From Cenarchaeum sp. (GTDB lineage Archaea; Thermoproteota; Nitrososphaeria; Nitrososphaerales; Nitrosopumilaceae), in NCBI GenBank assembly GCA_963692915.1, contig OY843584.1:1580827-1644826 (forward strand): a DNA stretch of 64,000 bases, read 5' to 3'. The notes under the pieces were generated by a model, which had not been told where the DNA came from, ran no database searches, and saw only the letters and a list, made by a program, of their open reading frames with translations. Of the stretch, positions 1 to 64,000 are shown one piece after another. The number at the start of each line of letters is the position of its first letter. The stretch's first letter is position 1. The position numbers and the translations under genes were made by a program.

Positions 1-286
1 AGATCTGGGAATCGATATTTATGATTGTGATCCGAACGGCACACATTTGGAGGCGTTAAATCTTAGGACGAACGTGTCAGACGTGTTTATTAAAATGGTT
101 CTCGGGAGAAGCACACGGTGGCTTCAGGTGGCAACATTTGTCCTGCAAGATCGTGAAATGACCACTAGCGCTGAATTTGCGAGGGATGTGGTGCAGGGGA
201 CAATAGTATATGATCCTGGACTAGTCGATAGTGTCATTAAAAAAGTTCGTGCATATATGAGGAGTCTGGAGGGAACTGAACAATGA
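1..286 (+). CDS. YwgA-like protein, C-terminal part (5' end probably outside the window); paralog of 12327-13115
   Basis: GRSTRWLQVATFVL..AEFARDVVQG aligns with GRGSRWLQATTFAL..DEFAARVMHG of 12327-13115. Confidence 0.6.
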   Translation, partial: DLGIDIYDCDPNGTHLEALNLRTNVSDVFIKMVLGRSTRWLQVATFVLQDREMTTSAEFARDVVQGTIVYDPGLVDSVIKKVRAYMRSLEGTEQ

Positions 287-849
287 GTGCAAGCTCAGCA
301 GACGAACTTGAGCTCCAACATCAACATGTGGATTCATTTTTTGTAATTTGTCTATCGGGAGTCATTATCTTAGCTCTATTATTGAGCACACAGGGTGCAG
401 CGCTCCTCAGCTTTGTAATTGGTGTACCTCCGTTGGTGTTTATGATATATGTTGTTCTGTCATCAAAAAAGGCAAATAAGGCAAAAAAGGTTGAGGAAGC
501 GAACGAAATAAACGCAATTAAAAAGCACTTGGAACAATGCGAGAAAACCCTTCAAATCATGGACATTACATTAAAAAATACTCCTGCAGACTATCGCATG
601 TACATGGCATTGAATCACCTTGCCGACGTAATCATCCTGTTTACTTCACAATATAGACGGTACATTGATGAAAATGCAGCAAACGCCGCGCTAGATGCAG
701 AAATGATAATCATAACGGCTGAGATTACACGAGATCGCAGTCTTCAAAGCTATATTGCCCCAATTGGAGACTATGTCAGGGTCATAAAAGACGGCGTGCT
801 CACGGTGAACTCTTCGTCGCTAAGCGTCAGGCGGACAGTGTCAGTATAG
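283..849 (+). CDS. Membrane protein with two N-terminal TM helices
   Basis: 188-aa ORF with two hydrophobic segments; ATGA overlap with the upstream gene. Confidence 0.7.
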   Translation: MSASSADELELQHQHVDSFFVICLSGVIILALLLSTQGAALLSFVIGVPPLVFMIYVVLSSKKANKAKKVEEANEINAIKKHLEQCEKTLQIMDITLKNTPADYRMYMALNHLADVIILFTSQYRRYIDENAANAALDAEMIIITAEITRDRSLQSYIAPIGDYVRVIKDGVLTVNSSSLSVRRTVSV

Positions 850-890
850 GCAACCACAAGGCATTCTCAAACCCAACTTACAGATATAAT

Positions 891-2414
891 TCACGTGCGC
901 AAAGGCTGGCTGATTGCACGATCAAGCGATTCCTTGGCCTCTTTGTGAAGGCCAAGGTTGAGGAGTGCAGTACCGCGCCCAAAATGTGCCGCCTGTTGGT
1001 CAGAATCCAGCGAGAGGGCAAGCTCAAAGGCGCTGAGGGCCTCTTTGTGGCGTTTGAGGTTGAGGAGGGCGGTGCCACGGTTGCTGTGCATGTCGGCCCA
1101 ACCGGGGTCTAGCTTGACAACTCTGTCAAGGGAGACGAGGGCTTCCTCGTGTCGCCCGAGGTTGAGGAGGGCGGTGCCGCGGCTGCTGTGCATGTTAATG
1201 TTGTTGGGATCCAGCTTTACGGCAGCGTCAAATGACCTGATGGCGTCTTCATTGCTGCCGAGGTTGAGAAGGGCGTAAGCACGTCCAAAGTGGGCAGATG
1301 GCGTCTCGTGGGTAATTGATATTGCGCGATCAAAGGCATCGAGGGCTTCCTCGTGTCGCCCGAGGTTGAGGAGGGCGGTGCCGCGGCTGCTGTGCACATC
1401 AGCCATATCGAGATTCGCCGCGATGACCCTGTCGGGATTCGCCTCGATGATCTTGTTGAGGGCGTCGAGGGCATACTCATGGGAGCCGAGGTTGAGGAGA
1501 GCATGAGCACGTCCAAAGTGGGCCTGTAAGGCGTCGGGGTCGAGCAATATTGTGCGATCAAAGGCGTCAAGCGCATCGACGTTACGACCAAGCGCAAGCA
1601 GGGCATTGCCTCCAATGATAGACTTGTCGTCTGAATCCTGCTCTGATGCGGGGGTGGGGGTGGCCAGTGTTTCGGCGTTATGGCCAAGTGTGCGCAGGAC
1701 TTCATTTTTTCGGTTATGCATATCAATGTTGTCTGGATCAAGCTTGGTCGCCTGTTCAAAAGCACCAAGGGCCTCGCTGTGATGACCCATTGCATTCAGG
1801 ACTATGCCCACGTTGTTATGCGCAGAGGCGTTTTCAGGCTGCAGTTCGGCAACGTGTTTAAAATGGACAAGCGCCTCTTGATGACGACTCAGGGCAGACA
1901 GGGCATGACCCACATTACTGCGTGCTGTCGCATTGTCGGGCTGCCGCTTGGCAGCTTGCTTAAATGCTTCAAGCGCATCACTGTGTTTGCCAAGCACGTA
2001 CAAAAGACGTCCATAGTCGTTATGAGCAGTCGCATTTTCAGGATCTATGCTGACGGCCTGTCTAAATGCTTCAAGCGCCTCCTCGTTGCGCCTCAGAACG
2101 CGTAGCAGATAACCCATACTGCGGCATGTCTCGGCGTTTTTGAGGTCAAGTTTCCTGGCCTGTCTAAATGCTTCAAGCGCCTCCTCGTTGCGCCTCAGAA
2201 CGCGCAGCGCATTGCCCATACCGGCGTATGCGTCGGCGTTTTTGGGGTCAATCTCCACGGCTCGCTTGAACCTAACCAGGGCCTCTTTGTGGCGGCCGTT
2301 CTTTGACATTGCAAGGCCTTGCTCGTAGTGGGCTTTTGAGCTGCCATTGTTCGCGGCGACTGCGGCAATAAGTCCAACAAGAGCGGCGCCGACCAACAGT
2401 GCCCCAACAGCCAT
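891..2414 (-). CDS. TPR repeat protein with N-terminal membrane anchor/signal
   Basis: 34-aa repeats (G..L..LGRHEEAL.AF..A..LDP) with 102-bp DNA periodicity; hydrophobic N-terminus; TTTAAA about 25 bp upstream. Confidence 0.92.
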   Translation of the reverse strand: MAVGALLVGAALVGLIAAVAANNGSSKAHYEQGLAMSKNGRHKEALVRFKRAVEIDPKNADAYAGMGNALRVLRRNEEALEAFRQARKLDLKNAETCRSMGYLLRVLRRNEEALEAFRQAVSIDPENATAHNDYGRLLYVLGKHSDALEAFKQAAKRQPDNATARSNVGHALSALSRHQEALVHFKHVAELQPENASAHNNVGIVLNAMGHHSEALGAFEQATKLDPDNIDMHNRKNEVLRTLGHNAETLATPTPASEQDSDDKSIIGGNALLALGRNVDALDAFDRTILLDPDALQAHFGRAHALLNLGSHEYALDALNKIIEANPDRVIAANLDMADVHSSRGTALLNLGRHEEALDAFDRAISITHETPSAHFGRAYALLNLGSNEDAIRSFDAAVKLDPNNINMHSSRGTALLNLGRHEEALVSLDRVVKLDPGWADMHSNRGTALLNLKRHKEALSAFELALSLDSDQQAAHFGRGTALLNLGLHKEAKESLDRAISQPLRT

Positions 2415-2466
2415 AGGCCGTTAGTGCCATTAACTAGATTTAAACTTGTCGTAGTTTTTAGGCACG

Positions 2467-2496
2467 TGTTTTATACGGAAAGTGGGGACGTTGCCC
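2467..2496. mobile_element. Solo IS481-like terminal repeat remnant
   Basis: TGTTTTATACGGAAAGTGGGG matches the reverse complement of the right end of the IS at 41730-42821. Confidence 0.55.
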
Positions 2497-2519
2497 ACTC
2501 GTGCCTTCCTCTGTCCGCC

Positions 2520-2996
2520 TCACCCGCCCGGGTCAACCTTGCCCTCTAGGCCGCACCACTTGATAAACATCTCTAGCCCATCGGACTCTAGATTATCGAG
2601 CTCGACAATGTGCTCCCTTTTCAGCAAGAGAATGCCCTCGTCCATGGCCGGCCGCATGTCGCTGGCCTCTGCCATGGATATGTAGACGATGCGCACGTGA
2701 TTGGAGCGCAGCAGCCCCAGATCTTTGGATATCCTGCCGGCGAGGTCTCGCGCATCCCACGTCCTCAGGTCCTTGCGCTTGCGGCGCCTCGTGTCCTTTT
2801 GCGCGTTCTCGGTGACCTCGACGAGAAACGTGGCACCGCCACACGTGAGCACGATGTCGATCTCTGTCTCCTCGCTGTCGTCTGCCCTGGGCAGAATGTG
2901 GTTCACTGCCTCGACGTGGAGACCCATGCCCTCTAGGAGTATCCTAATGTCGTTCTCTAGCTCGTTTCTTGGGCTCATATGGCAGGCAGCCTCCAT
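2520..2996 (-). CDS. Small PD-(D/E)xK restriction-endonuclease-like protein
   Basis: N-terminal LE..I..LL...G..V helix followed by EIDIV..LVEVT motif. Confidence 0.6.
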   Translation of the reverse strand: MEAACHMSPRNELENDIRILLEGMGLHVEAVNHILPRADDSEETEIDIVLTCGGATFLVEVTENAQKDTRRRKRKDLRTWDARDLAGRISKDLGLLRSNHVRIVYISMAEASDMRPAMDEGILLLKREHIVELDNLESDGLEMFIKWCGLEGKVDPGG

Positions 2997-3401
2997 GATG
3001 ACATGTATGGGGTGTGGTTCATGCTGGGATCCATGTGATCAGCAGACCTATCTCTGGCGCCGTGCCTGTCGGAGATGCGCACAAGTACGTTCATCTGCAG
3101 GGCGTCGTGTGGGTTCCACATAAAAATAGTCCGCCGGTGGGTGGGCATGAGGTCAGCATCACTGACCGTTCATTCCTATTGTGACCATGGTGTGTCTGTT
3201 TTGACGTGTTTGTCACCTGCTGATATGACCATTTCGCGTGCTGCTTGCAATGGCAAAATCAATGCCTGACGCTCTTTAGCTAACACAGAGGATCGGGTAT
3301 CACGTGGATGATTCAAAGCGGGAACAGAGTCAAAATCAGCTTTTGGACAGAGCGGCTCTGGACTGCTAGTAATCATTGAATATTCTGGGGTTCACGGTTC
3401 C

Positions 3402-4052
3402 CTACCGTCCAAGCAAGACGATCCCCAAATCCCATAACTTGGACAGGGGTCGCTCACTACTAAATCTGGTTCTTATGCATTGCAGCGTTCCAAGAAACGC
3501 CCTTTTCTCTATGTCATTATCAATGACCTCAGGCGGCAATCCACGTGAGCGTTGCCAGAGGGTTAGATCTTCGCCCTTGGGAGTTGTGCTATCCACCGCA
3601 CGGGATCGGCTAGTTCTCTCCTTATTCACGCGGCAGGCTCGCAGATCTACAAACACCGGCGAGCCCTCCGCGATTCCCTCGTCAAGAATGGTCTCGACGC
3701 ACGCGCCAGGCTCATACACCTCGATCTCCCTTGACCCGTTCATGGTGTCAACTGACTCTAGTGCCATAAACGCGCCATTACTGACATCGCCCCAGTCCCT
3801 GCCGTCTCTGGTGTCACTTATACTGCTTACGCGCACAAGTTGCTCATCTTTTACGGTGACAATGTCGCCTTTGCAGATCTGCTGCTTGGCAGCCACTAGG
3901 CGTGGTTGCACGTAGATGCGATTGGCACGCTCGCAAACTTTGGCTCCAGGCACGTCATATTTGTTCGGTCTCTCATCCATTGGGGGGGACTGGTCTATGA
4001 GGGTGGGACACCATGGGAATGTTGAGGACATGGGTGCGGTGTACAAGGGCAT
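3402..4052 (-). CDS. Hypothetical protein resembling a viral capsid cement/decoration protein (DUF2190-like)
   Basis: Pattern A...I.KGDIV..GAFMALE..IEV..PG..V....I.EG.PV..FLG..GIV.LG; start uncertain. Confidence 0.45.
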   Translation of the reverse strand: MPLYTAPMSSTFPWCPTLIDQSPPMDERPNKYDVPGAKVCERANRIYVQPRLVAAKQQICKGDIVTVKDEQLVRVSSISDTRDGRDWGDVSNGAFMALESVDTMNGSREIEVYEPGACVETILDEGIAEGSPVFVDLRACRVNKERTSRSRAVDSTTPKGEDLTLWQRSRGLPPEVIDNDIEKRAFLGTLQCIRTRFSSERPLSKLWDLGIVLLGR

Positions 4053-4331
4053 AATATTTGTGCCTTGTGCCGGGCATGGCCTTGTGCGGACAGTGGACTG
4101 GGCAGGAGCTCTGGCACGTTGACAGGACGCCGACGATCCTAATCACCATGGAGGTAAAGTGCGAGTGGGGATCTCGAGGGCGTGGCATGTGGCTTGCTCG
4201 CCTGCCGATGTCGGATCAGTGTGCGCTTGGTAAAAATTTCTGCCTATCCTACTGTTTATCCAAGGCACATGGGTAGAATGCTCCATAACTCTTAAATTTG
4301 AAGCGTTGTCGCAAGTGTCGAAGAAGGCGGG

Positions 4332-5270
4332 ATGAAAAAGAAGTCAACTTCAAACGACCAGCGAGGCGGCGCAGCAACCTTGAACAGCGTGTTTCAGGCA
4401 TCTGCGGAAAACCTCTCCACCGATCTGGATCTGTCCGCCTCAAAGTACAGGTCAGCTATTGCAAATTGCTCCGATTTGATGAACCAGAACAACCCGGCAC
4501 GCGTGTACTCTGAGGAAACTCGATCCAACATGGCGAGCCAGAAACGTAAGACACGCCAGAAATCTGGATTAGGCCAAACAACCACCGCCCGTCCCAAGTC
4601 CGGGGTACGCCGTAAAGGCAGCAGAACTTCTACACCGTCACTCAAGACGGCTAGGAATGCCACTGAGAGCCCGAGAGAGAGTAGCGTGCACAGGCATGTG
4701 TTACCATCTGAGGGTGGCCTCGATGGCGGGCACGGCATTAGTGATTATGATGATGACGAGTTGTCAATTAAGCCCGCCGTAGAAACTGACACTTTTACCG
4801 ACGTGCAAGATGTGAACAAAGAATTTGTTGTCGAAAAAAACCACGTGAGCGAAAGCTCACAATTATTTCCATCAACCATGGTCGGCATAAAGTCGGCAAT
4901 ATGTGAGAATGGCCATGTTCTTGACAGTGCTGTCCGTGTAGAAAAAAAATATGATGATTTCTGTAACCAATGTGGTGCTAGTGTCTTTACAGAGTGCAAA
5001 GAATGTGGTTCGCCAATTAACGAAGAACGCATTAACTATATCACGTATGCTGCACTCATTCCGACTCACAAGACACCGCCTTACCATTGCTCCAAATGTG
5101 GCAAGTCTTTTCCATGGGACGGTGATATGCGTCGCGTTACGAAAAACACGTCAGTTATTCAGTTTGTCAAAAAACACCCCACGCGAGTTTTTGTTGGTGT
5201 GGCTGCGGCTGCTGGATTCATAGTTAGCCTTCTGGCTAACGCTGCCCAGCTGCTTACTTTTTTCTCCTGA
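4332..5270 (+). CDS. Mosaic protein: N-terminal NPNN-type peptide, DUF2321-like Zn-ribbon, C-terminal TM anchor
   Basis: ICENGH..FCNQCGA..CKECGSPI..PPYHCSKCGKSFPW; hydrophobic tail; TTAAAT box upstream. Confidence 0.75.
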   Translation: MKKKSTSNDQRGGAATLNSVFQASAENLSTDLDLSASKYRSAIANCSDLMNQNNPARVYSEETRSNMASQKRKTRQKSGLGQTTTARPKSGVRRKGSRTSTPSLKTARNATESPRESSVHRHVLPSEGGLDGGHGISDYDDDELSIKPAVETDTFTDVQDVNKEFVVEKNHVSESSQLFPSTMVGIKSAICENGHVLDSAVRVEKKYDDFCNQCGASVFTECKECGSPINEERINYITYAALIPTHKTPPYHCSKCGKSFPWDGDMRRVTKNTSVIQFVKKHPTRVFVGVAAAAGFIVSLLANAAQLLTFFS

Positions 5271-5357
5271 TCGTCGATTGTGGACATGGTTTATATCGGC
5301 TTTGTAATCCAATTTTATCGTGTGATCAAGCCAATAACACACTAATTTCTCTAGGTG

Positions 5358-5398
5358 TACAATGGTGTTGACATACAATGGTGTTGACATACAATGGT
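5358..5398. repeat. 16-bp tandem repeat (TACAATGGTGTTGACA), about 2.5 copies
   Basis: Read directly from the sequence. Confidence 0.85.
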
Positions 5399-5566
5399 CA
5401 CATGACTTTTCTCTAAATTTGGTGTCCTAAACCACAAGGTCTTCTGATCATGGAACTAGACAGAATTTTGCGTCACGTGATGATCCGAAACACCTGCTTG
5501 TGCTTATTCGTGGACGGCACCTCTGGGCTAATTACATAAATATCAGTCATCTTGAGGCAGATATTC

Positions 5567-5818
5567 ATGACAGGCGTGGCGGATCCAACATGTCCATTTT
5601 GTAATGTGCTTTTGGCCAACAACCCTATCAACATGACATCTCGATGTCCTGATTGTCTGCGGTATTACACGTATGAGACTGTCGGCATTGATAGCCGTTT
5701 TGGCGGTCGGTTCGTAAACAAAATACGACAAATTACATTTTCCCAAATATTGCATGGTGCTGCAGCCGGATTTGGTATTATCGTGGGAGCGTTGGCATTA
5801 TATGCTGTTTTTGGTTAA
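5567..5818 (+). CDS. Small Zn-ribbon protein with C-terminal TM helix
   Basis: CPFC..CPDC motif and hydrophobic tail. Confidence 0.6.
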   Translation: MTGVADPTCPFCNVLLANNPINMTSRCPDCLRYYTYETVGIDSRFGGRFVNKIRQITFSQILHGAAAGFGIIVGALALYAVFG

Positions 5819-5978
5819 TCAGTCCATCATTATGTGCTTATTCTCATTAGTTCAATAATTGTGCAGATATCTAATGTCTTTTCATGCAGATGTGCCAGGA
5901 TTGTTATATTTAATTTGCAATTCAGTCCCGATGACACTATTCATGGTCGTCTCACCTATAACAAGTCTGCTGCACATT

Positions 5979-7205
5979 TTATTCATCCCAATACTGGTCC
6001 ACCATTTCTTGGAGCTTTTTTGCTAGCGTTGTTTCTGGAACAATCTCTCCTTGACGTATTGATATGGTTTCGGGACGGCCCCTGAGTCGAATAATCACAA
6101 CTTCTGAATGTTCGGGCATATTTTTGCGAACATATTCTCGGAACCTTTCAGTACGTGTCTCCACGTCATTCAAATAGTCAAACCCAACTGCGAGCACATA
6201 CACTGTTGGAGTATTTGTCTCTCTTAATGCTTCAATTTGACTTTTCTTTTCAAACAACTTTTCCCACTCTTTTCTAAAGTCTATGCGCTCGAATGATTGT
6301 GGGCATGCTGCAACAATTGTATCATGCGCATAGACTTCAGCCATATACTTGGTACTCTCAAACTCAAATCCCAGATCAGCTACTTTTTTTGTTGGGTTGA
6401 TTTTTGGCTCTATCTCTACCTTTTGAAAATATTCTGGAGCTATTGCGAGTATCTTCATCTCTGCTATCGCCGTCATAAAATTGTCGTGTAGTTTCTGGGC
6501 ATAGTCGCATCTTTGTTTATCATTACAGAATTCCCACGTCTTCTTGCAAACAGAGTCTATATACTGCATATGTTTCTTGTATGGGTCGTTGTTTTTAAAA
6601 TGCTCGCTTAGCACTTGAACAAACGAATTTGTGTTTTCTTTGTCGAGGCCTTCTTTCACAATTAACAATCTGTACATATTTGGATAGCGATCTTTTACCC
6701 ATTCCCAAAATTTTGGATTGTTTGTCATAATCTGTCTATGCAGCACAATGCGGGAAATATGTCCAACTAGGGAGTTGTATTTATTTGGTGTGTGTATAAT
6801 GCCCATCTCGAGTGATTTTGCACTTGCCACCCTGTCAGTTATTCTAGTGATCTGCTCTTCGTTGGGTTCTATGGCGCTCTTGAACTCGTTGTTGTGAGTA
6901 TGTTGCTTCTTTAGCACTCTGAGATACATCAAGAGCGTCATCTCTACTAGGTCTGTCTGCTCCATTATCTCATCATCCTGTCCTTCCAGCCAGTCAAACA
7001 GCTCGACATGTTTTCCCTCGTTCAACAGCTCTACTGCCTTGTTGGCAAGCTTTTGCACTCGCCCCTCCTCTTTGAGGCCTTTTGTTTGTTCATAGCGAGA
7101 AACTGCCCACGTGTAATAATCATATTTCACCACTGCTATGGGATATCTGCTTCCTGGCATTGTGCTCATGCTGCACCCAAAGTTAGGGCGTTCTATATAA
7201 CTCAT
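5979..7205 (-). CDS. PD-(D/E)xK-like nuclease-fold protein (divergent relative of 15159-16493)
   Basis: AEMKI..VEIEP..KKVADL..YMAEVY..K.SQI motif shared with the paralogs. Confidence 0.7.
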   Translation of the reverse strand: MSYIERPNFGCSMSTMPGSRYPIAVVKYDYYTWAVSRYEQTKGLKEEGRVQKLANKAVELLNEGKHVELFDWLEGQDDEIMEQTDLVEMTLLMYLRVLKKQHTHNNEFKSAIEPNEEQITRITDRVASAKSLEMGIIHTPNKYNSLVGHISRIVLHRQIMTNNPKFWEWVKDRYPNMYRLLIVKEGLDKENTNSFVQVLSEHFKNNDPYKKHMQYIDSVCKKTWEFCNDKQRCDYAQKLHDNFMTAIAEMKILAIAPEYFQKVEIEPKINPTKKVADLGFEFESTKYMAEVYAHDTIVAACPQSFERIDFRKEWEKLFEKKSQIEALRETNTPTVYVLAVGFDYLNDVETRTERFREYVRKNMPEHSEVVIIRLRGRPETISIRQGEIVPETTLAKKLQEMVDQYWDE

Positions 7206-7219
7206 TCTTGTTTTTGATG

Positions 7220-7332
7220 GTATGAGGTCAGCACCTCTGCCTGCTCATGCCTAGACAGGCGCTGAAGTGGCAAGTAGATCGACAGGATCACGCCTATTTG
7301 GCCAAATGAGCAGAAGGGTGCTGACCTCATAC
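7220..7332. mobile_element. MITE, 113 bp, 16-bp perfect TIR, 8-bp TSD
   Basis: GTATGAGGTCAGCACC...GGTGCTGACCTCATAC flanked by TTTTGATG at 7212-7219 and 7333-7340. Confidence 0.9.
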
Positions 7333-7488
7333 TTTTGATGAATGAGTGTGTGTTTTACCGGGAGTCGATAAGAGTGGTTTTCGGATGTGCACGTACCCGC
7401 AGTTCTGCGGAATCTGGAATATGTGCCCTAGGGGTTCGGATGCGCGTGCCTAGCCGTTTATCCAATAGTCCCACACCATGACATCTCC

Positions 7489-7950
7489 TCAGGACGACGT
7501 GAGCGCATGGTACCTGCGGTGTGTGCCAATCCGGGCGACAATTCGCCATAGCGCTGCCAGGACGCGTCTGTTTGCAAACCTGCCAAGCCTGTGCGCAAGC
7601 CTTGCCATTGTCGGCACACTCCTGTAGAGGCTGGCATCCAGCGAGACGGCACGGCCAAAGGAGCCGAGCGCCTCGCGATACCGGCCAAGGGCGAGCAGGT
7701 CATACCCCATGCAAAGGCGCGTGAGCGCATCGTGGGGGCGCAGGCAGATGGCATGTTCAAGACACGGCAGCGCCTCGGCGTATCGCCCCTGCAGATACAG
7801 GAGAATGCCCATGTCCCTTGGGTCTGCGGGGGTGTGCTGTCTTTGTGGTGTGGGCGTGGGCTGTTTTGATGCCTGGGTGATGAGCGCAATGACGGCGATA
7901 ATTCCGACTCCCTTGAAAAAGTCGCCCAATGCGTCATCTAGCTGACCCAT
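7489..7950 (-). CDS. Small membrane-anchored TPR protein (paralog of 18107-18574)
   Basis: MGQLDDALGDFFKGVGIIAVIAL followed by about 2 TPRs; TTAAAT box upstream of ATG 7950. Confidence 0.75.
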   Translation of the reverse strand: MGQLDDALGDFFKGVGIIAVIALITQASKQPTPTPQRQHTPADPRDMGILLYLQGRYAEALPCLEHAICLRPHDALTRLCMGYDLLALGRYREALGSFGRAVSLDASLYRSVPTMARLAHRLGRFANRRVLAALWRIVARIGTHRRYHALTSS

Positions 7951-8037
7951 GGGTCTCCTTGGGGGTCTTTGCCCATTTAAGCATTGGTTTGGATCCTGGC
8001 CTTTGGGGTTCTCAGAGGCCACATCTGAGATTTTGGC

Positions 8038-9507
8038 TTATGTGCACAAAAATCGTGCACTGACCCATGGGCGCTTTGTGTATATTTTGCTAAAAATCTC
8101 CTCCATGGCAAAATCTTTAAAACAATAATTTAGCACATCGCTTTGGGACACGTGTATTCCGAGCGACTCTAGCGTGTTCTGCATGTTGGGATTAGGATCA
8201 ATCACGCACAGTTTATTGTTGTCCGCGGCAATCTTGATACAATCTAGCAGTTGGTTATTGGCCACATCGCTAAAACTATAGCCTGCAACGATAACAAGAT
8301 CTGCACTTGTAATGTCACGTTGAAACTGCAGGAATATATCTTTGTGTGCGGGATTTTTTTTAATGCCATAATAAATAAGAAGTTTATGATCCAGCGTGGC
8401 AATGGGATGTTTTAGAAATTTTGAACGTAATGTTTTACGAACATTCCTAGATGAACTGCGCCAACTCTGAACAAAATCTTTGATTTCTTTGAGCTTCTTG
8501 GAATCGATAAAAGTTTCTCCCTTTTTTAACGACCAGTTGACGCTGCCATGGAGTTTAAGCAGGAGAAATTGTTCATTGTTTGTGTGTCCATGGTCAAATC
8601 CACAATAACATCCATTAATAAATCCATCATAATATGTACAGTTATGCATTTGTGCAAATGATTCGATAACAAGATCATAGTTTGTTGTTGCAATGGTCAA
8701 TGATATATTTTTCCTATCCAAATGCCAGAAAAAATTTTCGTAATTCAATAGTGGCGGTATGCCATGCTCAGACCATGAACGGGGATTGAATACTAGACAA
8801 CGAGAATAGACAAATCTCTCAATCAGCTGACGCACTGCGCCAATTGTTAAATATAAACAGCACATATCTGCAGAATGCTCAAGAAAGCAACTTTTGGCAT
8901 GCATCACTCTAGCATCTTGCGGATGGTGCGTTGAGTGCCGTGTGATCATTCGGCTCGTAAAAGCTTGCATGTCTTTTTTTCTAGACGCAGGAGTGACACT
9001 GTTCAATATTTTATGGATGTTATCTATGCAGGCACTGTAAGATCGGGTGATAGACTTGCACAACTCTGTCCGGTCAGGGTCTTTCAGCTTGGCACTAGAG
9101 TCTTTTATGCAGAGCCCGTGCTGATGTTCCCTGACCACGTCCTGCAGTTTATCTAGTGTCATAAAGAGATCTTCGATTGTCTGATTGCCATGATCAAAAC
9201 ACAGTATGCCCAATAGATTGTTGATGGTTATAATATGTTCGTGATCATGCTCACATAATTTTACACCATGAGAAAATTCCTTAATTTGCGTGTCATCGAG
9301 GCACATTTCTTGGAGCTTATCGACAAATCCACTGCTTGTTGGAACTAGAGGCGAGGAAACGCCGGCTCCGACAAACAACACTACTCGTTTTTTTGCTGGC
9401 GCGGGGGCTTTGACACCATTCTGACCCGTTCCGGACTCTCTGCACGCCTCGCTGTTTGGGTCTACTGTGTCGCCTCGCTCGTCGTTTGGAGTTGGCCTCT
9501 TTTTCAT
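8038..9507 (-). CDS. SIR2-like (SIR2_2) NADase-type defence protein
   Basis: VLFVGAGVS, TTNYD, LLKLHGSVNW and VAGYSFSD motifs. Confidence 0.88.
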   Translation of the reverse strand: MKKRPTPNDERGDTVDPNSEACRESGTGQNGVKAPAPAKKRVVLFVGAGVSSPLVPTSSGFVDKLQEMCLDDTQIKEFSHGVKLCEHDHEHIITINNLLGILCFDHGNQTIEDLFMTLDKLQDVVREHQHGLCIKDSSAKLKDPDRTELCKSITRSYSACIDNIHKILNSVTPASRKKDMQAFTSRMITRHSTHHPQDARVMHAKSCFLEHSADMCCLYLTIGAVRQLIERFVYSRCLVFNPRSWSEHGIPPLLNYENFFWHLDRKNISLTIATTNYDLVIESFAQMHNCTYYDGFINGCYCGFDHGHTNNEQFLLLKLHGSVNWSLKKGETFIDSKKLKEIKDFVQSWRSSSRNVRKTLRSKFLKHPIATLDHKLLIYYGIKKNPAHKDIFLQFQRDITSADLVIVAGYSFSDVANNQLLDCIKIAADNNKLCVIDPNPNMQNTLESLGIHVSQSDVLNYCFKDFAMEEIFSKIYTKRPWVSARFLCT

Positions 9508-9573
9508 ACCGTCATCTCCATCGACACTTGCAATAATGCCTCGAACTTAAAAGTTATGAAACATTCCGCCGCC

Positions 9574-9908
9574 TGTTTTATACGGAAAGGGGCACTACCC
9601 GTTCGTGTCTTTCCCCGTCCACCACGGGTTCCCGGCCCTGACCCTCCCGTCGGCCCTCCGCCTCCTGAAGGCCAGCAGGGGCGTCTCTCCGGTCTCCACA
9701 TCGAGGGCAAAGTGGAGCCTCTCCTCGCTGTGGAGCCCGATGAACTCGGCGACCCCGCCAAAGTGGCCGATCTCCGCCTCGAGCGTCTGGAAGAGCCTCC
9801 CGGCCTTGCCGTTGGTCTGGAGGGTGCCGGACCCGCCGGCCTTCCGGGGGCTCGGGATCTGCGCCCGGCAAGCCGTCTTGCCCCCGCTCCTACTTTTCGT
9901 ACAAGGCA
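9574..9908 (-). mobile_element. Internally deleted IS481-family derivative (non-autonomous)
   Basis: Both ends match the TIRs of 41730-42821; retains only the transposase C-terminus (QTNGK..LFQTLEAEIG..ERLHFALD). Confidence 0.88.
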
Positions 9909-9993
9909 CCGGCGGGGGTCGCATCAATCTCAGAGTTGATGCCCCGCCTCATTCTCACTAAACATTTAACCCCCCCGCACCCCAATCCCCGCC

Positions 9994-10644
9994 ATGCAGT
10001 GGTTTGGGGTCATTTTCCTCCTAATTCTGTTTGTGGGCCTGGTCGGGCTCGTGGCACTGCCCGCCATGCCAAACAGCGCCATCACCACCACCGTCTATAC
10101 CATTCTAGGAATACACACAAACCCCGCACCGGTTACGTCACCACCGCCGGCACTAACGGCACCAGATCCCACACCGTCACCACAGACACCGGCACCGTCG
10201 CCCCCCACACCCTCAATGGCACCCGATCCAACACCGGCACCACCGGCACCGTCGCCCACCACACCACCGGCACCCGTCCTAGATACAAAACCACTGCCTC
10301 CACAACAGTTTACCATACACCCAAAGTTTAAGCCGTTTGCAGAGCTTGAGCCAAAACACTACATTGATCGCTATAACAACGAGCCGTCTTACAAACAGTG
10401 GTTTGATCAAAACTTCCCCAACATCACAATACAACAAGCTCTAGGATACGAGTCATACACACCAACACCGGCACCCGCCACACCACCAACACCGGCACCA
10501 CCTACACCCGAGCCCACACCAGCACAAACAGACAATAGCGCAATATGTGATCAGCTAGTGGCGCAGTTGTTTAACATCAACATAACACAAGATGAGATTA
10601 AACAATTAGAGATAGACCTAACAGCAAACAACTGCGGGAGCTAG
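9994..10644 (+). CDS. Pro/Thr-rich membrane-anchored surface protein with thaumarchaeal YIDRYNNEP domain
   Basis: N-terminal TM, PAP/PTP linkers, HYIDRYNNEPSYKQWFDQNFP motif recalled from Nitrosopumilaceae surface proteins. Confidence 0.8.
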   Translation: MQWFGVIFLLILFVGLVGLVALPAMPNSAITTTVYTILGIHTNPAPVTSPPPALTAPDPTPSPQTPAPSPPTPSMAPDPTPAPPAPSPTTPPAPVLDTKPLPPQQFTIHPKFKPFAELEPKHYIDRYNNEPSYKQWFDQNFPNITIQQALGYESYTPTPAPATPPTPAPPTPEPTPAQTDNSAICDQLVAQLFNINITQDEIKQLEIDLTANNCGS

Positions 10645-11399
10645 AAACCTAGATCCACTCTATCAAAAAACCCATTTTCTGCAAGGTGCTCTAGATGATA
10701 CTTAAAGTCAATATCCGCCACTCCCCTAGCGTTACCCCACTTGTCGGTAAAGTCTCGTGTAATAGTCTCTGCGTTTCTATACGTCTCATCATCTGGACGG
10801 TTTCCATCACTCACAATATCAAAATTTATTATTCCAGCTGTGTGGAAATACTTTATCACTTTTCCAAAATCGTCAGTTGATATTATTCCCATGCCGTGAA
10901 TTTGAGCCACACTCCTGATTAACATCTTGTGCCTGTGCTCTGGAAACAAGTCATCTACCGCCCTGACCGTTACCACATGATCTGGTGCAAGCGTCACCTG
11001 CCCCGCGTCATCTGTCGCGCGACATGACACAATATGCGTGCCGTCTCCCAAATGCCAACTACCATAACTACCGCCCCCGTACCCGCGACTTCCTACAATC
11101 TCCTGCGTGTCGCCATTTATGGTGCAATGAATCTGAGTCTCCTCCACACCGTCATCAAAAACAACAAACTCCCTTCTGTCTATGCCATACCCATACTCAG
11201 CATCTCTAGCAGTAACAGACACGTCCGGCGGTGATTTTAGTATCAATGGGGGCAGATCCACCGGCACGTTGTCCCCCTTAGCTTGCGGTACGCCGTCAGC
11301 CTCTTGAGCCATGGCGGTGGGAGCCGCCACAATAAGCCCCAGAACGGCAATAAGCGCAATAGGCACCGAATTCAACGACAGCCCCCCAAAATGGGGCAT
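10641..11399 (-). CDS. Secreted protein with Ig/HYR-like domain and C-terminal thaumarchaeal envelope-type domain
   Basis: Signal peptide ending AMA-QE; GTHIVSCRATDDAG; ISTDDFGKVIKYF..GII pair of repeats; start uncertain. Confidence 0.7.
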   Translation of the reverse strand: MPHFGGLSLNSVPIALIAVLGLIVAAPTAMAQEADGVPQAKGDNVPVDLPPLILKSPPDVSVTARDAEYGYGIDRREFVVFDDGVEETQIHCTINGDTQEIVGSRGYGGGSYGSWHLGDGTHIVSCRATDDAGQVTLAPDHVVTVRAVDDLFPEHRHKMLIRSVAQIHGMGIISTDDFGKVIKYFHTAGIINFDIVSDGNRPDDETYRNAETITRDFTDKWGNARGVADIDFKYHLEHLAENGFFDRVDLGF

Positions 11400-11460
11400 A
11401 TTTAAGCGAAACACGCCACACCCTACGGCGTGGCGGAACAGGGGGCGGAAACCCATCAAT

Positions 11461-11694
11461 CTACATATTGGTCCTTCGGAGCCTGCTGATCTCATCGCGC
11501 ACGCTTTTCTCATAATCATCGCGAGTCGTCCTTTTCATCGTAACCAACGTCCCCGCCTGCCCCGGATCCCGATTATTATTCTCGTCCCACCATCGCATAG
11601 CCATCTTTACGATGTAGTCCTCAAGACCACTCGTGTAATTTTCAAGGATATACACCCTATTCTCAAGGCGGTCATACTTCTCGTCAGTGCTCAC
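11461..11694 (-). CDS. Small coiled-coil protein (related to 18925-19153)
   Basis: LENRVYILE..LEDYIVK vs LEERVSALEDHIIK. Confidence 0.6.
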   Translation of the reverse strand: MSTDEKYDRLENRVYILENYTSGLEDYIVKMAMRWWDENNNRDPGQAGTLVTMKRTTRDDYEKSVRDEISRLRRTNM

Positions 11695-11741
11695 GCGACG
11701 GCGTGGGGAATTTGGGTATTTGAAGTGTTGGGGCGCCCCCC

Positions 11742-11834
11742 GTATGGGGTCAGCACCTAGACCGCACGCATGACCTCGGCCATCACGCCCTTCCCCTGCC
11801 TAGGCATGAACGGGTGGAGGTGCTGACCTCATAC
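11742..11834. mobile_element. MITE, chimeric copy without TSD
   Basis: GTATGGGGTCAGCACCT...AGGTGCTGACCTCATAC; left half like 13745/24771, right half like the inverted left half of 7220. Confidence 0.85.
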
Positions 11835-11884
11835 AGCCAGAATTGGATGATGACATATATAGCTGGAGCCAGTACTTGGATCAA

Positions 11885-12127
11885 ATGGCAAAAAGCGGAC
11901 GGGGAAATAGCGCTGCGAACAATCGTTCCAACTCTATGAACCCAAACAACTCAGCATACGCTGCTTCGCAGGCAAACACAGCAAGCCAAACAGCGTCCTC
12001 GGGGGGACACGGCGGCATAAATGCGTCACGTAACGCGAGTGCGGATTCCCAGAATCCAAACAACCCCAAGTATGCGGCGTCTGAGGCAAATCGTGCCAAG
12101 CAACTCTCAGAGAACAGCGAGGACTAG
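11885..12127 (+). CDS. Small protein with two NPNN repeats
   Basis: NNRSNSMNPNNSAYAAS and NASADSQNPNNPKYAAS; TATATA about 25 bp upstream. Confidence 0.7.
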   Translation: MAKSGRGNSAANNRSNSMNPNNSAYAASQANTASQTASSGGHGGINASRNASADSQNPNNPKYAASEANRAKQLSENSED

Positions 12128-12326
12128 AGTCTGGCAAGTATGGAAAACCCGTGGTCGGCCTGATGTGACCGGCCATTTTTTTTTATTTTTGAAGGGCTTT
12201 GTCAATGAATGTGTTTCATGCGTTTCTGATCTCCAGCTCCCACGGTTGCAACACCGAACACACACAACCAATAGAGTGGCGTCATGCAGTCCCTGCGAGG
12301 CGCCGAAAATATGGCATCTATCACAC

Positions 12327-13115
12327 TCAACACGTACACGTTCCGCGCTCGCGCACGCGTTCACGCACGTGCGCAAATACCAGCTTGAGCATCTTTTTTT
12401 CGTACAGCCTACTGCCGTGCATGACACGGGCGGCAAACTCGTCATCCGTGTCGTCGAGCTCGAGATCACGCAGGGCAAACGTCGTGGCCTGGAGCCATCG
12501 AGATCCCCGCCCCCGAGCCAAGTCCACAAATATCTCAAATGCACCAGGCATTTGCCCAAACGGATCAATGGTGTCCTTTATGCCATCGGTATCGTAGATG
12601 TCAATGCTCATGTCAGTTGAGAACGCGCCATTCTCCAGAAAGTTGAACTCGTAGTGCAGCGGAACCCCCAATGCCTTGGCAATGTAGGCATGCTTTTGCA
12701 ACTTGTTCTGCGCCTCAAAGGTGGTGAGGAGATCGCCCTCTAGAAGGCCTGCCTGCTGCAGACGCTCGATCAGGCTGGCCAGCATTACAATGTTGCTTGG
12801 TTGCTCCAACGCAACGACTTTGGCGGTGGCCGGCTCCGGCATAGACGATTGCGCGTCATTCACGCCGTCCCTTATGGTAGCGAACAGTGACTCGACCTCT
12901 TTTTGCTCCATTGCGAGGAGCCCCACAATTGGCACACAAAAGTCCGCATTGTGTGCCAAAGTAATGGCATTGGCATACATGAAATTACCTGTGCTGCGCA
13001 TATTTTCACCATTGCCCAATTGTGCGCCTTTTAGGATGGGGGACTTGCAAAAGTGCCGTACGTATTGTTGCCCACTAGACGATCTCCGCCGCATACGCCT
13101 GTCCTTGGGAGACAT
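12327..13115 (-). CDS. YwgA/SocA-like (antitoxin-type winged helix) protein
   Basis: KLQKHAYIAKALGVPLHYEFNFLENGAFS resembles the KLQK.VY..G....Y.F....YGPYS signature. Confidence 0.65.
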   Translation of the reverse strand: MSPKDRRMRRRSSSGQQYVRHFCKSPILKGAQLGNGENMRSTGNFMYANAITLAHNADFCVPIVGLLAMEQKEVESLFATIRDGVNDAQSSMPEPATAKVVALEQPSNIVMLASLIERLQQAGLLEGDLLTTFEAQNKLQKHAYIAKALGVPLHYEFNFLENGAFSTDMSIDIYDTDGIKDTIDPFGQMPGAFEIFVDLARGRGSRWLQATTFALRDLELDDTDDEFAARVMHGSRLYEKKMLKLVFAHVRERVRERGTCTC

Positions 13116-13164
13116 GGGTCAAAATAATGGCCATTTGCTATTAAATATTTGTTGAAAACCGCGG

Positions 13165-13200
13165 GTATGGAGCCGACACCTAGACCGCACGCATGACCTC
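13165..13200. mobile_element. Degenerate MITE left end
   Basis: GTATGGAGCCGACACCTAGACCGCACGCATGACCTC. Confidence 0.7.
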
Positions 13201-13273
13201 CACGATCCCTCCCGGCGACGGTAAACCTCGTGACCTGGAGCCCACTCTGGAGGTAATCGCAATCAGTGTTGCC

Positions 13274-13540
13274 CTATACCCTGTCTACGGTATATCGGCC
13301 GGGGTTGTCCTTTTTCATCTGCTTTTGCCGATCCGAAAGTTGGGCATCGCCGGTCTTTACCTCGTGATACCCGTCCTTGACGCCGTTCCTGCAGCCCTTG
13401 GCATAAAAGTCCGAGCCATCGCCTGTTGGCTCCACGCTCTCACAATTGTCCCTGAGGCGCTTTTCAACCTGCCTCTCGCCCTCTTTGCCGCGTTCGCTGT
13501 TCTCTCTGATGGTGCGTTTCTTATCACGCGCTGATGACAT
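13274..13540 (-). CDS. Small PD-(D/E)xK nuclease-like protein
   Basis: G.EGE..V, GSDF, HEVKTG.AQLS..Q motifs; TATATA box upstream. Confidence 0.7.
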   Translation of the reverse strand: MSSARDKKRTIRENSERGKEGERQVEKRLRDNCESVEPTGDGSDFYAKGCRNGVKDGYHEVKTGDAQLSDRQKQMKKDNPGRYTVDRV

Positions 13541-13744
13541 GGGCAGATATGCGACCATTCTATATATTAACCTACCTCAGATGGCGTGCCTGGCCACGCG
13601 TCCAAAACGTGTCTTGCAAGGGGAGAATTGATGTGTCTGGCATACTCGGCTCCCATCCTCTATCTGGGTTCGCGCAGAGTCTATTACGACCGTGAGCGCC
13701 TTTGGCTGGCAGTTGCTGAAAGATGGAAGCTTGAGGTCTCCGCA

Positions 13745-13858
13745 GTATGAGGCCAGCACCTAGGCCGTGCGCATGACCTCCTCGGCCACGCCCTTCCTCA
13801 CGGTCTTCCACGCGAGGAAGCACGTCAGGATGGGCGGACAGGTGCGCTGACCTCATGC
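13745..13858. mobile_element. MITE copy
   Basis: GTATGAGGCCAGCACC...GCTGACCTCATGC. Confidence 0.85.
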
Positions 13859-13891
13859 CTGTTGGCCTGTCAACGATTTAAATAATCAACC

Positions 13892-14455
13892 TTGGCTAAC
13901 GCGTCTGTGAAAGAGCGATCTGGATATAACTGGGAGGACATATTGTCCACACGCTCAGCCAAGCGTGCCAAGATGTTCATACAATCTGCTTTTGAGCGTA
14001 AACCTGACAGGATTATGCCTTTTGATGCAAAAGAAGCCAATTCCATGCTCGCGTACGCTATCAAACAAGCCTCAAAGAGCCCAAACAGTGTTGGCGAGCA
14101 CATTCATCTGGGACTCCTCCTGACCTATGTTGGATATTACCGGAGGGCCGTTGAGGCCTTTGATCAGGTGATTGAGCTTGATCCCGATTATGCAGATGCT
14201 CATTCTTATCGCGGCACTGCTTTTTTCGAGCTGGGTTGCGACTCGGCCGCGCTTGCCGCATTCGAGCGTGCCATACGGGCATCCCACGGCAGCAATGCTG
14301 CTTATTTTAATCTGGCTTTGGCCTTGGCTCTTCTTGACCGCACACCTGACGCCAAAGAACGGCTACAATCCATGCTTTCGAACAAGCCACGCGATACCGC
14401 CTTGTTATTTCTTCAATGTGATATCCGTCGTGCAATGGAAATTCGAGGATGGTGA
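13892..14455 (+). CDS. TPR protein
   Basis: About 3 TPR motifs (AVEAFDQVIELDPDYADAHSYRG); start uncertain. Confidence 0.8.
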   Translation: MANASVKERSGYNWEDILSTRSAKRAKMFIQSAFERKPDRIMPFDAKEANSMLAYAIKQASKSPNSVGEHIHLGLLLTYVGYYRRAVEAFDQVIELDPDYADAHSYRGTAFFELGCDSAALAAFERAIRASHGSNAAYFNLALALALLDRTPDAKERLQSMLSNKPRDTALLFLQCDIRRAMEIRGW

Positions 14456-14468
14456 ATCTGATCTGGGG

Positions 14469-14975
14469 TTGGCGTTTAGGGAACTAGACGACACTACCCG
14501 CAAATACATGATAAAGGCGCTAGATGAAGACGAGTCTAACGGCCTCATTGTGTCTAAACTGATGACTGACGTCGGCCTCGCGATGCTTCCTAGTGCACTC
14601 CGAGACTCGATTTTGCGTGGAGATGAAAATACGCTTGCGTCCAGCATGAGAGACTTTGAGTTTTGGCTGCCCCATGATGCGGCAGGTAAAACTGTCAACG
14701 CATTGTCTAGCAGCAAACGCCTTGCCATGACTGAGTTTAGCACAATGTACACTAGGGGTCTGTGCCTTAGGCTAAAGGACGACGGAGTGTCCAAGTGTCG
14801 CGTGTATCGTGCAGGATACGCCAAAAATCCCCGCTGCGAGTGTGCCTCACGAGAAGGCACGCTTGTTGACGTGGACACATTGCTTGCAAACCATAGGCAG
14901 TATGACAGTCCTGGCCCGAGAATACCGTTTGGGCCAAACTGCCACCACTCCATATGTAGAGAGTCTGATGATTGA
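14469..14975 (+). CDS. Conserved hypothetical protein
   Basis: Protein-like C-terminal part of ORF 14172-14975 (EF..MYTRGLC..VYRA..PR..EG..GPN); TTG start assumed just after the TPR gene. Confidence 0.65.
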   Translation: MAFRELDDTTRKYMIKALDEDESNGLIVSKLMTDVGLAMLPSALRDSILRGDENTLASSMRDFEFWLPHDAAGKTVNALSSSKRLAMTEFSTMYTRGLCLRLKDDGVSKCRVYRAGYAKNPRCECASREGTLVDVDTLLANHRQYDSPGPRIPFGPNCHHSICRESDD

Positions 14976-15158
14976 CGGTGTTTGAGCCGACCCTGCACTT
15001 CAACACATGTGTGAATTTTTGGTCAAGACCTAGCTTTAAACTCTGCCTTTCTCTTTAATCCCCAGGCCTCAACAATGCCGTGTATAGCTGTGACGTGCCA
15101 CACTGTGGAGCACTACTCGCCAAAGTTTGTGGGCACGCTACCTCCCACCCCTGCCCCA

Positions 15159-16493
15159 TCACGCATACGGCGTCTCCAGCGCCTTTATGACGAGCTCCAT
15201 CGTGGGTGGATGGACCGGTGACGCACTAGACGCGCTCTTTACCAGTGCGCACCGATAGTGGCGACCCATGTCCCTTGCGATGAGCACGCCGCCTAGCCTC
15301 TCATTTGAGCCAATCCTTGCGCTCAGCTCGCCCAAAAAGTCGACGTCATCGACATAGTCGCGCGGGTCCTCGATTATGAGCAGCGACTGGCGCGAGCCAA
15401 AGTACCCTATCTGGCTCTTGGAGAGGACCTTGCGCAACAGCCTCCTGCGCGAGTTTGTGTGGACCATCTGCCCAAACTCCATGGCCGCCACATCGCGCGA
15501 CGTGTATGCCTCGATATAGCAGCCACGAACCCGAAAGTCGGCCCTCTTGCCTGCCTCCATGGCCGGCCCCAGCTCTATCTCCGGGGTCTGGGCCGCAAGA
15601 TGGACATAGAGGCGCATCTCTAGGGCGGACTGGAGGAATTCTCTTCCGCACAGGCCGTCTCTCCAGGAGGAGAGGTCTTTTTTTGCGTAAACTGTCGTGT
15701 TCCCTGATTCTATCATGTTGACCATCGACTCTAGGGTGTCTAGCGTGTCTGTCTGGGCGTTTTTCTTCTGTTGGGATGACATTGCCGCCGATGTGCAATA
15801 GACGATATCTGCCCTCCTTTTTAGCAGGTTTATGATCTTTTTTGGGGATAGCCCCAGAAATTCATGCAGGTGCGGATAGTGGGATTTCAGCCATGGCTCT
15901 AGCGTTTTTGCGGGCTCTAGGTATCTCTTTGCGTAAATGTCGCGCGAAATGTCCAGTGCCCTCTGAAACTCGTCGGCCTTGCCATTGCGCGTGTCAATGT
16001 CGATATCGAGTGAACTGGCCCTTTTTTCCAGGAGGTTTAGGAACTTTGGCGCCAGGCTCCTGTGGGCTTTTGGGTCTTGGCTCGTGATGATTCTGCTGAT
16101 TGTGCAGTTGATGAGATATTCCACTAGAACGCTCTTTACTGTTTTCTGCCCTTCTTTCTTGTCAAGGTCTAGCAGGTCGCCGCACACCTCGTACATTTCG
16201 TCATATCTCTTGCGCTGCATGTATACCCTGTCGAGTATGGCCATGGCGAGGCTGTAATTTACATGGCGTGTCCTGATCATGCCGATAATGCCTGCCCTGA
16301 GCGCCCGCGTTGGGCGGTTTTTTTGGCTGATCTGGAGGTTTAGCGTGTCTAGTCTATGCCATGCCGCTGCCAGGCCGTCATTGCCGTTTGCCGCCCTGTC
16401 GCATATAAGCTGCAGCTCCTCGAGAATGACCCTGTCGTGGGATGTCAAGGCCTTTGGGTTCATCGGTGTTCCGGGACTGGCCTTTGGCTCCAT
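15159..16493 (-). CDS. Helical N-terminus plus PD-(D/E)xK-like nuclease (paralog of 31817-33172)
   Basis: LEMRLYVHL..ELGP..GKRADFRV..YIEAY..SKSQI. Confidence 0.8.
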   Translation of the reverse strand: MEPKASPGTPMNPKALTSHDRVILEELQLICDRAANGNDGLAAAWHRLDTLNLQISQKNRPTRALRAGIIGMIRTRHVNYSLAMAILDRVYMQRKRYDEMYEVCGDLLDLDKKEGQKTVKSVLVEYLINCTISRIITSQDPKAHRSLAPKFLNLLEKRASSLDIDIDTRNGKADEFQRALDISRDIYAKRYLEPAKTLEPWLKSHYPHLHEFLGLSPKKIINLLKRRADIVYCTSAAMSSQQKKNAQTDTLDTLESMVNMIESGNTTVYAKKDLSSWRDGLCGREFLQSALEMRLYVHLAAQTPEIELGPAMEAGKRADFRVRGCYIEAYTSRDVAAMEFGQMVHTNSRRRLLRKVLSKSQIGYFGSRQSLLIIEDPRDYVDDVDFLGELSARIGSNERLGGVLIARDMGRHYRCALVKSASSASPVHPPTMELVIKALETPYA

Positions 16494-16904
16494 GTGCCAT
16501 GGTGGTTATGGGGGCGTATATTGAACGTTGCAGTGTGATGGCCTTTGGGTGCGGTTTGGCGGCTATGGCGCCCAACGGTCGTGGCGTGCTGCGAGATCCC
16601 GCGTTTGCCCACGGCCGTTCATGGCGCACAGGGAAAGTTTGATCATGGCACGAGCCCTTGCCCGTCAGTATGGGCGCTGACCCCATTACCACGGTGGCGA
16701 GGCAGTACCCTGAATTGGGGCTGTGTTTCACGCGGCAGCAGTTGTGTGCGGCCCATGGGTGGCAAGTCGAGCCGGGCCTCGGGCCCCGCCGCCCTTGCGG
16801 GGTGGTCAGGACCGCAGCCCCCATTTCACCGCTGCTGTGGCAGGCGGCAACAGGTCAGGCCACAGGACAATGGCATCCGCAGCATCAGCATCACGCCTGT
16901 CGCA

Positions 16905-17018
16905 GTATGAGGCCAGCACCCCATGGCCCGCTCATGCCTAGACAGGCGCGAAAGCGGCAAGTAGATCGACAGGATACGCCTATTTGGTCAAATGAGCAGA
17001 AGGGTGCTGACCTCACGC
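16905..17018. mobile_element. MITE with 8-bp TSD
   Basis: Close copy of 7220-7332; CTGTCGCA at 16897-16904 and 17019-17026. Confidence 0.9.
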
Positions 17019-17145
17019 CTGTCGCATGGGCCAATGCCTAAATAAAGAGTGCCCCGTGCCTTGGGGCAGTCGTGTGGCGCTTACGAGCCTCCACAGGCGA
17101 GCCGGTTCTGGCTTCGCGGCTCTTGCCGGGTGGCCAGGACCGCAT

Positions 17146-17889
17146 TCATCTATCGACTGTGCCATAAGCCATGTGGGAGATCTTTGGCTCTAGGAGGGCA
17201 CACCATCGCGCAAATGGGCCTGCGTCATTTTTCTTGCTGACCCTGGCCACGATATATGCAATCACATCTGCCAGCTGGACCAGATTGCAGGATCGGGAGC
17301 CCACAAACATCGGCCTGGGAATCGCAGCCTCCTCTTCAGGATTGCCGGCATTCACAAGTGGGCGCAGGGCCTGCACAACTGTCCTGTTCACGGTCCTGTT
17401 AGTCGCGTCATCGTACCTGTCAAGCAGGATCATGTTGACCGGATCAAAAGAGCGCATGAGGGCCCTGCAAAGCATGCTAGAGGCGCCATTCCAGGACTTT
17501 TCCACCGTGTTTGCCGGACTGGACGCGCTATTGGCGGGCCGCTTGTCCATTATGACAACGTTGATTATGGCATCCATGTCTAGCACAATGCCCACAATGT
17601 CATCGAAAATGGCATTAATGCCCTCATTGACAAGGGTCATGTCCTTCACAAGCCAAAATAGGAGATTTTTTAGGGCGTGTGCGTGAAATTCGGCCCGCTC
17701 AAGGTTATCCTCGCCAAAGTGCCTTATTTTTAGCTCTTGAATGAGCACACCAACCCTCCGCGCCTCCCCTGCATCCATCGTGATCGTGACTATGATATAG
17801 TGGGGCGTGTCTGCTATGGCCTTCTCCGAGCGCGACGGGTTGCCGGAGCTGTCGCCGAACGTGAGCAGGACGCCTGTGCAGGGTTTCAT
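17146..17889 (-). CDS. DUF3800 family protein
   Basis: N-terminal FGDSSG, EFH, C-terminal S..LVQLADVIAY. Confidence 0.8.
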   Translation of the reverse strand: MKPCTGVLLTFGDSSGNPSRSEKAIADTPHYIIVTITMDAGEARRVGVLIQELKIRHFGEDNLERAEFHAHALKNLLFWLVKDMTLVNEGINAIFDDIVGIVLDMDAIINVVIMDKRPANSASSPANTVEKSWNGASSMLCRALMRSFDPVNMILLDRYDDATNRTVNRTVVQALRPLVNAGNPEEEAAIPRPMFVGSRSCNLVQLADVIAYIVARVSKKNDAGPFARWCALLEPKISHMAYGTVDR

Positions 17890-18002
17890 TGCGGCCGCTG
17901 CGCGATCATGCCCCTTAAAATGGTTAGATATGGGCAGCGATCATCCGGGGCGCCTGACATTGGCGGATCATAGTTTAGGGCGAGCCGTCCTCGTGGGCGC
18001 CA

Positions 18003-18070
18003 TGTCCTGTGCGTAAAGTGGGAGCGGGGGCAAGATGGCCTGCAGGGCGCAGATTCAGGATCCCCGGGAG
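18003..18070 (+). mobile_element. IS481 left-end remnant
   Basis: AAAGTGGGAGCGGGGGCAAGATGGCCTGCAGGGCGCAGAT matches the left ends at 41741 and 9897. Confidence 0.6.
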
Positions 18071-18106
18071 GTTGCCTGTCCAATAGTCCCACACTATGCC
18101 ATGTCC

Positions 18107-18574
18107 TCAGGATGATCTGCGCGTGCGCGGGGGGTGTTTGATGTACGCGTGAATCAAGTCGACGATGTACCATAGTTCTGCCAGGATGGGAAAGATTGCA
18201 GGCTGGCCAAGCTTGTGCGCAAGCTTTGCGGCCGTTGGCACGTTCTTGTAGAGGTTTGGATCCAGCGAGACTGCCCGGTCAAAAGAGTGGAGTGCCTCAA
18301 GACGCCGGCCAAGGCCGAGCAGGTTATACCCCATGCATAGGTGGGCGAGCGTATCATTTGGGTTCTGGCTAACGGCAAGATCAAGATGCGGTAGCGCCTC
18401 GGCATGGCGCCCTAGAAGACACAGGATGATGCCCATGTCCCTTGGGTCTGCGGGGGCGGGCTGTCTTTGTGGTGCGGGCGTGGGCTGTCTTGATGCCTGG
18501 GTGATGAGCGCAAGGACGGCGAGAACTCCGACTCCCTTGAAAAAGTCACCCAATGCGTCATCAAGCTGACTCAT
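18107..18574 (-). CDS. Small membrane-anchored TPR protein (paralog of 7489-7950)
   Basis: MSQLDDALGDFFKGVGVLAVLAL; same upstream and downstream flanks as the paralog. Confidence 0.75.
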   Translation of the reverse strand: MSQLDDALGDFFKGVGVLAVLALITQASRQPTPAPQRQPAPADPRDMGIILCLLGRHAEALPHLDLAVSQNPNDTLAHLCMGYNLLGLGRRLEALHSFDRAVSLDPNLYKNVPTAAKLAHKLGQPAIFPILAELWYIVDLIHAYIKHPPRTRRSS

Positions 18575-18785
18575 GGGTCTCCTTGGGGGCCTTTGCAAAT
18601 TTAAGCATTGCTTTGGAGCGCGCGCGTGTGGGGGGCGAGGCTTGCGTGCTGTGTTGGTGCCTGTTTGCGCTCTGCGAGCACGCCGGTGTCGCGCCCACGA
18701 ACGGCTCCGCCGGAGGGCACTGCGAGACGTGGCAGTGCGGCGAGGGACAGGCCTACCAGATCGGGGGCGTCGAGGTCTAAGCCAG

Positions 18786-18873
18786 GCGTATGTCAAGCCT
18801 TCTGACGTGGGAGGCCATGGGGAAGAGCGTGGTCGAGGAGGTCATGCGCGCGGTCTAGGTGCTGATCTCACAC
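18786..18873. mobile_element. MITE copy, inverted relative to 24771-24870
   Basis: GGTCATGCGCGCGGTCTAGGTGCTGATCTCACAC right end. Confidence 0.8.
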
Positions 18874-18924
18874 GCCGACATCCCAGTTTAATTTAATAAC
18901 AGGCATGGTTCCTCGCGAGGGGAT

Positions 18925-19153
18925 GTCTGACGACAAGGAGCGCATAGCATCGCTTGAGGAGCGCGTCTCTGCACTTGAAGATCATATTATTAAGAAGGAA
19001 GTTGTTAAACACCTTACGCATATGGAGCGAGTGCAAAACGGACTTTGTCTCGACGACGACGGGAAGCTGACCGAGAAGGCAAGACAGATGTATAAAGAGT
19101 TGGAAAAGGAGGCTAGGGACAACCTGAAGCTTCATAAATCGCGATTGATATAA
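18925..19153 (+). CDS. Small coiled-coil protein
   Basis: MSDDKERIASLEERVSALEDHII; TTTAATAA box upstream. Confidence 0.65.
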
Positions 19154-19310
19154 CCCTTGCTCACTGTCCTGACGAGTATGGACTGTACTGAGTTTGGCGA
19201 GTCATGATAAATAGCACGACTCGCCGTGCCGCCGTTATTGCATATTCACATGACACCTCTCCCAACATGTCCCCAACAGTTAAACGCGCCTCCGCCCCCG
19301 CTCCGCGCTG

Positions 19311-20322
19311 ATGACCCTAGTCGAGATGGCTCAATATTTTGCCGACCACGCCGCATCTGACCTGAAACAGGCCCAGACCATAGCCCGCTCAGATCGGTCA
19401 GGCCACGCGCTTGCCACCGCAATGTACCTGGCACAGCAGTCTATTGAAAAGCAGATAAAGTCAGTCGCCATCAATATGGACAAAAAGATGAAGCTAGGCA
19501 AGAGTGAATCGATTACCATGTCACTTGGGCACAAGCTCTATCCAAAACTGTCCGAGATTTATAGCGGGCAGATTGCCAACCTTGACGCCCCACCGATCTT
19601 ACCAGATTGGTTCCATATCGAGTATGGTGACCAAGAAGCCAAAAACATGGCTATTGTTGGACGCATATTTGGAGCGATTAGCGAGTTTTGGACCTTGCAC
19701 TCTAATGATGCCACGCTAGAATCCCTGCTTTGGCAAAACTCGATGGGCGTAACACTGAAAGAATGTGACTTGGTATCGCTAAATTCCAAAGAAAGTCTAT
19801 ATCTACAAAAATTCCTTGATATTATTGGCAAGAGTGACCACAAGATTTCTCAACGAGTTAACAATGGCCATATGCAACAACCCATGCTTGCCGTTATTAT
19901 GGATAACGATTTGCTTGCAACATACTGTGACGAGTATGCTAACAGTGATGGCAACGTCACTGAACACAGAAAGTTAACGCAAACTTTTGACAATCCAAGA
20001 TTTTTCTCCGCCCATTTTCCAAATCTGTGGCGAAACAGCTTCCGACAAAATTTTGGCTCAAAATATTGTTTTTTCTTTTTGCGTACAAATATTGATCTCT
20101 CAGCAATTTCAATACATGCCTCTATTCTCCAACCACAAATATGGGCGCTATCCTACGAGGCTTGAAAATGAGCGTATCACAACTGACATGTATGAATCAC
20201 AGATGGATCGTGTGCTGGACTATCTATTTGTCGCCATTCCATATCAACTCGACCAGCTACGTGTCAACTCTGATCGGCATGACGTGCTGCTGGAGATGGG
20301 GCATGAGTTTGGGTATTGGTAG
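19311..20322 (+). pseudogene. Long HEPN-domain protein, frameshifted near 19990-20040
   Basis: AMYLAQQSIEKQIKS..LGH in one frame; C-terminal YGRYP..ITTD continues in ORF 19987-20322; colinear with 33741-34757. Confidence 0.8.
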
Positions 20323-20474
20323 TGCGCATATGGCTGAGGGCACTTGGGGTTTTTTGAGTGTGGGAATTCTGCGCCTTGCCACAATGGTTAGCGTGCCTGT
20401 TCCTCTCTTGTAGTGTGCGTGTAAAACACACACAATACGTTACCTAAATATAGCAGGGCACGGGATGCTGATTC

Positions 20475-20957
20475 ATGCCTTATCCCTATTGCCCTAAATG
20501 CAAGGGTCTCGTGACACACAGTATGAGCGTATCGGGATATCAGTGCACGTTGTGCAAGAGCGTGTTCCCGGATAAGGACGGCCTAGATGGCGAAGATGAC
20601 CTGGGCGGCGAGGGCGGCCAACGCGGAAGCCTAGACCTAGGCCTGGGTCTAGGTGTAGGCCTAGGCTTAGGCCTAGATGGAGGCTCGAGCGACAGGGGAG
20701 GCGCAGACGAGGAGGACGAGGAGGACGATGCGCCAATTGACTCGACTGCAGCCACGGACACTTTTGTCGATGAACAAATAGTTGAAGAATACGAGGATGA
20801 ACAGGTAAATGAAAACACAAATGGCGAATCTCATACAACGTCAGACCCCCCACGAATTCCCCATTCACAAAAGCATCTCTTGAAACTTTTGAGTGGATTG
20901 GCGGCCGCTATCACAATACTAGTGGGCATTCTTTACATCTCTTCATTTTTTAGTTGA
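20475..20957 (+). CDS. Zn-ribbon, acidic linker and C-terminal TM anchor protein
   Basis: CPKC..CTLC; LG repeats; hydrophobic tail ending FFS. Confidence 0.75.
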   Translation: MPYPYCPKCKGLVTHSMSVSGYQCTLCKSVFPDKDGLDGEDDLGGEGGQRGSLDLGLGLGVGLGLGLDGGSSDRGGADEEDEEDDAPIDSTAATDTFVDEQIVEEYEDEQVNENTNGESHTTSDPPRIPHSQKHLLKLLSGLAAAITILVGILYISSFFS

Positions 20958-21268
20958 TCGTTGGTTCTTGACAGAAACAAGGATTTATGAGACATTGGTC
21001 ACTGAATACCACCTGTGTCTAACCGGACTAGTGGCTGCCTTGAGTTTATTGGCAAAATATCCAAATGTGACCGAGGTTCTGCGACGTGCCGATCCAGAGG
21101 CGTCCGGGCTGATTCGCCCACATCCCTAGGCCATGGAGAGGCGCGTAGATGTTACCCTATAACAATTGCACACTTTGGAGTACTTCCGTCCTCTGATGTT
21201 GAGCTACCATGGGAATCAGCTAACACAATGGTCATAGCTAACAGGCGCCTACCTACCTATACTGCCGA

Positions 21269-21487
21269 TCAAGAGTCCGTGCCGGCTTTGAGCGACGTCC
21301 GGGCCAGGTGGGACATCACGTCGAGCCGGTACACCCCGTGTGCCTGCAGTGCCGTGACACCGCCGTCCGCATCTCCCCCAATGGTGGGGTGGTGCTCGGA
21401 GACCGGCAGCGCCCGCCTTGCCTGCCGCCACGCCCCCTCGATCGCGTTGAGGTGCGACGAGCCTGAGGGCAGCCCGATCAGCCTCAC
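21269..21487 (-). mobile_element. IS630/Tc1-family transposase C-terminal remnant
   Basis: LIGLPSGSSHLNAIEGAWRQAR matches the LP.YSP.LNPIE..W motif. Confidence 0.7.
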
Positions 21488-21525
21488 CGGCTCTGACTAT
21501 TGCGCAGGTTATGGCCAGAGGATTG

Positions 21526-23427
21526 CTAGCTTGCTTTGGCCACCGGTGGCGCCTGCGACCGAAACTGGGGCATTGGAACAGGCGCGCCGGGTTCGAGCTC
21601 GACGGCGCGCCGATACGCGTCTATTGCTTCGTCATGGCGATCCAATGCCTCCAGGGCGCGTCCTCGGCCAAGGTGCAAGTTATAGTCTTTGGGCGTGATC
21701 TTTTCTGCGCGCTCAAATGCGGCAAGCGCCTCGTCATGGCGCTCAAGCCTGCATAGCGCCACGCCGTGGTTCTTGTGAGTCGCCGCGCTGCCTGGCGCTG
21801 CCTTGACGGCTTGCTCACACGCAACGAGTGCCTCCTCGTTTCGGTCAAGATGGAGCAGTGCGGCGGCTCTGTTCTTGTGCAGGACGGCTCCGTCATCTCC
21901 GAGCTTGGCAGCCTTTGCAAATGCGTCGATGGCCTCGTCATACATGCCAAGATGAATCAGTGCGGTTCCGCGACCCACATGAGCCTTGGCGCTTTTGGGA
22001 TCAAGGGAGACTGCGCGCTCAAAATGCCTGAGTGATGTCTCGGCATGCTCTAGTGAGCACGTGGTGTGACCCCTGTTGATGTGGTACATGATCTTCTTGG
22101 TGTCTTGTCTGGATGCAGATTTCTGTGCAGCGTCTAGTCTCTGTAGGATGATTTTCTTGGCTCCCTGAACATTGAGATCGCAGGGTTCTAGCTCGATTGC
22201 GCGATCAAATGACGCGAGTGAGTCAATATCGTGTCCTGCCGTGCACAGGGTATAGGCGCGGCTGCGATGGGCGTTGGCGTTGTTGGGATCCAGGGCGATG
22301 GCCACGTCAAAGGCTGTAATCGCCTCATCGGAGCGTCCAAGAAAATCTAGTGCATAGCCGAGGCCAATCTGAGCATCGACATCTGTGGGTGATAGGCCGA
22401 CTGCGCGCTCAAAAGAGCCTCGTGCCTCGGCATAGCGATGGAGCCGAATCAATATGTGGCCATAGCTTACGTGCAAGCCAGCGTCTGTGGGCGACAGCTC
22501 GACTGCGCGCTTGAAGGAGTCTACTGCCTCAGTATGGCGCCCTACTGCGGTTAATATGGTTCCCCTTCCGACATGGGCTGACGTCATGTGCGGATCCAGC
22601 ACGATCGCCATGTCGACGGACACTAGCGCTTCATCATGGCGATTCATGGAATACAGGATATATGCGCGCCCATTATGCGCATCTACACTTTTGGAGTTTA
22701 GTGCGATCGCGCGATCCATGTGCTCCAAGGCCTCTGTTCTGCGATTCAGCTCGGTTAGAGCACGACCCATGCCGATGTGGCCGGCAGGGTTGTTTGGATC
22801 CAAGTCGATCGCTTTGCTTAACGCATCTAGTGCCTCTTTACGGTGACCATTCGCCGCTAGCACGTTGCCGCGAATTAAGTGGGCTGCGGCCAGCTTGGGA
22901 TCTAGCGCTATTGCGCGATCCAACGAGGCTAGCGCCTCGCTGTCCGAGCCAATGCGCACTCGAAAGATGCCCATGTCAAAATGCGTTCTTGCATTATTTG
23001 GCTCTAGGGCGATCGCGCGATCAAGGGCCTTGAGCGCCTCTTTATGGCGGTCGAGGCCGTCCATCACCACGAACCGTATCTTGTGCGACTTGGGACGCGT
23101 CGGATCCAGGTCCACTGCGCGCCCTGATGACACCATGGCATCATCATACTTGCCAAGCTCACACTCGATGACGCTCATGTTGTTTAGCGCCTCAATGTCA
23201 GTCGTATCCAGCTCGACTGCACGCCTCAGCTCCTCGAGCGCCTCTGCCTTCCTGTCCTGCCTGTACAGCTCGTCGGCCTTGATTCTATGTGACGTGGAAT
23301 CTCCAGTATCCTGCCTGCTTGCTGGCCTGGCGTTGAGCGTGACATTTGATGCCTCCCCATCACGTCCTTGCCCTCCCTGGCCGCTCCCTGTTCTCCCTGC
23401 CTGCCGTACCATGGCAGAGTTGGGCAT
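21526..23427 (-). CDS. TPR repeat protein (paralog of 36503-38923)
   Basis: Many 34-aa TPRs; shares the LNN.SVI.CELG start and VPMP end with the paralog. Confidence 0.92.
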   Translation of the reverse strand: MPNSAMVRQAGRTGSGQGGQGRDGEASNVTLNARPASRQDTGDSTSHRIKADELYRQDRKAEALEELRRAVELDTTDIEALNNMSVIECELGKYDDAMVSSGRAVDLDPTRPKSHKIRFVVMDGLDRHKEALKALDRAIALEPNNARTHFDMGIFRVRIGSDSEALASLDRAIALDPKLAAAHLIRGNVLAANGHRKEALDALSKAIDLDPNNPAGHIGMGRALTELNRRTEALEHMDRAIALNSKSVDAHNGRAYILYSMNRHDEALVSVDMAIVLDPHMTSAHVGRGTILTAVGRHTEAVDSFKRAVELSPTDAGLHVSYGHILIRLHRYAEARGSFERAVGLSPTDVDAQIGLGYALDFLGRSDEAITAFDVAIALDPNNANAHRSRAYTLCTAGHDIDSLASFDRAIELEPCDLNVQGAKKIILQRLDAAQKSASRQDTKKIMYHINRGHTTCSLEHAETSLRHFERAVSLDPKSAKAHVGRGTALIHLGMYDEAIDAFAKAAKLGDDGAVLHKNRAAALLHLDRNEEALVACEQAVKAAPGSAATHKNHGVALCRLERHDEALAAFERAEKITPKDYNLHLGRGRALEALDRHDEAIDAYRRAVELEPGAPVPMPQFRSQAPPVAKAS

Positions 23428-23579
23428 GTCGTGCCTTATAATAATTGCGTATTATGTTCGGAGCAGCCGTGACGGGCTCATAGGCCACACCCATTGGCAG
23501 TCCTGCACGTGCATCCCCGCCTCGTTCACGTGCGTGATACGCACACATGATTTATTAACACAATACGCACAATCCTGCC

Positions 23580-24056
23580 ATGGAGCCCGGCGAGGTCATA
23601 TTCGAGAACACGTTTGCCCGGGCGTGCACCAACCGCAAGCTTACTGTTGATGAAATTATCGAGGGCATGAAATTTGGCGCATTTAACTATGATCTGCTTC
23701 CCATCGAGGTTCGTGACGCCGTTGACAGGGCGCTAGAGCACGAAGATGCGTTGGCAGCAGAGCGCGGAACGCATGATCCTTACTATGATAGCGCATGGGA
23801 GCTTGACCTGCTAGATGTGGAGCTCGAACCTGTCCATATAACGCAGAGCCCTCCGGCAACTGACCCACCCACAGAGACACACACGGACAACATTGTAAAC
23901 AAGACGCCAGTGCACCCCGGCAGAATCGCCGCCCTGCACCCTGAAAGATGGCCACTGACCCCTGCTATGCATACTGCTATGTATACTGCCATGCCGCAAG
24001 TTATGCAGCAGGTCCTGTATGTGCCAACACGAAAAAAAAATGTCAGGGATTGCTAA
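23580..24056 (+). CDS. Hypothetical protein (N-terminal ~80 aa shared with 35821-36315)
   Basis: ME.GE..FENTFA..C.N..LT..EII..MKFG.F.YD.LP..VR.AVDR. Confidence 0.75.
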   Translation: MEPGEVIFENTFARACTNRKLTVDEIIEGMKFGAFNYDLLPIEVRDAVDRALEHEDALAAERGTHDPYYDSAWELDLLDVELEPVHITQSPPATDPPTETHTDNIVNKTPVHPGRIAALHPERWPLTPAMHTAMYTAMPQVMQQVLYVPTRKKNVRDC

Positions 24057-24064
24057 AAAAACAG

Positions 24065-24592
24065 TCACGATGTGATGCCTTTGGCTCGTCGGCGCCTGTG
24101 TCGTTGGGTATGCTGGTTGTAGATTAACGTGTGTCCGCCACGTGTTATCAGGAGTGCTGCTTTTTGCCTGTGTCTGCGAAGGAGGCTCTGTATGTGTACC
24201 AGTGACACTCCGTGATCTATGGAAAATGAGACGTCTTCATAAATGTCGCCTCTATCGTTCCAACTGCCAATAAACGGGATCTTGCCCGTATTGACGCACC
24301 ATGTGGACACCAATACGGCACGCTCGTCCTTGATTGGGCTGCGCTCGTGAGTTAGTGCAATTATGTATAGCTTTGAGTGTCCGTCACTATACTGCTCTAA
24401 AAGTGTAGTTCGTTCTACATCGTTGTTCACGTTATAGTACCGATTTGTCTCAAGTGAGTACGAGAACATCATGTCAGGACTGCTTGATCGACGATATGCG
24501 GCGATGGATTTTTTCACGTCGACAAAATGGGCTGCAGTCTTTAGCTCGTCCTTGGTTCGTCCCGACTGTGGGACTTTGCCTGCTACGCCCAT
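24065..24592 (-). CDS. Hypothetical protein (paralog of 35230-35835), weakly SAM-lyase/phage-like
   Basis: AAHFVD..FSYSLETNRYY..IPFIG.W..EDVSF.IDHGVS..Q.AAL.ITR. Confidence 0.75.
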   Translation of the reverse strand: MGVAGKVPQSGRTKDELKTAAHFVDVKKSIAAYRRSSSPDMMFSYSLETNRYYNVNNDVERTTLLEQYSDGHSKLYIIALTHERSPIKDERAVLVSTWCVNTGKIPFIGSWNDRGDIYEDVSFSIDHGVSLVHIQSLLRRHRQKAALLITRGGHTLIYNQHTQRHRRRRAKGITS

Positions 24593-24770
24593 GTTGCTGC
24601 CTCGCCCTGAGAATGGCTAGCATACGATGGCGCAAATGCCACATGTGGCACTGTTCGCCTCCACGTGGGGTGTGCGCCTAGATCAAAAGCAGTCGCCGGA
24701 TCGTGATGTCTCGCCGTGTTCAACAGCATTTTGCGTACATGACCATTAATAGACTGTGCGGATGAGGTGA

Positions 24771-24870
24771 GTATGAGCTCAGCACCTAGACCGCACGCAT
24801 GACCCTTGGCCACCGCGCCCTTTCCCCTGGCCCCCACGTCAGGAGGCACGTCAGGAGAGTTGACATGCGC
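24771..24870. mobile_element. MITE copy
   Basis: GTATGAGCTCAGCACCTAGACCGCACGCATGACC...TTGACATGCGC. Confidence 0.8.
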
Positions 24871-25005
24871 ATGGCCACCACCGCGCCGCCCTTGAGCTGG
24901 CCGCTCACCTTGCGGCGAACGACCACGTGGCGCAGCTCGCTTTTGGCGGCGCTGTTTGTGGGCGCGACGCCGGCAGGATGCGGCGGAACCCTGCCGCCGC
25001 GCGCC

Positions 25006-25965
25006 CTACCTCTCCATGATGACCCTTGCAGACCTCTTTGGGTCTATGGAGGCGCCCGCGCTAAACTGCGCGCCAATCCGGCACACGTGCTCGGCCTGCT
25101 CCATGCGAACCTCCAGTCCGCTCAGCGCCACGCTGACTGAATCCCTTGCGGCCACTAGTGCGCTGCCCCCTCCAATGTCTGTGCCTCCCCAAAATGCGGG
25201 GCTCACCACGACGTCCATGCCATTGACGTCCATGCTGTCTACTCGCAAGTCACCCCCTTCCAGGAGCTGAATGGCGTGCCTGGGCGTCATTACGCAAAAC
25301 ACCCCGCCCGGAAACTCGACGCCCACGCTATTGTCCACTATGGTCCGCGCAACTCCTAGCAGGTCATTGCCTCCCAGCATGTTCTTTCCGTCAACTTTGC
25401 GCGAATTCGCCTGGTTTTGAATGTGCAGCGTGTCTGCAAGGGCCAAATCACTCGTATTGATCAGGCTGGTGTGGACTAGATTTTCCACTACTGCGATCAC
25501 CCCGTCACGTATGGAGGCGAGCAGGTCGCGCGCCACGTTCTGGGGATTTCCTGCCATGTCATTCCGGCTCACCTGGTGCCACATTGACCAATGCCTGGGG
25601 GCACCTGTCATTATCGTATAGCATGATCTCGCATCCTGTGAGCCACCCTGTAGCGCCTGTGCCGGGCGTGGGGCATCAGGCACGATGCGCCTCCATGACT
25701 CGCCAGGTCGCGGCCTTGCCACCCTTGCATAATCCAGCACGGAGCGGTGTGGCTTTGGCATTATGCGTGAAATGTCCAAATGCCAGACGCTGTCGCCTTT
25801 TGGCTGATGGTCAATCTCTCCTACCGTGCTGCCGACCTGCTTGACTAGTTCTTCCCAGACAGGTTTATCGTTGCTGAACGCGTCAGTTATCACCTGGCAG
25901 ATCTCATCCCACTCTCGATCCTTTGCGCCCTGAGTCTTCATTGTGGGGTCAAGAGGGTGGCGCAT
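25006..25965 (-). CDS. HK97-fold major-capsid/encapsulin-like protein (paralog of 44895-45839)
   Basis: VSRNDM..NVARDLL..I...VEN backbone helix, CVMTP, VNGMDVVVSP, C-terminal GA.IDPK..V; start uncertain. Confidence 0.6.
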   Translation of the reverse strand: MRHPLDPTMKTQGAKDREWDEICQVITDAFSNDKPVWEELVKQVGSTVGEIDHQPKGDSVWHLDISRIMPKPHRSVLDYARVARPRPGESWRRIVPDAPRPAQALQGGSQDARSCYTIMTGAPRHWSMWHQVSRNDMAGNPQNVARDLLASIRDGVIAVVENLVHTSLINTSDLALADTLHIQNQANSRKVDGKNMLGGNDLLGVARTIVDNSVGVEFPGGVFCVMTPRHAIQLLEGGDLRVDSMDVNGMDVVVSPAFWGGTDIGGGSALVAARDSVSVALSGLEVRMEQAEHVCRIGAQFSAGASIDPKRSARVIMER

Positions 25966-26598
25966 ATATGAATTGTTGCCGCACCCTGGCCAATTGACAA
26001 AGAATACGCCGACTCTTGTGAACATATCCTATCGCCGCTAGTTGAGGAGAAACCACGTTCACGCTGCCTTGACTGTGGAGAGTCTTTCCCTGGAATCATG
26101 CGACAGACCCCGTTGTGACAAACACATCCTTGGCCTCGTCCATCAAAAAACACCCCTGGGCAGTCTTGGCTGGTGTGCTTACAGCCGTTGGCGCCATGGT
26201 GGGCATTGTTCAATTGTTTACCACTACCTGATCGCCGATCCTCCCTCATACACATGTCATTCTCGCGCGGTGCCGCGTGCGTGGATCGCTACTCGTATGC
26301 AGACCGAATCGTGCTGCTCATGGCCATCGCCCTCCTCTTCAAGAGGCGTGACTGCCTCCTCGAGCCGACATGGGACCTCCGAGACCCCTCTGCAGACCCC
26401 GAACCGTGCCCCCGGGTGTCTGACTCTAGGCGCCCGATCCTACATGTCGCCGAAACGCTTTACCTATTTTGCGATATTCGGCTATATTCACCATGAATTG
26501 TTCAAAAGCGTGTTTTTGATGCCGAATACCGCAAGTCAATTTTCTGTCTAGTCCCGGTTGGCCCATGATCACACGTTACTGTTATTACCGTAGGCCCC

Positions 26599-27057
26599 GT
26601 GGCGGTGTTGATGTCACCAGACAGTGCCGATCACTGGGATCTCCCAGAAGCACCTGCCTACTTGGATATGCTTGGGCGTGACGACTATCTCGAAAGCGTG
26701 TCAGACAGGGATGAGGAGGATGAAGATGAGGAGGAAGAAGACGATGAGGAGGACAATGACGATGAAGGAAAGCCGTCCTTAGGTCTGGAGGAAGCTGGCT
26801 CAATTATAAGCAATTTTGCTGCGGTTATGGAACACGTAAACAAACAGCCCAACATGGATGCGTATGGAGATTTTTCGCGGGTAGACGCTCCCAACCTCGA
26901 CAAATACTACAAGTCTTTCTCCCAGAATGACACAACAAACAACACAGCGAACAACCGCTTACGACAATTATTCACTGTGGAGAATGTATTGAAAGCTCTT
27001 GGTGGCATGGCTGCCATTGCTACCATAATTATGTCATTTTCTCACTATAGTTCTTGA
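26599..27057 (+). CDS. Acidic protein with C-terminal TM anchor
   Basis: D/E run; tail VLKALGGMAAIATII. Confidence 0.65.
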   Translation: MAVLMSPDSADHWDLPEAPAYLDMLGRDDYLESVSDRDEEDEDEEEEDDEEDNDDEGKPSLGLEEAGSIISNFAAVMEHVNKQPNMDAYGDFSRVDAPNLDKYYKSFSQNDTTNNTANNRLRQLFTVENVLKALGGMAAIATIIMSFSHYSS

Positions 27058-27167
27058 TCATCATTCTCTGTATTGGCATTTACACGCCATCTTACTGTGA
27101 TATCTTTGCTACAAGCCGCAAAATGACCGTCTTGCAGACTGTTAGTGTGAACAGCGGAACCGACTTG

Positions 27168-29192
27168 CTATTTTAATTTTTTACCAAGCTCTTCTAATTT
27201 ATAAACAACTTTGCTAATTGTAAATGATTTTAGTGCGTCGAAGTCTTTTTCATGTATTATTTCCAGCATGTGATAAACTGCGCGTTTGTCGTCTAACACC
27301 TTCTTTTGGGTAGCTTTCGGTTTTTTGGATTTTTGTGATGTGCTGTGATTGCAATCCTTTTTAGCGTTTTCGTTTAGATCTTCTTTACTTTTGGCATTGC
27401 GTTTTCTTGCTTCTTTTAATGCTTTATAATAACTATTGTCATTTAGTAAATTTTCATATTTGATAAGATCATCTGCCAGTGACGTTGTTAAATCTTGCTC
27501 AAAACAAGAAAAGTGGTTATTGATGCTTGGTTTTATCTTGGAATCTCCCTTGTAATTGAGTAACTTTGCGAGCTCCATCAATTTGTGATTGGCGTTATTG
27601 CTCGCACTGTCATTTTGCTCTAGATCAAGATCCCAGATCAAATAAACCTGAATGCCAAATTGCATAAATATGTAGGCGAACCTTGATATTTCGTCCTTTC
27701 CATTGCAAGGCACTATGGAAATCTCACTCTTGTTCAAGTCTACATTTAGCACACTCGCCGCAGCTAGCAACATATTCCTGTCACCCGGCCCCTCCACCAC
27801 TACGGCTATTTTTGAGAAAAATCCTTCAGTTGCCCAATGGGTGGCCCTCACATCTAGCCACCTTCGCAGTCTTTTTTCCGGATCCATTACGTCAGGAATT
27901 TTCACGTCCATGTACTTTATGATGTGATCCAATGCTGTTGACTGTACCTTGGTATCTCTGAATTTCCGAAACAGGCGAATATTGTCCATGTTCTGCAATT
28001 CTATAAAGTATGGAGAATGTGTGCTGCATATCAACTGAACAGTGTCTTTACCGTTTGTCAATTTTTCAAATTGTTTCAAAATACGTCGTTGTCGTTGTGG
28101 GTGCTGGTATAGCTCTGGCTCGTCGATCATGATCAATTTAACTGGATCTGCATACTTTGATTTTTGCTCTATGTCTTGGCTAGTTTTCCTGCTACTGTCT
28201 TTTTTAATTTTCTGCTTCGCGGCCTGATTAGCTATTGTTTCTAGTATGGATATGAGATATATGCGCTGTATTCCGCTTCCTACATGTTTTATATCTGTTG
28301 AATGGCCATCTTCTGTTAGGGTTATTGATGCACGCAGCGCAAGTGACTTTGGCTCGGGCAAATTAATGCCTATTGTAAATTTAGCATTGTTAGTATAGTT
28401 GTTGGTGTTTTCTTCAAGATTATCGTTTATGGGATCTAGTATATCTTCATGAATTTTCGGCAAATAGTCCTCGTATTTTTTGACAAACTCTCCCTCAATT
28501 GCTTCCAAGTGATCCTTGACTTCGGGATCTTTTCGCACAGCCATATCTATTAATTTTGTCAAGTTTGAATCCGCCCTCTCTTCTCCATCTACGGTGATGT
28601 CCTTCATGGCCGGAACATGCACTATTTCCAATATGTCGCCTAGGCTCATTTGTGAAGGTTTCCAGTTAACAAATCGTCCTTTGTACTTGCTCTTGTCTTT
28701 GGGATGTTCTTTTATGTATTTGTGCTCAAACTTGTTTAAATCCTCTTCCCATGAGGCGGCGCTATATTCTGGAAACCCCTCAAAGTTTTTTTTAATAGCC
28801 TTGAATTTTATCGGCCTCGGCTTAGACCCTGCATCTCGAATTTCATTAAACGAGGAATAACACGTTTTCCACACCTCACATTGTATTGTGGGTTTACCTT
28901 CTCCACCCTCAAAGGTTTTTTTGATTATGAGTCTTTTTTTAACTATAAATTCTGGTGCTTTTATAGATTTCTCTACATCTGATAGCACAAGCACCAATTC
29001 TATTTTTGCGTCTGGCTTGTTAAAATCCCTCTCGACCACATTTGCCTCTTCGCTCTCAAACAGCCTAAGGGCATCAAGTATGGCCGTCTTTCCAGTTCCA
29101 TTAGCTCCAATCATCATTGTCAGCTTGTCTAGATTTAGTGCCACGTTCTTGAGTGAGCGAAAGTTATTGATGCATATCCTATCAATTTTCAT
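27168..29192 (-). CDS. OLD-family ATP-dependent nuclease (ABC ATPase plus TOPRIM)
   Basis: GANGTGKT Walker A, GSGIQR signature, IDEPELYQHP, STHSP, VVEGPGD, WDLD. Confidence 0.92.
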   Translation of the reverse strand: MKIDRICINNFRSLKNVALNLDKLTMMIGANGTGKTAILDALRLFESEEANVVERDFNKPDAKIELVLVLSDVEKSIKAPEFIVKKRLIIKKTFEGGEGKPTIQCEVWKTCYSSFNEIRDAGSKPRPIKFKAIKKNFEGFPEYSAASWEEDLNKFEHKYIKEHPKDKSKYKGRFVNWKPSQMSLGDILEIVHVPAMKDITVDGEERADSNLTKLIDMAVRKDPEVKDHLEAIEGEFVKKYEDYLPKIHEDILDPINDNLEENTNNYTNNAKFTIGINLPEPKSLALRASITLTEDGHSTDIKHVGSGIQRIYLISILETIANQAAKQKIKKDSSRKTSQDIEQKSKYADPVKLIMIDEPELYQHPQRQRRILKQFEKLTNGKDTVQLICSTHSPYFIELQNMDNIRLFRKFRDTKVQSTALDHIIKYMDVKIPDVMDPEKRLRRWLDVRATHWATEGFFSKIAVVVEGPGDRNMLLAAASVLNVDLNKSEISIVPCNGKDEISRFAYIFMQFGIQVYLIWDLDLEQNDSASNNANHKLMELAKLLNYKGDSKIKPSINNHFSCFEQDLTTSLADDLIKYENLLNDNSYYKALKEARKRNAKSKEDLNENAKKDCNHSTSQKSKKPKATQKKVLDDKRAVYHMLEIIHEKDFDALKSFTISKVVYKLEELGKKLK

Positions 29193-29206
29193 GGGTGATT
29201 TTCACC

Positions 29207-29437
29207 TCATCCAACTTTATCTTCATCATACTTGTTTATTATGTGCTTGTGAAGATACTTTCCGTGAGACTCGGCGCTCTTTAGCCCCAAGTACTCGGAC
29301 TCGGGCACGTTGAAATAATCATACATTGACCCGCTGTGAAACTTGACTCGCAGAGTGCGAGTGTCATTAAAATATTCTATGCTCGCTATGTTGCTTGAGT
29401 CTACCGGAATTTCCCCGTCCCCGACCATGGGCTCCAT
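29207..29437 (-). CDS. KTSC domain protein
   Basis: VDSSNIASIEY..LRVKFHSGSMYDYFNVP..Y..L..AESHGKY. Confidence 0.9.
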   Translation of the reverse strand: MEPMVGDGEIPVDSSNIASIEYFNDTRTLRVKFHSGSMYDYFNVPESEYLGLKSAESHGKYLHKHIINKYDEDKVG

Positions 29438-29476
29438 GCCACCTCCGGTTTTAAAAGTGTGACGGCCTGTCCCTGC

Positions 29477-29589
29477 GTACGAGGTCAGCATCTTTCTGCT
29501 CATTTGGCCAAACGGGCACATCCTGCCGTTCTACTTGTCGTGATGGCACCTGCCTGGGCATGAGCTGGTAAGAGGCGCTGACCCCACAT
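29477..29589. mobile_element. MITE, 113 bp, inverted relative to 7220-7332
   Basis: GTACGAGGTCAGCATC..TTCTGCTCATTTGGCCAAA..GCTGACCCCACAT. Confidence 0.85.
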
Positions 29590-29637
29590 GGTCATATGCG
29601 TTCAATGCTTAAATTAGCGCTTACTGCTCATTGGTCT

Positions 29638-30354
29638 ATGAAGGCTGAACACGTCCTTTTGGGTGCCGGGGTCGCCGTTGTCGTCATTGTGGGCATATCC
29701 TATCTTATCAAAGCTCTCGAATCTAGCAAGACGTCAACAGATCTCCAGGATAATGACCTGCCAGACGAGCGCGGCCGTGGCGACAGGGAGTCGACAATAC
29801 CGGTGCGTGCCATCTTGAATGATCCTGTCAGCTCTGAGTCATGTATTGCTCGCGCCCATAATCTCTTTAACAATGGGCGTGGTTCTGATGCGCTACGTGT
29901 CCTTGATGATGTTATCAGTCGGGATCCTGACAATGTCAAGCCATATGTCGCCTTGGGCATAATGTTGCACAAGCGCTGCTGTCCCGAAGATGCCCTGGTC
30001 TCCTATAAGCGAGCCATTGCGCTAGACCCAACGGCAGCCGAGGCGCACGCGGGTAAGGGCCATATCTTGTTTAACCGTGCGTTCTATGATGAGACATGTG
30101 ACTCACCTGCGCTCTATAAAGAGGCGTATGCCTCACTTGCGTGCGCCAGGGCGTTTGGGTCCAATGACGCAAAGATGTACCATTATCTTGGGCTGACTTT
30201 GGTGTTTCTTGCTAGGCTACACCCACGATTGTCCACTGTCATCAGGAAGCGTGCGATCAAGTCGTTTCGGCGCGCCCTTGACATCGACAGACACCACCCT
30301 GATACGCAAGGTTGCCTCGATTATGTCAGGAAGCACCTGAATGACGTTGCGTAG
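29638..30354 (+). CDS. Membrane-anchored TPR protein (paralog of 39664-40341)
   Basis: N-terminal TM, DNDLPDERGRGDREST linker, TPR motifs. Confidence 0.82.
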   Translation: MKAEHVLLGAGVAVVVIVGISYLIKALESSKTSTDLQDNDLPDERGRGDRESTIPVRAILNDPVSSESCIARAHNLFNNGRGSDALRVLDDVISRDPDNVKPYVALGIMLHKRCCPEDALVSYKRAIALDPTAAEAHAGKGHILFNRAFYDETCDSPALYKEAYASLACARAFGSNDAKMYHYLGLTLVFLARLHPRLSTVIRKRAIKSFRRALDIDRHHPDTQGCLDYVRKHLNDVA

Positions 30355-30564
30355 TGTGACTTAGCTGCTGCTTTTGTTGCATCGCCTTTCTATATAGCTG
30401 GCCATTGCCGCACACCACACTAGCATGCGGATCTAGCATATTCTGTCCTGTCAGATACACGATGATTGAGGCATATTGGCTGGTCTTGAGACTGTTTTTC
30501 TGCTGCGTTTCATTACGTTTTGCCAATAGTTAAAATATGCCCTTTCCACGTCCTGCGTCATTCA

Positions 30565-31563
30565 ATGACGTCACTGTCGACCCATTTTGAAAACCAGTTC
30601 ATCTCTGACTTGAAGCAGGCACAAACTATTGCCAGATCTGATCAATCTGGCTATGCGCTTGGAACCGCAATGTATCTTGGGCAGCAGTCAGTCGAAAAGC
30701 AGCTAAAGTCCATAGTCCTCAAGCTGGACGAACTGTTGGAGTTGGGGCAAAGCAAGAATATACTGAGTTCTCTTAGCCATCAGCTATACCCAAATATCTA
30801 TAAACTGCTTTATGTCAAGCACATTGCTAGTGTGGCCGCGCCCTATTTTACGAATGATGGAATGGTCAGGCCAAATTCAGAGCAATCGGACCACAGCGAT
30901 CGTCTTTTTGAAACAATAAGCAAACAGTGGGAAGACTATTCAAGAAACCCTAACTGGAAATTGCTGGACTGGCGAATTTCAATGGGGGTTCCTCTTGACC
31001 AAAAGGAACTCTCCGAGCTCAACCTGCACCATCACACCTATCTAAAAAATCTTCAAGAAAGTATGGGAACGAATCCACCACTTCAGACCCTTACTAATGA
31101 TATGTTCACAGCCCCCAATATGCAGAAAGTGATTCATGATGATGACCAACTTCAAAAACTCTTTACTAAATATGTGCAACATCCATCAAATATTAAACGG
31201 CAAAATCTATTTTCTGCCTATGCTGACAGCGTCGAAAACATTTTTTCGTCTGGGTCAAAAACATCTGACTATTCTTCCTCACAATCATCTGCCAAATTTA
31301 GCCGTCGACTTTTATTAGATTTTAGTTATAATATTGTTGTAGGATTTGCTAACTATTATCTGTTCTTGTTTCCCCATGAATCACTTGGGCGTTATCCGGC
31401 AATTTTAAATGATGGACGCGTTACAACTGACATGTATGGGGAATATTCTGACTATCCGCTATACTGGGTGTTTATTTATCTACGTTATGAGCTAGAGTAT
31501 CTACGCACTAATTCTACATGGATTGATCGTCTCTGGAATCAAATTCAACAATTTGTAGACTAG
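30565..31563 (+). CDS. Long HEPN-domain protein
   Basis: AMYLGQQSVEKQLKS..LSHQLYP..HESLGRYP. Confidence 0.82.
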   Translation: MTSLSTHFENQFISDLKQAQTIARSDQSGYALGTAMYLGQQSVEKQLKSIVLKLDELLELGQSKNILSSLSHQLYPNIYKLLYVKHIASVAAPYFTNDGMVRPNSEQSDHSDRLFETISKQWEDYSRNPNWKLLDWRISMGVPLDQKELSELNLHHHTYLKNLQESMGTNPPLQTLTNDMFTAPNMQKVIHDDDQLQKLFTKYVQHPSNIKRQNLFSAYADSVENIFSSGSKTSDYSSSQSSAKFSRRLLLDFSYNIVVGFANYYLFLFPHESLGRYPAILNDGRVTTDMYGEYSDYPLYWVFIYLRYELEYLRTNSTWIDRLWNQIQQFVD

Positions 31564-31816
31564 TTGGCACGCTGTTAATGTGTGTGGGCTATCACCTTTG
31601 GCATTATCTGACATGACACTGACAGATATTTCTGTATGTTGGGACTGAATATTGCCACATTAGTCTTTTGGGCAATATTTTAGTTAAATCTGTAACCTGA
31701 CGGCTCACACGATTATTACAGCTGTTCGAAATGCGTGAGTTGGTGGCCTGGTCTGCTGATGACTACACATGGCAATTGCCAAAAGATTCTGACGTTGCTG
31801 CGGCGCGACTGCCGCC

Positions 31817-33172
31817 TCACTCGCCCTTGCCATTTGCCGTGTACGGCGTTCCCAACGCCCTCATGACCATCTCCTCTATGGTTGGCTGGATTGGCGATGT
31901 GGCCTCTGGATTCCTGACTAGGGCGCACCTGTAATGGCGACCCAGGTCCCTGGCGACTAGCACGCCGCCAAGCCTCCTATTGCCCCTGATCCTTTTTGCC
32001 AGCTCGCCCTGAAACTTGTCATCTGTGACATAGTTGTGCGGATCCTCGACTATCAGCAGCGACTGCCGTGTCCCAAAGTGCCTTATCTGGCTCTTGGAGA
32101 GCGCCTTGCGGAGCAGCCCCCTGCGCGAGTTTGTGGGAAATATGTGCCCAAACTCCATGGCCACCACGTCACGTGGCGCATATGCCTCGATGTAACAGTC
32201 ATGGACCCGCAGGTCGGCGCGTCTGCCGTCATCGATGGCCGGCTCTAGCTCGATCTCCCCTGTAACGGCGCAGAGATGGACATAGAGGCGCATCTCAAAG
32301 GCATACTGCAGGAACTTCCACTCGCGCAGACCCCCCCGCCAGGAGGCATACTTGGCCGAGTCGTGAATCGGCATATTGTGCGCCCACATGAACGCGATCA
32401 TCGACTCTAGGCCGTCGAGCGCATTGGGTCGCGAGCCTGCGAGTTTCGGCAACTCGAGTGCCATGGACGCATAATAGACAAGGTCCACCCTTCTCTTCAC
32501 CAACTCTGTGATCTTTTCGGGGCAGAGCGCCAAAAACTCGTACATGCGCGGATAGCTTGCCTTGAGCCAAGGTTCAATCGTCTCGGTCGGCTCTAGCTGC
32601 CGACGCGCAAAGATGTTGCGTGATATCTCTGATATCCTGTAAAATTCGTCGTCTTCGCCATGGCGCATGTCAATGTCCAGCCCTAGCATGTCTGCCCTCC
32701 TCTTGAGCAGCCCTAGGAGACCGGGCGCTAGGCCCTTGTGGGCCTTGGGATCCTCGCCGTTGATGATTCTATAGGTGGTGCGGTTGATCAGGTACTCTAC
32801 GAGGATACCCCGCATCACCGTTTGCCTATCGTCTCCCTCAAGGTTGAGGAGGTCGTTGCACACCTCGTATATCTCGCCATACTCGTCGCGCTGCATGTAT
32901 ACCCTGTCGATGATGGCCATTGCGATACCGTCATTTGCGTGGCCTGTTCGAATCATGTCCACGATGCCGGCACGAAGGGCCGACGTTACGCGGTTTTTGC
33001 CGCCAATGTAGAGGTTTAGCGAGTCTATGCTCTGCCATGCGTCCGTTGGGTCGCCGTCATGGCTGCTCCTAACCTCGTCGCATATGTGCTGCAGCTTTGT
33101 GAGTATGACCTTGTCGTGGGCGCTAGGGGTCGTCTGATTCGGGGATACTGCGGGATCCGGCTCGGATTTCAT
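31817..33172 (-). CDS. Helical N-terminus plus PD-(D/E)xK-like nuclease
   Basis: FEMRLYVHL..ELEP..GRRADLRV..YIEAY; colinear with 15159-16493. Confidence 0.8.
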   Translation of the reverse strand: MKSEPDPAVSPNQTTPSAHDKVILTKLQHICDEVRSSHDGDPTDAWQSIDSLNLYIGGKNRVTSALRAGIVDMIRTGHANDGIAMAIIDRVYMQRDEYGEIYEVCNDLLNLEGDDRQTVMRGILVEYLINRTTYRIINGEDPKAHKGLAPGLLGLLKRRADMLGLDIDMRHGEDDEFYRISEISRNIFARRQLEPTETIEPWLKASYPRMYEFLALCPEKITELVKRRVDLVYYASMALELPKLAGSRPNALDGLESMIAFMWAHNMPIHDSAKYASWRGGLREWKFLQYAFEMRLYVHLCAVTGEIELEPAIDDGRRADLRVHDCYIEAYAPRDVVAMEFGHIFPTNSRRGLLRKALSKSQIRHFGTRQSLLIVEDPHNYVTDDKFQGELAKRIRGNRRLGGVLVARDLGRHYRCALVRNPEATSPIQPTIEEMVMRALGTPYTANGKGE

Positions 33173-33383
33173 GCGCACGGTGACCAGGGCGGCTCATATT
33201 GAACCTTGCAGTGGGGGGACGGCCTTTGGGCGCGGTTTGGCACTCAATGGCCGCTTTGCTGCGAGATCTCGCGTTTGCCCCCCAGCCGTTCATGGCGTGC
33301 CGAACCCTGTCATCGGAGCCTCGGGGCTGTCTGGTGTTGCCTGGTTTGCCGTGCCAGAAAAAAAATATGGTGTGGAGAATCAG

Positions 33384-33497
33384 CTAGTCTTTCTCGTTCT
33401 CGGCGAGTTGCTCTTCCCTGTTCTCCTCGGACGCCTCATGGGCGTCGTTGTTCGGATTCATGGAATCCGAGCGGTCGTCGTTAGACGTTCTATCCAT
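33384..33497 (-). CDS. 37-aa NPNN peptide
   Basis: MDRTSNDDRSDSMNPNNDAHEASEENREEQL; TATATAAAA box about 25 bp upstream. Confidence 0.65.
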   Translation of the reverse strand: MDRTSNDDRSDSMNPNNDAHEASEENREEQLAENEKD

Positions 33498-33740
33498 GAC
33501 ACACCGTCTACTCCATGTTTTATATATATCTTGAGGCGGATCTGGCAGCCGATCGTGTGTACTGGACACGGTCTGGGCGGCATTGATATCATGTGGCGGT
33601 TCTTGGCATACGCCATGTGCCGATTCTCTGCGGGCGGGCTTGTGCGACATGGCATGACTAGCTAGTCCTTGTCATCTGCACCACCACGTGGCCATCCTGC
33701 CAATGTCGCCAACAGTTAAACGCGGCTCTGTCCTTGCCTC

Positions 33741-34757
33741 ATGCCGATGACCCTCGTCGAGCTGGCCCAATATTTTGCAGAGCACGCAGCCTCTGACCTA
33801 AGGCAGGCTCAGGACATAGCCACATTCGACCAGTCAGGCCACGCGCTTGCCACAGCAATGTACCTCGCTCAGCAGTCGACTGAAAAGCAGCTAAAGTCCA
33901 TCATCATCAACATGGACGAAAAGATGGAGCTGGGCAATAGTAGATCAATTCCCAGGTTGCTTGGGCACCAGCTCTACTCTGGCCTGTACGAATTTTACGG
34001 CAAGCAGATTGCCGGCCTTGACATCCCGCCTATGGAAAATAGCTATATACGATATAACAGCCAACACGCCAAAAATGTGGTTCTCCTAAAGGATTTCTTT
34101 GGCAAGATGGGCAAGTTTTGGACCACTCATTCAACGAACCCACGACTGCAATCGATGTTTTGGCTCCAGTCCCTGGGCATAAAACTACAAGGTGCTGATG
34201 TGGCGCTGCTACACTTAACACACGCTCAATATGTGGACAGCATGCTTGATCTTGTCACCACAACTGGCACCAAGGTCCCGCCCATGCCCAAAAATGACTA
34301 TGTGCGGCGACCCATGCCTGATGCCATCATGGACGATGCGCTACTTGCCTCGTATCGTGGCAGGTACGCGCGTGCCGAGTTCAACACCATTGATCGCTAC
34401 AGGCTGGGCACGGCCTTTGAGCAATTCAGGGCCTTTCTCTCGCTGTTTCCAAACCCTGTGCCGGCCCCGTTTCATGCAGATGGCGCCGTGGCCAAAAACA
34501 TCGCCTTTAGCTTTGGCCTCCTGACACTGGTCTTTGAGCAGTACCAATACCTGATTCTGCTCCCCAACAACAGCTATGGGCGCTATCCCAAAAGGCTTGA
34601 GGACGGGCGAATCACGACTGACGTGTATGCGTCACAGGCCGATACCGTGATGCACTGCCTGCTTGTCGACGTTCCGTACCGACTCGGCCAGCTGCGTGCC
34701 AACTCTGGGAGGTTGGACGTGCTGCTTGACATGGGGCGCGAGCGCGGATGCTGGTAG
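33741..34757 (+). CDS. Long HEPN-domain protein
   Basis: AMYLAQQSTEKQLKS..LGHQLY..YGRYP. Confidence 0.82.
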   Translation: MPMTLVELAQYFAEHAASDLRQAQDIATFDQSGHALATAMYLAQQSTEKQLKSIIINMDEKMELGNSRSIPRLLGHQLYSGLYEFYGKQIAGLDIPPMENSYIRYNSQHAKNVVLLKDFFGKMGKFWTTHSTNPRLQSMFWLQSLGIKLQGADVALLHLTHAQYVDSMLDLVTTTGTKVPPMPKNDYVRRPMPDAIMDDALLASYRGRYARAEFNTIDRYRLGTAFEQFRAFLSLFPNPVPAPFHADGAVAKNIAFSFGLLTLVFEQYQYLILLPNNSYGRYPKRLEDGRITTDVYASQADTVMHCLLVDVPYRLGQLRANSGRLDVLLDMGRERGCW

Positions 34758-35229
34758 TGCGCGTGTGGGCTTGGGGGGCACTAGGGTTTTTTTGAGTGTG
34801 TGGATTCTGCGCCTTGCCACAAATGACTCCGTCACTGCCCGCGCCGCGGCGTGCCGGGATTAGAGGTGCGCGCCTAGGGGATGCTGCCCACGCCGCGGGG
34901 ATTCCGGGGCGGGATCTGGCGTCGTGGCGCTAGAATTTCACGCCGTGCCATTCCCAGAAACTGTCGTCCACGCCTATTCGCAGACAACGCCGGTCGTGGC
35001 CGCCGCGCGCCTATGCGCAGTTATGAAAGAGCCCTGCCCACACAGTATATTAATAGCCACCCGCATAAAATGCTGTTGAGCATGGCAAGGTGTTTTGATT
35101 CTGTGATGGTTTTTGGCTCAGGTGTGTGCCGCACGTCACTGCGATCATGCCCACATGGGCGATTCACATCGTCGTGTTCCAGCTTTGTCTGGCGCATAGT
35201 CTGCAATGTTGACTGTTACGGAGGGCAGC

Positions 35230-35835
35230 ATGAACTTGTCTGAGAGATCATCATCACAAGGCAGAACTAACGATGAAATGAGAGTTGCGGCACATTTTGT
35301 CGACATTGAAAAATCATTTGACATATATCGAGAATCACAGCTCGTGGCCAAAGAGTTTTCATATTCGCTTGAGACAAATCGATACTATGACGCAGACAAT
35401 CCCGCTGATCGAATAGCACTTCTTGAAATGTATGGGGACGGACACTCTCCGGTATATATGATTGCGATGACAGATACGGGTGGACTAATCAAGAAAAAGT
35501 ATGCCATTTCAGTGTGTGAGCGTTGTGTCAAAATTGGCAGAATTCCATTTATTGGTCGCTGGATTAGAAAGAAGGGGGAGGAGAAGGAGGAGGAGGAGGA
35601 GGAGAAGGAGGAGGAGGAGGAGGAGAAGGAGGAGGAGGAGAAGGAGGAAAAGAAGCCTGGAGAAGATGTGTCATTTGCCATAGATCATGGTGTGTCAGAT
35701 ACAGAAATACAGCATCTTCTTTGCGAATACAAGCAACGAGCAGCTCTATGGATCACGCGTGATGCCTACACTACTATCCCTAATCACAATTATGAACTAT
35801 GTCTCAAAAACGCCAAAACATCATATGAGTTTTAA
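35230..35835 (+). CDS. Hypothetical protein with poly-Glu insertion (paralog of 24065-24592)
   Basis: Colinear with the paralog apart from the E/K run. Confidence 0.75.
   Translation: MNLSERSSSQGRTNDEMRVAAHFVDIEKSFDIYRESQLVAKEFSYSLETNRYYDADNPADRIALLEMYGDGHSPVYMIAMTDTGGLIKKKYAISVCERCVKIGRIPFIGRWIRKKGEEKEEEEEEKEEEEEEKEEEEKEEKKPGEDVSFAIDHGVSDTEIQHLLCEYKQRAALWITRDAYTTIPNHNYELCLKNAKTSYEF
35568..35655 (+). repeat. (GAG/AAG)n purine microsatellite in frame
   Basis: GAGAAGGAGGAGGAGGAGGAG units repeated. Confidence 0.9.
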
Positions 35836-36315
35836 CAAACTTTGACCTGATTGCGTGATATTCCTGCCCTCCCTCGAGTTATTTTTTTGCTGAAGCATAT
35901 CATCATAGTACCTCCTGTCTATGTACAGCTCGGAACCTCGCGCGTATTGAAATGCGTCAGTTGAGTCATTCTTGTCTTTGAGATCCCACATGGCCTTCTT
36001 GACGTTCTCAAAGTGTAGATTGAGCAGCAGATAATCCGGCAGTTGTTCTGTCTTGCGCTGCGCAAATTCAAGTTTTACATCCAGCACGTCAAGCTCCCAC
36101 TCGTTATTGGGATCAGGGTGCGGCGTGCCATATTTTGCTCTTAGCTCATCCTCGCGCTCCAACTCCCTGTCAACTGCGTTACGTACCCTTGCAGGCAGTG
36201 AATCATACTTGAAGACGCCAAACTTCATGCATCCGATAATCTCGTTTAGAGTCAGTGTGGGATTGCTGCATTCACTAGCAAAAGTATTCTCAAATACTTC
36301 CTCCCCGTGCTCCAT
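35821..36315 (-). CDS. Hypothetical protein (paralog of 23580-24056)
   Basis: Shared N-terminal domain, unrelated C-terminus. Confidence 0.75.
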   Translation of the reverse strand: MEHGEEVFENTFASECSNPTLTLNEIIGCMKFGVFKYDSLPARVRNAVDRELEREDELRAKYGTPHPDPNNEWELDVLDVKLEFAQRKTEQLPDYLLLNLHFENVKKAMWDLKDKNDSTDAFQYARGSELYIDRRYYDDMLQQKNNSREGRNITQSGQSLLKLI

Positions 36316-36502
36316 GGCATCACTCCATGCATATGGCTAATAAACCTTGAGCACACGTCACACTTGTATACATATACAGACCGGTGCCTGTTGTACGCGA
36401 CCACATGCCAGCCGACTCCCCCGTGTCGGCTCCATGACTACACAAGAGACGGCATTTTGCCATGGCGCGCAATTATTATAGGGTGATGTCTGCGCACGCC
36501 CC

Positions 36503-38923
36503 ATGGTGAAGGAGGCGGGACACTTGGAGAACAATCCCGAATCGGCCAAGAGAGATGGGGAGTCGACTAGAACCATGGAGGAGATCGATCTTGAAATTGA
36601 GCAAAACCCCGCAAACCCAGTTCCACATAGGGAAAAAGCGCACAAGCTATATGATATGAAAAAAAATGAAGCCGCGTTGGCAGAATTTAAACTGGCATTC
36701 AAGCTAGATCCAAAAGACATTGCATCATTAAACAACATTAGTGTTATACAGTGCGAGCTAGGCCAGGACAAAGATGCCTTGGATTCATCAAAACATGCGA
36801 TAGAGCTGGATCCTGATCGTGCCAGATCGCATAGGGTACAGTCGATGGTGCTATACAATCTGGGCAGGTTTGAGATGGCCCTCTCTGCGCTAGATCGGGC
36901 CATTTCACTTGGTTACAAAGATTCGCATATCTACTTTGACAGGGGTCTTGTCCTAGAACAACTTGGTCGTCTATTGGCTGCCGCAAACGCATTTGGGCAA
37001 GCAGCCGAGACTGCCCCCGGGGATATCGAGCCGCATCGATACAGGTCAGCATGTCTACTGAAACTTCGACACTATGCCGATGCGATCGATTCCCTAGATC
37101 GCGAGATCGCCCTAGTGCCCACCCACGAGGTATACATGCGCAAGGCCGGCGCGCTTGTAATGCTCAAAGATCACGAGAAAGCGAACGAAATGTTTGATCA
37201 TGCGATCGCCCTAAATCCCGATGAGGCGCAATCACACTTTGGCAAGAGCATGACACTGATTCATCTTGGGCAGCATGAGGACGCCCTAGAGGAGCTCAAC
37301 ACCACACTGCGCCTGAATCCTGAAATGACAGGGGCGCACATAAACCGCGGACACGTTCTGTCTGAACTCGGGCAACATGAGAATGCACTAGAGGCAGCAG
37401 AAACGGCCGCAAGGCTCGATCCCGACAATACAATGATTCTCCTCAACAAGTGCACAATCCTCCAAAAGCTTGAACGCCATGAAGAGGCACTTGAGGCACT
37501 AGAGCTGGCCGCAAGGCTCGCTCCCAAGGACTGGGAAAACTATGCATGGCAAGGAAGCATACTACGCAAACTGGGACGCAACGCAGAGGCGCTTGAAAAG
37601 ATCGAGCACGCAATAGGGATAAACCCCAGCATAGTTGCGTTACACATGAATCGCGGAACCCTTTTGGCAAAGCTTGGACGTCCTAAGGAGACACTGGAGG
37701 CATTTGATCAAGCAGTGGCATTGGGGAAAGACAATGCCATCGCCCACAACGAGCGCGGTTTGACACTATATGGCCTGAATCGCCATGAAGAGGCGCTGGC
37801 CGCATACAGGCGTGCCGCAGAACTAGAGCCCAAAAGCTCTCACGTCCACTTCAATGTCGGCACGGCCCTGCATACGCTACACCGCCATGCCGAGGCCCTA
37901 GAGTCTTTTGAGCAGGCCGCCAGGCTGGACCGACACGATCCCTCCCCCCCACAAAGCAGGGGGACGGTGCTCCTTGAGCTGAAAAGGTATGCCGAGGCCC
38001 TAGAGTCCTTTGAGCAGGCCGCTAGGCTGGATCCCGACATGGCCCTGGCCCATGCCGGCAAGGGCTATGCACTAGACCTGCTTGGACGCTCTGATGATGC
38101 AGTCATCGCCTTTGACAAGGCCGTCGCATTGGCCCCAAATGATGTCAATATACACCGTGGCCGTGGCCATGTCCTGCTCACGCCAGGACGATATGCCGAG
38201 GCGCTTGCGTCATTTGATCGTGCGCTAGAGATTGATCCAGATGACGCGGATTCCCGCAATGCCAAAAGGATCGTCCTTGCCAACCTGGGGCGCCATGGCG
38301 CAGGGACCGCCAGGACAGGCCCATCCCCGCCTGAATCAGGGGACGCCATGGATCACATTGCCCGAGGTCGTGCCATGTGCTCATTTGGGCAGGCCAAGGC
38401 GTCCCTTGAGCACTTTGAGCGCGCAATCTCGGCCAATCCTGTCCTGGCCGAGGCCCATGTGGGCAGGGGAACCGCACTGATCCACCTTGGCATGCACAGT
38501 GAGGCACTAGGGGCATTTGCACATGCCGCCAGGCTAGGGCACGATGGCGCAATCCTGCACAAGAACAATGCCGTCGCGCTGCTATATCTTGGGAGAGACG
38601 AGGAGGCGCTGGCCGCCTGTGAGCGAGCCATCGAGCTGGAGCCAAACAGGGCAGAGGTTCACAAGAACCATGGTGTGGCACTGCACAGGCTGGGCCGTCA
38701 CAAGGCTGCCCTGGCCGCCTTTGGGCGCGCAGAGAGACTGGGGCCGGACGATGCTGATTTGCACCTTGGCCGCGGTAACACGCTAGGCGCACTTGGCCTC
38801 GACGACGAGGCGACTGACGCCTATCGGCGCGCAATCGAGATTAATCCCGCAGCAGCCGTCCCAATGCCGCCAGATCCTGAGGTGGCACGACTGGCAGCCA
38901 AGATGAATAATCGCATTCCATGA
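36503..38923 (+). CDS. Large TPR repeat protein
   Basis: About 20 TPR motifs. Confidence 0.93.
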   Translation: MVKEAGHLENNPESAKRDGESTRTMEEIDLEIEQNPANPVPHREKAHKLYDMKKNEAALAEFKLAFKLDPKDIASLNNISVIQCELGQDKDALDSSKHAIELDPDRARSHRVQSMVLYNLGRFEMALSALDRAISLGYKDSHIYFDRGLVLEQLGRLLAAANAFGQAAETAPGDIEPHRYRSACLLKLRHYADAIDSLDREIALVPTHEVYMRKAGALVMLKDHEKANEMFDHAIALNPDEAQSHFGKSMTLIHLGQHEDALEELNTTLRLNPEMTGAHINRGHVLSELGQHENALEAAETAARLDPDNTMILLNKCTILQKLERHEEALEALELAARLAPKDWENYAWQGSILRKLGRNAEALEKIEHAIGINPSIVALHMNRGTLLAKLGRPKETLEAFDQAVALGKDNAIAHNERGLTLYGLNRHEEALAAYRRAAELEPKSSHVHFNVGTALHTLHRHAEALESFEQAARLDRHDPSPPQSRGTVLLELKRYAEALESFEQAARLDPDMALAHAGKGYALDLLGRSDDAVIAFDKAVALAPNDVNIHRGRGHVLLTPGRYAEALASFDRALEIDPDDADSRNAKRIVLANLGRHGAGTARTGPSPPESGDAMDHIARGRAMCSFGQAKASLEHFERAISANPVLAEAHVGRGTALIHLGMHSEALGAFAHAARLGHDGAILHKNNAVALLYLGRDEEALAACERAIELEPNRAEVHKNHGVALHRLGRHKAALAAFGRAERLGPDDADLHLGRGNTLGALGLDDEATDAYRRAIEINPAAAVPMPPDPEVARLAAKMNNRIP

Positions 38924-39260
38924 CTGCTCACATATGCGCAGATGTGTGCTCTGGAACGACGCAATTGAGTGCAGTTGTTGCTCAAATGGGAATGATATGG
39001 GAAGCTATGAACTTTGCACGTGAGCATATCTAGTGTGGACATTTCACACGTGCGTTTATTCTGTTGTTTTTGCCACGTCCTTTATGATATTTCTGTTTAA
39101 CTCGTGTATTCTAGTGTACACTAGTTCCTCGAGTGTCTCTCCTCACTGTGATGCGCGATGGACTCGACGGCTCCGCAAAAGTGGCAGATCTCAACCTAGA
39201 GCGCCTGCAAAAGCCTCATGACCGGGGCTCCTAGTGCTCAATACGTGCAACAATTGCAGG

Positions 39261-39431
39261 CTATCGGCGAAGCCCTTCGCGCAGGATCGCAAGCCCCGCC
39301 ATCCAGAAAATGTCTCCCAGAGACACACTCCCTAGGCCATGCCGGGCCACCTTGGCTCCAAGCACGATAGTCGAGCCGATACTTACACCCTCTACAATGT
39401 CGCGCATGTCGTCCTTGTCCACGTGCAGCAT
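39261..39431 (-). CDS. 56-aa small hydrophobic protein (second copy at 50555-50725)
   Basis: MLHVDKDDMRDIVEG..WMAGLAILREGLRR; TTTAAA box upstream; conserved in a duplicate. Confidence 0.6.
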   Translation of the reverse strand: MLHVDKDDMRDIVEGVSIGSTIVLGAKVARHGLGSVSLGDIFWMAGLAILREGLRR

Positions 39432-39663
39432 ATGGCGCGGACAAAATTTAAAGGTTTGGCAAGACGCGGCTATGCGAATGAGCACAGGTGTCTGTTCCAA
39501 GGCTGCACATGGCGTGAAATTCCGGCCTCGGCCGTGCCGATCTGTGGGGAGATTTGGGCCGATTTCACTCATGATCTATAAATTTTGCCACGTCCTCTTG
39601 GGATTCGTGGACAGAGCCAATATGCGCTTAATGTTTAAATTAGCGTCCGCTACTCGTCGGCCT

Positions 39664-40341
39664 ATGAAGATCGGGGATATCCTTTTGGCTGCTGGTGCCG
39701 CTGCCGCCGTCATTGCGGGCATATCCTATCTTGCCAAACCTCGCGAGTCTAGCAAGCCGTCAACAGATCTACCTGATAATGACCTGCCAGATGAGCGCGG
39801 CCGTGGCGACAGGGAGTCTACAGTCCCCGCGCGCGCCATCTTGAATGATCCTATCAGCTCTGAGGCATATATCCATCACACCCGTGATCTCTTTGGCACC
39901 GGGCATGGTCCTGAAAAGCTACTCGCCATTGATCATGCGTCCCATCTAGATCCGAACGATCCCACATCACATATCGTCTCAGGCATACTCTCGCATGGGC
40001 TCCGCGACCGCGAGGATGCCATAGACTCTTTTGATGAGGCCATTGCGCTAGACCCAAAGGCAACCTACGCGTACGTGGGTAGGGGCTATATCCTGTATAC
40101 CCTTGCGCGCTATGAGGAGGCATATGCCTCACTTGCGTGCGCCAGGGCATTAGGGTGCAATGACCCAAAGATGCACCATTATATTGGGCTGACTTTGGAG
40201 TTTCTTGCTAGGCAACACGATAGTCTGTCTACTGTACTTAGGTCACTTGCGATTAAATCGTTCCAATGCACCCTTGATATCGACGAACACCACTTTGACG
40301 CGCAATGTGCCCTCAAGCATGTCAGTGGACTTTTGGCATGA
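39664..40341 (+). CDS. Membrane-anchored TPR protein
   Basis: Paralog of 29638-30354, including the TTAAATTAGCG promoter region. Confidence 0.82.
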   Translation: MKIGDILLAAGAAAAVIAGISYLAKPRESSKPSTDLPDNDLPDERGRGDRESTVPARAILNDPISSEAYIHHTRDLFGTGHGPEKLLAIDHASHLDPNDPTSHIVSGILSHGLRDREDAIDSFDEAIALDPKATYAYVGRGYILYTLARYEEAYASLACARALGCNDPKMHHYIGLTLEFLARQHDSLSTVLRSLAIKSFQCTLDIDEHHFDAQCALKHVSGLLA

Positions 40342-40359
40342 CAGCGCATACCGTGTGAC

Positions 40360-41136
40360 TCAGCTGTGACCCCTGCCGCATCTTCTTTCTATGTAATTGG
40401 CCATTGCCGCACACCACACGAGCACGATCTGCGCGTCGTTGATATCAACCGTGTACCCCGGCTCCGCTGCGGCGTGGCGCGCACCGCTCTTGTTGCTAAA
40501 GTCGTACATCTTTTTGAACGCATCCTTTACCTTTGGGTGCAATCCGGCCCTTGAGTCTATGTCCTCTAGAATCCCTGACAGGCCGGTTTTCTTGCTATAT
40601 CTTTTGGCCACGGCTTCTATCATCTTTATTGATTCGACAATCGAGGCCTCATAGTCCGGATTGGTCGGATTAATGTGCCTGATGGCCTTTTCTGCGTGCA
40701 ATTTCGCCTGCTCTGAGATGGTGCTGGCCTGATGCAGTGCGTCGATGCTCTCTTCGCCAATCACGGGCTCCATCTGACCTTCCACCATCTTCCACCCTGA
40801 ATCGTTTTCAAGCAAAATCTCATTTAGTGCATCCTCAAACTTTTGCCTATCCCATTCTGCCATTTGCCCCCACATCAACTCTAGCAGATCATAAACTTTG
40901 TTAAATTCTGCCTCATTGTATGCTTCGTACAACTCTTCGATTGAATAGCTCCACCTACTATATTCGCCACGTCTGCGCTTTTGCCAATATACCCACACTA
41001 CCTCTCTTGGCAACATGCCCGCTTGATTACAATCGTCAACTATGTCCCATATGCGCCTCTTTAGATCATCGTCCATGGACTCGAACTGCAGCCCCTTTAT
41101 CGGCTCATAGCCGTACCGTTTTGAAAAACTGCTCAT
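40360..41136 (-). CDS. AbiJ-NTD4-like abortive-infection protein
   Basis: FSKRYGY..LQFESMDDDLKRRIW..FNKVYDLLE N-terminus; C-terminal GARHA. Confidence 0.8.
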   Translation of the reverse strand: MSSFSKRYGYEPIKGLQFESMDDDLKRRIWDIVDDCNQAGMLPREVVWVYWQKRRRGEYSRWSYSIEELYEAYNEAEFNKVYDLLELMWGQMAEWDRQKFEDALNEILLENDSGWKMVEGQMEPVIGEESIDALHQASTISEQAKLHAEKAIRHINPTNPDYEASIVESIKMIEAVAKRYSKKTGLSGILEDIDSRAGLHPKVKDAFKKMYDFSNKSGARHAAAEPGYTVDINDAQIVLVWCAAMANYIERRCGRGHS

Positions 41137-41729
41137 GCGGATCCGCTTGGCTTGGCATTCTCTATTAATGTGTTATGTGAACGTTCATCGTATAATCATG
41201 TGCCGATCTTCGCGATCAGCTAGACGGTGAGTAGTAGAGATCCGGATGTGCCTCTGGTAGCTGTGGCACTGGATTGGGAGCTCTGACAGGCTCGTCGTAT
41301 GCCGTCTAGGTAGGTCACTGAAAATTGCGGTATAGATATCATGCCCGATAATTGCTCTGACAAGTTTGAACATTTAAAATTATGTGATTTTGTTGGCAAT
41401 GCCGAAATATGGACAAGGGGTCGCCGAGCGGTATGAATGAAAAGCTGTGCTAACCGAGCAAATGAGCCAATATGATGGATGCTGCCACAGCCTCAAGGCA
41501 AAGGCTAGAGATCAGAACCCATTGCCCACAATGTGTATAACGACCTATTCTAAAATTAAATTTTGTGAGGCTGTGGATGCTCACTAGGTATCTAGAGTGC
41601 AGATACTGGTAAAGTTGGGGCGTAGTCAACCCAATAAAATTATTCAACATATTATTGTCTACATCAGATATTCCCCCACGATCAACCATGAAATTCGAAC
41701 CAGCCAGAAAGTGTAGATCTTTGGCGATC

Positions 41730-42821
41730 TGTATTGTACAAAAAGTAGGAGCGGGGGCCAGAGGGCTTGCCGGGCGCGGATCCGGGAGCCCGCGGAGGGC
41801 CTTCGGGTCCGGCAGGCTGCCGAAACACACGTTTGGGGGCCTCCGGCGCCGGCGCGCCATGCCGGTCAGGAGGCTGGACGCGCGGGCGCTCCGGTACATC
41901 GCGAGGACGCTTGCGACCAGGAGCACCGGGGCAGTGGCGCGCGAGCTGGGGATCTCGCCGTCGTGGGCCCGCAAGCTCCGCGCGCACTGCCGGCGGACCG
42001 GCGCGCCGCCGGAGCCGCGGCCGATGGGGAGGCCGCGCAGGCCGATCACGCGGGAGCAGGCCGACGAGGTCCTCGCCGCGCACTCGCGCGACCCCGTCGG
42101 CGTGGTGCGCCTGGTCAGGCTCATGCGGCTCAACAACTCAAAAATAGCGTACGGCGCGGCGTACCGCATATTGTCTGCGGAGGGACTGGTCAGCAGCTCG
42201 CCGGCGAGGTCGAGGAGGCGCAAGTGGGTCCGGTTCGAGAGAAAGTACTCCAACGCGATGTGGCACGTGGACTGGCACATAATGAAATACGGTCCCCTGA
42301 GGGGCTCGCACCTCATAGTGTTCCTCGACGACGCGTCGCGGTGCGTCACGGGGTTTGGCGTCTTTCCCGAGGCCACGTCGGGCAACACGGTGATGGCGCT
42401 GCGCCACGCGATCGGGCGGTTCGGCGCGCCGGCGCAGGTGCTCTCGGACCACGGGACGCAGTTCACGGCGACCAGGCGCGGCACGCCGCGCCGCAGCTGG
42501 ACGCCGACGCTCTTCGAGCGGGAGCTGCTCGACGCCGGCATATCGCACGTCATGGCGCGCGTCGGCCACCCCCAGACCAACGGCAAGGTCGAGAGGTTCT
42601 TCCGGACGCTCGAGACGGAGATCGGCCGCCATGGCGGGGTCGCCGAGTTCATCGGGCACTACAACGAGGAGAGGCTCCACTTCTCCCTCGACATGGAGAC
42701 CGGCGAGACGCCCCTGCTGGCCTTCAGGAGGCGGAGGGCCGACGAGCAGGTCCGGGCGGAGAACCCCGGGTGGATGGAGGTGGACTCGGATGGGTAGCGC
42801 TCCTACTTTCCGTATAATACA
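41730..42821 (+). mobile_element. IS481-family insertion sequence
   Basis: 24-bp imperfect TIRs TGTATTGTACAAAAAGTAGGAGCG / CGCTCCTACTTTCCGTATAATACA; GC-rich. Confidence 0.93.
41858..42797 (+). CDS. IS481-family DDE (rve) transposase
   Basis: WHVD, LDDASR, LSDHGTQF, PQTNGKVERFFRTL, YNEERLH. Confidence 0.92.
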
Positions 42822-42830
42822 CTAGAACCG

Positions 42831-43361
42831 TCATCTGACAAGATTTAATATTGTGCTTGCGGCTATGGCTATACTTGCCAGCATTCCAGCAGCAATGCCC
42901 ACAGTCTGTATCCATGGGAGACCCAACAGAGTCTTTGCCTGCGTGCCACTTGCCGCCTTTTTGGCCACTGCGCGTCTTTTGGCTTTATGACCATGTGTTG
43001 CTCGTGTGCGCCGTGATTGGGCACTCTTGACAGTCAGCGCCGTGTTTGCCCCCCTTACGCTAGTGCGGCTTGGGGCGCCTGTCCCAAAAATGCCTTGTGA
43101 CGCATGTCTTGCCATTCCTCTAGGCGCCTTTGATCCGGGGATAAATCCCGGCGGATCCGCCTGCTGTGGGTGCAGGGGGTTGCCCCCGAACGCCTGCATT
43201 GCCTGGGCCTCGCGCATCTCCCTTGGCCTCATGCGCCCTGGCTCGCCCCCGAACGCCTCCATTGCCTGGGCCTCGCGCATCTCCCTTGGCCTCATGCGTC
43301 CCATGGTGTTTGGGTTCATTGAGTCAGCTCGCTGATCGTTTGGGGTTGATCTTCTCATCAT
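42831..43361 (-). CDS. NPNN-peptide protein with 21-aa tandem repeat and C-terminal TM anchor
   Basis: STPNDQRADSMNPN; GRMRPREMREAQAM(E/Q)AFGG twice (63-bp period, 43182-43298). Confidence 0.7.
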   Translation of the reverse strand: MMRRSTPNDQRADSMNPNTMGRMRPREMREAQAMEAFGGEPGRMRPREMREAQAMQAFGGNPLHPQQADPPGFIPGSKAPRGMARHASQGIFGTGAPSRTSVRGANTALTVKSAQSRRTRATHGHKAKRRAVAKKAASGTQAKTLLGLPWIQTVGIAAGMLASIAIAASTILNLVR

Positions 43362-43723
43362 GCTATCGTCTAGCGACACTATAGCATGCCCCAAATTTAA
43401 GAGTTGTCCGATATTTGGCCCATATGATCAGAGTCTGGGCTGTCTGCCGGCCATGTTGCGCTGGTTCCAGAAGGGCCTGTAGGCCGCGAGTGCCCCGCCG
43501 ATCCGCCTTGAACGTAGTGCGCGCGTCATGCTCTAGAGCCAAACGTCATGGCATTCTTGGCCATATTGTCCGCCCCCTTGGGATCGCCGGCGCGCCCTTG
43601 CTGCTCGTTGTGCTATACCTAGCAGTCAGGGCATGGCGCAGCCTACGGCACGTGAGGTAGTCGATCCTGGGGTTATTACGATAGGTTTGCCATAACAGGC
43701 TATTCGGCCTAAATAATCCCCGG

Positions 43724-44671
43724 CTATGCTGTCATTGCGATGCTGGCCTTGAACCCGTATGGTTTTGCCCTGCCCGCATTGGTTGGCGGGCTCACGACGC
43801 TGCAATAGCGACCCACTGTAAACTCGTCATCCGTGCACGTGATCGTGGTCGGACCCGTGATGAACAGTGGGCCATACATGTGTGACGTGACGTATGCGAC
43901 GTTCTCAGGGATGCGCTCGTGGCCTATTATGCGCACGCCCATGTGGTCGATCACATTATCGGCTATTATTGCTGACATTTCTGGAATGCCTTCTGAGATC
44001 AGCGAGTTGAATACAGCGTGATTTATGAACACAGTGTCCAATTCCATACCTCCCTGCTCGTCGTTCATCTTTCGCACAAAACCCCATAGGTGAGTTAGAG
44101 TTTGCGATCCGCCATACTTGAATGTGGCTTTGAAGGGATACAGCTGATCCAAAGCCTCAAGGCAGGCATTGTTTTCACATGACCATATCGGCCACATCAT
44201 TCCCTCCACAAAAGTCTCAACATCAAACTGGTCAAATCCGTCACGCGGAACTGAAAAGCGCACAGGGGTCATCTTTGGCATGTGTGCATATGAGCGCGTT
44301 GACGGTTCTCCTCGGACGTGACTGTCCTGCGTCAGGAACGGCACTGTGCCCTGCACTATGCCCTCGCTTTTGGTCATGCGGAATCCGAACGCTAATTGTC
44401 CGATTTTTGGAGATCCGGCGGGTGCGAATGTCGGCCATGCGGGATCCTGCGGTATCTCCCTTGAGATATCCTTGCTCCCCCCGGCACGGATCATGGTGTA
44501 ATAGTCGCCTGTATAATCCGCCGAGTTGGAGGAGGGCACAATGCCACGAAACTCGCCTCCCGGCAATATTGTGAGCAACATGCCCTGGCGCAGGAGCATT
44601 TCGCGAGCGTTATAGAGATGTTTCAGCACCGAGGGCAGCACGTTGTGGTTGCCTTTGCCATAATATTCCAT
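43724..44671 (-). CDS. HK97-fold major-capsid-like protein, subfamily 2
   Basis: FSVPRD..FDVE..IWSCEN, DTVFINH..F..L, GVRII..RIPENVAYV..FITGP. Confidence 0.5.
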   Translation of the reverse strand: MEYYGKGNHNVLPSVLKHLYNAREMLLRQGMLLTILPGGEFRGIVPSSNSADYTGDYYTMIRAGGSKDISREIPQDPAWPTFAPAGSPKIGQLAFGFRMTKSEGIVQGTVPFLTQDSHVRGEPSTRSYAHMPKMTPVRFSVPRDGFDQFDVETFVEGMMWPIWSCENNACLEALDQLYPFKATFKYGGSQTLTHLWGFVRKMNDEQGGMELDTVFINHAVFNSLISEGIPEMSAIIADNVIDHMGVRIIGHERIPENVAYVTSHMYGPLFITGPTTITCTDDEFTVGRYCSVVSPPTNAGRAKPYGFKASIAMTA

Positions 44672-44894
44672 GCGCACGGCCTGGCATGAAGGGGAGCGAT
44701 ATAAGCCTAGCAGAAAACCCAGAAAACGTCTCCGGGATGGGTGGTTTCGGGATACATTTGCCGTAGTTTGGATATTGCGCTACACGGGCAACAGGCACCC
44801 GGAGTCCTGTGGTAGCCACATATCCGGCCATTTTGCTCATATTTGGCCAATTGGGTGGCAAAGGCGTATATCCGGGACTCTTGTCTGCCTCTCC

Positions 44895-45839
44895 GTGTTT
44901 CCCGTAAATGGGGTTAGCCCGAGCTGGAAAGATCACGGTAATCTAATGACTACTTCCCTTAAACAAAATGGCGTATTCCACTGGGGCGACATTAGAACTG
45001 TGCTTGGCGAGTCTACGTATACAAAAATGCAGCGATTGAGGAACAATCGTATTTGGCTCGTCGACCATGCTGATGTGAGTCCAGGATCGAGAAACTCTGT
45101 GCTCGATTATGCCAGTGTCGCCAACGCCGAGCTGTACAATTATTTGACCAATCAGCACCTTACCTTTGCTCGGCCATTATTAAGTGATGCCCAATCACGC
45201 CAGACTCCGGGTAATCCAACATGCAATATGGTGGCTTTGGAAACTAAGGACTATGAACTAGAACACTATGTTGATCGAACGACACTAAACTCAGTCCATG
45301 ACAATTTTATGGTTGACATATTAGTGTCATTTTATGACGCGATTGCCCTACAGGCAGAATCTGCCGTTCACAATATAGTTGCCAAAATGAACGAAGAAAA
45401 CTTTGCTGATGTGGTGTCCATGAAACAAAACAGTGAGATAATGAAGATTGCCGAAGAAGATCCTCTAGACGCTAACAAGATTGCCGATGCTGCTAGCGCC
45501 ATAATCAGGCGCAATCCTGACGTTCCATATCCTCAGGGTTTGGTGTGCATGGTGTCTCCTGCGCAGGCCATGCAGCTATTTGACGAGTCAGCGGTACGCG
45601 CCGATCATCTGAACGTTTATGGAATTGATACAATCGTCAGCCCTGCAGTGGGATTTAACCGTGATTATCACAAGTATGAAGCCATAGTGACTCCAAAAAA
45701 GTCCATCTTGGTGGCGTTAAGCCTGCTGGAAATTGACGCAGTGCCGGATGGATCAGGAACGCACATTAGGGCACAATATGCCCTAGGAGTCACAATTGAC
45801 CCGTCAAAGGCAGTAAAGATCATATCGTGGAGAGAATAA
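44895..45839 (+). CDS. HK97-fold major-capsid/encapsulin-like protein
   Basis: SVLDYA, VDRTTL..NFMVDIL..AIALQAE, VCMVSP, VYGIDTIVSP, GVTIDPSKAVKI; start uncertain. Confidence 0.6.
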   Translation: MFPVNGVSPSWKDHGNLMTTSLKQNGVFHWGDIRTVLGESTYTKMQRLRNNRIWLVDHADVSPGSRNSVLDYASVANAELYNYLTNQHLTFARPLLSDAQSRQTPGNPTCNMVALETKDYELEHYVDRTTLNSVHDNFMVDILVSFYDAIALQAESAVHNIVAKMNEENFADVVSMKQNSEIMKIAEEDPLDANKIADAASAIIRRNPDVPYPQGLVCMVSPAQAMQLFDESAVRADHLNVYGIDTIVSPAVGFNRDYHKYEAIVTPKKSILVALSLLEIDAVPDGSGTHIRAQYALGVTIDPSKAVKIISWRE

Positions 45840-45840
45840 C

Positions 45841-47022
45841 GTGGATTCTGCTAAGGCTTCTGATAATGCTGATAACATTGATCCTGCACAGAACCTCAAG
45901 TGTAAAAATTGTCCTGCATGGCTTCGGATGATATTTGAGCAATACCTCAGTCGCGCGGGGGACATAGTGGTGAATAGCAAGCTTCCCATTCTTGAATGTC
46001 CGTCATGCCATAACATCGTAATACCTTCATACACAAAAAAAGCAGCTCAAAACGCCGAGTTATGTGACAGTGGTGAATATGCGCCTACCATTGAGAACTT
46101 GAGGTTTGACTTCTGCCCAAACATCGAATTTGTGTATTCAAGCATTGATTGGGAGGTAATTCCAGGTTTAAAGCAGTCAGAATATGGGATTGATGGATAC
46201 TATGTGCCGGTATTTTTTAAAAAACACGTGCTGCTAAAATATGTGATTCTTGAGTATCCTATGGAGTATTTCAAGGATGGTGGCAGCATACACTTTTCCA
46301 ACGGACACGATCTTGAATATGGCATAAATCGAAATGGCCTACTTTTCTGTTGGCTTGGTGATCTAGACAAGATTCCTGTAGCCGAGCAGCACTATATGTT
46401 CTCAGAAAATGTCGAGTCTGACCATGATGTGGTATCTGGCTTGTACATGAAATCTCGTCTAAACCTGACACCTGGAGCGACGAATGAGCAACTGTTAGAT
46501 CGTTCGATGACTCGCCTCAACAAGACGATGCAGTCTAAATTCCATTTCAAGCTGCATGCTCTCAATCCGGTAGAGATACAACTTTTGGAAAAATTAGCCA
46601 AGCCGGTTGTTTGGAATGACTATGTCGCTGTTACAATTATTGGGGTTATGAAAGTGCACATTGAATCTCTCGATGAAGATATGCTTAACTCTGATCTTAG
46701 GAGTTTAGACAAACATGCCAAAAAATTAAAGTGTTTACAGCTTATGGATGCATGGCTTCAATCCAAGATTACTGAAAATATTTCAAATATAATAAAACCA
46801 TTCAAGATTCTTATTGTGTGGCGAAACATATTTGCTCATAAATCCAAACTAAAAACTAAAAAAACGCTGTATTGGTGCAACGTTGAGATGGGACTATCGG
46901 GGGATGCTAAACCAGAAGTGTTATACGATACTATAATTGAAAAGATGGTAGAGTCATATGACCATATCGAACATGCTCTGGCGGAGTATGAATTTGAGAC
47001 TCCCATAATTTTTGTCAAATAG
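45841..47022 (+). CDS. Zn-ribbon protein with C-terminal HEPN-like R-x4-H motif
   Basis: CKNC..CPSC; VPVFFK..LLKY..YGINRNG..WLGDL; WRNIFAH. Confidence 0.75.
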   Translation: MDSAKASDNADNIDPAQNLKCKNCPAWLRMIFEQYLSRAGDIVVNSKLPILECPSCHNIVIPSYTKKAAQNAELCDSGEYAPTIENLRFDFCPNIEFVYSSIDWEVIPGLKQSEYGIDGYYVPVFFKKHVLLKYVILEYPMEYFKDGGSIHFSNGHDLEYGINRNGLLFCWLGDLDKIPVAEQHYMFSENVESDHDVVSGLYMKSRLNLTPGATNEQLLDRSMTRLNKTMQSKFHFKLHALNPVEIQLLEKLAKPVVWNDYVAVTIIGVMKVHIESLDEDMLNSDLRSLDKHAKKLKCLQLMDAWLQSKITENISNIIKPFKILIVWRNIFAHKSKLKTKKTLYWCNVEMGLSGDAKPEVLYDTIIEKMVESYDHIEHALAEYEFETPIIFVK

Positions 47023-47068
47023 GATTATCTTGTGCTCTGATATGCCTGTGCTATTTCACACGTGGGGC

Positions 47069-47335
47069 TCAACATCGCACCCCAAAGTGCCTTATCTGCC
47101 TCTTGGAGAGCGCTTTACGGAGAAGGCCGCTGCGCGAATTTGTGTGAAATATGTGCTCAAACTCTATGGCCACCATCTCTCGCGGCGCATATGCCTCGAT
47201 GTGGCAGTCGCAGACTCGCAGGTCTGCCATCTTGCCCTTATCAATGGCCGGCTCTGGCTCTACCTCTTTTACGAGTGCGCAGAGATGGACATAGAGGCGC
47301 ATCTCAAAGACATATTGTAGGAACTTACAGTTGCG
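47069..47335 (-). pseudogene. Internal fragment of the 31817-type nuclease
   Basis: FLQYVFEMRLYVHL..ADLRV..ALSKRQIRHFG without N- or C-terminus. Confidence 0.8.
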
Positions 47336-47339
47336 CAAT

Positions 47340-48987
47340 TCACCTGATTCTAATGTGCTAAAATTTATTGATGGCCAGCAGCGCGTGACAACTGTTGCCC
47401 TGTTTCTCATATGCGCCCGCAATTTTTTCTATGAGCGACGAAATGACTCGTTGCTTGCCTCTAGGCACTATAAGACTCTCCAAACGTACCTTTACAGATC
47501 CACTGACACAAAAAATCGCCGAACGTCTGATCACCTGCTCACACTAAGCCGTCCCAACAGAGAACTGTTCCAAATTTTGATTGACAACCCTGCCGTCCAA
47601 AAAGAGACGGTTCAGCAGCACGCCGATCAAAATTCTCCAAACATGCGTCTTGTGGAAGCCTACCTCTATTTGACACGCTGGCTTAATTCTAAAGCTTCTT
47701 CCAAAGCTTCTTCCAAAGCTTCTTCCAAAGCTGACGAAATCAAAGAAGTCTATGCATTGGTTCGAACCCTTCTCACAAAATTCAGTGTCTATAAAAATGA
47801 GTCTGCTGATCGTAAACTTGCACAGCGAATTTTCAAGCTGGTAAACCATCGAGGCCGCAAGCTAGACATGTCTGATCTTGTAAAAAACTATCTGTTTGAC
47901 GAGTTGGACAGCAATGCTGAAAAGATAAACATCGACGCCTATGATGACCAATGGGGCGATATTGTCAATAATGTGACAAACGAAATGACCGGAGTCAAGA
48001 TGGACCACTTTTTGCACCATTATCTAATCGTGTCTGCCGGCTATAATTCGATCCCCATTAAATCAAATCACAAGCGCATGTATTTTACATTCGAAAAACT
48101 CGTGGAACGCCAGCTCCAAACCCCCAAAGCCATAATTGGCGAGTTGCGCAACTGGTCTGAAATACTTGAAATTGTCCGTAATCCCGCACATCCCGACCAC
48201 TTTCCCAAACACCCAAACATCGCCTATTATCTTGCGCGCCTGAAATCCCTGAGCGTCACTCCGGCGTATCCGGCAATCCTGCTCGGCTATACCGAATACT
48301 GGAAAAAGCGTCAAACGCGGCTATTTGAGGCGCTCCTGATGCTGTGCTTCAAGTATCATATCAGGGTTCAGCTGGTCACCAAGATGAGCCCCAGTGTGTA
48401 CGGGCGCACGATGAGTGACATTGCCGATGACATACACCGTGGAAAAGACCTGGACCAGATTATTGTGGATCTGATGAACACCAACCAAAAATATCCAAAC
48501 CGCAACATCATACGAGACATGCTAAAAGACAGGACTCTCAACTCTCGCGCCCCTGCCATTGCCATGTTGGAGGAGGCAGAATACCCTTCGGCCTCCACCC
48601 TGCGCCCGATGGAGGAGCCATCCCTTGAGCACATAATGCCCCGGATCCTAGACAAGGACTGGCACAGCCATGTCATACAGCACAATGGCATTGACCCCAC
48701 CAACCCTGCCCGCTCTGATGACGCGGTGAACAATTACCACCGTCGGCATGTTGACTATATGGGCAACCAGACGCTCCTGCTGCCAGGGGAGAATGGCTCA
48801 CTCTCCAACAAGTCATACGACAAGAAAAGGCTAGTTTACGGAAAACAGCACGTTCAGGATAACGGGCACGCTGCCCCGCTTTACAGTCTGGGATCATGAA
48901 AGCATTATGAGCAGGCAGAAAAGACTTGCGTCAAGGATCACCTCATCCATAGACCTGGGCACGGTTATTGACCATATACGGTCATAG
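47340..48987 (+). pseudogene. GmrSD-like DUF262-DUF1524 nuclease, 5'-truncated with a frameshift near 48840
   Basis: IDGQQRVTT, IF..VN.RG..L..DLVKN, LEHIMP, GNQTLL..N..LSNK; alternative frame restores W..ESI..RQ..LA. Confidence 0.8.
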
Positions 48988-49217
48988 GTGGCCCATTACA
49001 CGGGTCTGTTTTTGTGGGAGTGCGCGCACTTGGCGATCGTTGCCTGTTTGCAGGTGCCTTTCTGGCATTGTGCGGACTCTGCTACATGGGGCGCTCTGAG
49101 ATCCCTGGGATTGAACAACGCGTCCATCTGCTGTTCTAGAGGCTGCGCCCGAGGCGGCTATTTTGGTGAAATGTTCTGGCCTCCGGGGACGCCTGCCCTA
49201 ACTGACCTGTATTGGTT

Positions 49218-50267
49218 TTAGGGGTTTTGGAAACGCACATATGAATTGCCGTTTAGACGATTAATCTGCTCTTCATACCAATATTGATCGCGTATGTATC
49301 CCATGTTTCTCCTACCATGGTCCCCATCCCTATACGTGTCTTGAGAATAATAGTATCGTATTCTCTGTTGAAGCTTTGAAATCATAAACCCCGCCTCAAA
49401 TATCCATTTTTTCACCATGTCTTTCTTTTGGTAATACGTCGGCGTAAATTCAGATGGGTATCGGGCGTCTTCATGAACATATAGCGCATAGTACCTCCAT
49501 GTCCACACGTCATCTAGAAAATCATACATTGTTTTTACCTTGCGAATTTCCCATGTTGACAAGAGGTCTTCTATGTTGTCTTTAAACTCCACCTCACTCC
49601 AACTAATTGCTGATCTGTAATTGCGCATGGGTCCCAATATTTCACTTGGCTGAAATTGCAAAGGACGTAGTTGTTTGCATATGTACTCGTAATAGCGTTC
49701 AGGATCTAGCGTTTCATGTATATTTGCCAACTCTGTCCACACATCCATGCCAATTCCGTTTGCAATCAAACTCGGTGTTTCTTTGATGTATTCCAACACT
49801 GCGGACTTTGCTGGGTTTACACATATGCCTAATGTGATATTTTTCAGTTCATTCCGGTGCTCATCCCTGTTTAGCAATCTGTTAAACTGCCTTCCTAATT
49901 TGTTTGTAAAAATATCGTGCCTGTAATCTTTGGGATTGAAACTATCATCAAATGCAGCATAATATACCATGATGGCCTTGATCTCCTTTTCCATCGCCTG
50001 CTGGGCATGATACATTGCAATTGCCGGACTCTTGTCCACTATTCTAGCTGCCTGCTCTATATCATAATTGGAATATTGTTCCCAAACACAATGCCACCCC
50101 CATGCGTGATGTAGCCTCTTTATGATCTCTGCCTTGAATTCCCTAGTTTTCATATTGCGCATACTTGCTAATGATTTATCATCTGCAACCCCGCCCTTCT
50201 CGCTCTCCCTGCCGTGATCTCTCACGTTGCCATCTGGACCATCCCTCTGCCACTCCCCTTCTTCCAC
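49218..50267 (-). CDS. Long HEPN-domain protein (divergent)
   Basis: AMYHAQQAMEKEIKA..RHDIF..HEDARYP. Confidence 0.82.
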   Translation of the reverse strand: MEEGEWQRDGPDGNVRDHGRESEKGGVADDKSLASMRNMKTREFKAEIIKRLHHAWGWHCVWEQYSNYDIEQAARIVDKSPAIAMYHAQQAMEKEIKAIMVYYAAFDDSFNPKDYRHDIFTNKLGRQFNRLLNRDEHRNELKNITLGICVNPAKSAVLEYIKETPSLIANGIGMDVWTELANIHETLDPERYYEYICKQLRPLQFQPSEILGPMRNYRSAISWSEVEFKDNIEDLLSTWEIRKVKTMYDFLDDVWTWRYYALYVHEDARYPSEFTPTYYQKKDMVKKWIFEAGFMISKLQQRIRYYYSQDTYRDGDHGRRNMGYIRDQYWYEEQINRLNGNSYVRFQNP

Positions 50268-50554
50268 CTTGCTCCATCTTGCGACTGTTTGATATTAACT
50301 ATCCCTGTTCGGTAGTCGCTCATGCGCCTAACCGGAGCCTGCCGAAGACGGTCTTTGAGGCACGCGCACCAGTTTGACGCGATTCCGGTCGTGGCCAAGG
50401 AGCTCATATGTACGATCTAGTCGCTGACCCCATATACCATCAGGCGTCTGTCTCAACTAGCGTCATCACGCACGAGTCCCATATTGGCGTGTTGGTGCTG
50501 TGATCGGCCAACCGTGGGGAACCCCTAGTGTTCAATATGGGCAATAATTGCAGG

Positions 50555-50725
50555 CTATCGGCGAAGCCCTTCGCGCAGGATCGCAAGCCCCACCATCCAG
50601 GCAATGTCAGTCCAAGTCACGCTCCCCGGACCGTGCTGGATCACCTTGGCCCCAAGCATGATAGTCGAGCCGATAGCCGCACCATCCACAATGTCGCGCG
50701 CGTCGTCCTTGTTCACGTGCAGCGT
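50555..50725 (-). pseudogene. Copy of the 39261-39431 small gene with start codon changed to ACG
   Basis: About 200-bp near-duplicate of 39250-39457. Confidence 0.6.
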
Positions 50726-50761
50726 ATGGTAAGGACAGAATTTAAGGGTTTTATAGGATGC

Positions 50762-50805
50762 GTATGGGGTCAGTACCCGTGCCAGATCAAGGGGGGGGGG
50801 GGGGG
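50762..50805. repeat. Solo MITE end followed by a G15 tract
   Basis: GTATGGGGTCAGTACC; G15 at 50791-50805. Confidence 0.7.
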
Positions 50806-50864
50806 CCGGCTCAGGCGACTGAGAGGATCGTCAAGTTAATAAATAACGTAGTAAAAGGAGGCGT

Positions 50865-52127
50865 GTGGCCTGGATTAGAGTCGTAGGCAGTAGGTGGGTC
50901 TATGTTGAAAGTAGTGTCAAAGATACGACACTGTTGGCAGACATGGATCCCGACTGGCAAGATGGGCAGAAAGCATATGGCCAGAACCGGTTGCCCAGAG
51001 GCATCCGATTTGAGCCACCACTACAGCGCACACATGATGAAACCATAAAACGTCCCAGAGATGCCCAAGGCACATGGAATGCGGCAAATCCAAATAATGA
51101 GAGAACGGCGGATCAGCTATATCTAGCAAACATGGCATACGCCTTGTCAAAATATGGGGAGAGGTCGCCTGTAGAGAAATTGTTTAAACCAATACATATG
51201 AATCAATTCAAGGAACACACACCGGAATGTTCAAGATATGGAGTTTCTAGTCAGCCAACCTCAAATTCATACGATAGCGAACAAAATGACAAGAGTGCTC
51301 CGTATCGCGACAGATTTAGCCACAGAGTGTTAGTTGAACGTGATGATCTGTTGGATGGCATAATTGGCCTGCATACATATTATGCTAGAAAGTTAGCCCT
51401 GAAGCTCAATGAGGGTCGTCATCGTTCGGCGCTCAAGGCCATATGCAAAATAGGCAACGTCCAAGGCCACCTAGACATTAAAGATCGGTATGCGACAAAA
51501 TTGATAAATGACATGTTGATTCGAAATTCCCGCAAGGACAAAATTTCTATGACGCATCTAATCTTAAATTTAGAGACATTTATACGACTTGTAAAAAATG
51601 CGCAAGGATATGCTCATTACAGTTCGCAGCATCCAACGCAGCTCGAACACGGATCAGCATCAATACCCGGACTTTCCCATCTGACCACACTAGTCGATCC
51701 CAGCATGCCAGGCGACAGGATTACGTTTGTAAATCCAGAATGGGCGCTGTCTCTCCGCGAAGGTCCAATCTGGCTAGGTATTGATCGTAGACCTGACACA
51801 TGCCAATTAAGTGTTATAGATGACTGTGAATTTAATGTAATAGACAGAGAGCCGAAAACCGATCGTAAATTTGGCATGACATTGTTAGTGAAGGAACCCG
51901 AGGAGCAAACGTCAGATTCGTTTGAACATGCGAGATCACCCGCGTCACGTCCACGTGTACATCCCATGTTACGACAATGTGTCAATGGGGCACTATCAAG
52001 GATTGAGCTCAGAACGCAGCCATATGGTTGGATTGTAGATCGGATAGTGGAGAACTGGGAGTTGGTCGAACACTACTTTCAAGGACGTGTGTCAAGAGTT
52101 GGCCAAGGCATACTGCTTTCACAGTAA
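50865..52127 (+). CDS. HK97-fold major-capsid-like protein, subfamily 2
   Basis: VLVERDDLLD..YARKLALKL, THLILN.ETF..L, PGL..TLVDPSMP..FVNP..LREGP; TTAATAAATA box upstream. Confidence 0.55.
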   Translation: MAWIRVVGSRWVYVESSVKDTTLLADMDPDWQDGQKAYGQNRLPRGIRFEPPLQRTHDETIKRPRDAQGTWNAANPNNERTADQLYLANMAYALSKYGERSPVEKLFKPIHMNQFKEHTPECSRYGVSSQPTSNSYDSEQNDKSAPYRDRFSHRVLVERDDLLDGIIGLHTYYARKLALKLNEGRHRSALKAICKIGNVQGHLDIKDRYATKLINDMLIRNSRKDKISMTHLILNLETFIRLVKNAQGYAHYSSQHPTQLEHGSASIPGLSHLTTLVDPSMPGDRITFVNPEWALSLREGPIWLGIDRRPDTCQLSVIDDCEFNVIDREPKTDRKFGMTLLVKEPEEQTSDSFEHARSPASRPRVHPMLRQCVNGALSRIELRTQPYGWIVDRIVENWELVEHYFQGRVSRVGQGILLSQ

Positions 52128-52169
52128 CCGCTCATTTACACAAATCTACACGAGTCAGGCACGTGTTTT

Positions 52170-54827
52170 CTATGTTTTGGGAACCGGGATTTTAGGATCT
52201 AGTGAGACGGCTTTGGCATATGCAGCCAGCGCATCCTCATGGCGGTCAAGCTTGTCTAGCGCATAGCCCCGCCCAAGATGCGTGGCGGCGTCATTGGAGT
52301 CAAGCCTCAGAGCCGTCTCGTACGCCTCAAGCGCCTCGGTGTGGCGGCCAAGGCCGAACAGCGCAGTTCCCCTGTTCTTGTGCGCAGACGGCTCATCAGT
52401 ATCCAGGCTAACAGCGTAATCGCATGATGCCAGGGCTTCCCGGTAGCGACTCAGGTAGATTAGAGCCACCCCTCGGTTCTTGTGTGATGTGGGGTCAGCA
52501 GAATCCAGCATGATTGCATAATCTAGGGAATCAAGCGCCTCGGCAAAGCGCCCCAAGGAGATCAGAACCGTTCCCTTGCCAAGACGCGCAACGGAAGAAT
52601 CGGGCTCTATTGAGACTGTACTATCAAAGGCCTCGAGCGCCTCGGCGTGGCGGCCGAGCTTGTGTAGTGCATACCCTTTGCTTTGATGGCCAAGCTCACT
52701 TTTGGGATCTAGCTCTATCGCACGGTCAAATGCCGCGAGCGCCTCGTCGTGGCGGCCAAGCAAGTCAAGGGCGGCGCCACGACCCGCGTGGACAATGGCT
52801 AGACCAGAGTCAAGGCCGTTCGCCACGTCAAAGGCTGCGACGGCGCCATCGTGATCGCCTGCAGAGCACAGCGCACGGCCACGATTCGCGTGAATGCGGG
52901 CATCATTTGGGTCTAGCTCTATCGCACGGTCAAATGCCGCGAGTGCCTCGTCGTGGCGGCCAAGCGAGTCAAGGGCGGCACCACGGCCTGCATGGGCCAC
53001 GACCAGACTCGGTGCAATGCTGATCGCCGTATCGAAAGAGACAAGGGCATCGGCGTGGCGTCCGAGTGCGGACAGCGTGACGGCCTTGTTATGGTGCGGT
53101 GAGGGATTTTGTGGTTGCAGGTCGATCGCCACGTCAAAGGCTGCGATGGCATCATCATAGTGTCCCATATCGCGAAGTGCAACTCCGGTGTTAAAGTGTA
53201 TTATGGGCTTGTCAGGCATTAGAGAATTCGCTTTTGTGTATGCTGCTAGCGCCTCGGCGAGGCGGCCGAGGTTGTGGAGGGCAAGGCCACGGTCACTGTG
53301 GACATTTGCGTTATCCGGCTCTAGGGCGATCGCCCGATCTAGCGCCTCTAGGGCCTCGGCGTGGCGACCCAATTCTGCAAGCAACAGGGCACGGTTCACG
53401 TGTACTTGGATATTTGGATCTAGCAATGCAGCGCGATCGAGGGACTGAAGGGCCTCGGCGTGGCGACCAAGGGCACGCAGTATGCTGCTGTGGCTCATAT
53501 GCATACCATAATCATCTAGGCCGAGATTTGCGGCGCGCTCGATGGACTCGAGCGCCTCGGCGTGGCGACCAAAACCAAGCAGGGCATTGGCTATGTCAAA
53601 GTGAATTTTAGCATTGTCTGGGGTCAGTTCGGCGGCGCGCTTGAGGGACTCGAGCGCCTCGGCGTGGCGACCAAGGTGTCCCAATGTGTACGATCTGTTG
53701 ACGTGTGCGCCGGCCATGTTAGGATCTAGCGCAAGTGCATAGTCAAGCGAAGTTAGTGCATCAGAATGGCGTCCAAGATGTGTCTGAGAGATACTCTTGC
53801 CAAAATGCAACTTTGGTGAACGTGAATCAAACGAGATCGCCCTATCAAAGGACTCGATCGCCTCGTCGTGGCGGTCAAGCATTCCCAATGAAGCCGCCAT
53901 GTCTGTGTGTAGGTTGACGTCATTGATCCCCGTCGCCAAGGCGCTCCTCAATGCGTCTAGGGCGTCTGCGTGTCTGTTGAGGAGAAGCAGGCATGCCGCA
54001 CGCTGCCTGAACGCCTCGGCATCACCGGGTTCAATCTCTGTGACGCGGCCAAACGAAGCTGCGGCCTCTTTGTGGCGACCAATATCGACCAGTGTCAAGC
54101 CCTTGTCAAAATGCGTTGTTGCGTCATGTGGATTAAGGGCAAGCGCACGATCAAGATCTAGTAGCGCCGCCTGTGAAGACCCAAGTTGATGATTTGCTAG
54201 GGATCGCATCTTGTAAGAGTGGGGATTTTTTGAGTCAAGCGATATTGCGTGATCTAGGGATACAACTGCCTTGTGGAATTGTTTAAGGTTGTACATGATA
54301 AAACCAATGTTTATGTGTGGCGCAGCATCTTTGGGATCAAGTGTAGCGGCACGATTGAACGATGCAATTGCGTCATTGTGTCTGCCTAGGGCAACTAGCG
54401 CGCTTGCGCGATTTGTGTGCGCGTCAGTGCGTTCTGGCGCTAACGAGATCGCCTGATCAGCGAAATTGAGAGCTTTGTCGTATTTGCCCAGGGCAATTAG
54501 CGCAGTTGCGTGGCTTATGAGCGCATCGGCAGATCGCGGCGCAAGCGAGATGGCCTGGCTAGACGCTGCCAAAGCTTCACTATGGCGACCAATCTTTGAG
54601 AGAATGGCACTCTTGGCAGAGTGAACGCAGGCGTCATTCGGATACAGGATCAGTGCCTGTTCAATTACGGCAAGCGCGCCATCATAGTCTTGTTTGTCGC
54701 ACAAGTGACGGCTCTCCTTGATCTGTGGCTCGGCCTTGCTGCGGCCTGATGTGGAGGTGAGAATTAACGCAAGGGCTACGACTATTCCGCCCAACACCAA
54801 CAGTTCCAGTTTGCTCATACGAGCCAT
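52170..54827 (-). CDS. Large membrane-anchored TPR repeat protein
   Basis: N-terminal TM; more than 20 TPRs (LGRHAEALE) with near-identical DNA units. Confidence 0.94.
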   Translation of the reverse strand: MARMSKLELLVLGGIVVALALILTSTSGRSKAEPQIKESRHLCDKQDYDGALAVIEQALILYPNDACVHSAKSAILSKIGRHSEALAASSQAISLAPRSADALISHATALIALGKYDKALNFADQAISLAPERTDAHTNRASALVALGRHNDAIASFNRAATLDPKDAAPHINIGFIMYNLKQFHKAVVSLDHAISLDSKNPHSYKMRSLANHQLGSSQAALLDLDRALALNPHDATTHFDKGLTLVDIGRHKEAAASFGRVTEIEPGDAEAFRQRAACLLLLNRHADALDALRSALATGINDVNLHTDMAASLGMLDRHDEAIESFDRAISFDSRSPKLHFGKSISQTHLGRHSDALTSLDYALALDPNMAGAHVNRSYTLGHLGRHAEALESLKRAAELTPDNAKIHFDIANALLGFGRHAEALESIERAANLGLDDYGMHMSHSSILRALGRHAEALQSLDRAALLDPNIQVHVNRALLLAELGRHAEALEALDRAIALEPDNANVHSDRGLALHNLGRLAEALAAYTKANSLMPDKPIIHFNTGVALRDMGHYDDAIAAFDVAIDLQPQNPSPHHNKAVTLSALGRHADALVSFDTAISIAPSLVVAHAGRGAALDSLGRHDEALAAFDRAIELDPNDARIHANRGRALCSAGDHDGAVAAFDVANGLDSGLAIVHAGRGAALDLLGRHDEALAAFDRAIELDPKSELGHQSKGYALHKLGRHAEALEAFDSTVSIEPDSSVARLGKGTVLISLGRFAEALDSLDYAIMLDSADPTSHKNRGVALIYLSRYREALASCDYAVSLDTDEPSAHKNRGTALFGLGRHTEALEAYETALRLDSNDAATHLGRGYALDKLDRHEDALAAYAKAVSLDPKIPVPKT

Positions 54828-55032
54828 AAACCATGGCGCCCAATTTAAAGATCACTGGGGGCGTAGCTCCAAAATGCCCATAATTTGACCATTCAGGCAG
54901 GCCTGTGGAAAGCTAGCAGGCCCGTAGCTCAAGACCAGGGAAGTTGACCTGGGTCAATGTACAGGTATGAGCAAAAGCTAATTAAATACTCTAGATATAT
55001 ATGCAAACTAGATTGTGCGGGGAGACTAGAAC

Positions 55033-56235
55033 GTGACAGAAAAGAAAGATGGGGCAGAGGACACACTTGATGCCGAAAGTACAATCCGGATGCACTATTT
55101 GAGAGACAAGATTAGAGACGGGTATTATGTGAATCAGCATATTCCTCTCAGCGTATCGCCGGATGAGATTTCGAGAGCAGAGATCAGCCACGCGTCGCCC
55201 GAATCTACGCAACAATTAATGGTGTGGATGAGATACCTCATACTAGAACTATGGCAGACAGGATTGCTTGATGACAACATGGATGAAATCATAAAAAAGT
55301 TTGATTTAAAAGAACACCATAAACTTTGTGAAATATTAGAGCAAGATGATGACGTTAAAGATTTTGTGCAAAGAATGAGGCAGAGGTTCAGTACTCACGC
55401 AAGCTTTACATCAGAAAAAGCAGTGGAAGAGATAGAATCACTCGGATTTAGAAAACTATGGAAGTACGTGCTATTGATAATATTATTCAAGGACGCCATA
55501 AGAACAGTTTGTTACAAGCCGTGTGATATAAATCTGGAAGAATTAAACACGGGGAAATATATTGTGCCACCAGATGAAATAATAACAGAGACAAAAAGAC
55601 AAAAATTAAAATTGTTTTATGACAAGATGAGTTTTGATATTGAATTAGAAAAATATGACAAAGCTCGAATAATGCGAGACTGTGCAATATGTCTAAACAT
55701 AATGAGAGACGACTTAATGATTGCGACAAAGCTTCATAGGTGTTATGGTACAGAAGAAACTTTGATATTGTATGTAAATGCAATATATAATATGAAATAT
55801 ATGATTTTAGAGTTACATGAATTTATCAAACATTGTGACGAACTCAAAATTCCATCTAGTCTAGGATTTATGACGCGAAAGAAAAAATATAAAGAAATTC
55901 GAGGTCAGTATTCAGCCCATCGCGATAAGGACGAACGAATAACGAGTATCATGCAGTTGTTTGAGGATCCTGATCGTTGGTCTAATGTGGTACAGGATGT
56001 GGAAGAAGCGACTATACTTTCGAAAAAACTGTTTCCCAATATGAAAATTAATTCTAAACTCCGATTGCCAACAAAATCACAAATTGTTGAAATTAAACAA
56101 GAGATTGAGGATGTGCGACTAGCCTGTCATAAACAATATGATGGCAAGTTTATAGATGGCGAGTACGACAAAAAATGCCAAAAAATCCGTAGGCAGGTTG
56201 GCAAGGCATTGAACCTAAACTACCAAAAACAATAG
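55033..56235 (+). CDS. AT-rich hypothetical protein with possible HEPN R-x5-H motif
   Basis: 400-aa ORF; EIRGQYSAH. Confidence 0.7.
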   Translation: MTEKKDGAEDTLDAESTIRMHYLRDKIRDGYYVNQHIPLSVSPDEISRAEISHASPESTQQLMVWMRYLILELWQTGLLDDNMDEIIKKFDLKEHHKLCEILEQDDDVKDFVQRMRQRFSTHASFTSEKAVEEIESLGFRKLWKYVLLIILFKDAIRTVCYKPCDINLEELNTGKYIVPPDEIITETKRQKLKLFYDKMSFDIELEKYDKARIMRDCAICLNIMRDDLMIATKLHRCYGTEETLILYVNAIYNMKYMILELHEFIKHCDELKIPSSLGFMTRKKKYKEIRGQYSAHRDKDERITSIMQLFEDPDRWSNVVQDVEEATILSKKLFPNMKINSKLRLPTKSQIVEIKQEIEDVRLACHKQYDGKFIDGEYDKKCQKIRRQVGKALNLNYQKQ

Positions 56236-56620
56236 CTCATACTGTGATCAGATTTGTCCAACATTCTAGTCACGTAGATTAATCCATTTGACGAATGGTG
56301 TATACGAGAGGGCGTTGGTTTAGGGAGGCAAATCGTGGTAAAACTGACAACCGGTAAGGGCTCACAAACATAAAATCAGAAACGGCAGTACGTAGAATAT
56401 GCAAAGATTGGTGGTCGGAGTCTTGCCTACGCGGCCATCTCTAGGTCTTTTACGTCAAATCCCTCGACGAGGCGCCACTCCTGTCCTTCCGGCATAGTCG
56501 ACTCAAAGACCATCTCGGTACGCTCGATTATGCCAATCCTCTCGGCCGCGGCGATCGCGTCCCATGCCTCTTCCCCGGTGAGCTTTCCTACGAGGCGCGT
56601 CATGAGCTCAGCCGATTGCA

Positions 56621-56872
56621 GTGGGTCATAGATCTCCGGCCCCCGTTGTCCTCAACGCGACTGTCGAGTCGCTGCTCAACGCAAGGCAGGGTTGGTGGAC
56701 GTCAATGTCTGCCCACGAGCGCGCCGACTGGTACGGCCGAGTCAACGTGGCGTACCAGATGGCGACGCGGCTTGGGGACTCTGAGGCGCAGGGCCGCCTG
56801 GACGGCCTGGTCGGCGAGCTCGAGGGTGACAAGTACGAGTATAGCGGCTCGTGGAGATGGGGAGACGCCTAG
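56621..56872 (+). CDS. Small hypothetical protein at the island edge
   Basis: GC-rich 83-aa ORF; T-rich tract downstream. Confidence 0.4.
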   Translation: MGHRSPAPVVLNATVESLLNARQGWWTSMSAHERADWYGRVNVAYQMATRLGDSEAQGRLDGLVGELEGDKYEYSGSWRWGDA

Positions 56873-57017
56873 AAACCGCCATTGTCCCGGACCCCTGGGG
56901 TTTTTCTTGGGTTTTTTTGGCTGTTTTTACGGTTGGTGGCTTTTCGTGGGGCTTGGTGCGCTGTGGGGTTTTTGCCCCTTGCCTGTGGGGTGCGTGAATG
57001 TATGAGTTGTCCATTAT

Positions 57018-57028
57018 GGTTATATACT
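57018..57028 (+). promoter_or_regulatory. TATA box of S-layer gene copy 1
   Basis: GGTTATATA, also conserved upstream of copy 2 at about 63222-63230. Confidence 0.55.
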
Positions 57029-57054
57029 CATCTTGGCGACGTTTCTCTCGTAGA

Positions 57055-60000
57055 ATGTCCGGAAAGGCAGGCAAGGCAACAAGCGTGTTCCTAATGGCGA
57101 TCATGGTCGCCGGAGGGCTGACGTTCGCCATCCCCGGCGTGCAGCCGGCGATGGCGCAGTCGACGAACGCCAACCTCTCCGTCTCGGCCGAGAGCACGGC
57201 CTTTGGCAACTACTTCTCCGGCCCGCAGGTCGTCGAGATCGTCATAGTGGATCCGGCCATAGACGAGACCAACGAGGCCAAGGGTGAGCCGGACGTAAAG
57301 CTGAACGGCAAGAAGGTCAGGATGATACAGGCGACGGACGGCAAGTGGTACGCCTACGTCGCCAACAAGGCGCAGGCCGAGCTGGCCGACGGTACTGCCG
57401 ACGCCAACCCTGGGCAGGGGCTTGACTTTGGCACCATATGCCTGGACACGGGCGACGCCGATCGCGTCCTGGAGACGGCGCTGGATGCCAACGCTGGATA
57501 CTTTTCTGACACGACGGGCGTGGCATTCCCGTTCCAGCAGGCGACCTACTCGTCAGACACCGACACGGATCCTACCCCGATCGCCACGGATTGCACCGTC
57601 GCCGAGCAAGTCACCGCGGGGCTCAGGGCGGTGACATCGAGTGAGCTCACCGCCAGCACGACGACGATGAACGTCGTGCGCGAGCCCAGGGCGGTGAACA
57701 CGAACCAAAACGCCGAGTTTGGCCAGAGCGTCGTCATCGAAAACCCCGTGACGGACGAGGCCCGCGCCGGCGTGTGGCCTTTCATACAGCTCTTCGACTT
57801 CAGCCAGGGCGGCAACGTGGAGGTCCAGTACCGCCGCGGCGGCGGCACCCAGTCGGTCACGCTCAACTACGACACCGTCGAGGACTATGCGTCCCTCTCG
57901 CTCCTGGACCGCACGACGTTCCCCGGCGGCGGCGCGCAGGTCCACTTTGAGATAACAGACACGTGGCTCGACGTCGACCCTACCGACGAGGACTCGTGGA
58001 CGTGGGACGTGGAGGGTCCCGACGAGGGCAGGGTCGTCTACCAGGCCTTTGACGAGAACGGCGTGCGCCAGGACAACGCGGTGGACATATCCGCCGAGCT
58101 CTCGGGGCTAATGTGCGACACCAACTGCCTGCTAAGGCTCGACCGCGACACCAACGGCTACGACGTCCTCGAGTACGCCGACAACGACGACAGCGGCCTG
58201 CGCCTGTTCGGCACGGCCGACGACGCGGCGGCCGACCAGCTGATCACGGTCACCGAGACGAGCTCCTCCAGCGGCGTCTTCACGTCCTACGACGAGAACG
58301 ACAAGTCGGTCCTGGTCACCGCGTCGGATGACGCCACGACGACCGCCGTCGAGCCGCCGAGGGACACCACGGCGACCATAGACTACAACGAGACGCCCCA
58401 GAGCGTGTCCATAGGCTACGCCTTTGCGACCATACAGATCCAGCCCACCGGCGACGCTTGGCTCTCCGGCCAGGAGATACCGGTCGTCCTGACGGACGCC
58501 GACGCAAACCGCAACAGCCTGGCCGACGAGGACCTCGACGTGCTGGACGCCACCCACATCATACCGACGCTCGTGACGGGCAGCCCGATCACCCTGGCCG
58601 GCGCCTCCGCGGTCGCCGTAGCCGCTAGCGCCCTGACCACGGCCAGCGGGACTGCGTACACCGCCTCCTCGCTGTTTGACAGCGGCGCCGGCGCGCTCAC
58701 GGTGGATTCTGATGCGGCGGATCCGTCGCTTAGGGCAACGGTGGACTCTGACTCGTCGGACCCGATGCAGACCATGATCATAGACTACGGCACTGCCGCG
58801 TCACACCACTCCGCGGGCACGGTCACGACGGTCTTCAACTATGACTTTGGCAACCTCGAGTTCGCCGAAACCGTGGCCACGTCTGACCGTAACGTCGACG
58901 TCTACGCGCTGGTTGGCACGGGGGCCACGATCTTTGCATCAAACACGCACCTTGACGGCGTCACGCCGTACGTGATCGAGACCGACGCGGCGCTAAGGGG
59001 CACGGTGTTGCTGCCCGAAGCAGCGCGCACGCAGCTGGCTGGCGCAGGCACGTCGCTTGGCCTCATGGCGCAATTTGGGGCCAACGTTCCCGAGCCGGGC
59101 GATCCAGTCATACTCATCGCCGACGTCATGTCCTTCGGCTTCACCGACGACGGCGTCGAGTCCGGGGAGCGCATAGCCAACCAGGTGGTGCGCCTCGAGC
59201 TCGAGGAGAGCGGGGACAACACGGGCCTCTTTGAGGGCACGCTCGAGTACGCCATGGTCAACCAGCTCAGCATCGCCGACTCCTCGACGTACTCGGGCCT
59301 GGCCCTCATCGACGACGAGGCCACGCTCATCGCGATCGAGGACCTCACCGACGAGGACACGCTCACGGTCACCTACAACGACCTCGGCCGCGACGGCGTC
59401 GTGACGCCCGTCTCGGACGACAAGGCAGCCCCGTCGCACTCGGGCACCGTCTCGCTGGACGCGACGAGCTACAAGATAGCCGACACGGTCACCGTCACGC
59501 TCCGCGACGCCGACCTCAACACGAGCTCCGACACGACGGAGGTCTACACGATACCGGCCACCAAGGACTACGTCGGCATGTCCGACGCCACGTACGACGT
59601 CGTGCACAGCTTTGGCGCGCTCGGCCGCATGGCGGACATCACGTTTGACGACTCGGAGTGGGGGGCAGGCACGTGCACGGGCCTCGGCTCGTCGGACAAC
59701 GGCCTGCGCGCCACGGGCTTCACGCTCCGCGAGACGTCTGCGGCCTCGGGCGTCTTTGAGGGCGACTTCCAGATACCGTCAAGGTGGTGCGCGCCGGGCG
59801 AGGCGGCCGCCGAGTCGGTCACGGGCCTGGACATCGAGGTCAACTATGTCGACTACCGCGACGCGTCGGGCGAGATAATCGAGGTCGGCGACGGCGCGGG
59901 CGTGCGAGCCAACACGGGCTCCGTGTCGCTTGACCGCCCTGTTTACCCTGTGCCGTTCGGCGCAGACGGGGAGGGGTCAAACTTCCAGACGTACGGCATC

Positions 60001-62106
60001 GCGGGCAACGAGCGCGCGAGGCTCTCGGCGCACGACGTGACCGTCCACGTGCGCGTCTCGGACCCTGACTTTGACGTCTCGGCGTCCGGCTCGGACACGC
60101 TCGGCGAGACGGTTGCGCGCACGACCGGCGAGGGCGACGCGTACGGCCCGCTCAGGATATCGGTGCAGAGGGGATCCGACAATGTCGTCCTCGGCTACGC
60201 CGGCGGGCCGACGGCGCTGGGCGAGACAGTCCCGGGCGACAACCCCGCCGACGGGGACAGGCTGGTTCGCCCGCTCGCCGAGGTCTTTTCGCCCTACGCC
60301 GACAACCCGACGCGCACGATAGCGCACACTGGCGGCTCTGCGACGTACACGCAGGCCAACTCCATAGAGCACGGCCCGCTCACCGAGACGGCTCCGTCCT
60401 CGGGCACCTTTGAGCTCGACCTCGGCATATCGTGGGACCAGGGCCCGCCCTCCAGCGAGTGCCCCGGCGGCCTCGCGACGTCCACGTGCATCCTCCAGGG
60501 CGACATCCTCGTCGTGGAGTACACCGACCCCGCCGACGCCTCGGGCAACCCGCAGACGGTGACGGACTCGGCGACCTTTGACATGCGCAACGCGGTCCTG
60601 CGCTCGGACAAGTCCGTCTACATCATCGGCTCCGACATGATACTCACGCTCATCGAGCCCGACCTCGACCTCGACAACGACACGGCCGAGACGTACACGC
60701 TCGACCTGATAGAGTGGGACGACGACGACTCCGTAGTGACCCTGCGCAACAACGCCTTTGACCCCGAGCCGACCTCGCTGCGCGAGACGGGCGACTCGAC
60801 GGGCATCTTCCAGGTCGTAGTCGAGATACCCGCCACGCTCACCACCGACGGCGGCCGCGAGGACGACCTCGAGCGAGGAGAGGAGATAGAGCTGACCTAC
60901 CAGGACTGGAGCCCCGCCGGCGCCGACTATGTCGGGCAGACCGACGAGGAGATAGAGTGGTCGATATTCACGTCGGACTTTGGCGCGACGATCGAGCTCG
61001 ACCAGGCCGTCTACACGTGGACCGACAAGGTCTTCATCACAGTAGTTGCCCCCGACCACAACTTTGACAGCAACCTCATCGACGAGATAGGCGACACGAC
61101 CGAGGACCCGCTCCAGGTCTCCACGCGCGAGGGCGGCACGCTTGACAACTACCGCCTCACCGAGACGGGCACCGACACGGGCATATTCAGCGGCGAGGTC
61201 ATACTCACCGGGTTCGAGCACGACGCCGACGGCGACGGCAGCACGGGCACCAGCGGCAACGACAGGCTCAACCTGCCGGCCAGGGGCAACGGCCCGACTG
61301 ACGGGATGATAGCTGCCGACGACGACGACGGCATCACGGTATCGTACGAGTACAACGACGACGAGCACGTCATAGGCTCGGCGCTCATACGCTGGAACGT
61401 GGGCGACACGCAGTGGCTCGAGGCCAGCTATCCCGCGTCCGGCTCCGGAGTGGTCAGGGTCGTCGACCCCGACATGAACTGGAACCCCGAGGCAGTCGAC
61501 AACTTTGAGGTCGACGTCTACTCGGACGCAGACGCCGGCGGCATAAACCTCACGGTCACCGAGACGCAGGAGGCCTCGGGCATCTTCGAGGGCACCGTCA
61601 TCTTCACGCTCACCGACCAGTCCTCGGGCCACCGCCTCAGGGTCGCCGAGGGCGACACCGTCACGGCGCGCTATGACGACAACACCCTGCCCGACCCCTA
61701 CACGCGCAACGACGAGCTAGAGGTCGAGGGCACCACGATAATCGGCACGCTCGTGCCACCGCTCGAGAGGGCCGTCGTGAGCAACGTGCGCCTGACTGAC
61801 AACTCGGGCAACCCGCTGGACACCGTCGCCGTCGGCCAGCAGGTCCAGGTGACCGGCCAGGTCACGAGCGGCCAGGAGACCGAGCAGGCCTACGCCTACC
61901 TCGTGCAGGTCAACGACTCGAGCGACGTCACGCTCTCGCTCACGTGGACCAGCGGCACGCTCAACGCGGGCCAGTCCCTCACGCCGTCGATGTCCTGGCA
62001 GCCGACTGCGGCCGGCGAGTACACGGCGACGGTCTTCGTCTGGGAGTCCATCGACAACCCCACGGCGCTCTCGCCGCAGGCAGAGCTGCCCTTCACGGTC
62101 GGCTAG
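57055..62106 (+). CDS. slaA: Thaumarchaeal S-layer protein (SlaA-like)
   Basis: Signal peptide IMVAGGLTFAIPG; NANLSVSAE..FSGPQVVE..GEPDV..QATDG.WYAY; repeated L.ETG..TG.F.G; C-terminal VFVWESIDNPTALSP. Confidence 0.9.
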   Translation: MSGKAGKATSVFLMAIMVAGGLTFAIPGVQPAMAQSTNANLSVSAESTAFGNYFSGPQVVEIVIVDPAIDETNEAKGEPDVKLNGKKVRMIQATDGKWYAYVANKAQAELADGTADANPGQGLDFGTICLDTGDADRVLETALDANAGYFSDTTGVAFPFQQATYSSDTDTDPTPIATDCTVAEQVTAGLRAVTSSELTASTTTMNVVREPRAVNTNQNAEFGQSVVIENPVTDEARAGVWPFIQLFDFSQGGNVEVQYRRGGGTQSVTLNYDTVEDYASLSLLDRTTFPGGGAQVHFEITDTWLDVDPTDEDSWTWDVEGPDEGRVVYQAFDENGVRQDNAVDISAELSGLMCDTNCLLRLDRDTNGYDVLEYADNDDSGLRLFGTADDAAADQLITVTETSSSSGVFTSYDENDKSVLVTASDDATTTAVEPPRDTTATIDYNETPQSVSIGYAFATIQIQPTGDAWLSGQEIPVVLTDADANRNSLADEDLDVLDATHIIPTLVTGSPITLAGASAVAVAASALTTASGTAYTASSLFDSGAGALTVDSDAADPSLRATVDSDSSDPMQTMIIDYGTAASHHSAGTVTTVFNYDFGNLEFAETVATSDRNVDVYALVGTGATIFASNTHLDGVTPYVIETDAALRGTVLLPEAARTQLAGAGTSLGLMAQFGANVPEPGDPVILIADVMSFGFTDDGVESGERIANQVVRLELEESGDNTGLFEGTLEYAMVNQLSIADSSTYSGLALIDDEATLIAIEDLTDEDTLTVTYNDLGRDGVVTPVSDDKAAPSHSGTVSLDATSYKIADTVTVTLRDADLNTSSDTTEVYTIPATKDYVGMSDATYDVVHSFGALGRMADITFDDSEWGAGTCTGLGSSDNGLRATGFTLRETSAASGVFEGDFQIPSRWCAPGEAAAESVTGLDIEVNYVDYRDASGEIIEVGDGAGVRANTGSVSLDRPVYPVPFGADGEGSNFQTYGIAGNERARLSAHDVTVHVRVSDPDFDVSASGSDTLGETVARTTGEGDAYGPLRISVQRGSDNVVLGYAGGPTALGETVPGDNPADGDRLVRPLAEVFSPYADNPTRTIAHTGGSATYTQANSIEHGPLTETAPSSGTFELDLGISWDQGPPSSECPGGLATSTCILQGDILVVEYTDPADASGNPQTVTDSATFDMRNAVLRSDKSVYIIGSDMILTLIEPDLDLDNDTAETYTLDLIEWDDDDSVVTLRNNAFDPEPTSLRETGDSTGIFQVVVEIPATLTTDGGREDDLERGEEIELTYQDWSPAGADYVGQTDEEIEWSIFTSDFGATIELDQAVYTWTDKVFITVVAPDHNFDSNLIDEIGDTTEDPLQVSTREGGTLDNYRLTETGTDTGIFSGEVILTGFEHDADGDGSTGTSGNDRLNLPARGNGPTDGMIAADDDDGITVSYEYNDDEHVIGSALIRWNVGDTQWLEASYPASGSGVVRVVDPDMNWNPEAVDNFEVDVYSDADAGGINLTVTETQEASGIFEGTVIFTLTDQSSGHRLRVAEGDTVTARYDDNTLPDPYTRNDELEVEGTTIIGTLVPPLERAVVSNVRLTDNSGNPLDTVAVGQQVQVTGQVTSGQETEQAYAYLVQVNDSSDVTLSLTWTSGTLNAGQSLTPSMSWQPTAAGEYTATVFVWESIDNPTALSPQAELPFTVG

Positions 62107-62141
62107 GCCGGCTCGCTGGCGCCTTGGAAGTAGATTCTCGA

Positions 62142-63059
62142 ATGGGTGCCCTGCGCGGCGCCGACGCTCTGATCTTTGACTGCGACGGCGTGCTCGTCGA
62201 CGTGTCTGCCTCGTACGACGCGACGATCGCGCTGACCGTGGGGCGCCTGCTGGGCAAGCTCGGCGCGCGAGCGCGCCTCGACGTAGACCGGCCGCTGATC
62301 GAGGGCTTCAAGGCCACCGGCGGGTTCAACGACGAGGTCGACCTGGCGTACGCGGCGGTCCTGTGCGCGGTGGCCGCCGGACTCTCGGGGCGCGGCGCGC
62401 GCGGGCTGGCCGCCGGCATGTGCGCCTCGATGGGTTCCGGCGGCATCGCGGAGGCCGAGCGCCTGCTCGCGGAGGTCGCCGACATCGCGCCGGCAGTCAG
62501 GGAGCTCGCCCACCCCGGCGCGGGGAGCGCGGTGAGCGCCGCCTTTAACAGGATCTTTTACGGCCCGCGGCTCCGCCCGCGGCTGTTCGGCGCCGGCGAG
62601 CCGCCCGGCGGGCACGGCATGGTCGAGTCTGACGCCCTGATCGTCGACGTGGCCACGGTGAGCCTGCTGCGGGGAGTCACTGGCCGCAGGCCGGCGGTGG
62701 TCACGGGCCGCGGGCGCGCCGCCTTTGAGCACACCGTCAGGGAGCCTCTCCGATCAGGGTTTGACCTCGGCGCCTCGGCGTTCCTGGAGGACGAGCCGCG
62801 CAGCCTCGCAAAGCCGGCCCCCGAGGCGCTCGTCCGGGCGATCCGCGGCCTCGGCTGCGAGCGCGCGGTCTACGTGGGCGACTCGATGGAGGACCTGCTG
62901 ATGGCCAGGGCGGCTGCGCGCTCAGGCCGCCCCGTCGCGTTCTGCGGAGTCACGGGCACCGCGGCCGACCCCGCCGCGCGGCGCCTCATGTTCGAGCGCG
63001 CCGGCGCCGAGGCGACGGTGGGCTCGGCGGCGGACGTCGCGCCGCTGCTGCGCGCATAG
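62142..63059 (+). CDS. HAD-family hydrolase
   Basis: IFDCDGVLVD, VTGR, KP.P, YVGDSMED motifs. Confidence 0.9.
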   Translation: MGALRGADALIFDCDGVLVDVSASYDATIALTVGRLLGKLGARARLDVDRPLIEGFKATGGFNDEVDLAYAAVLCAVAAGLSGRGARGLAAGMCASMGSGGIAEAERLLAEVADIAPAVRELAHPGAGSAVSAAFNRIFYGPRLRPRLFGAGEPPGGHGMVESDALIVDVATVSLLRGVTGRRPAVVTGRGRAAFEHTVREPLRSGFDLGASAFLEDEPRSLAKPAPEALVRAIRGLGCERAVYVGDSMEDLLMARAAARSGRPVAFCGVTGTAADPAARRLMFERAGAEATVGSAADVAPLLRA

Positions 63060-63258
63060 GCGCAGCCTCGCCGCCTGGAGGGAGTTTCTGCCACCCGGCG
63101 GCGATCACGCGCACGGCATATGGAGATCCTGCGGGTTTGGCGCGATTTTCCGCGCGTTTTGGCCCACACGCCCAAATGCGTGCTGCGCATGGGCGGGCAT
63201 CGCGGTCAAATCGTCCATCAGGGTTATATAGTCATCCTGGGCACCCCTGTCCTGTAGA

Positions 63259-64000
63259 ATGTCCGGAAAGGCAGGCAAGGCAACAAGCGTGTTCCTAATG
63301 GCGATCATGGTCGCCGGAGGGCTGACGTTCGCCATCCCCGGCGTGCAGCCGGCGATGGCGCAGTCGACGAACGCCAACCTCTCCGTCTCGGCCGAGAGCA
63401 CGGCCTTTGGCAACTACTTCTCCGGCCCGCAGGTCGTCGAGATCGTCATAGTGGATCCGGCCATAGACGAGACCAACGAGGCCAAGGGTGAGCCGGACGT
63501 AAAGCTGAACGGCAAGAAGGTCAGGATGATACAGGCGACGGACGGCAAGTGGTACGCCTACGTCGCCAACAAGGCGCAGGCCGAGCTGGCCGACGGTACT
63601 GCCGACGCCAACCCTGGGCAGGGGCTTGACTTTGGCACCATATGCCTGGACACGGGCGACGCCGATCGCGTCCTGGAGACGGCGCTGGATGCCAACGCTG
63701 GATACTTTTCTGACACGACGGGCGTGGCATTCCCGTTCCAGCAGGCGACCTACTCGTCAGACACCGACACGGATCCTACCCCGATCGCCACGGATTGCAC
63801 CGTCGCCGAGCAAGTCACCGCGGGGCTCAGGGCGGTGACATCGAGTGAGCTCACCGCCAGCACGACGACGATGAACGTCGTGCGCGAGCCCAGGGCGGTG
63901 AACACGAACCAAAACGCCGAGTTTGGCCAGAGCGTCGTCATCGAAAACCCCGTGACGGACGAGGCCCGCGCCGGCGTGTGGCCTTTCATACAGCTCTTCG
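63259..64000 (+). CDS. slaA: Second S-layer protein gene (5' part, runs off the window)
   Basis: Appears nucleotide-identical to 57055-57796. Confidence 0.9.
   Translation, partial: MSGKAGKATSVFLMAIMVAGGLTFAIPGVQPAMAQSTNANLSVSAESTAFGNYFSGPQVVEIVIVDPAIDETNEAKGEPDVKLNGKKVRMIQATDGKWYAYVANKAQAELADGTADANPGQGLDFGTICLDTGDADRVLETALDANAGYFSDTTGVAFPFQQATYSSDTDTDPTPIATDCTVAEQVTAGLRAVTSSELTASTTTMNVVREPRAVNTNQNAEFGQSVVIENPVTDEARAGVWPFIQLF

Follow-up and report, generated by a model that had tools for sequence, protein, structure and literature searches.

To our knowledge, cellular reuse of the HK97 capsid fold is limited to encapsulins, gene transfer agents (GTAs) and satellite capsid-redirecting proteins. 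GTAs retain a full head-tail gene cluster including terminase and portal, and capsid-encoding satellites occur in bacteria. With regard to the satellite proteins, PMC8569155 describes Ccm of SaPIbov5 as a homolog of a phage capsid protein, which suppresses the phage and occupies the pentamer positions of its shell. As for encapsulins, two-component shells are known (Family 2B), in which two paralogous shell proteins can co-assemble, according to PMC11071501.

Here we followed up four ORFs (P1 to P4) in a window of 64,000 nucleotides within the single-contig genome of an ammonia-oxidising archaeon. The original prediction took all four for HK97 capsid-like genes dispersed in a defence island. 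All of them are present at exact or nearly exact coordinates (the end of P1 was refined from 25965 to 25941). P1 and P2 were upheld as capsid-like by a homology chain and by Foldseek, and P3 more weakly by a moderate model, but at most three of the four ORFs are capsid-like, because P4 shows no capsid evidence. In the window, at least two and probably three genes that stand alone derive from the HK97-fold major capsid protein (MCP) of tailed archaeal viruses. A free-standing, trimmed capsid domain persists in this archaeal genome among defence genes, with two deep paralog clades and a probable second capsid-like family.

The locus shares features with each of the described systems. As in GTAs, a putatively domesticated HK97-fold capsid protein is encoded in a cellular genome, and the GTA capsid 6tb9 is among the matches of the P1 model (E 4.9e-8), but here no head-tail cluster was found over cut-off with the three families tested. 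Similarly to Ccm, P1 and P2 are capsid-protein homologs encoded outside a virus, and Ccm is the model for the mechanism proposed below. However, Ccm is located on a mobile, packaged staphylococcal satellite with a cos site, whereas P1 and P2 have no sequence relation to Ccm, the ORFs scanned contain no integrase or packaging signals, and no helper virus is known. Encapsulins are likewise cell-encoded HK97-fold shell proteins without virion genes, and P1 and P3 match them structurally at E 5e-8 to 2e-4. On the other hand, P1 and P2 have no encapsulin family match or recognised cargo, their affinity is viral, and they show an island location and a patchy distribution. With the MCP of tailed archaeal proviruses, of the type found in the related archaeon G213, P1 and P2 share homology over their full length to the capsid domain and the same predicted HK97 fold. 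The provirus gene differs in having an extra N-terminal half and sitting in a head-tail operon, whereas P1 and P2 (~311-314 aa) are solitary and none of the three tested virion families was found in the genome.

Family A1 and the capsid genes of archaeal proviruses

P1 (25006-25941, minus strand, GC 58%) is an orphan homolog of HK97-fold MCPs and was taken in its 311-aa form on record (P0005), though the maximal ORF extends to 26025. P2 (44895-45839, plus strand, 314 aa, GC 46%) is a second such homolog; its start was set to the GTG at 44895, where the alignments of its relatives begin, within a maximal ORF from 44670. The two had been proposed to be paralogs, and BLASTP bore this out with 25% identity across 287 aa (E 4e-31). 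They are 19 kb apart and do not share an operon. Relatives of P2 are rare, 17 among 1.84 billion representative proteins, and the family (A1) includes 13 metagenomic members. P2 is the top scorer against the A1 profile and was placed in a clade with 100/99 support in the tree. The family splits into two deep clades, P1-type and P2-type, and this genome has one of each; both clades apparently occur together on two metagenome contigs, as judged from equal contig sizes alone. A search for related loci in viral, metagenome and genome contigs gave no confirmed locus for the metagenomic members. Full-length members of A1, and members of A4, the family of P3, were each found in two genomes only, this one and its sister G001 (401 and 301 searched). 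A shared motif upstream of P1 and P2 was dropped as a candidate, because it was defined post hoc and was only partly kept in the sister genome.

The HK97 fold proposed for P1 was recovered by structure prediction. The AlphaFold2 model (pLDDT 81.6, pTM 0.83) gave at least 363 Foldseek matches in the PDB at E <= 0.001 with phage capsids first (best E 2e-10), and the matches listed are without exception capsid, GTA or encapsulin proteins or shells derived from encapsulins. HK97 itself (2fte_G, E 6.6e-8) and the capsid of Haloferax tailed virus 1 are matched as well, and the TM-scores against the shell matches are modest (0.43-0.55). In direct sequence searches, no match was obtained in the PDB with P1 or with the A1 profile, or in Pfam and PHROGs with all A1 and all A4 members, and the four proteins P1 to P4 hit nothing in PHROGs and no Pfam family at E <= 1, encapsulins included. 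In tblastn against 50,697 phage records, P1 had no match, and P2 and the protein P0016 gave noise on non-capsid features only.

The sequence link to viruses was found in G213. Positions 11-306 of the A1 profile (316 positions) align to residues 368-697 of a 709-aa ORF in this archaeon (domain E 2.5e-18; hhalign 97.4%), which is flanked by a Portal_Mu gene on one side (28.9 bits, cut-off 23.9) and by a Phage_tube_2 gene on the other (56 bits). The C-terminal part of the ORF matched 13 phage records by tblastn, 12 of which carry an annotation, in each case as a capsid or head protein, while matches of the whole ORF in the PDB were limited to its repeat region. A profile of seven proteins of this provirus-capsid type (A7) had nine PDB matches at E <= 0.003, all of them capsid proteins (best 8ho3_A, 1.8e-11; 5tjt_A, 4.3e-11; 8zvi_A, 8.2e-11). 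A1 and A7 align over 260 columns (hhalign 98.5%, E 2.6e-15). By these profile comparisons, membership of A1 in the HK97-fold superfamily can be traced via A7 to solved capsids. The predicted structure and this homology chain together establish the HK97 fold of P1, and that of P2 follows from its membership of A1.

Among 400 other genomes of the phylum, 7 contain homologs of the portal-to-tail-tube provirus module of G213. Eight open frames were matched, and in five of them the provirus capsid gene is 620-709 aa long. The solitary A1 copies are without the N-terminal half of this gene and correspond to its C-terminal capsid domain.

Solitary state of the genes and the sister genome

The original prediction had stated that no morphogenesis operon surrounds these genes, and this is supported as far as tested. 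Terminase, portal, protease, tail and integrase genes were not found by Pfam among the 40 window ORFs of at least 150 aa, and PHROGs detected nothing on 10 window ORFs of no assigned function. In the whole genomes of this archaeon and its sister, Phage_capsid_4, Terminase_6N and Phage_portal had no match over cut-off; a sub-threshold Terminase_6N match (18.5 bits vs the 22-bit cut-off) lies a long way outside the window, at genome position 844722. By these searches, P1 and P2 do not look like functional virion capsid genes of a provirus, which would sit in a morphogenesis module with portal, terminase, protease and tail genes.

Such genes might instead belong to a satellite or GTA-like element, which would encode the capsid protein itself and depend on a helper virus for all other virion parts, as the capsid-encoding satellites of bacteria may suggest. 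The P3 model has as its top Foldseek match a capsid entry that stems from work on a Vibrio cholerae satellite, the matches of P1 include the GTA capsid, and a third A1 copy (copy 2 of the sister genome) stands alone within a small indel of 3.2 kb. Nevertheless, an element of this kind is highly improbable: the edges of the indel carry 9-nt repeats only, the genes are dispersed and not clustered, the window has no tRNA genes, and integrase, primase, small terminase and portal are absent from the ORFs scanned.

The sister genome keeps an ortholog of P1 with 91% identity (91.6% at the nucleotide level), though the flanks differ. The dN/dS ratio of this one pair is 0.71, from about 33 nonsynonymous against 15 synonymous changes (p 0.31 in an approximate Fisher test), compared with 0.23-0.44 for neighbouring genes. 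The value is not distinguishable from 1, so neutral evolution, which the original prediction had set against a domesticated role, stays compatible with P1. For this reason, provirus relics are a serious rival explanation, in which the capsid-like genes would be the last pieces of old, degraded tailed proviruses, without a present function and spared by chance while the island around them recombines. The sequence-level tie of A1 to a provirus capsid gene is consistent with relics, as are the foreign-like GC of P2, P4 and the 393-aa gene next to P2 (40-46% vs 59.4% for the genome) and the mosaic nature of the island, which consists of shuffled paralogs and an insertion-element-like repeat. On the other hand, the GC of P1 is host-like, which suggests long residence. 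At three separate loci (P1, P2 and copy 2 of the sister genome), an intact capsid domain stands alone with the N-terminal half trimmed, and none of the portal, terminase and tail families searched for was found beside any of the three. Moreover, all 17 rows of the A1 alignment have open frames (285-347 aa) and conserved motifs at 24-47% identity, two close pairs excepted, which is not expected from neutral decay. We regard functionless relics as somewhat unlikely.

P3, P4 and the surrounding island

P3 (43724-44671, minus strand, 315 aa, P0029) is transcribed divergently from P2 and belongs to A4, a family restricted to the genus. Its model is moderate (pLDDT 63.9, pTM 0.65), with residues 47-131 below a pLDDT of 50. 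It gave 65 Foldseek matches at E <= 0.001 (best 8.6e-6), and all those listed are HK97-fold capsid or encapsulin entries, with TM-scores of 0.22-0.44 against the shells. In the ESM Atlas, P3 led to capsid clusters at 0.92, yet 124 of the 256 features are common. Phage tblastn and profile comparisons including A1 and A7 gave no sequence-level link of P3 or A4 to capsids: the PDB search with P3 had no match, neither P3 nor a P3-like paralog hit any of the 50,697 phage records, and hhalign detected no relation among A1, A4 and A5 (the family of P4). Judging from the model, P3 probably has the HK97 fold in its C-terminal 180 residues. Other P3-like genes are found in GC-normal regions, in operons with genes of no assigned function, a setting as compatible with a role in the cell as with defence.

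P4 (50865-52127, plus strand, 420 aa) shows no capsid evidence by sequence. It has no similarity to P3, A1 or A7, and no match in Pfam, PHROGs, PADLOC or the 50,697 phage records (tblastn). The looser pair that P3 and P4 had been thought to form was not recovered (best BLASTP E 1.5; hhalign of the family profiles 0.3%). P4 is part of a duplicated three-gene block, whose other members encode a TPR protein of 885 aa and a protein of 400 aa, and it has a paralog (43%) at genome positions 1576221-1577456 and an ortholog (94%) in the sister genome.

The setting is a low-GC mosaic island with OLD, AbiJ, GmrSD, SIR2 and TPR genes, and its description as a defence island is supported by sequence family. 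An OLD-family ATPase-TOPRIM nuclease (OLD/GajA-like) is encoded at 27168-29192 on the minus strand (Pfam AAA_15, 126.6 bits; OLD-like_TOPRIM, 56.6; PADLOC Old, 181.6), a protein with an AbiJ N-terminal domain (AbiJ_NTD4, PF18863, 80.5 bits) at 40360-41136 on the minus strand, a GmrSD-type restriction endonuclease (GmrSD_N, 57.2 bits; GmrSD_C, 39.1 bits) at 47331-48899 on the plus strand, and a SIR2_2 protein (Pfam) at 8038-9507. PADLOC 2.0 assigned no family to P1, P2, P3, P4 or their 393-aa and 349-aa neighbours. A multicopy repeat at 41450-42800, immediately downstream of the locus on its P3 side, is probably an insertion element: it has 12 paralog matches in the genome (71-98% identity among the matches listed), its contig depth is about fivefold across four public runs, and its minus-strand ORF had no Pfam match. 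Contigs of these runs also show the sequence of the window in several studies.

The 349-aa neighbour (49218-50267, minus strand) is a putative HEPN-like protein divergent from P4, with a sub-threshold Pfam HEPN match (17.3 bits vs the 22-bit cut-off), and is 100% identical in the sister genome. By BLASTP (E 2e-4), it is related to a putative HEPN-like family of ~340 aa, whose members are operon partners downstream of P3-like genes at other loci. By paralogy and alignment, one member of this family is located at 30520-31563 on the plus strand, and further window copies are at 33741-34757 and 19311-20165.

The 393-aa gene (45841-47022, plus strand) starts 2 nt past the stop codon of P2 and is probably co-transcribed with it. 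Near its N-terminus, the product has two CxxC pairs that are conserved. A paralog of 37% identity occurs elsewhere in the genome without an adjoining capsid gene, and none is found in the sister genome. Assignment of this protein as a HEPN RNase was dropped, because the RNIFAH motif is not kept in the paralog. If this zinc-ribbon protein were a cargo, P1- and P2-type proteins, perhaps with P3, could form the shell of a new encapsulin-like nanocompartment, maybe a two-component one. Encapsulins are defined by just such a combination, an HK97 fold with none of the virion genes searched for, and encapsulins and the Pyrococcus furiosus virus-like particle are among the Foldseek matches of the P1 and P3 models. 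The co-occurrence of two deep paralog clades and the close spacing of P2 and the 393-aa gene also point in this direction. However, we consider a nanocompartment quite unlikely. The sequence affinity of the family is viral, no encapsulin family of Pfam was matched by P1 to P4, and the sole encapsulin match of A7 is EncA at E 1.1. No known cargo enzyme is encoded nearby (Pfam on window ORFs), the putative cargo gene is missing from the sister genome, and P1 and P2 lie far apart, outside a common operon. Moreover, presence in 2 of 401 family genomes under relaxed constraint is unlike a metabolic organelle.

Possible roles of the solitary capsid genes

Intact capsid genes without adjoining virus-building genes may serve the cell's own job, possibly an antiviral one. 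The original prediction had suggested dominant-negative assembly poisons or decoys, or else a nanocompartment, as candidate functions. Our best explanation, held tentatively and somewhat short of probable, is exaptation: the capsid homologs would be retained in a fast-turnover island of defence and dark-matter genes and would act on related viruses. The 17 open A1 frames, the two deep clades, the retention of P1 in the sister genome despite changed flanks and the lone copy in its indel suggest long-term retention, which argues for exaptation. The association with defence is guilt by neighbourhood, in an island that is equally rich in TPR genes and genes of no assigned function, and P2 and the 393-aa gene were seen together in one instance only.

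There may be two modes of action for such exapted homologs. By analogy with Ccm, the solitary capsid protein could co-assemble with the capsid protein of an incoming virus and spoil head assembly. Alternatively, with its capsid shape, it could work as the sensing partner of effector genes nearby. A wider proposal is that a lineage of ammonia-oxidising archaea domesticated at least two capsid families, A1 and A4, unrelated in sequence, as stand-alone capsid mimics, which would poison head assembly of related tailed viruses or act as capsid-shaped sensors and release the putative HEPN-like or other effectors encoded nearby. We consider this wider proposal unlikely, but if true, it would represent a class of archaeal antiviral immunity made from the virus's own shell protein.

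Finally, if the genes are relics, they are traces of earlier infection by tailed viruses from a lineage with a capsid family scarce in databases, as the few relatives of P2 indicate. If they are functional, they would be an archaeal case of a host-recruited capsid protein and would provide a testable handle on the conflict between ammonia-oxidising archaea and their viruses, which are difficult to grow in culture.

Gene content and order of the island

The genome (G000) is a single contig of 1,644,826 bp (99.86% complete), of which the window is the final 64 kb, and it encodes an archaeal AmoA (389 bits); therefore, the organism is an ammonia-oxidising archaeon. GC content is 59.4% in the genome and 43-52% in much of the window from 26 to 56 kb. 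In a sequenced relative, dark-matter islands hold 22% of the genes according to PMC4158269. No tRNA genes or Rfam families were found in the window. Scans of the larger window ORFs with Pfam, PHROGs and PADLOC gave OLD, AbiJ, GmrSD, SIR2_2, DUF3800 and DUF2321 proteins together with numerous TPR and unknown proteins, and no virion or integrase gene, in line with the original prediction of capsid-like genes without a morphogenesis operon. Phage_capsid_4, Terminase_6N and Phage_portal had no match over cut-off in the whole of G000 or its sister genome G001.

All four predicted ORFs are present: P1 (25006-25941, minus strand, 311 aa in the form on record), P2 (44895-45839, plus strand, 314 aa, with relatives aligning from its GTG), P3 (43724-44671, minus strand, 315 aa) and P4 (50865-52127, plus strand, 420 aa). 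P1 and P2 are paralogs as proposed (25% identity across 287 aa, E 4e-31). The pairing of P3 with P4 found no support in either test run (BLASTP E 1.5; profile-profile comparison 0.3%).

The island consists of paralogous cassettes in a mosaic that is shuffled relative to G001. One core stretch shows about 95-96% nucleotide identity between the two genomes, whereas 48449-56890 is 98% identical (a 349-aa HEPN-like gene inside it, 100%) and P1 is 91.6% identical to its G001 ortholog. Because of these differences, the comparison suggests that the part of the island holding 48449-56890 was recently exchanged between the two lineages.

Three other features of the island were observed. At 56998-64000, a 1702-aa ORF without Pfam match and a HAD hydrolase gene recur near the contig start with 100% protein identity (three and two further copies; repeat sites at genome positions 19, 5461 and 11665), and the truncated last ORF of the window adds one more copy. 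The arrangement resembles a multi-kb tandem repeat running across the linearisation point of a circular genome. The element at 41450-42800, just downstream of P3, gave 12 hits to paralogs within the genome (71-98% identical among the matches listed), and four public runs show it at about fivefold contig depth. It carries long ORFs overlapping on both strands, the minus-strand one without Pfam match, and probably represents a so far undescribed type of insertion sequence. A family of about 450 aa without Pfam or PHROGs match has two full copies (15159-16493 and 31817-33178, 55% identical), a 117-aa fragment adjoining the P2 operon (47069-47422) and a remote 877-aa relative at genome position 1136217.

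The capsid fold of P1 and P2

Direct searches with P1 and P2 were blank in Pfam, PHROGs, PADLOC, PDB and 50,697 phage records, and ESM Atlas pointed toward clusters of HK97-fold capsids (0.97; 178 of 256 features in common). The family is rare (17 matches among 1.84 billion representative proteins). At the level of the taxonomic family it is present in 2 of 401 genomes and at class level in 4 of 401, with full-length matches only in G000 and G001. Full-text literature searches gave no paper with this protein family in its title or the start of its abstract.

Positions 11-306 of the 316 in the family profile (A1) align to residues 368-697 of a 709-aa ORF in G213, one of the two class genomes with a weaker match (domain E 2.5e-18; hhalign 97.4%). 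This ORF directly follows a Portal_Mu gene (28.9 bits, cut-off 23.9), and downstream of it come ORFs of connector size and a Phage_tube_2 gene for the tail tube (56 bits); this is where the capsid gene stands in the head-tail module of a tailed virus. The other of the two, G237, has the same series of ORF sizes and a partial A1 match at the contig end. With its C-terminal 329 aa, the G213 ORF matches 13 phage records, all 12 annotated ones being capsid or major head proteins, and the best is an Altiarchaeum virus capsid gene (E 9e-3) downstream of a prohead protease. Homologs of this domain occur in 7 of 400 other genomes of the phylum. A provirus capsid profile (A7) of seven proteins, six from these genomes and G213's own, aligned with A1 over 260 columns (hhalign probability 98.5%, E 2.6e-15). 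A7 in turn matches solved phage capsids (8ho3_A, 1.8e-11; 5tjt_A, 4.3e-11; 8zvi_A, 8.2e-11), and its matches with E <= 0.003 are all capsid proteins (9/9).

The AlphaFold2 model of P1 (17-sequence alignment; pLDDT 81.6, pTM 0.83) agrees with this sequence link. A Foldseek search of PDB with this model gave at least 363 matches (E <= 0.001). Capsids of phage DT57C, cyanophage P-SCSP1u and Haloferax tailed virus 1 head the list, in which HK97 itself, a GTA capsid, the Pyrococcus furiosus virus-like particle and encapsulins also occur. TM-scores were not high (0.43-0.55), and such values are common for the flexible HK97 fold. The predicted HK97 fold is upheld for P1 by both profiles and model, and for P2 by its family membership. 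Encapsulins among the matches bring in an encapsulin-like shell, maybe two-component as in the shells described in PMC11071501, which we regard as improbable; that the genes belong to a satellite or GTA-like element appears very unlikely.

The G213 module (contig 27, 5624-18008; also in G237) is apparently a complete tailed-provirus head-tail module of a related archaeal family, with portal, 709-aa fused capsid, tail tube and tail genes of 630 and 420 aa. The capsid ORF has no match for its N-terminal 360 aa, which may be a fused protease or scaffold like that of Nvie-Pro1 in PMC6563490, whose passages on thaumarchaeal proviruses include a protease fused to the capsid protein and say nothing of solitary capsid genes.

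Upstream of P1 (25942-26010) and P2 (44825-44894) lies a common string (TTGGCCA, 0-6 nt, GGGTG, 0-2 nt, GCAA), followed by a TATAT element about 25-30 nt ahead of the start codon. This pattern, defined post hoc, occurs only at those two genome sites and is retained only in part upstream of the G001 ortholog.

P3, P4 and their cassettes

P3 represents a different family, A4, which was detected in 2 of the 301 class genomes searched (four copies in G000, five in G001) and has no link to A1, A7 or phages at the sequence level. Its model is moderate (pLDDT 63.9, residues 47-131 unmodelled), and from residue 134 on its helices and strands follow one another as in the P1 model. Foldseek gave 65 matches at E <= 0.001 (TM-scores 0.22-0.44), and those listed are all capsid or encapsulin entries (best 8.6e-6). 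The predicted capsid fold probably holds for P3, on its model; for P4, sequence tests gave no capsid evidence. P4 moves together with two genes, one for an 885-aa TPR protein and one for a protein of 400 aa, and this block occurs twice in G000 and once in G001.

Elsewhere, P3-like genes are followed by a putative HEPN-like protein of about 340 aa, a family with three copies in the window. The P1 ortholog of G001 has a divergent P3-like gene with its ~340-aa partner at a distance of about 1.5 kb, an arrangement that resembles the divergent P3/P2 pair of the window. A recurrent three-gene cassette, consisting of a 108-aa ORF, a P3-like candidate for the capsid fold (about 370 aa) and the ~340-aa putative HEPN-like protein, was observed at genome positions 615459-618003 and 1123052-1126948, both of mostly normal GC, and at 1920593-1922825 of G001; it looks like a lineage-specific module.

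Selection and possible role of the P1/P2 family

Between G000 and G001, dN/dS was 0.71 for P1 (dS 0.069), 0.53 for P4 and 0.23-0.44 for neighbouring genes, and the P1 value is indistinguishable from neutral (approximate Fisher p 0.31; one ortholog pair). The capsid-like genes could be provirus debris, though we consider this rather unlikely, since pure decay is at odds with the intact frames of 285-347 aa in 17 of 17 A1 rows (311-314 aa in the two window genes) despite only 24-47% identity, with two well-supported deep clades, and with the host-like GC of P1 (58%, whereas P2 has 46%). A third A1 copy stands alone within a 3.2-kb indel in G001, and the P2 stop is followed after 2 nt by a gene for a 393-aa zinc-ribbon protein.

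We tentatively favour the possibility that P1/P2-type genes are exapted capsid homologs acting on related viruses. Such a protein would work like Ccm of the staphylococcal island SaPIbov5, described in passages of PMC8569155 as a capsid-protein homolog that takes pentamers and suppresses its phage; it would likewise occupy pentamers and suppress the virus.
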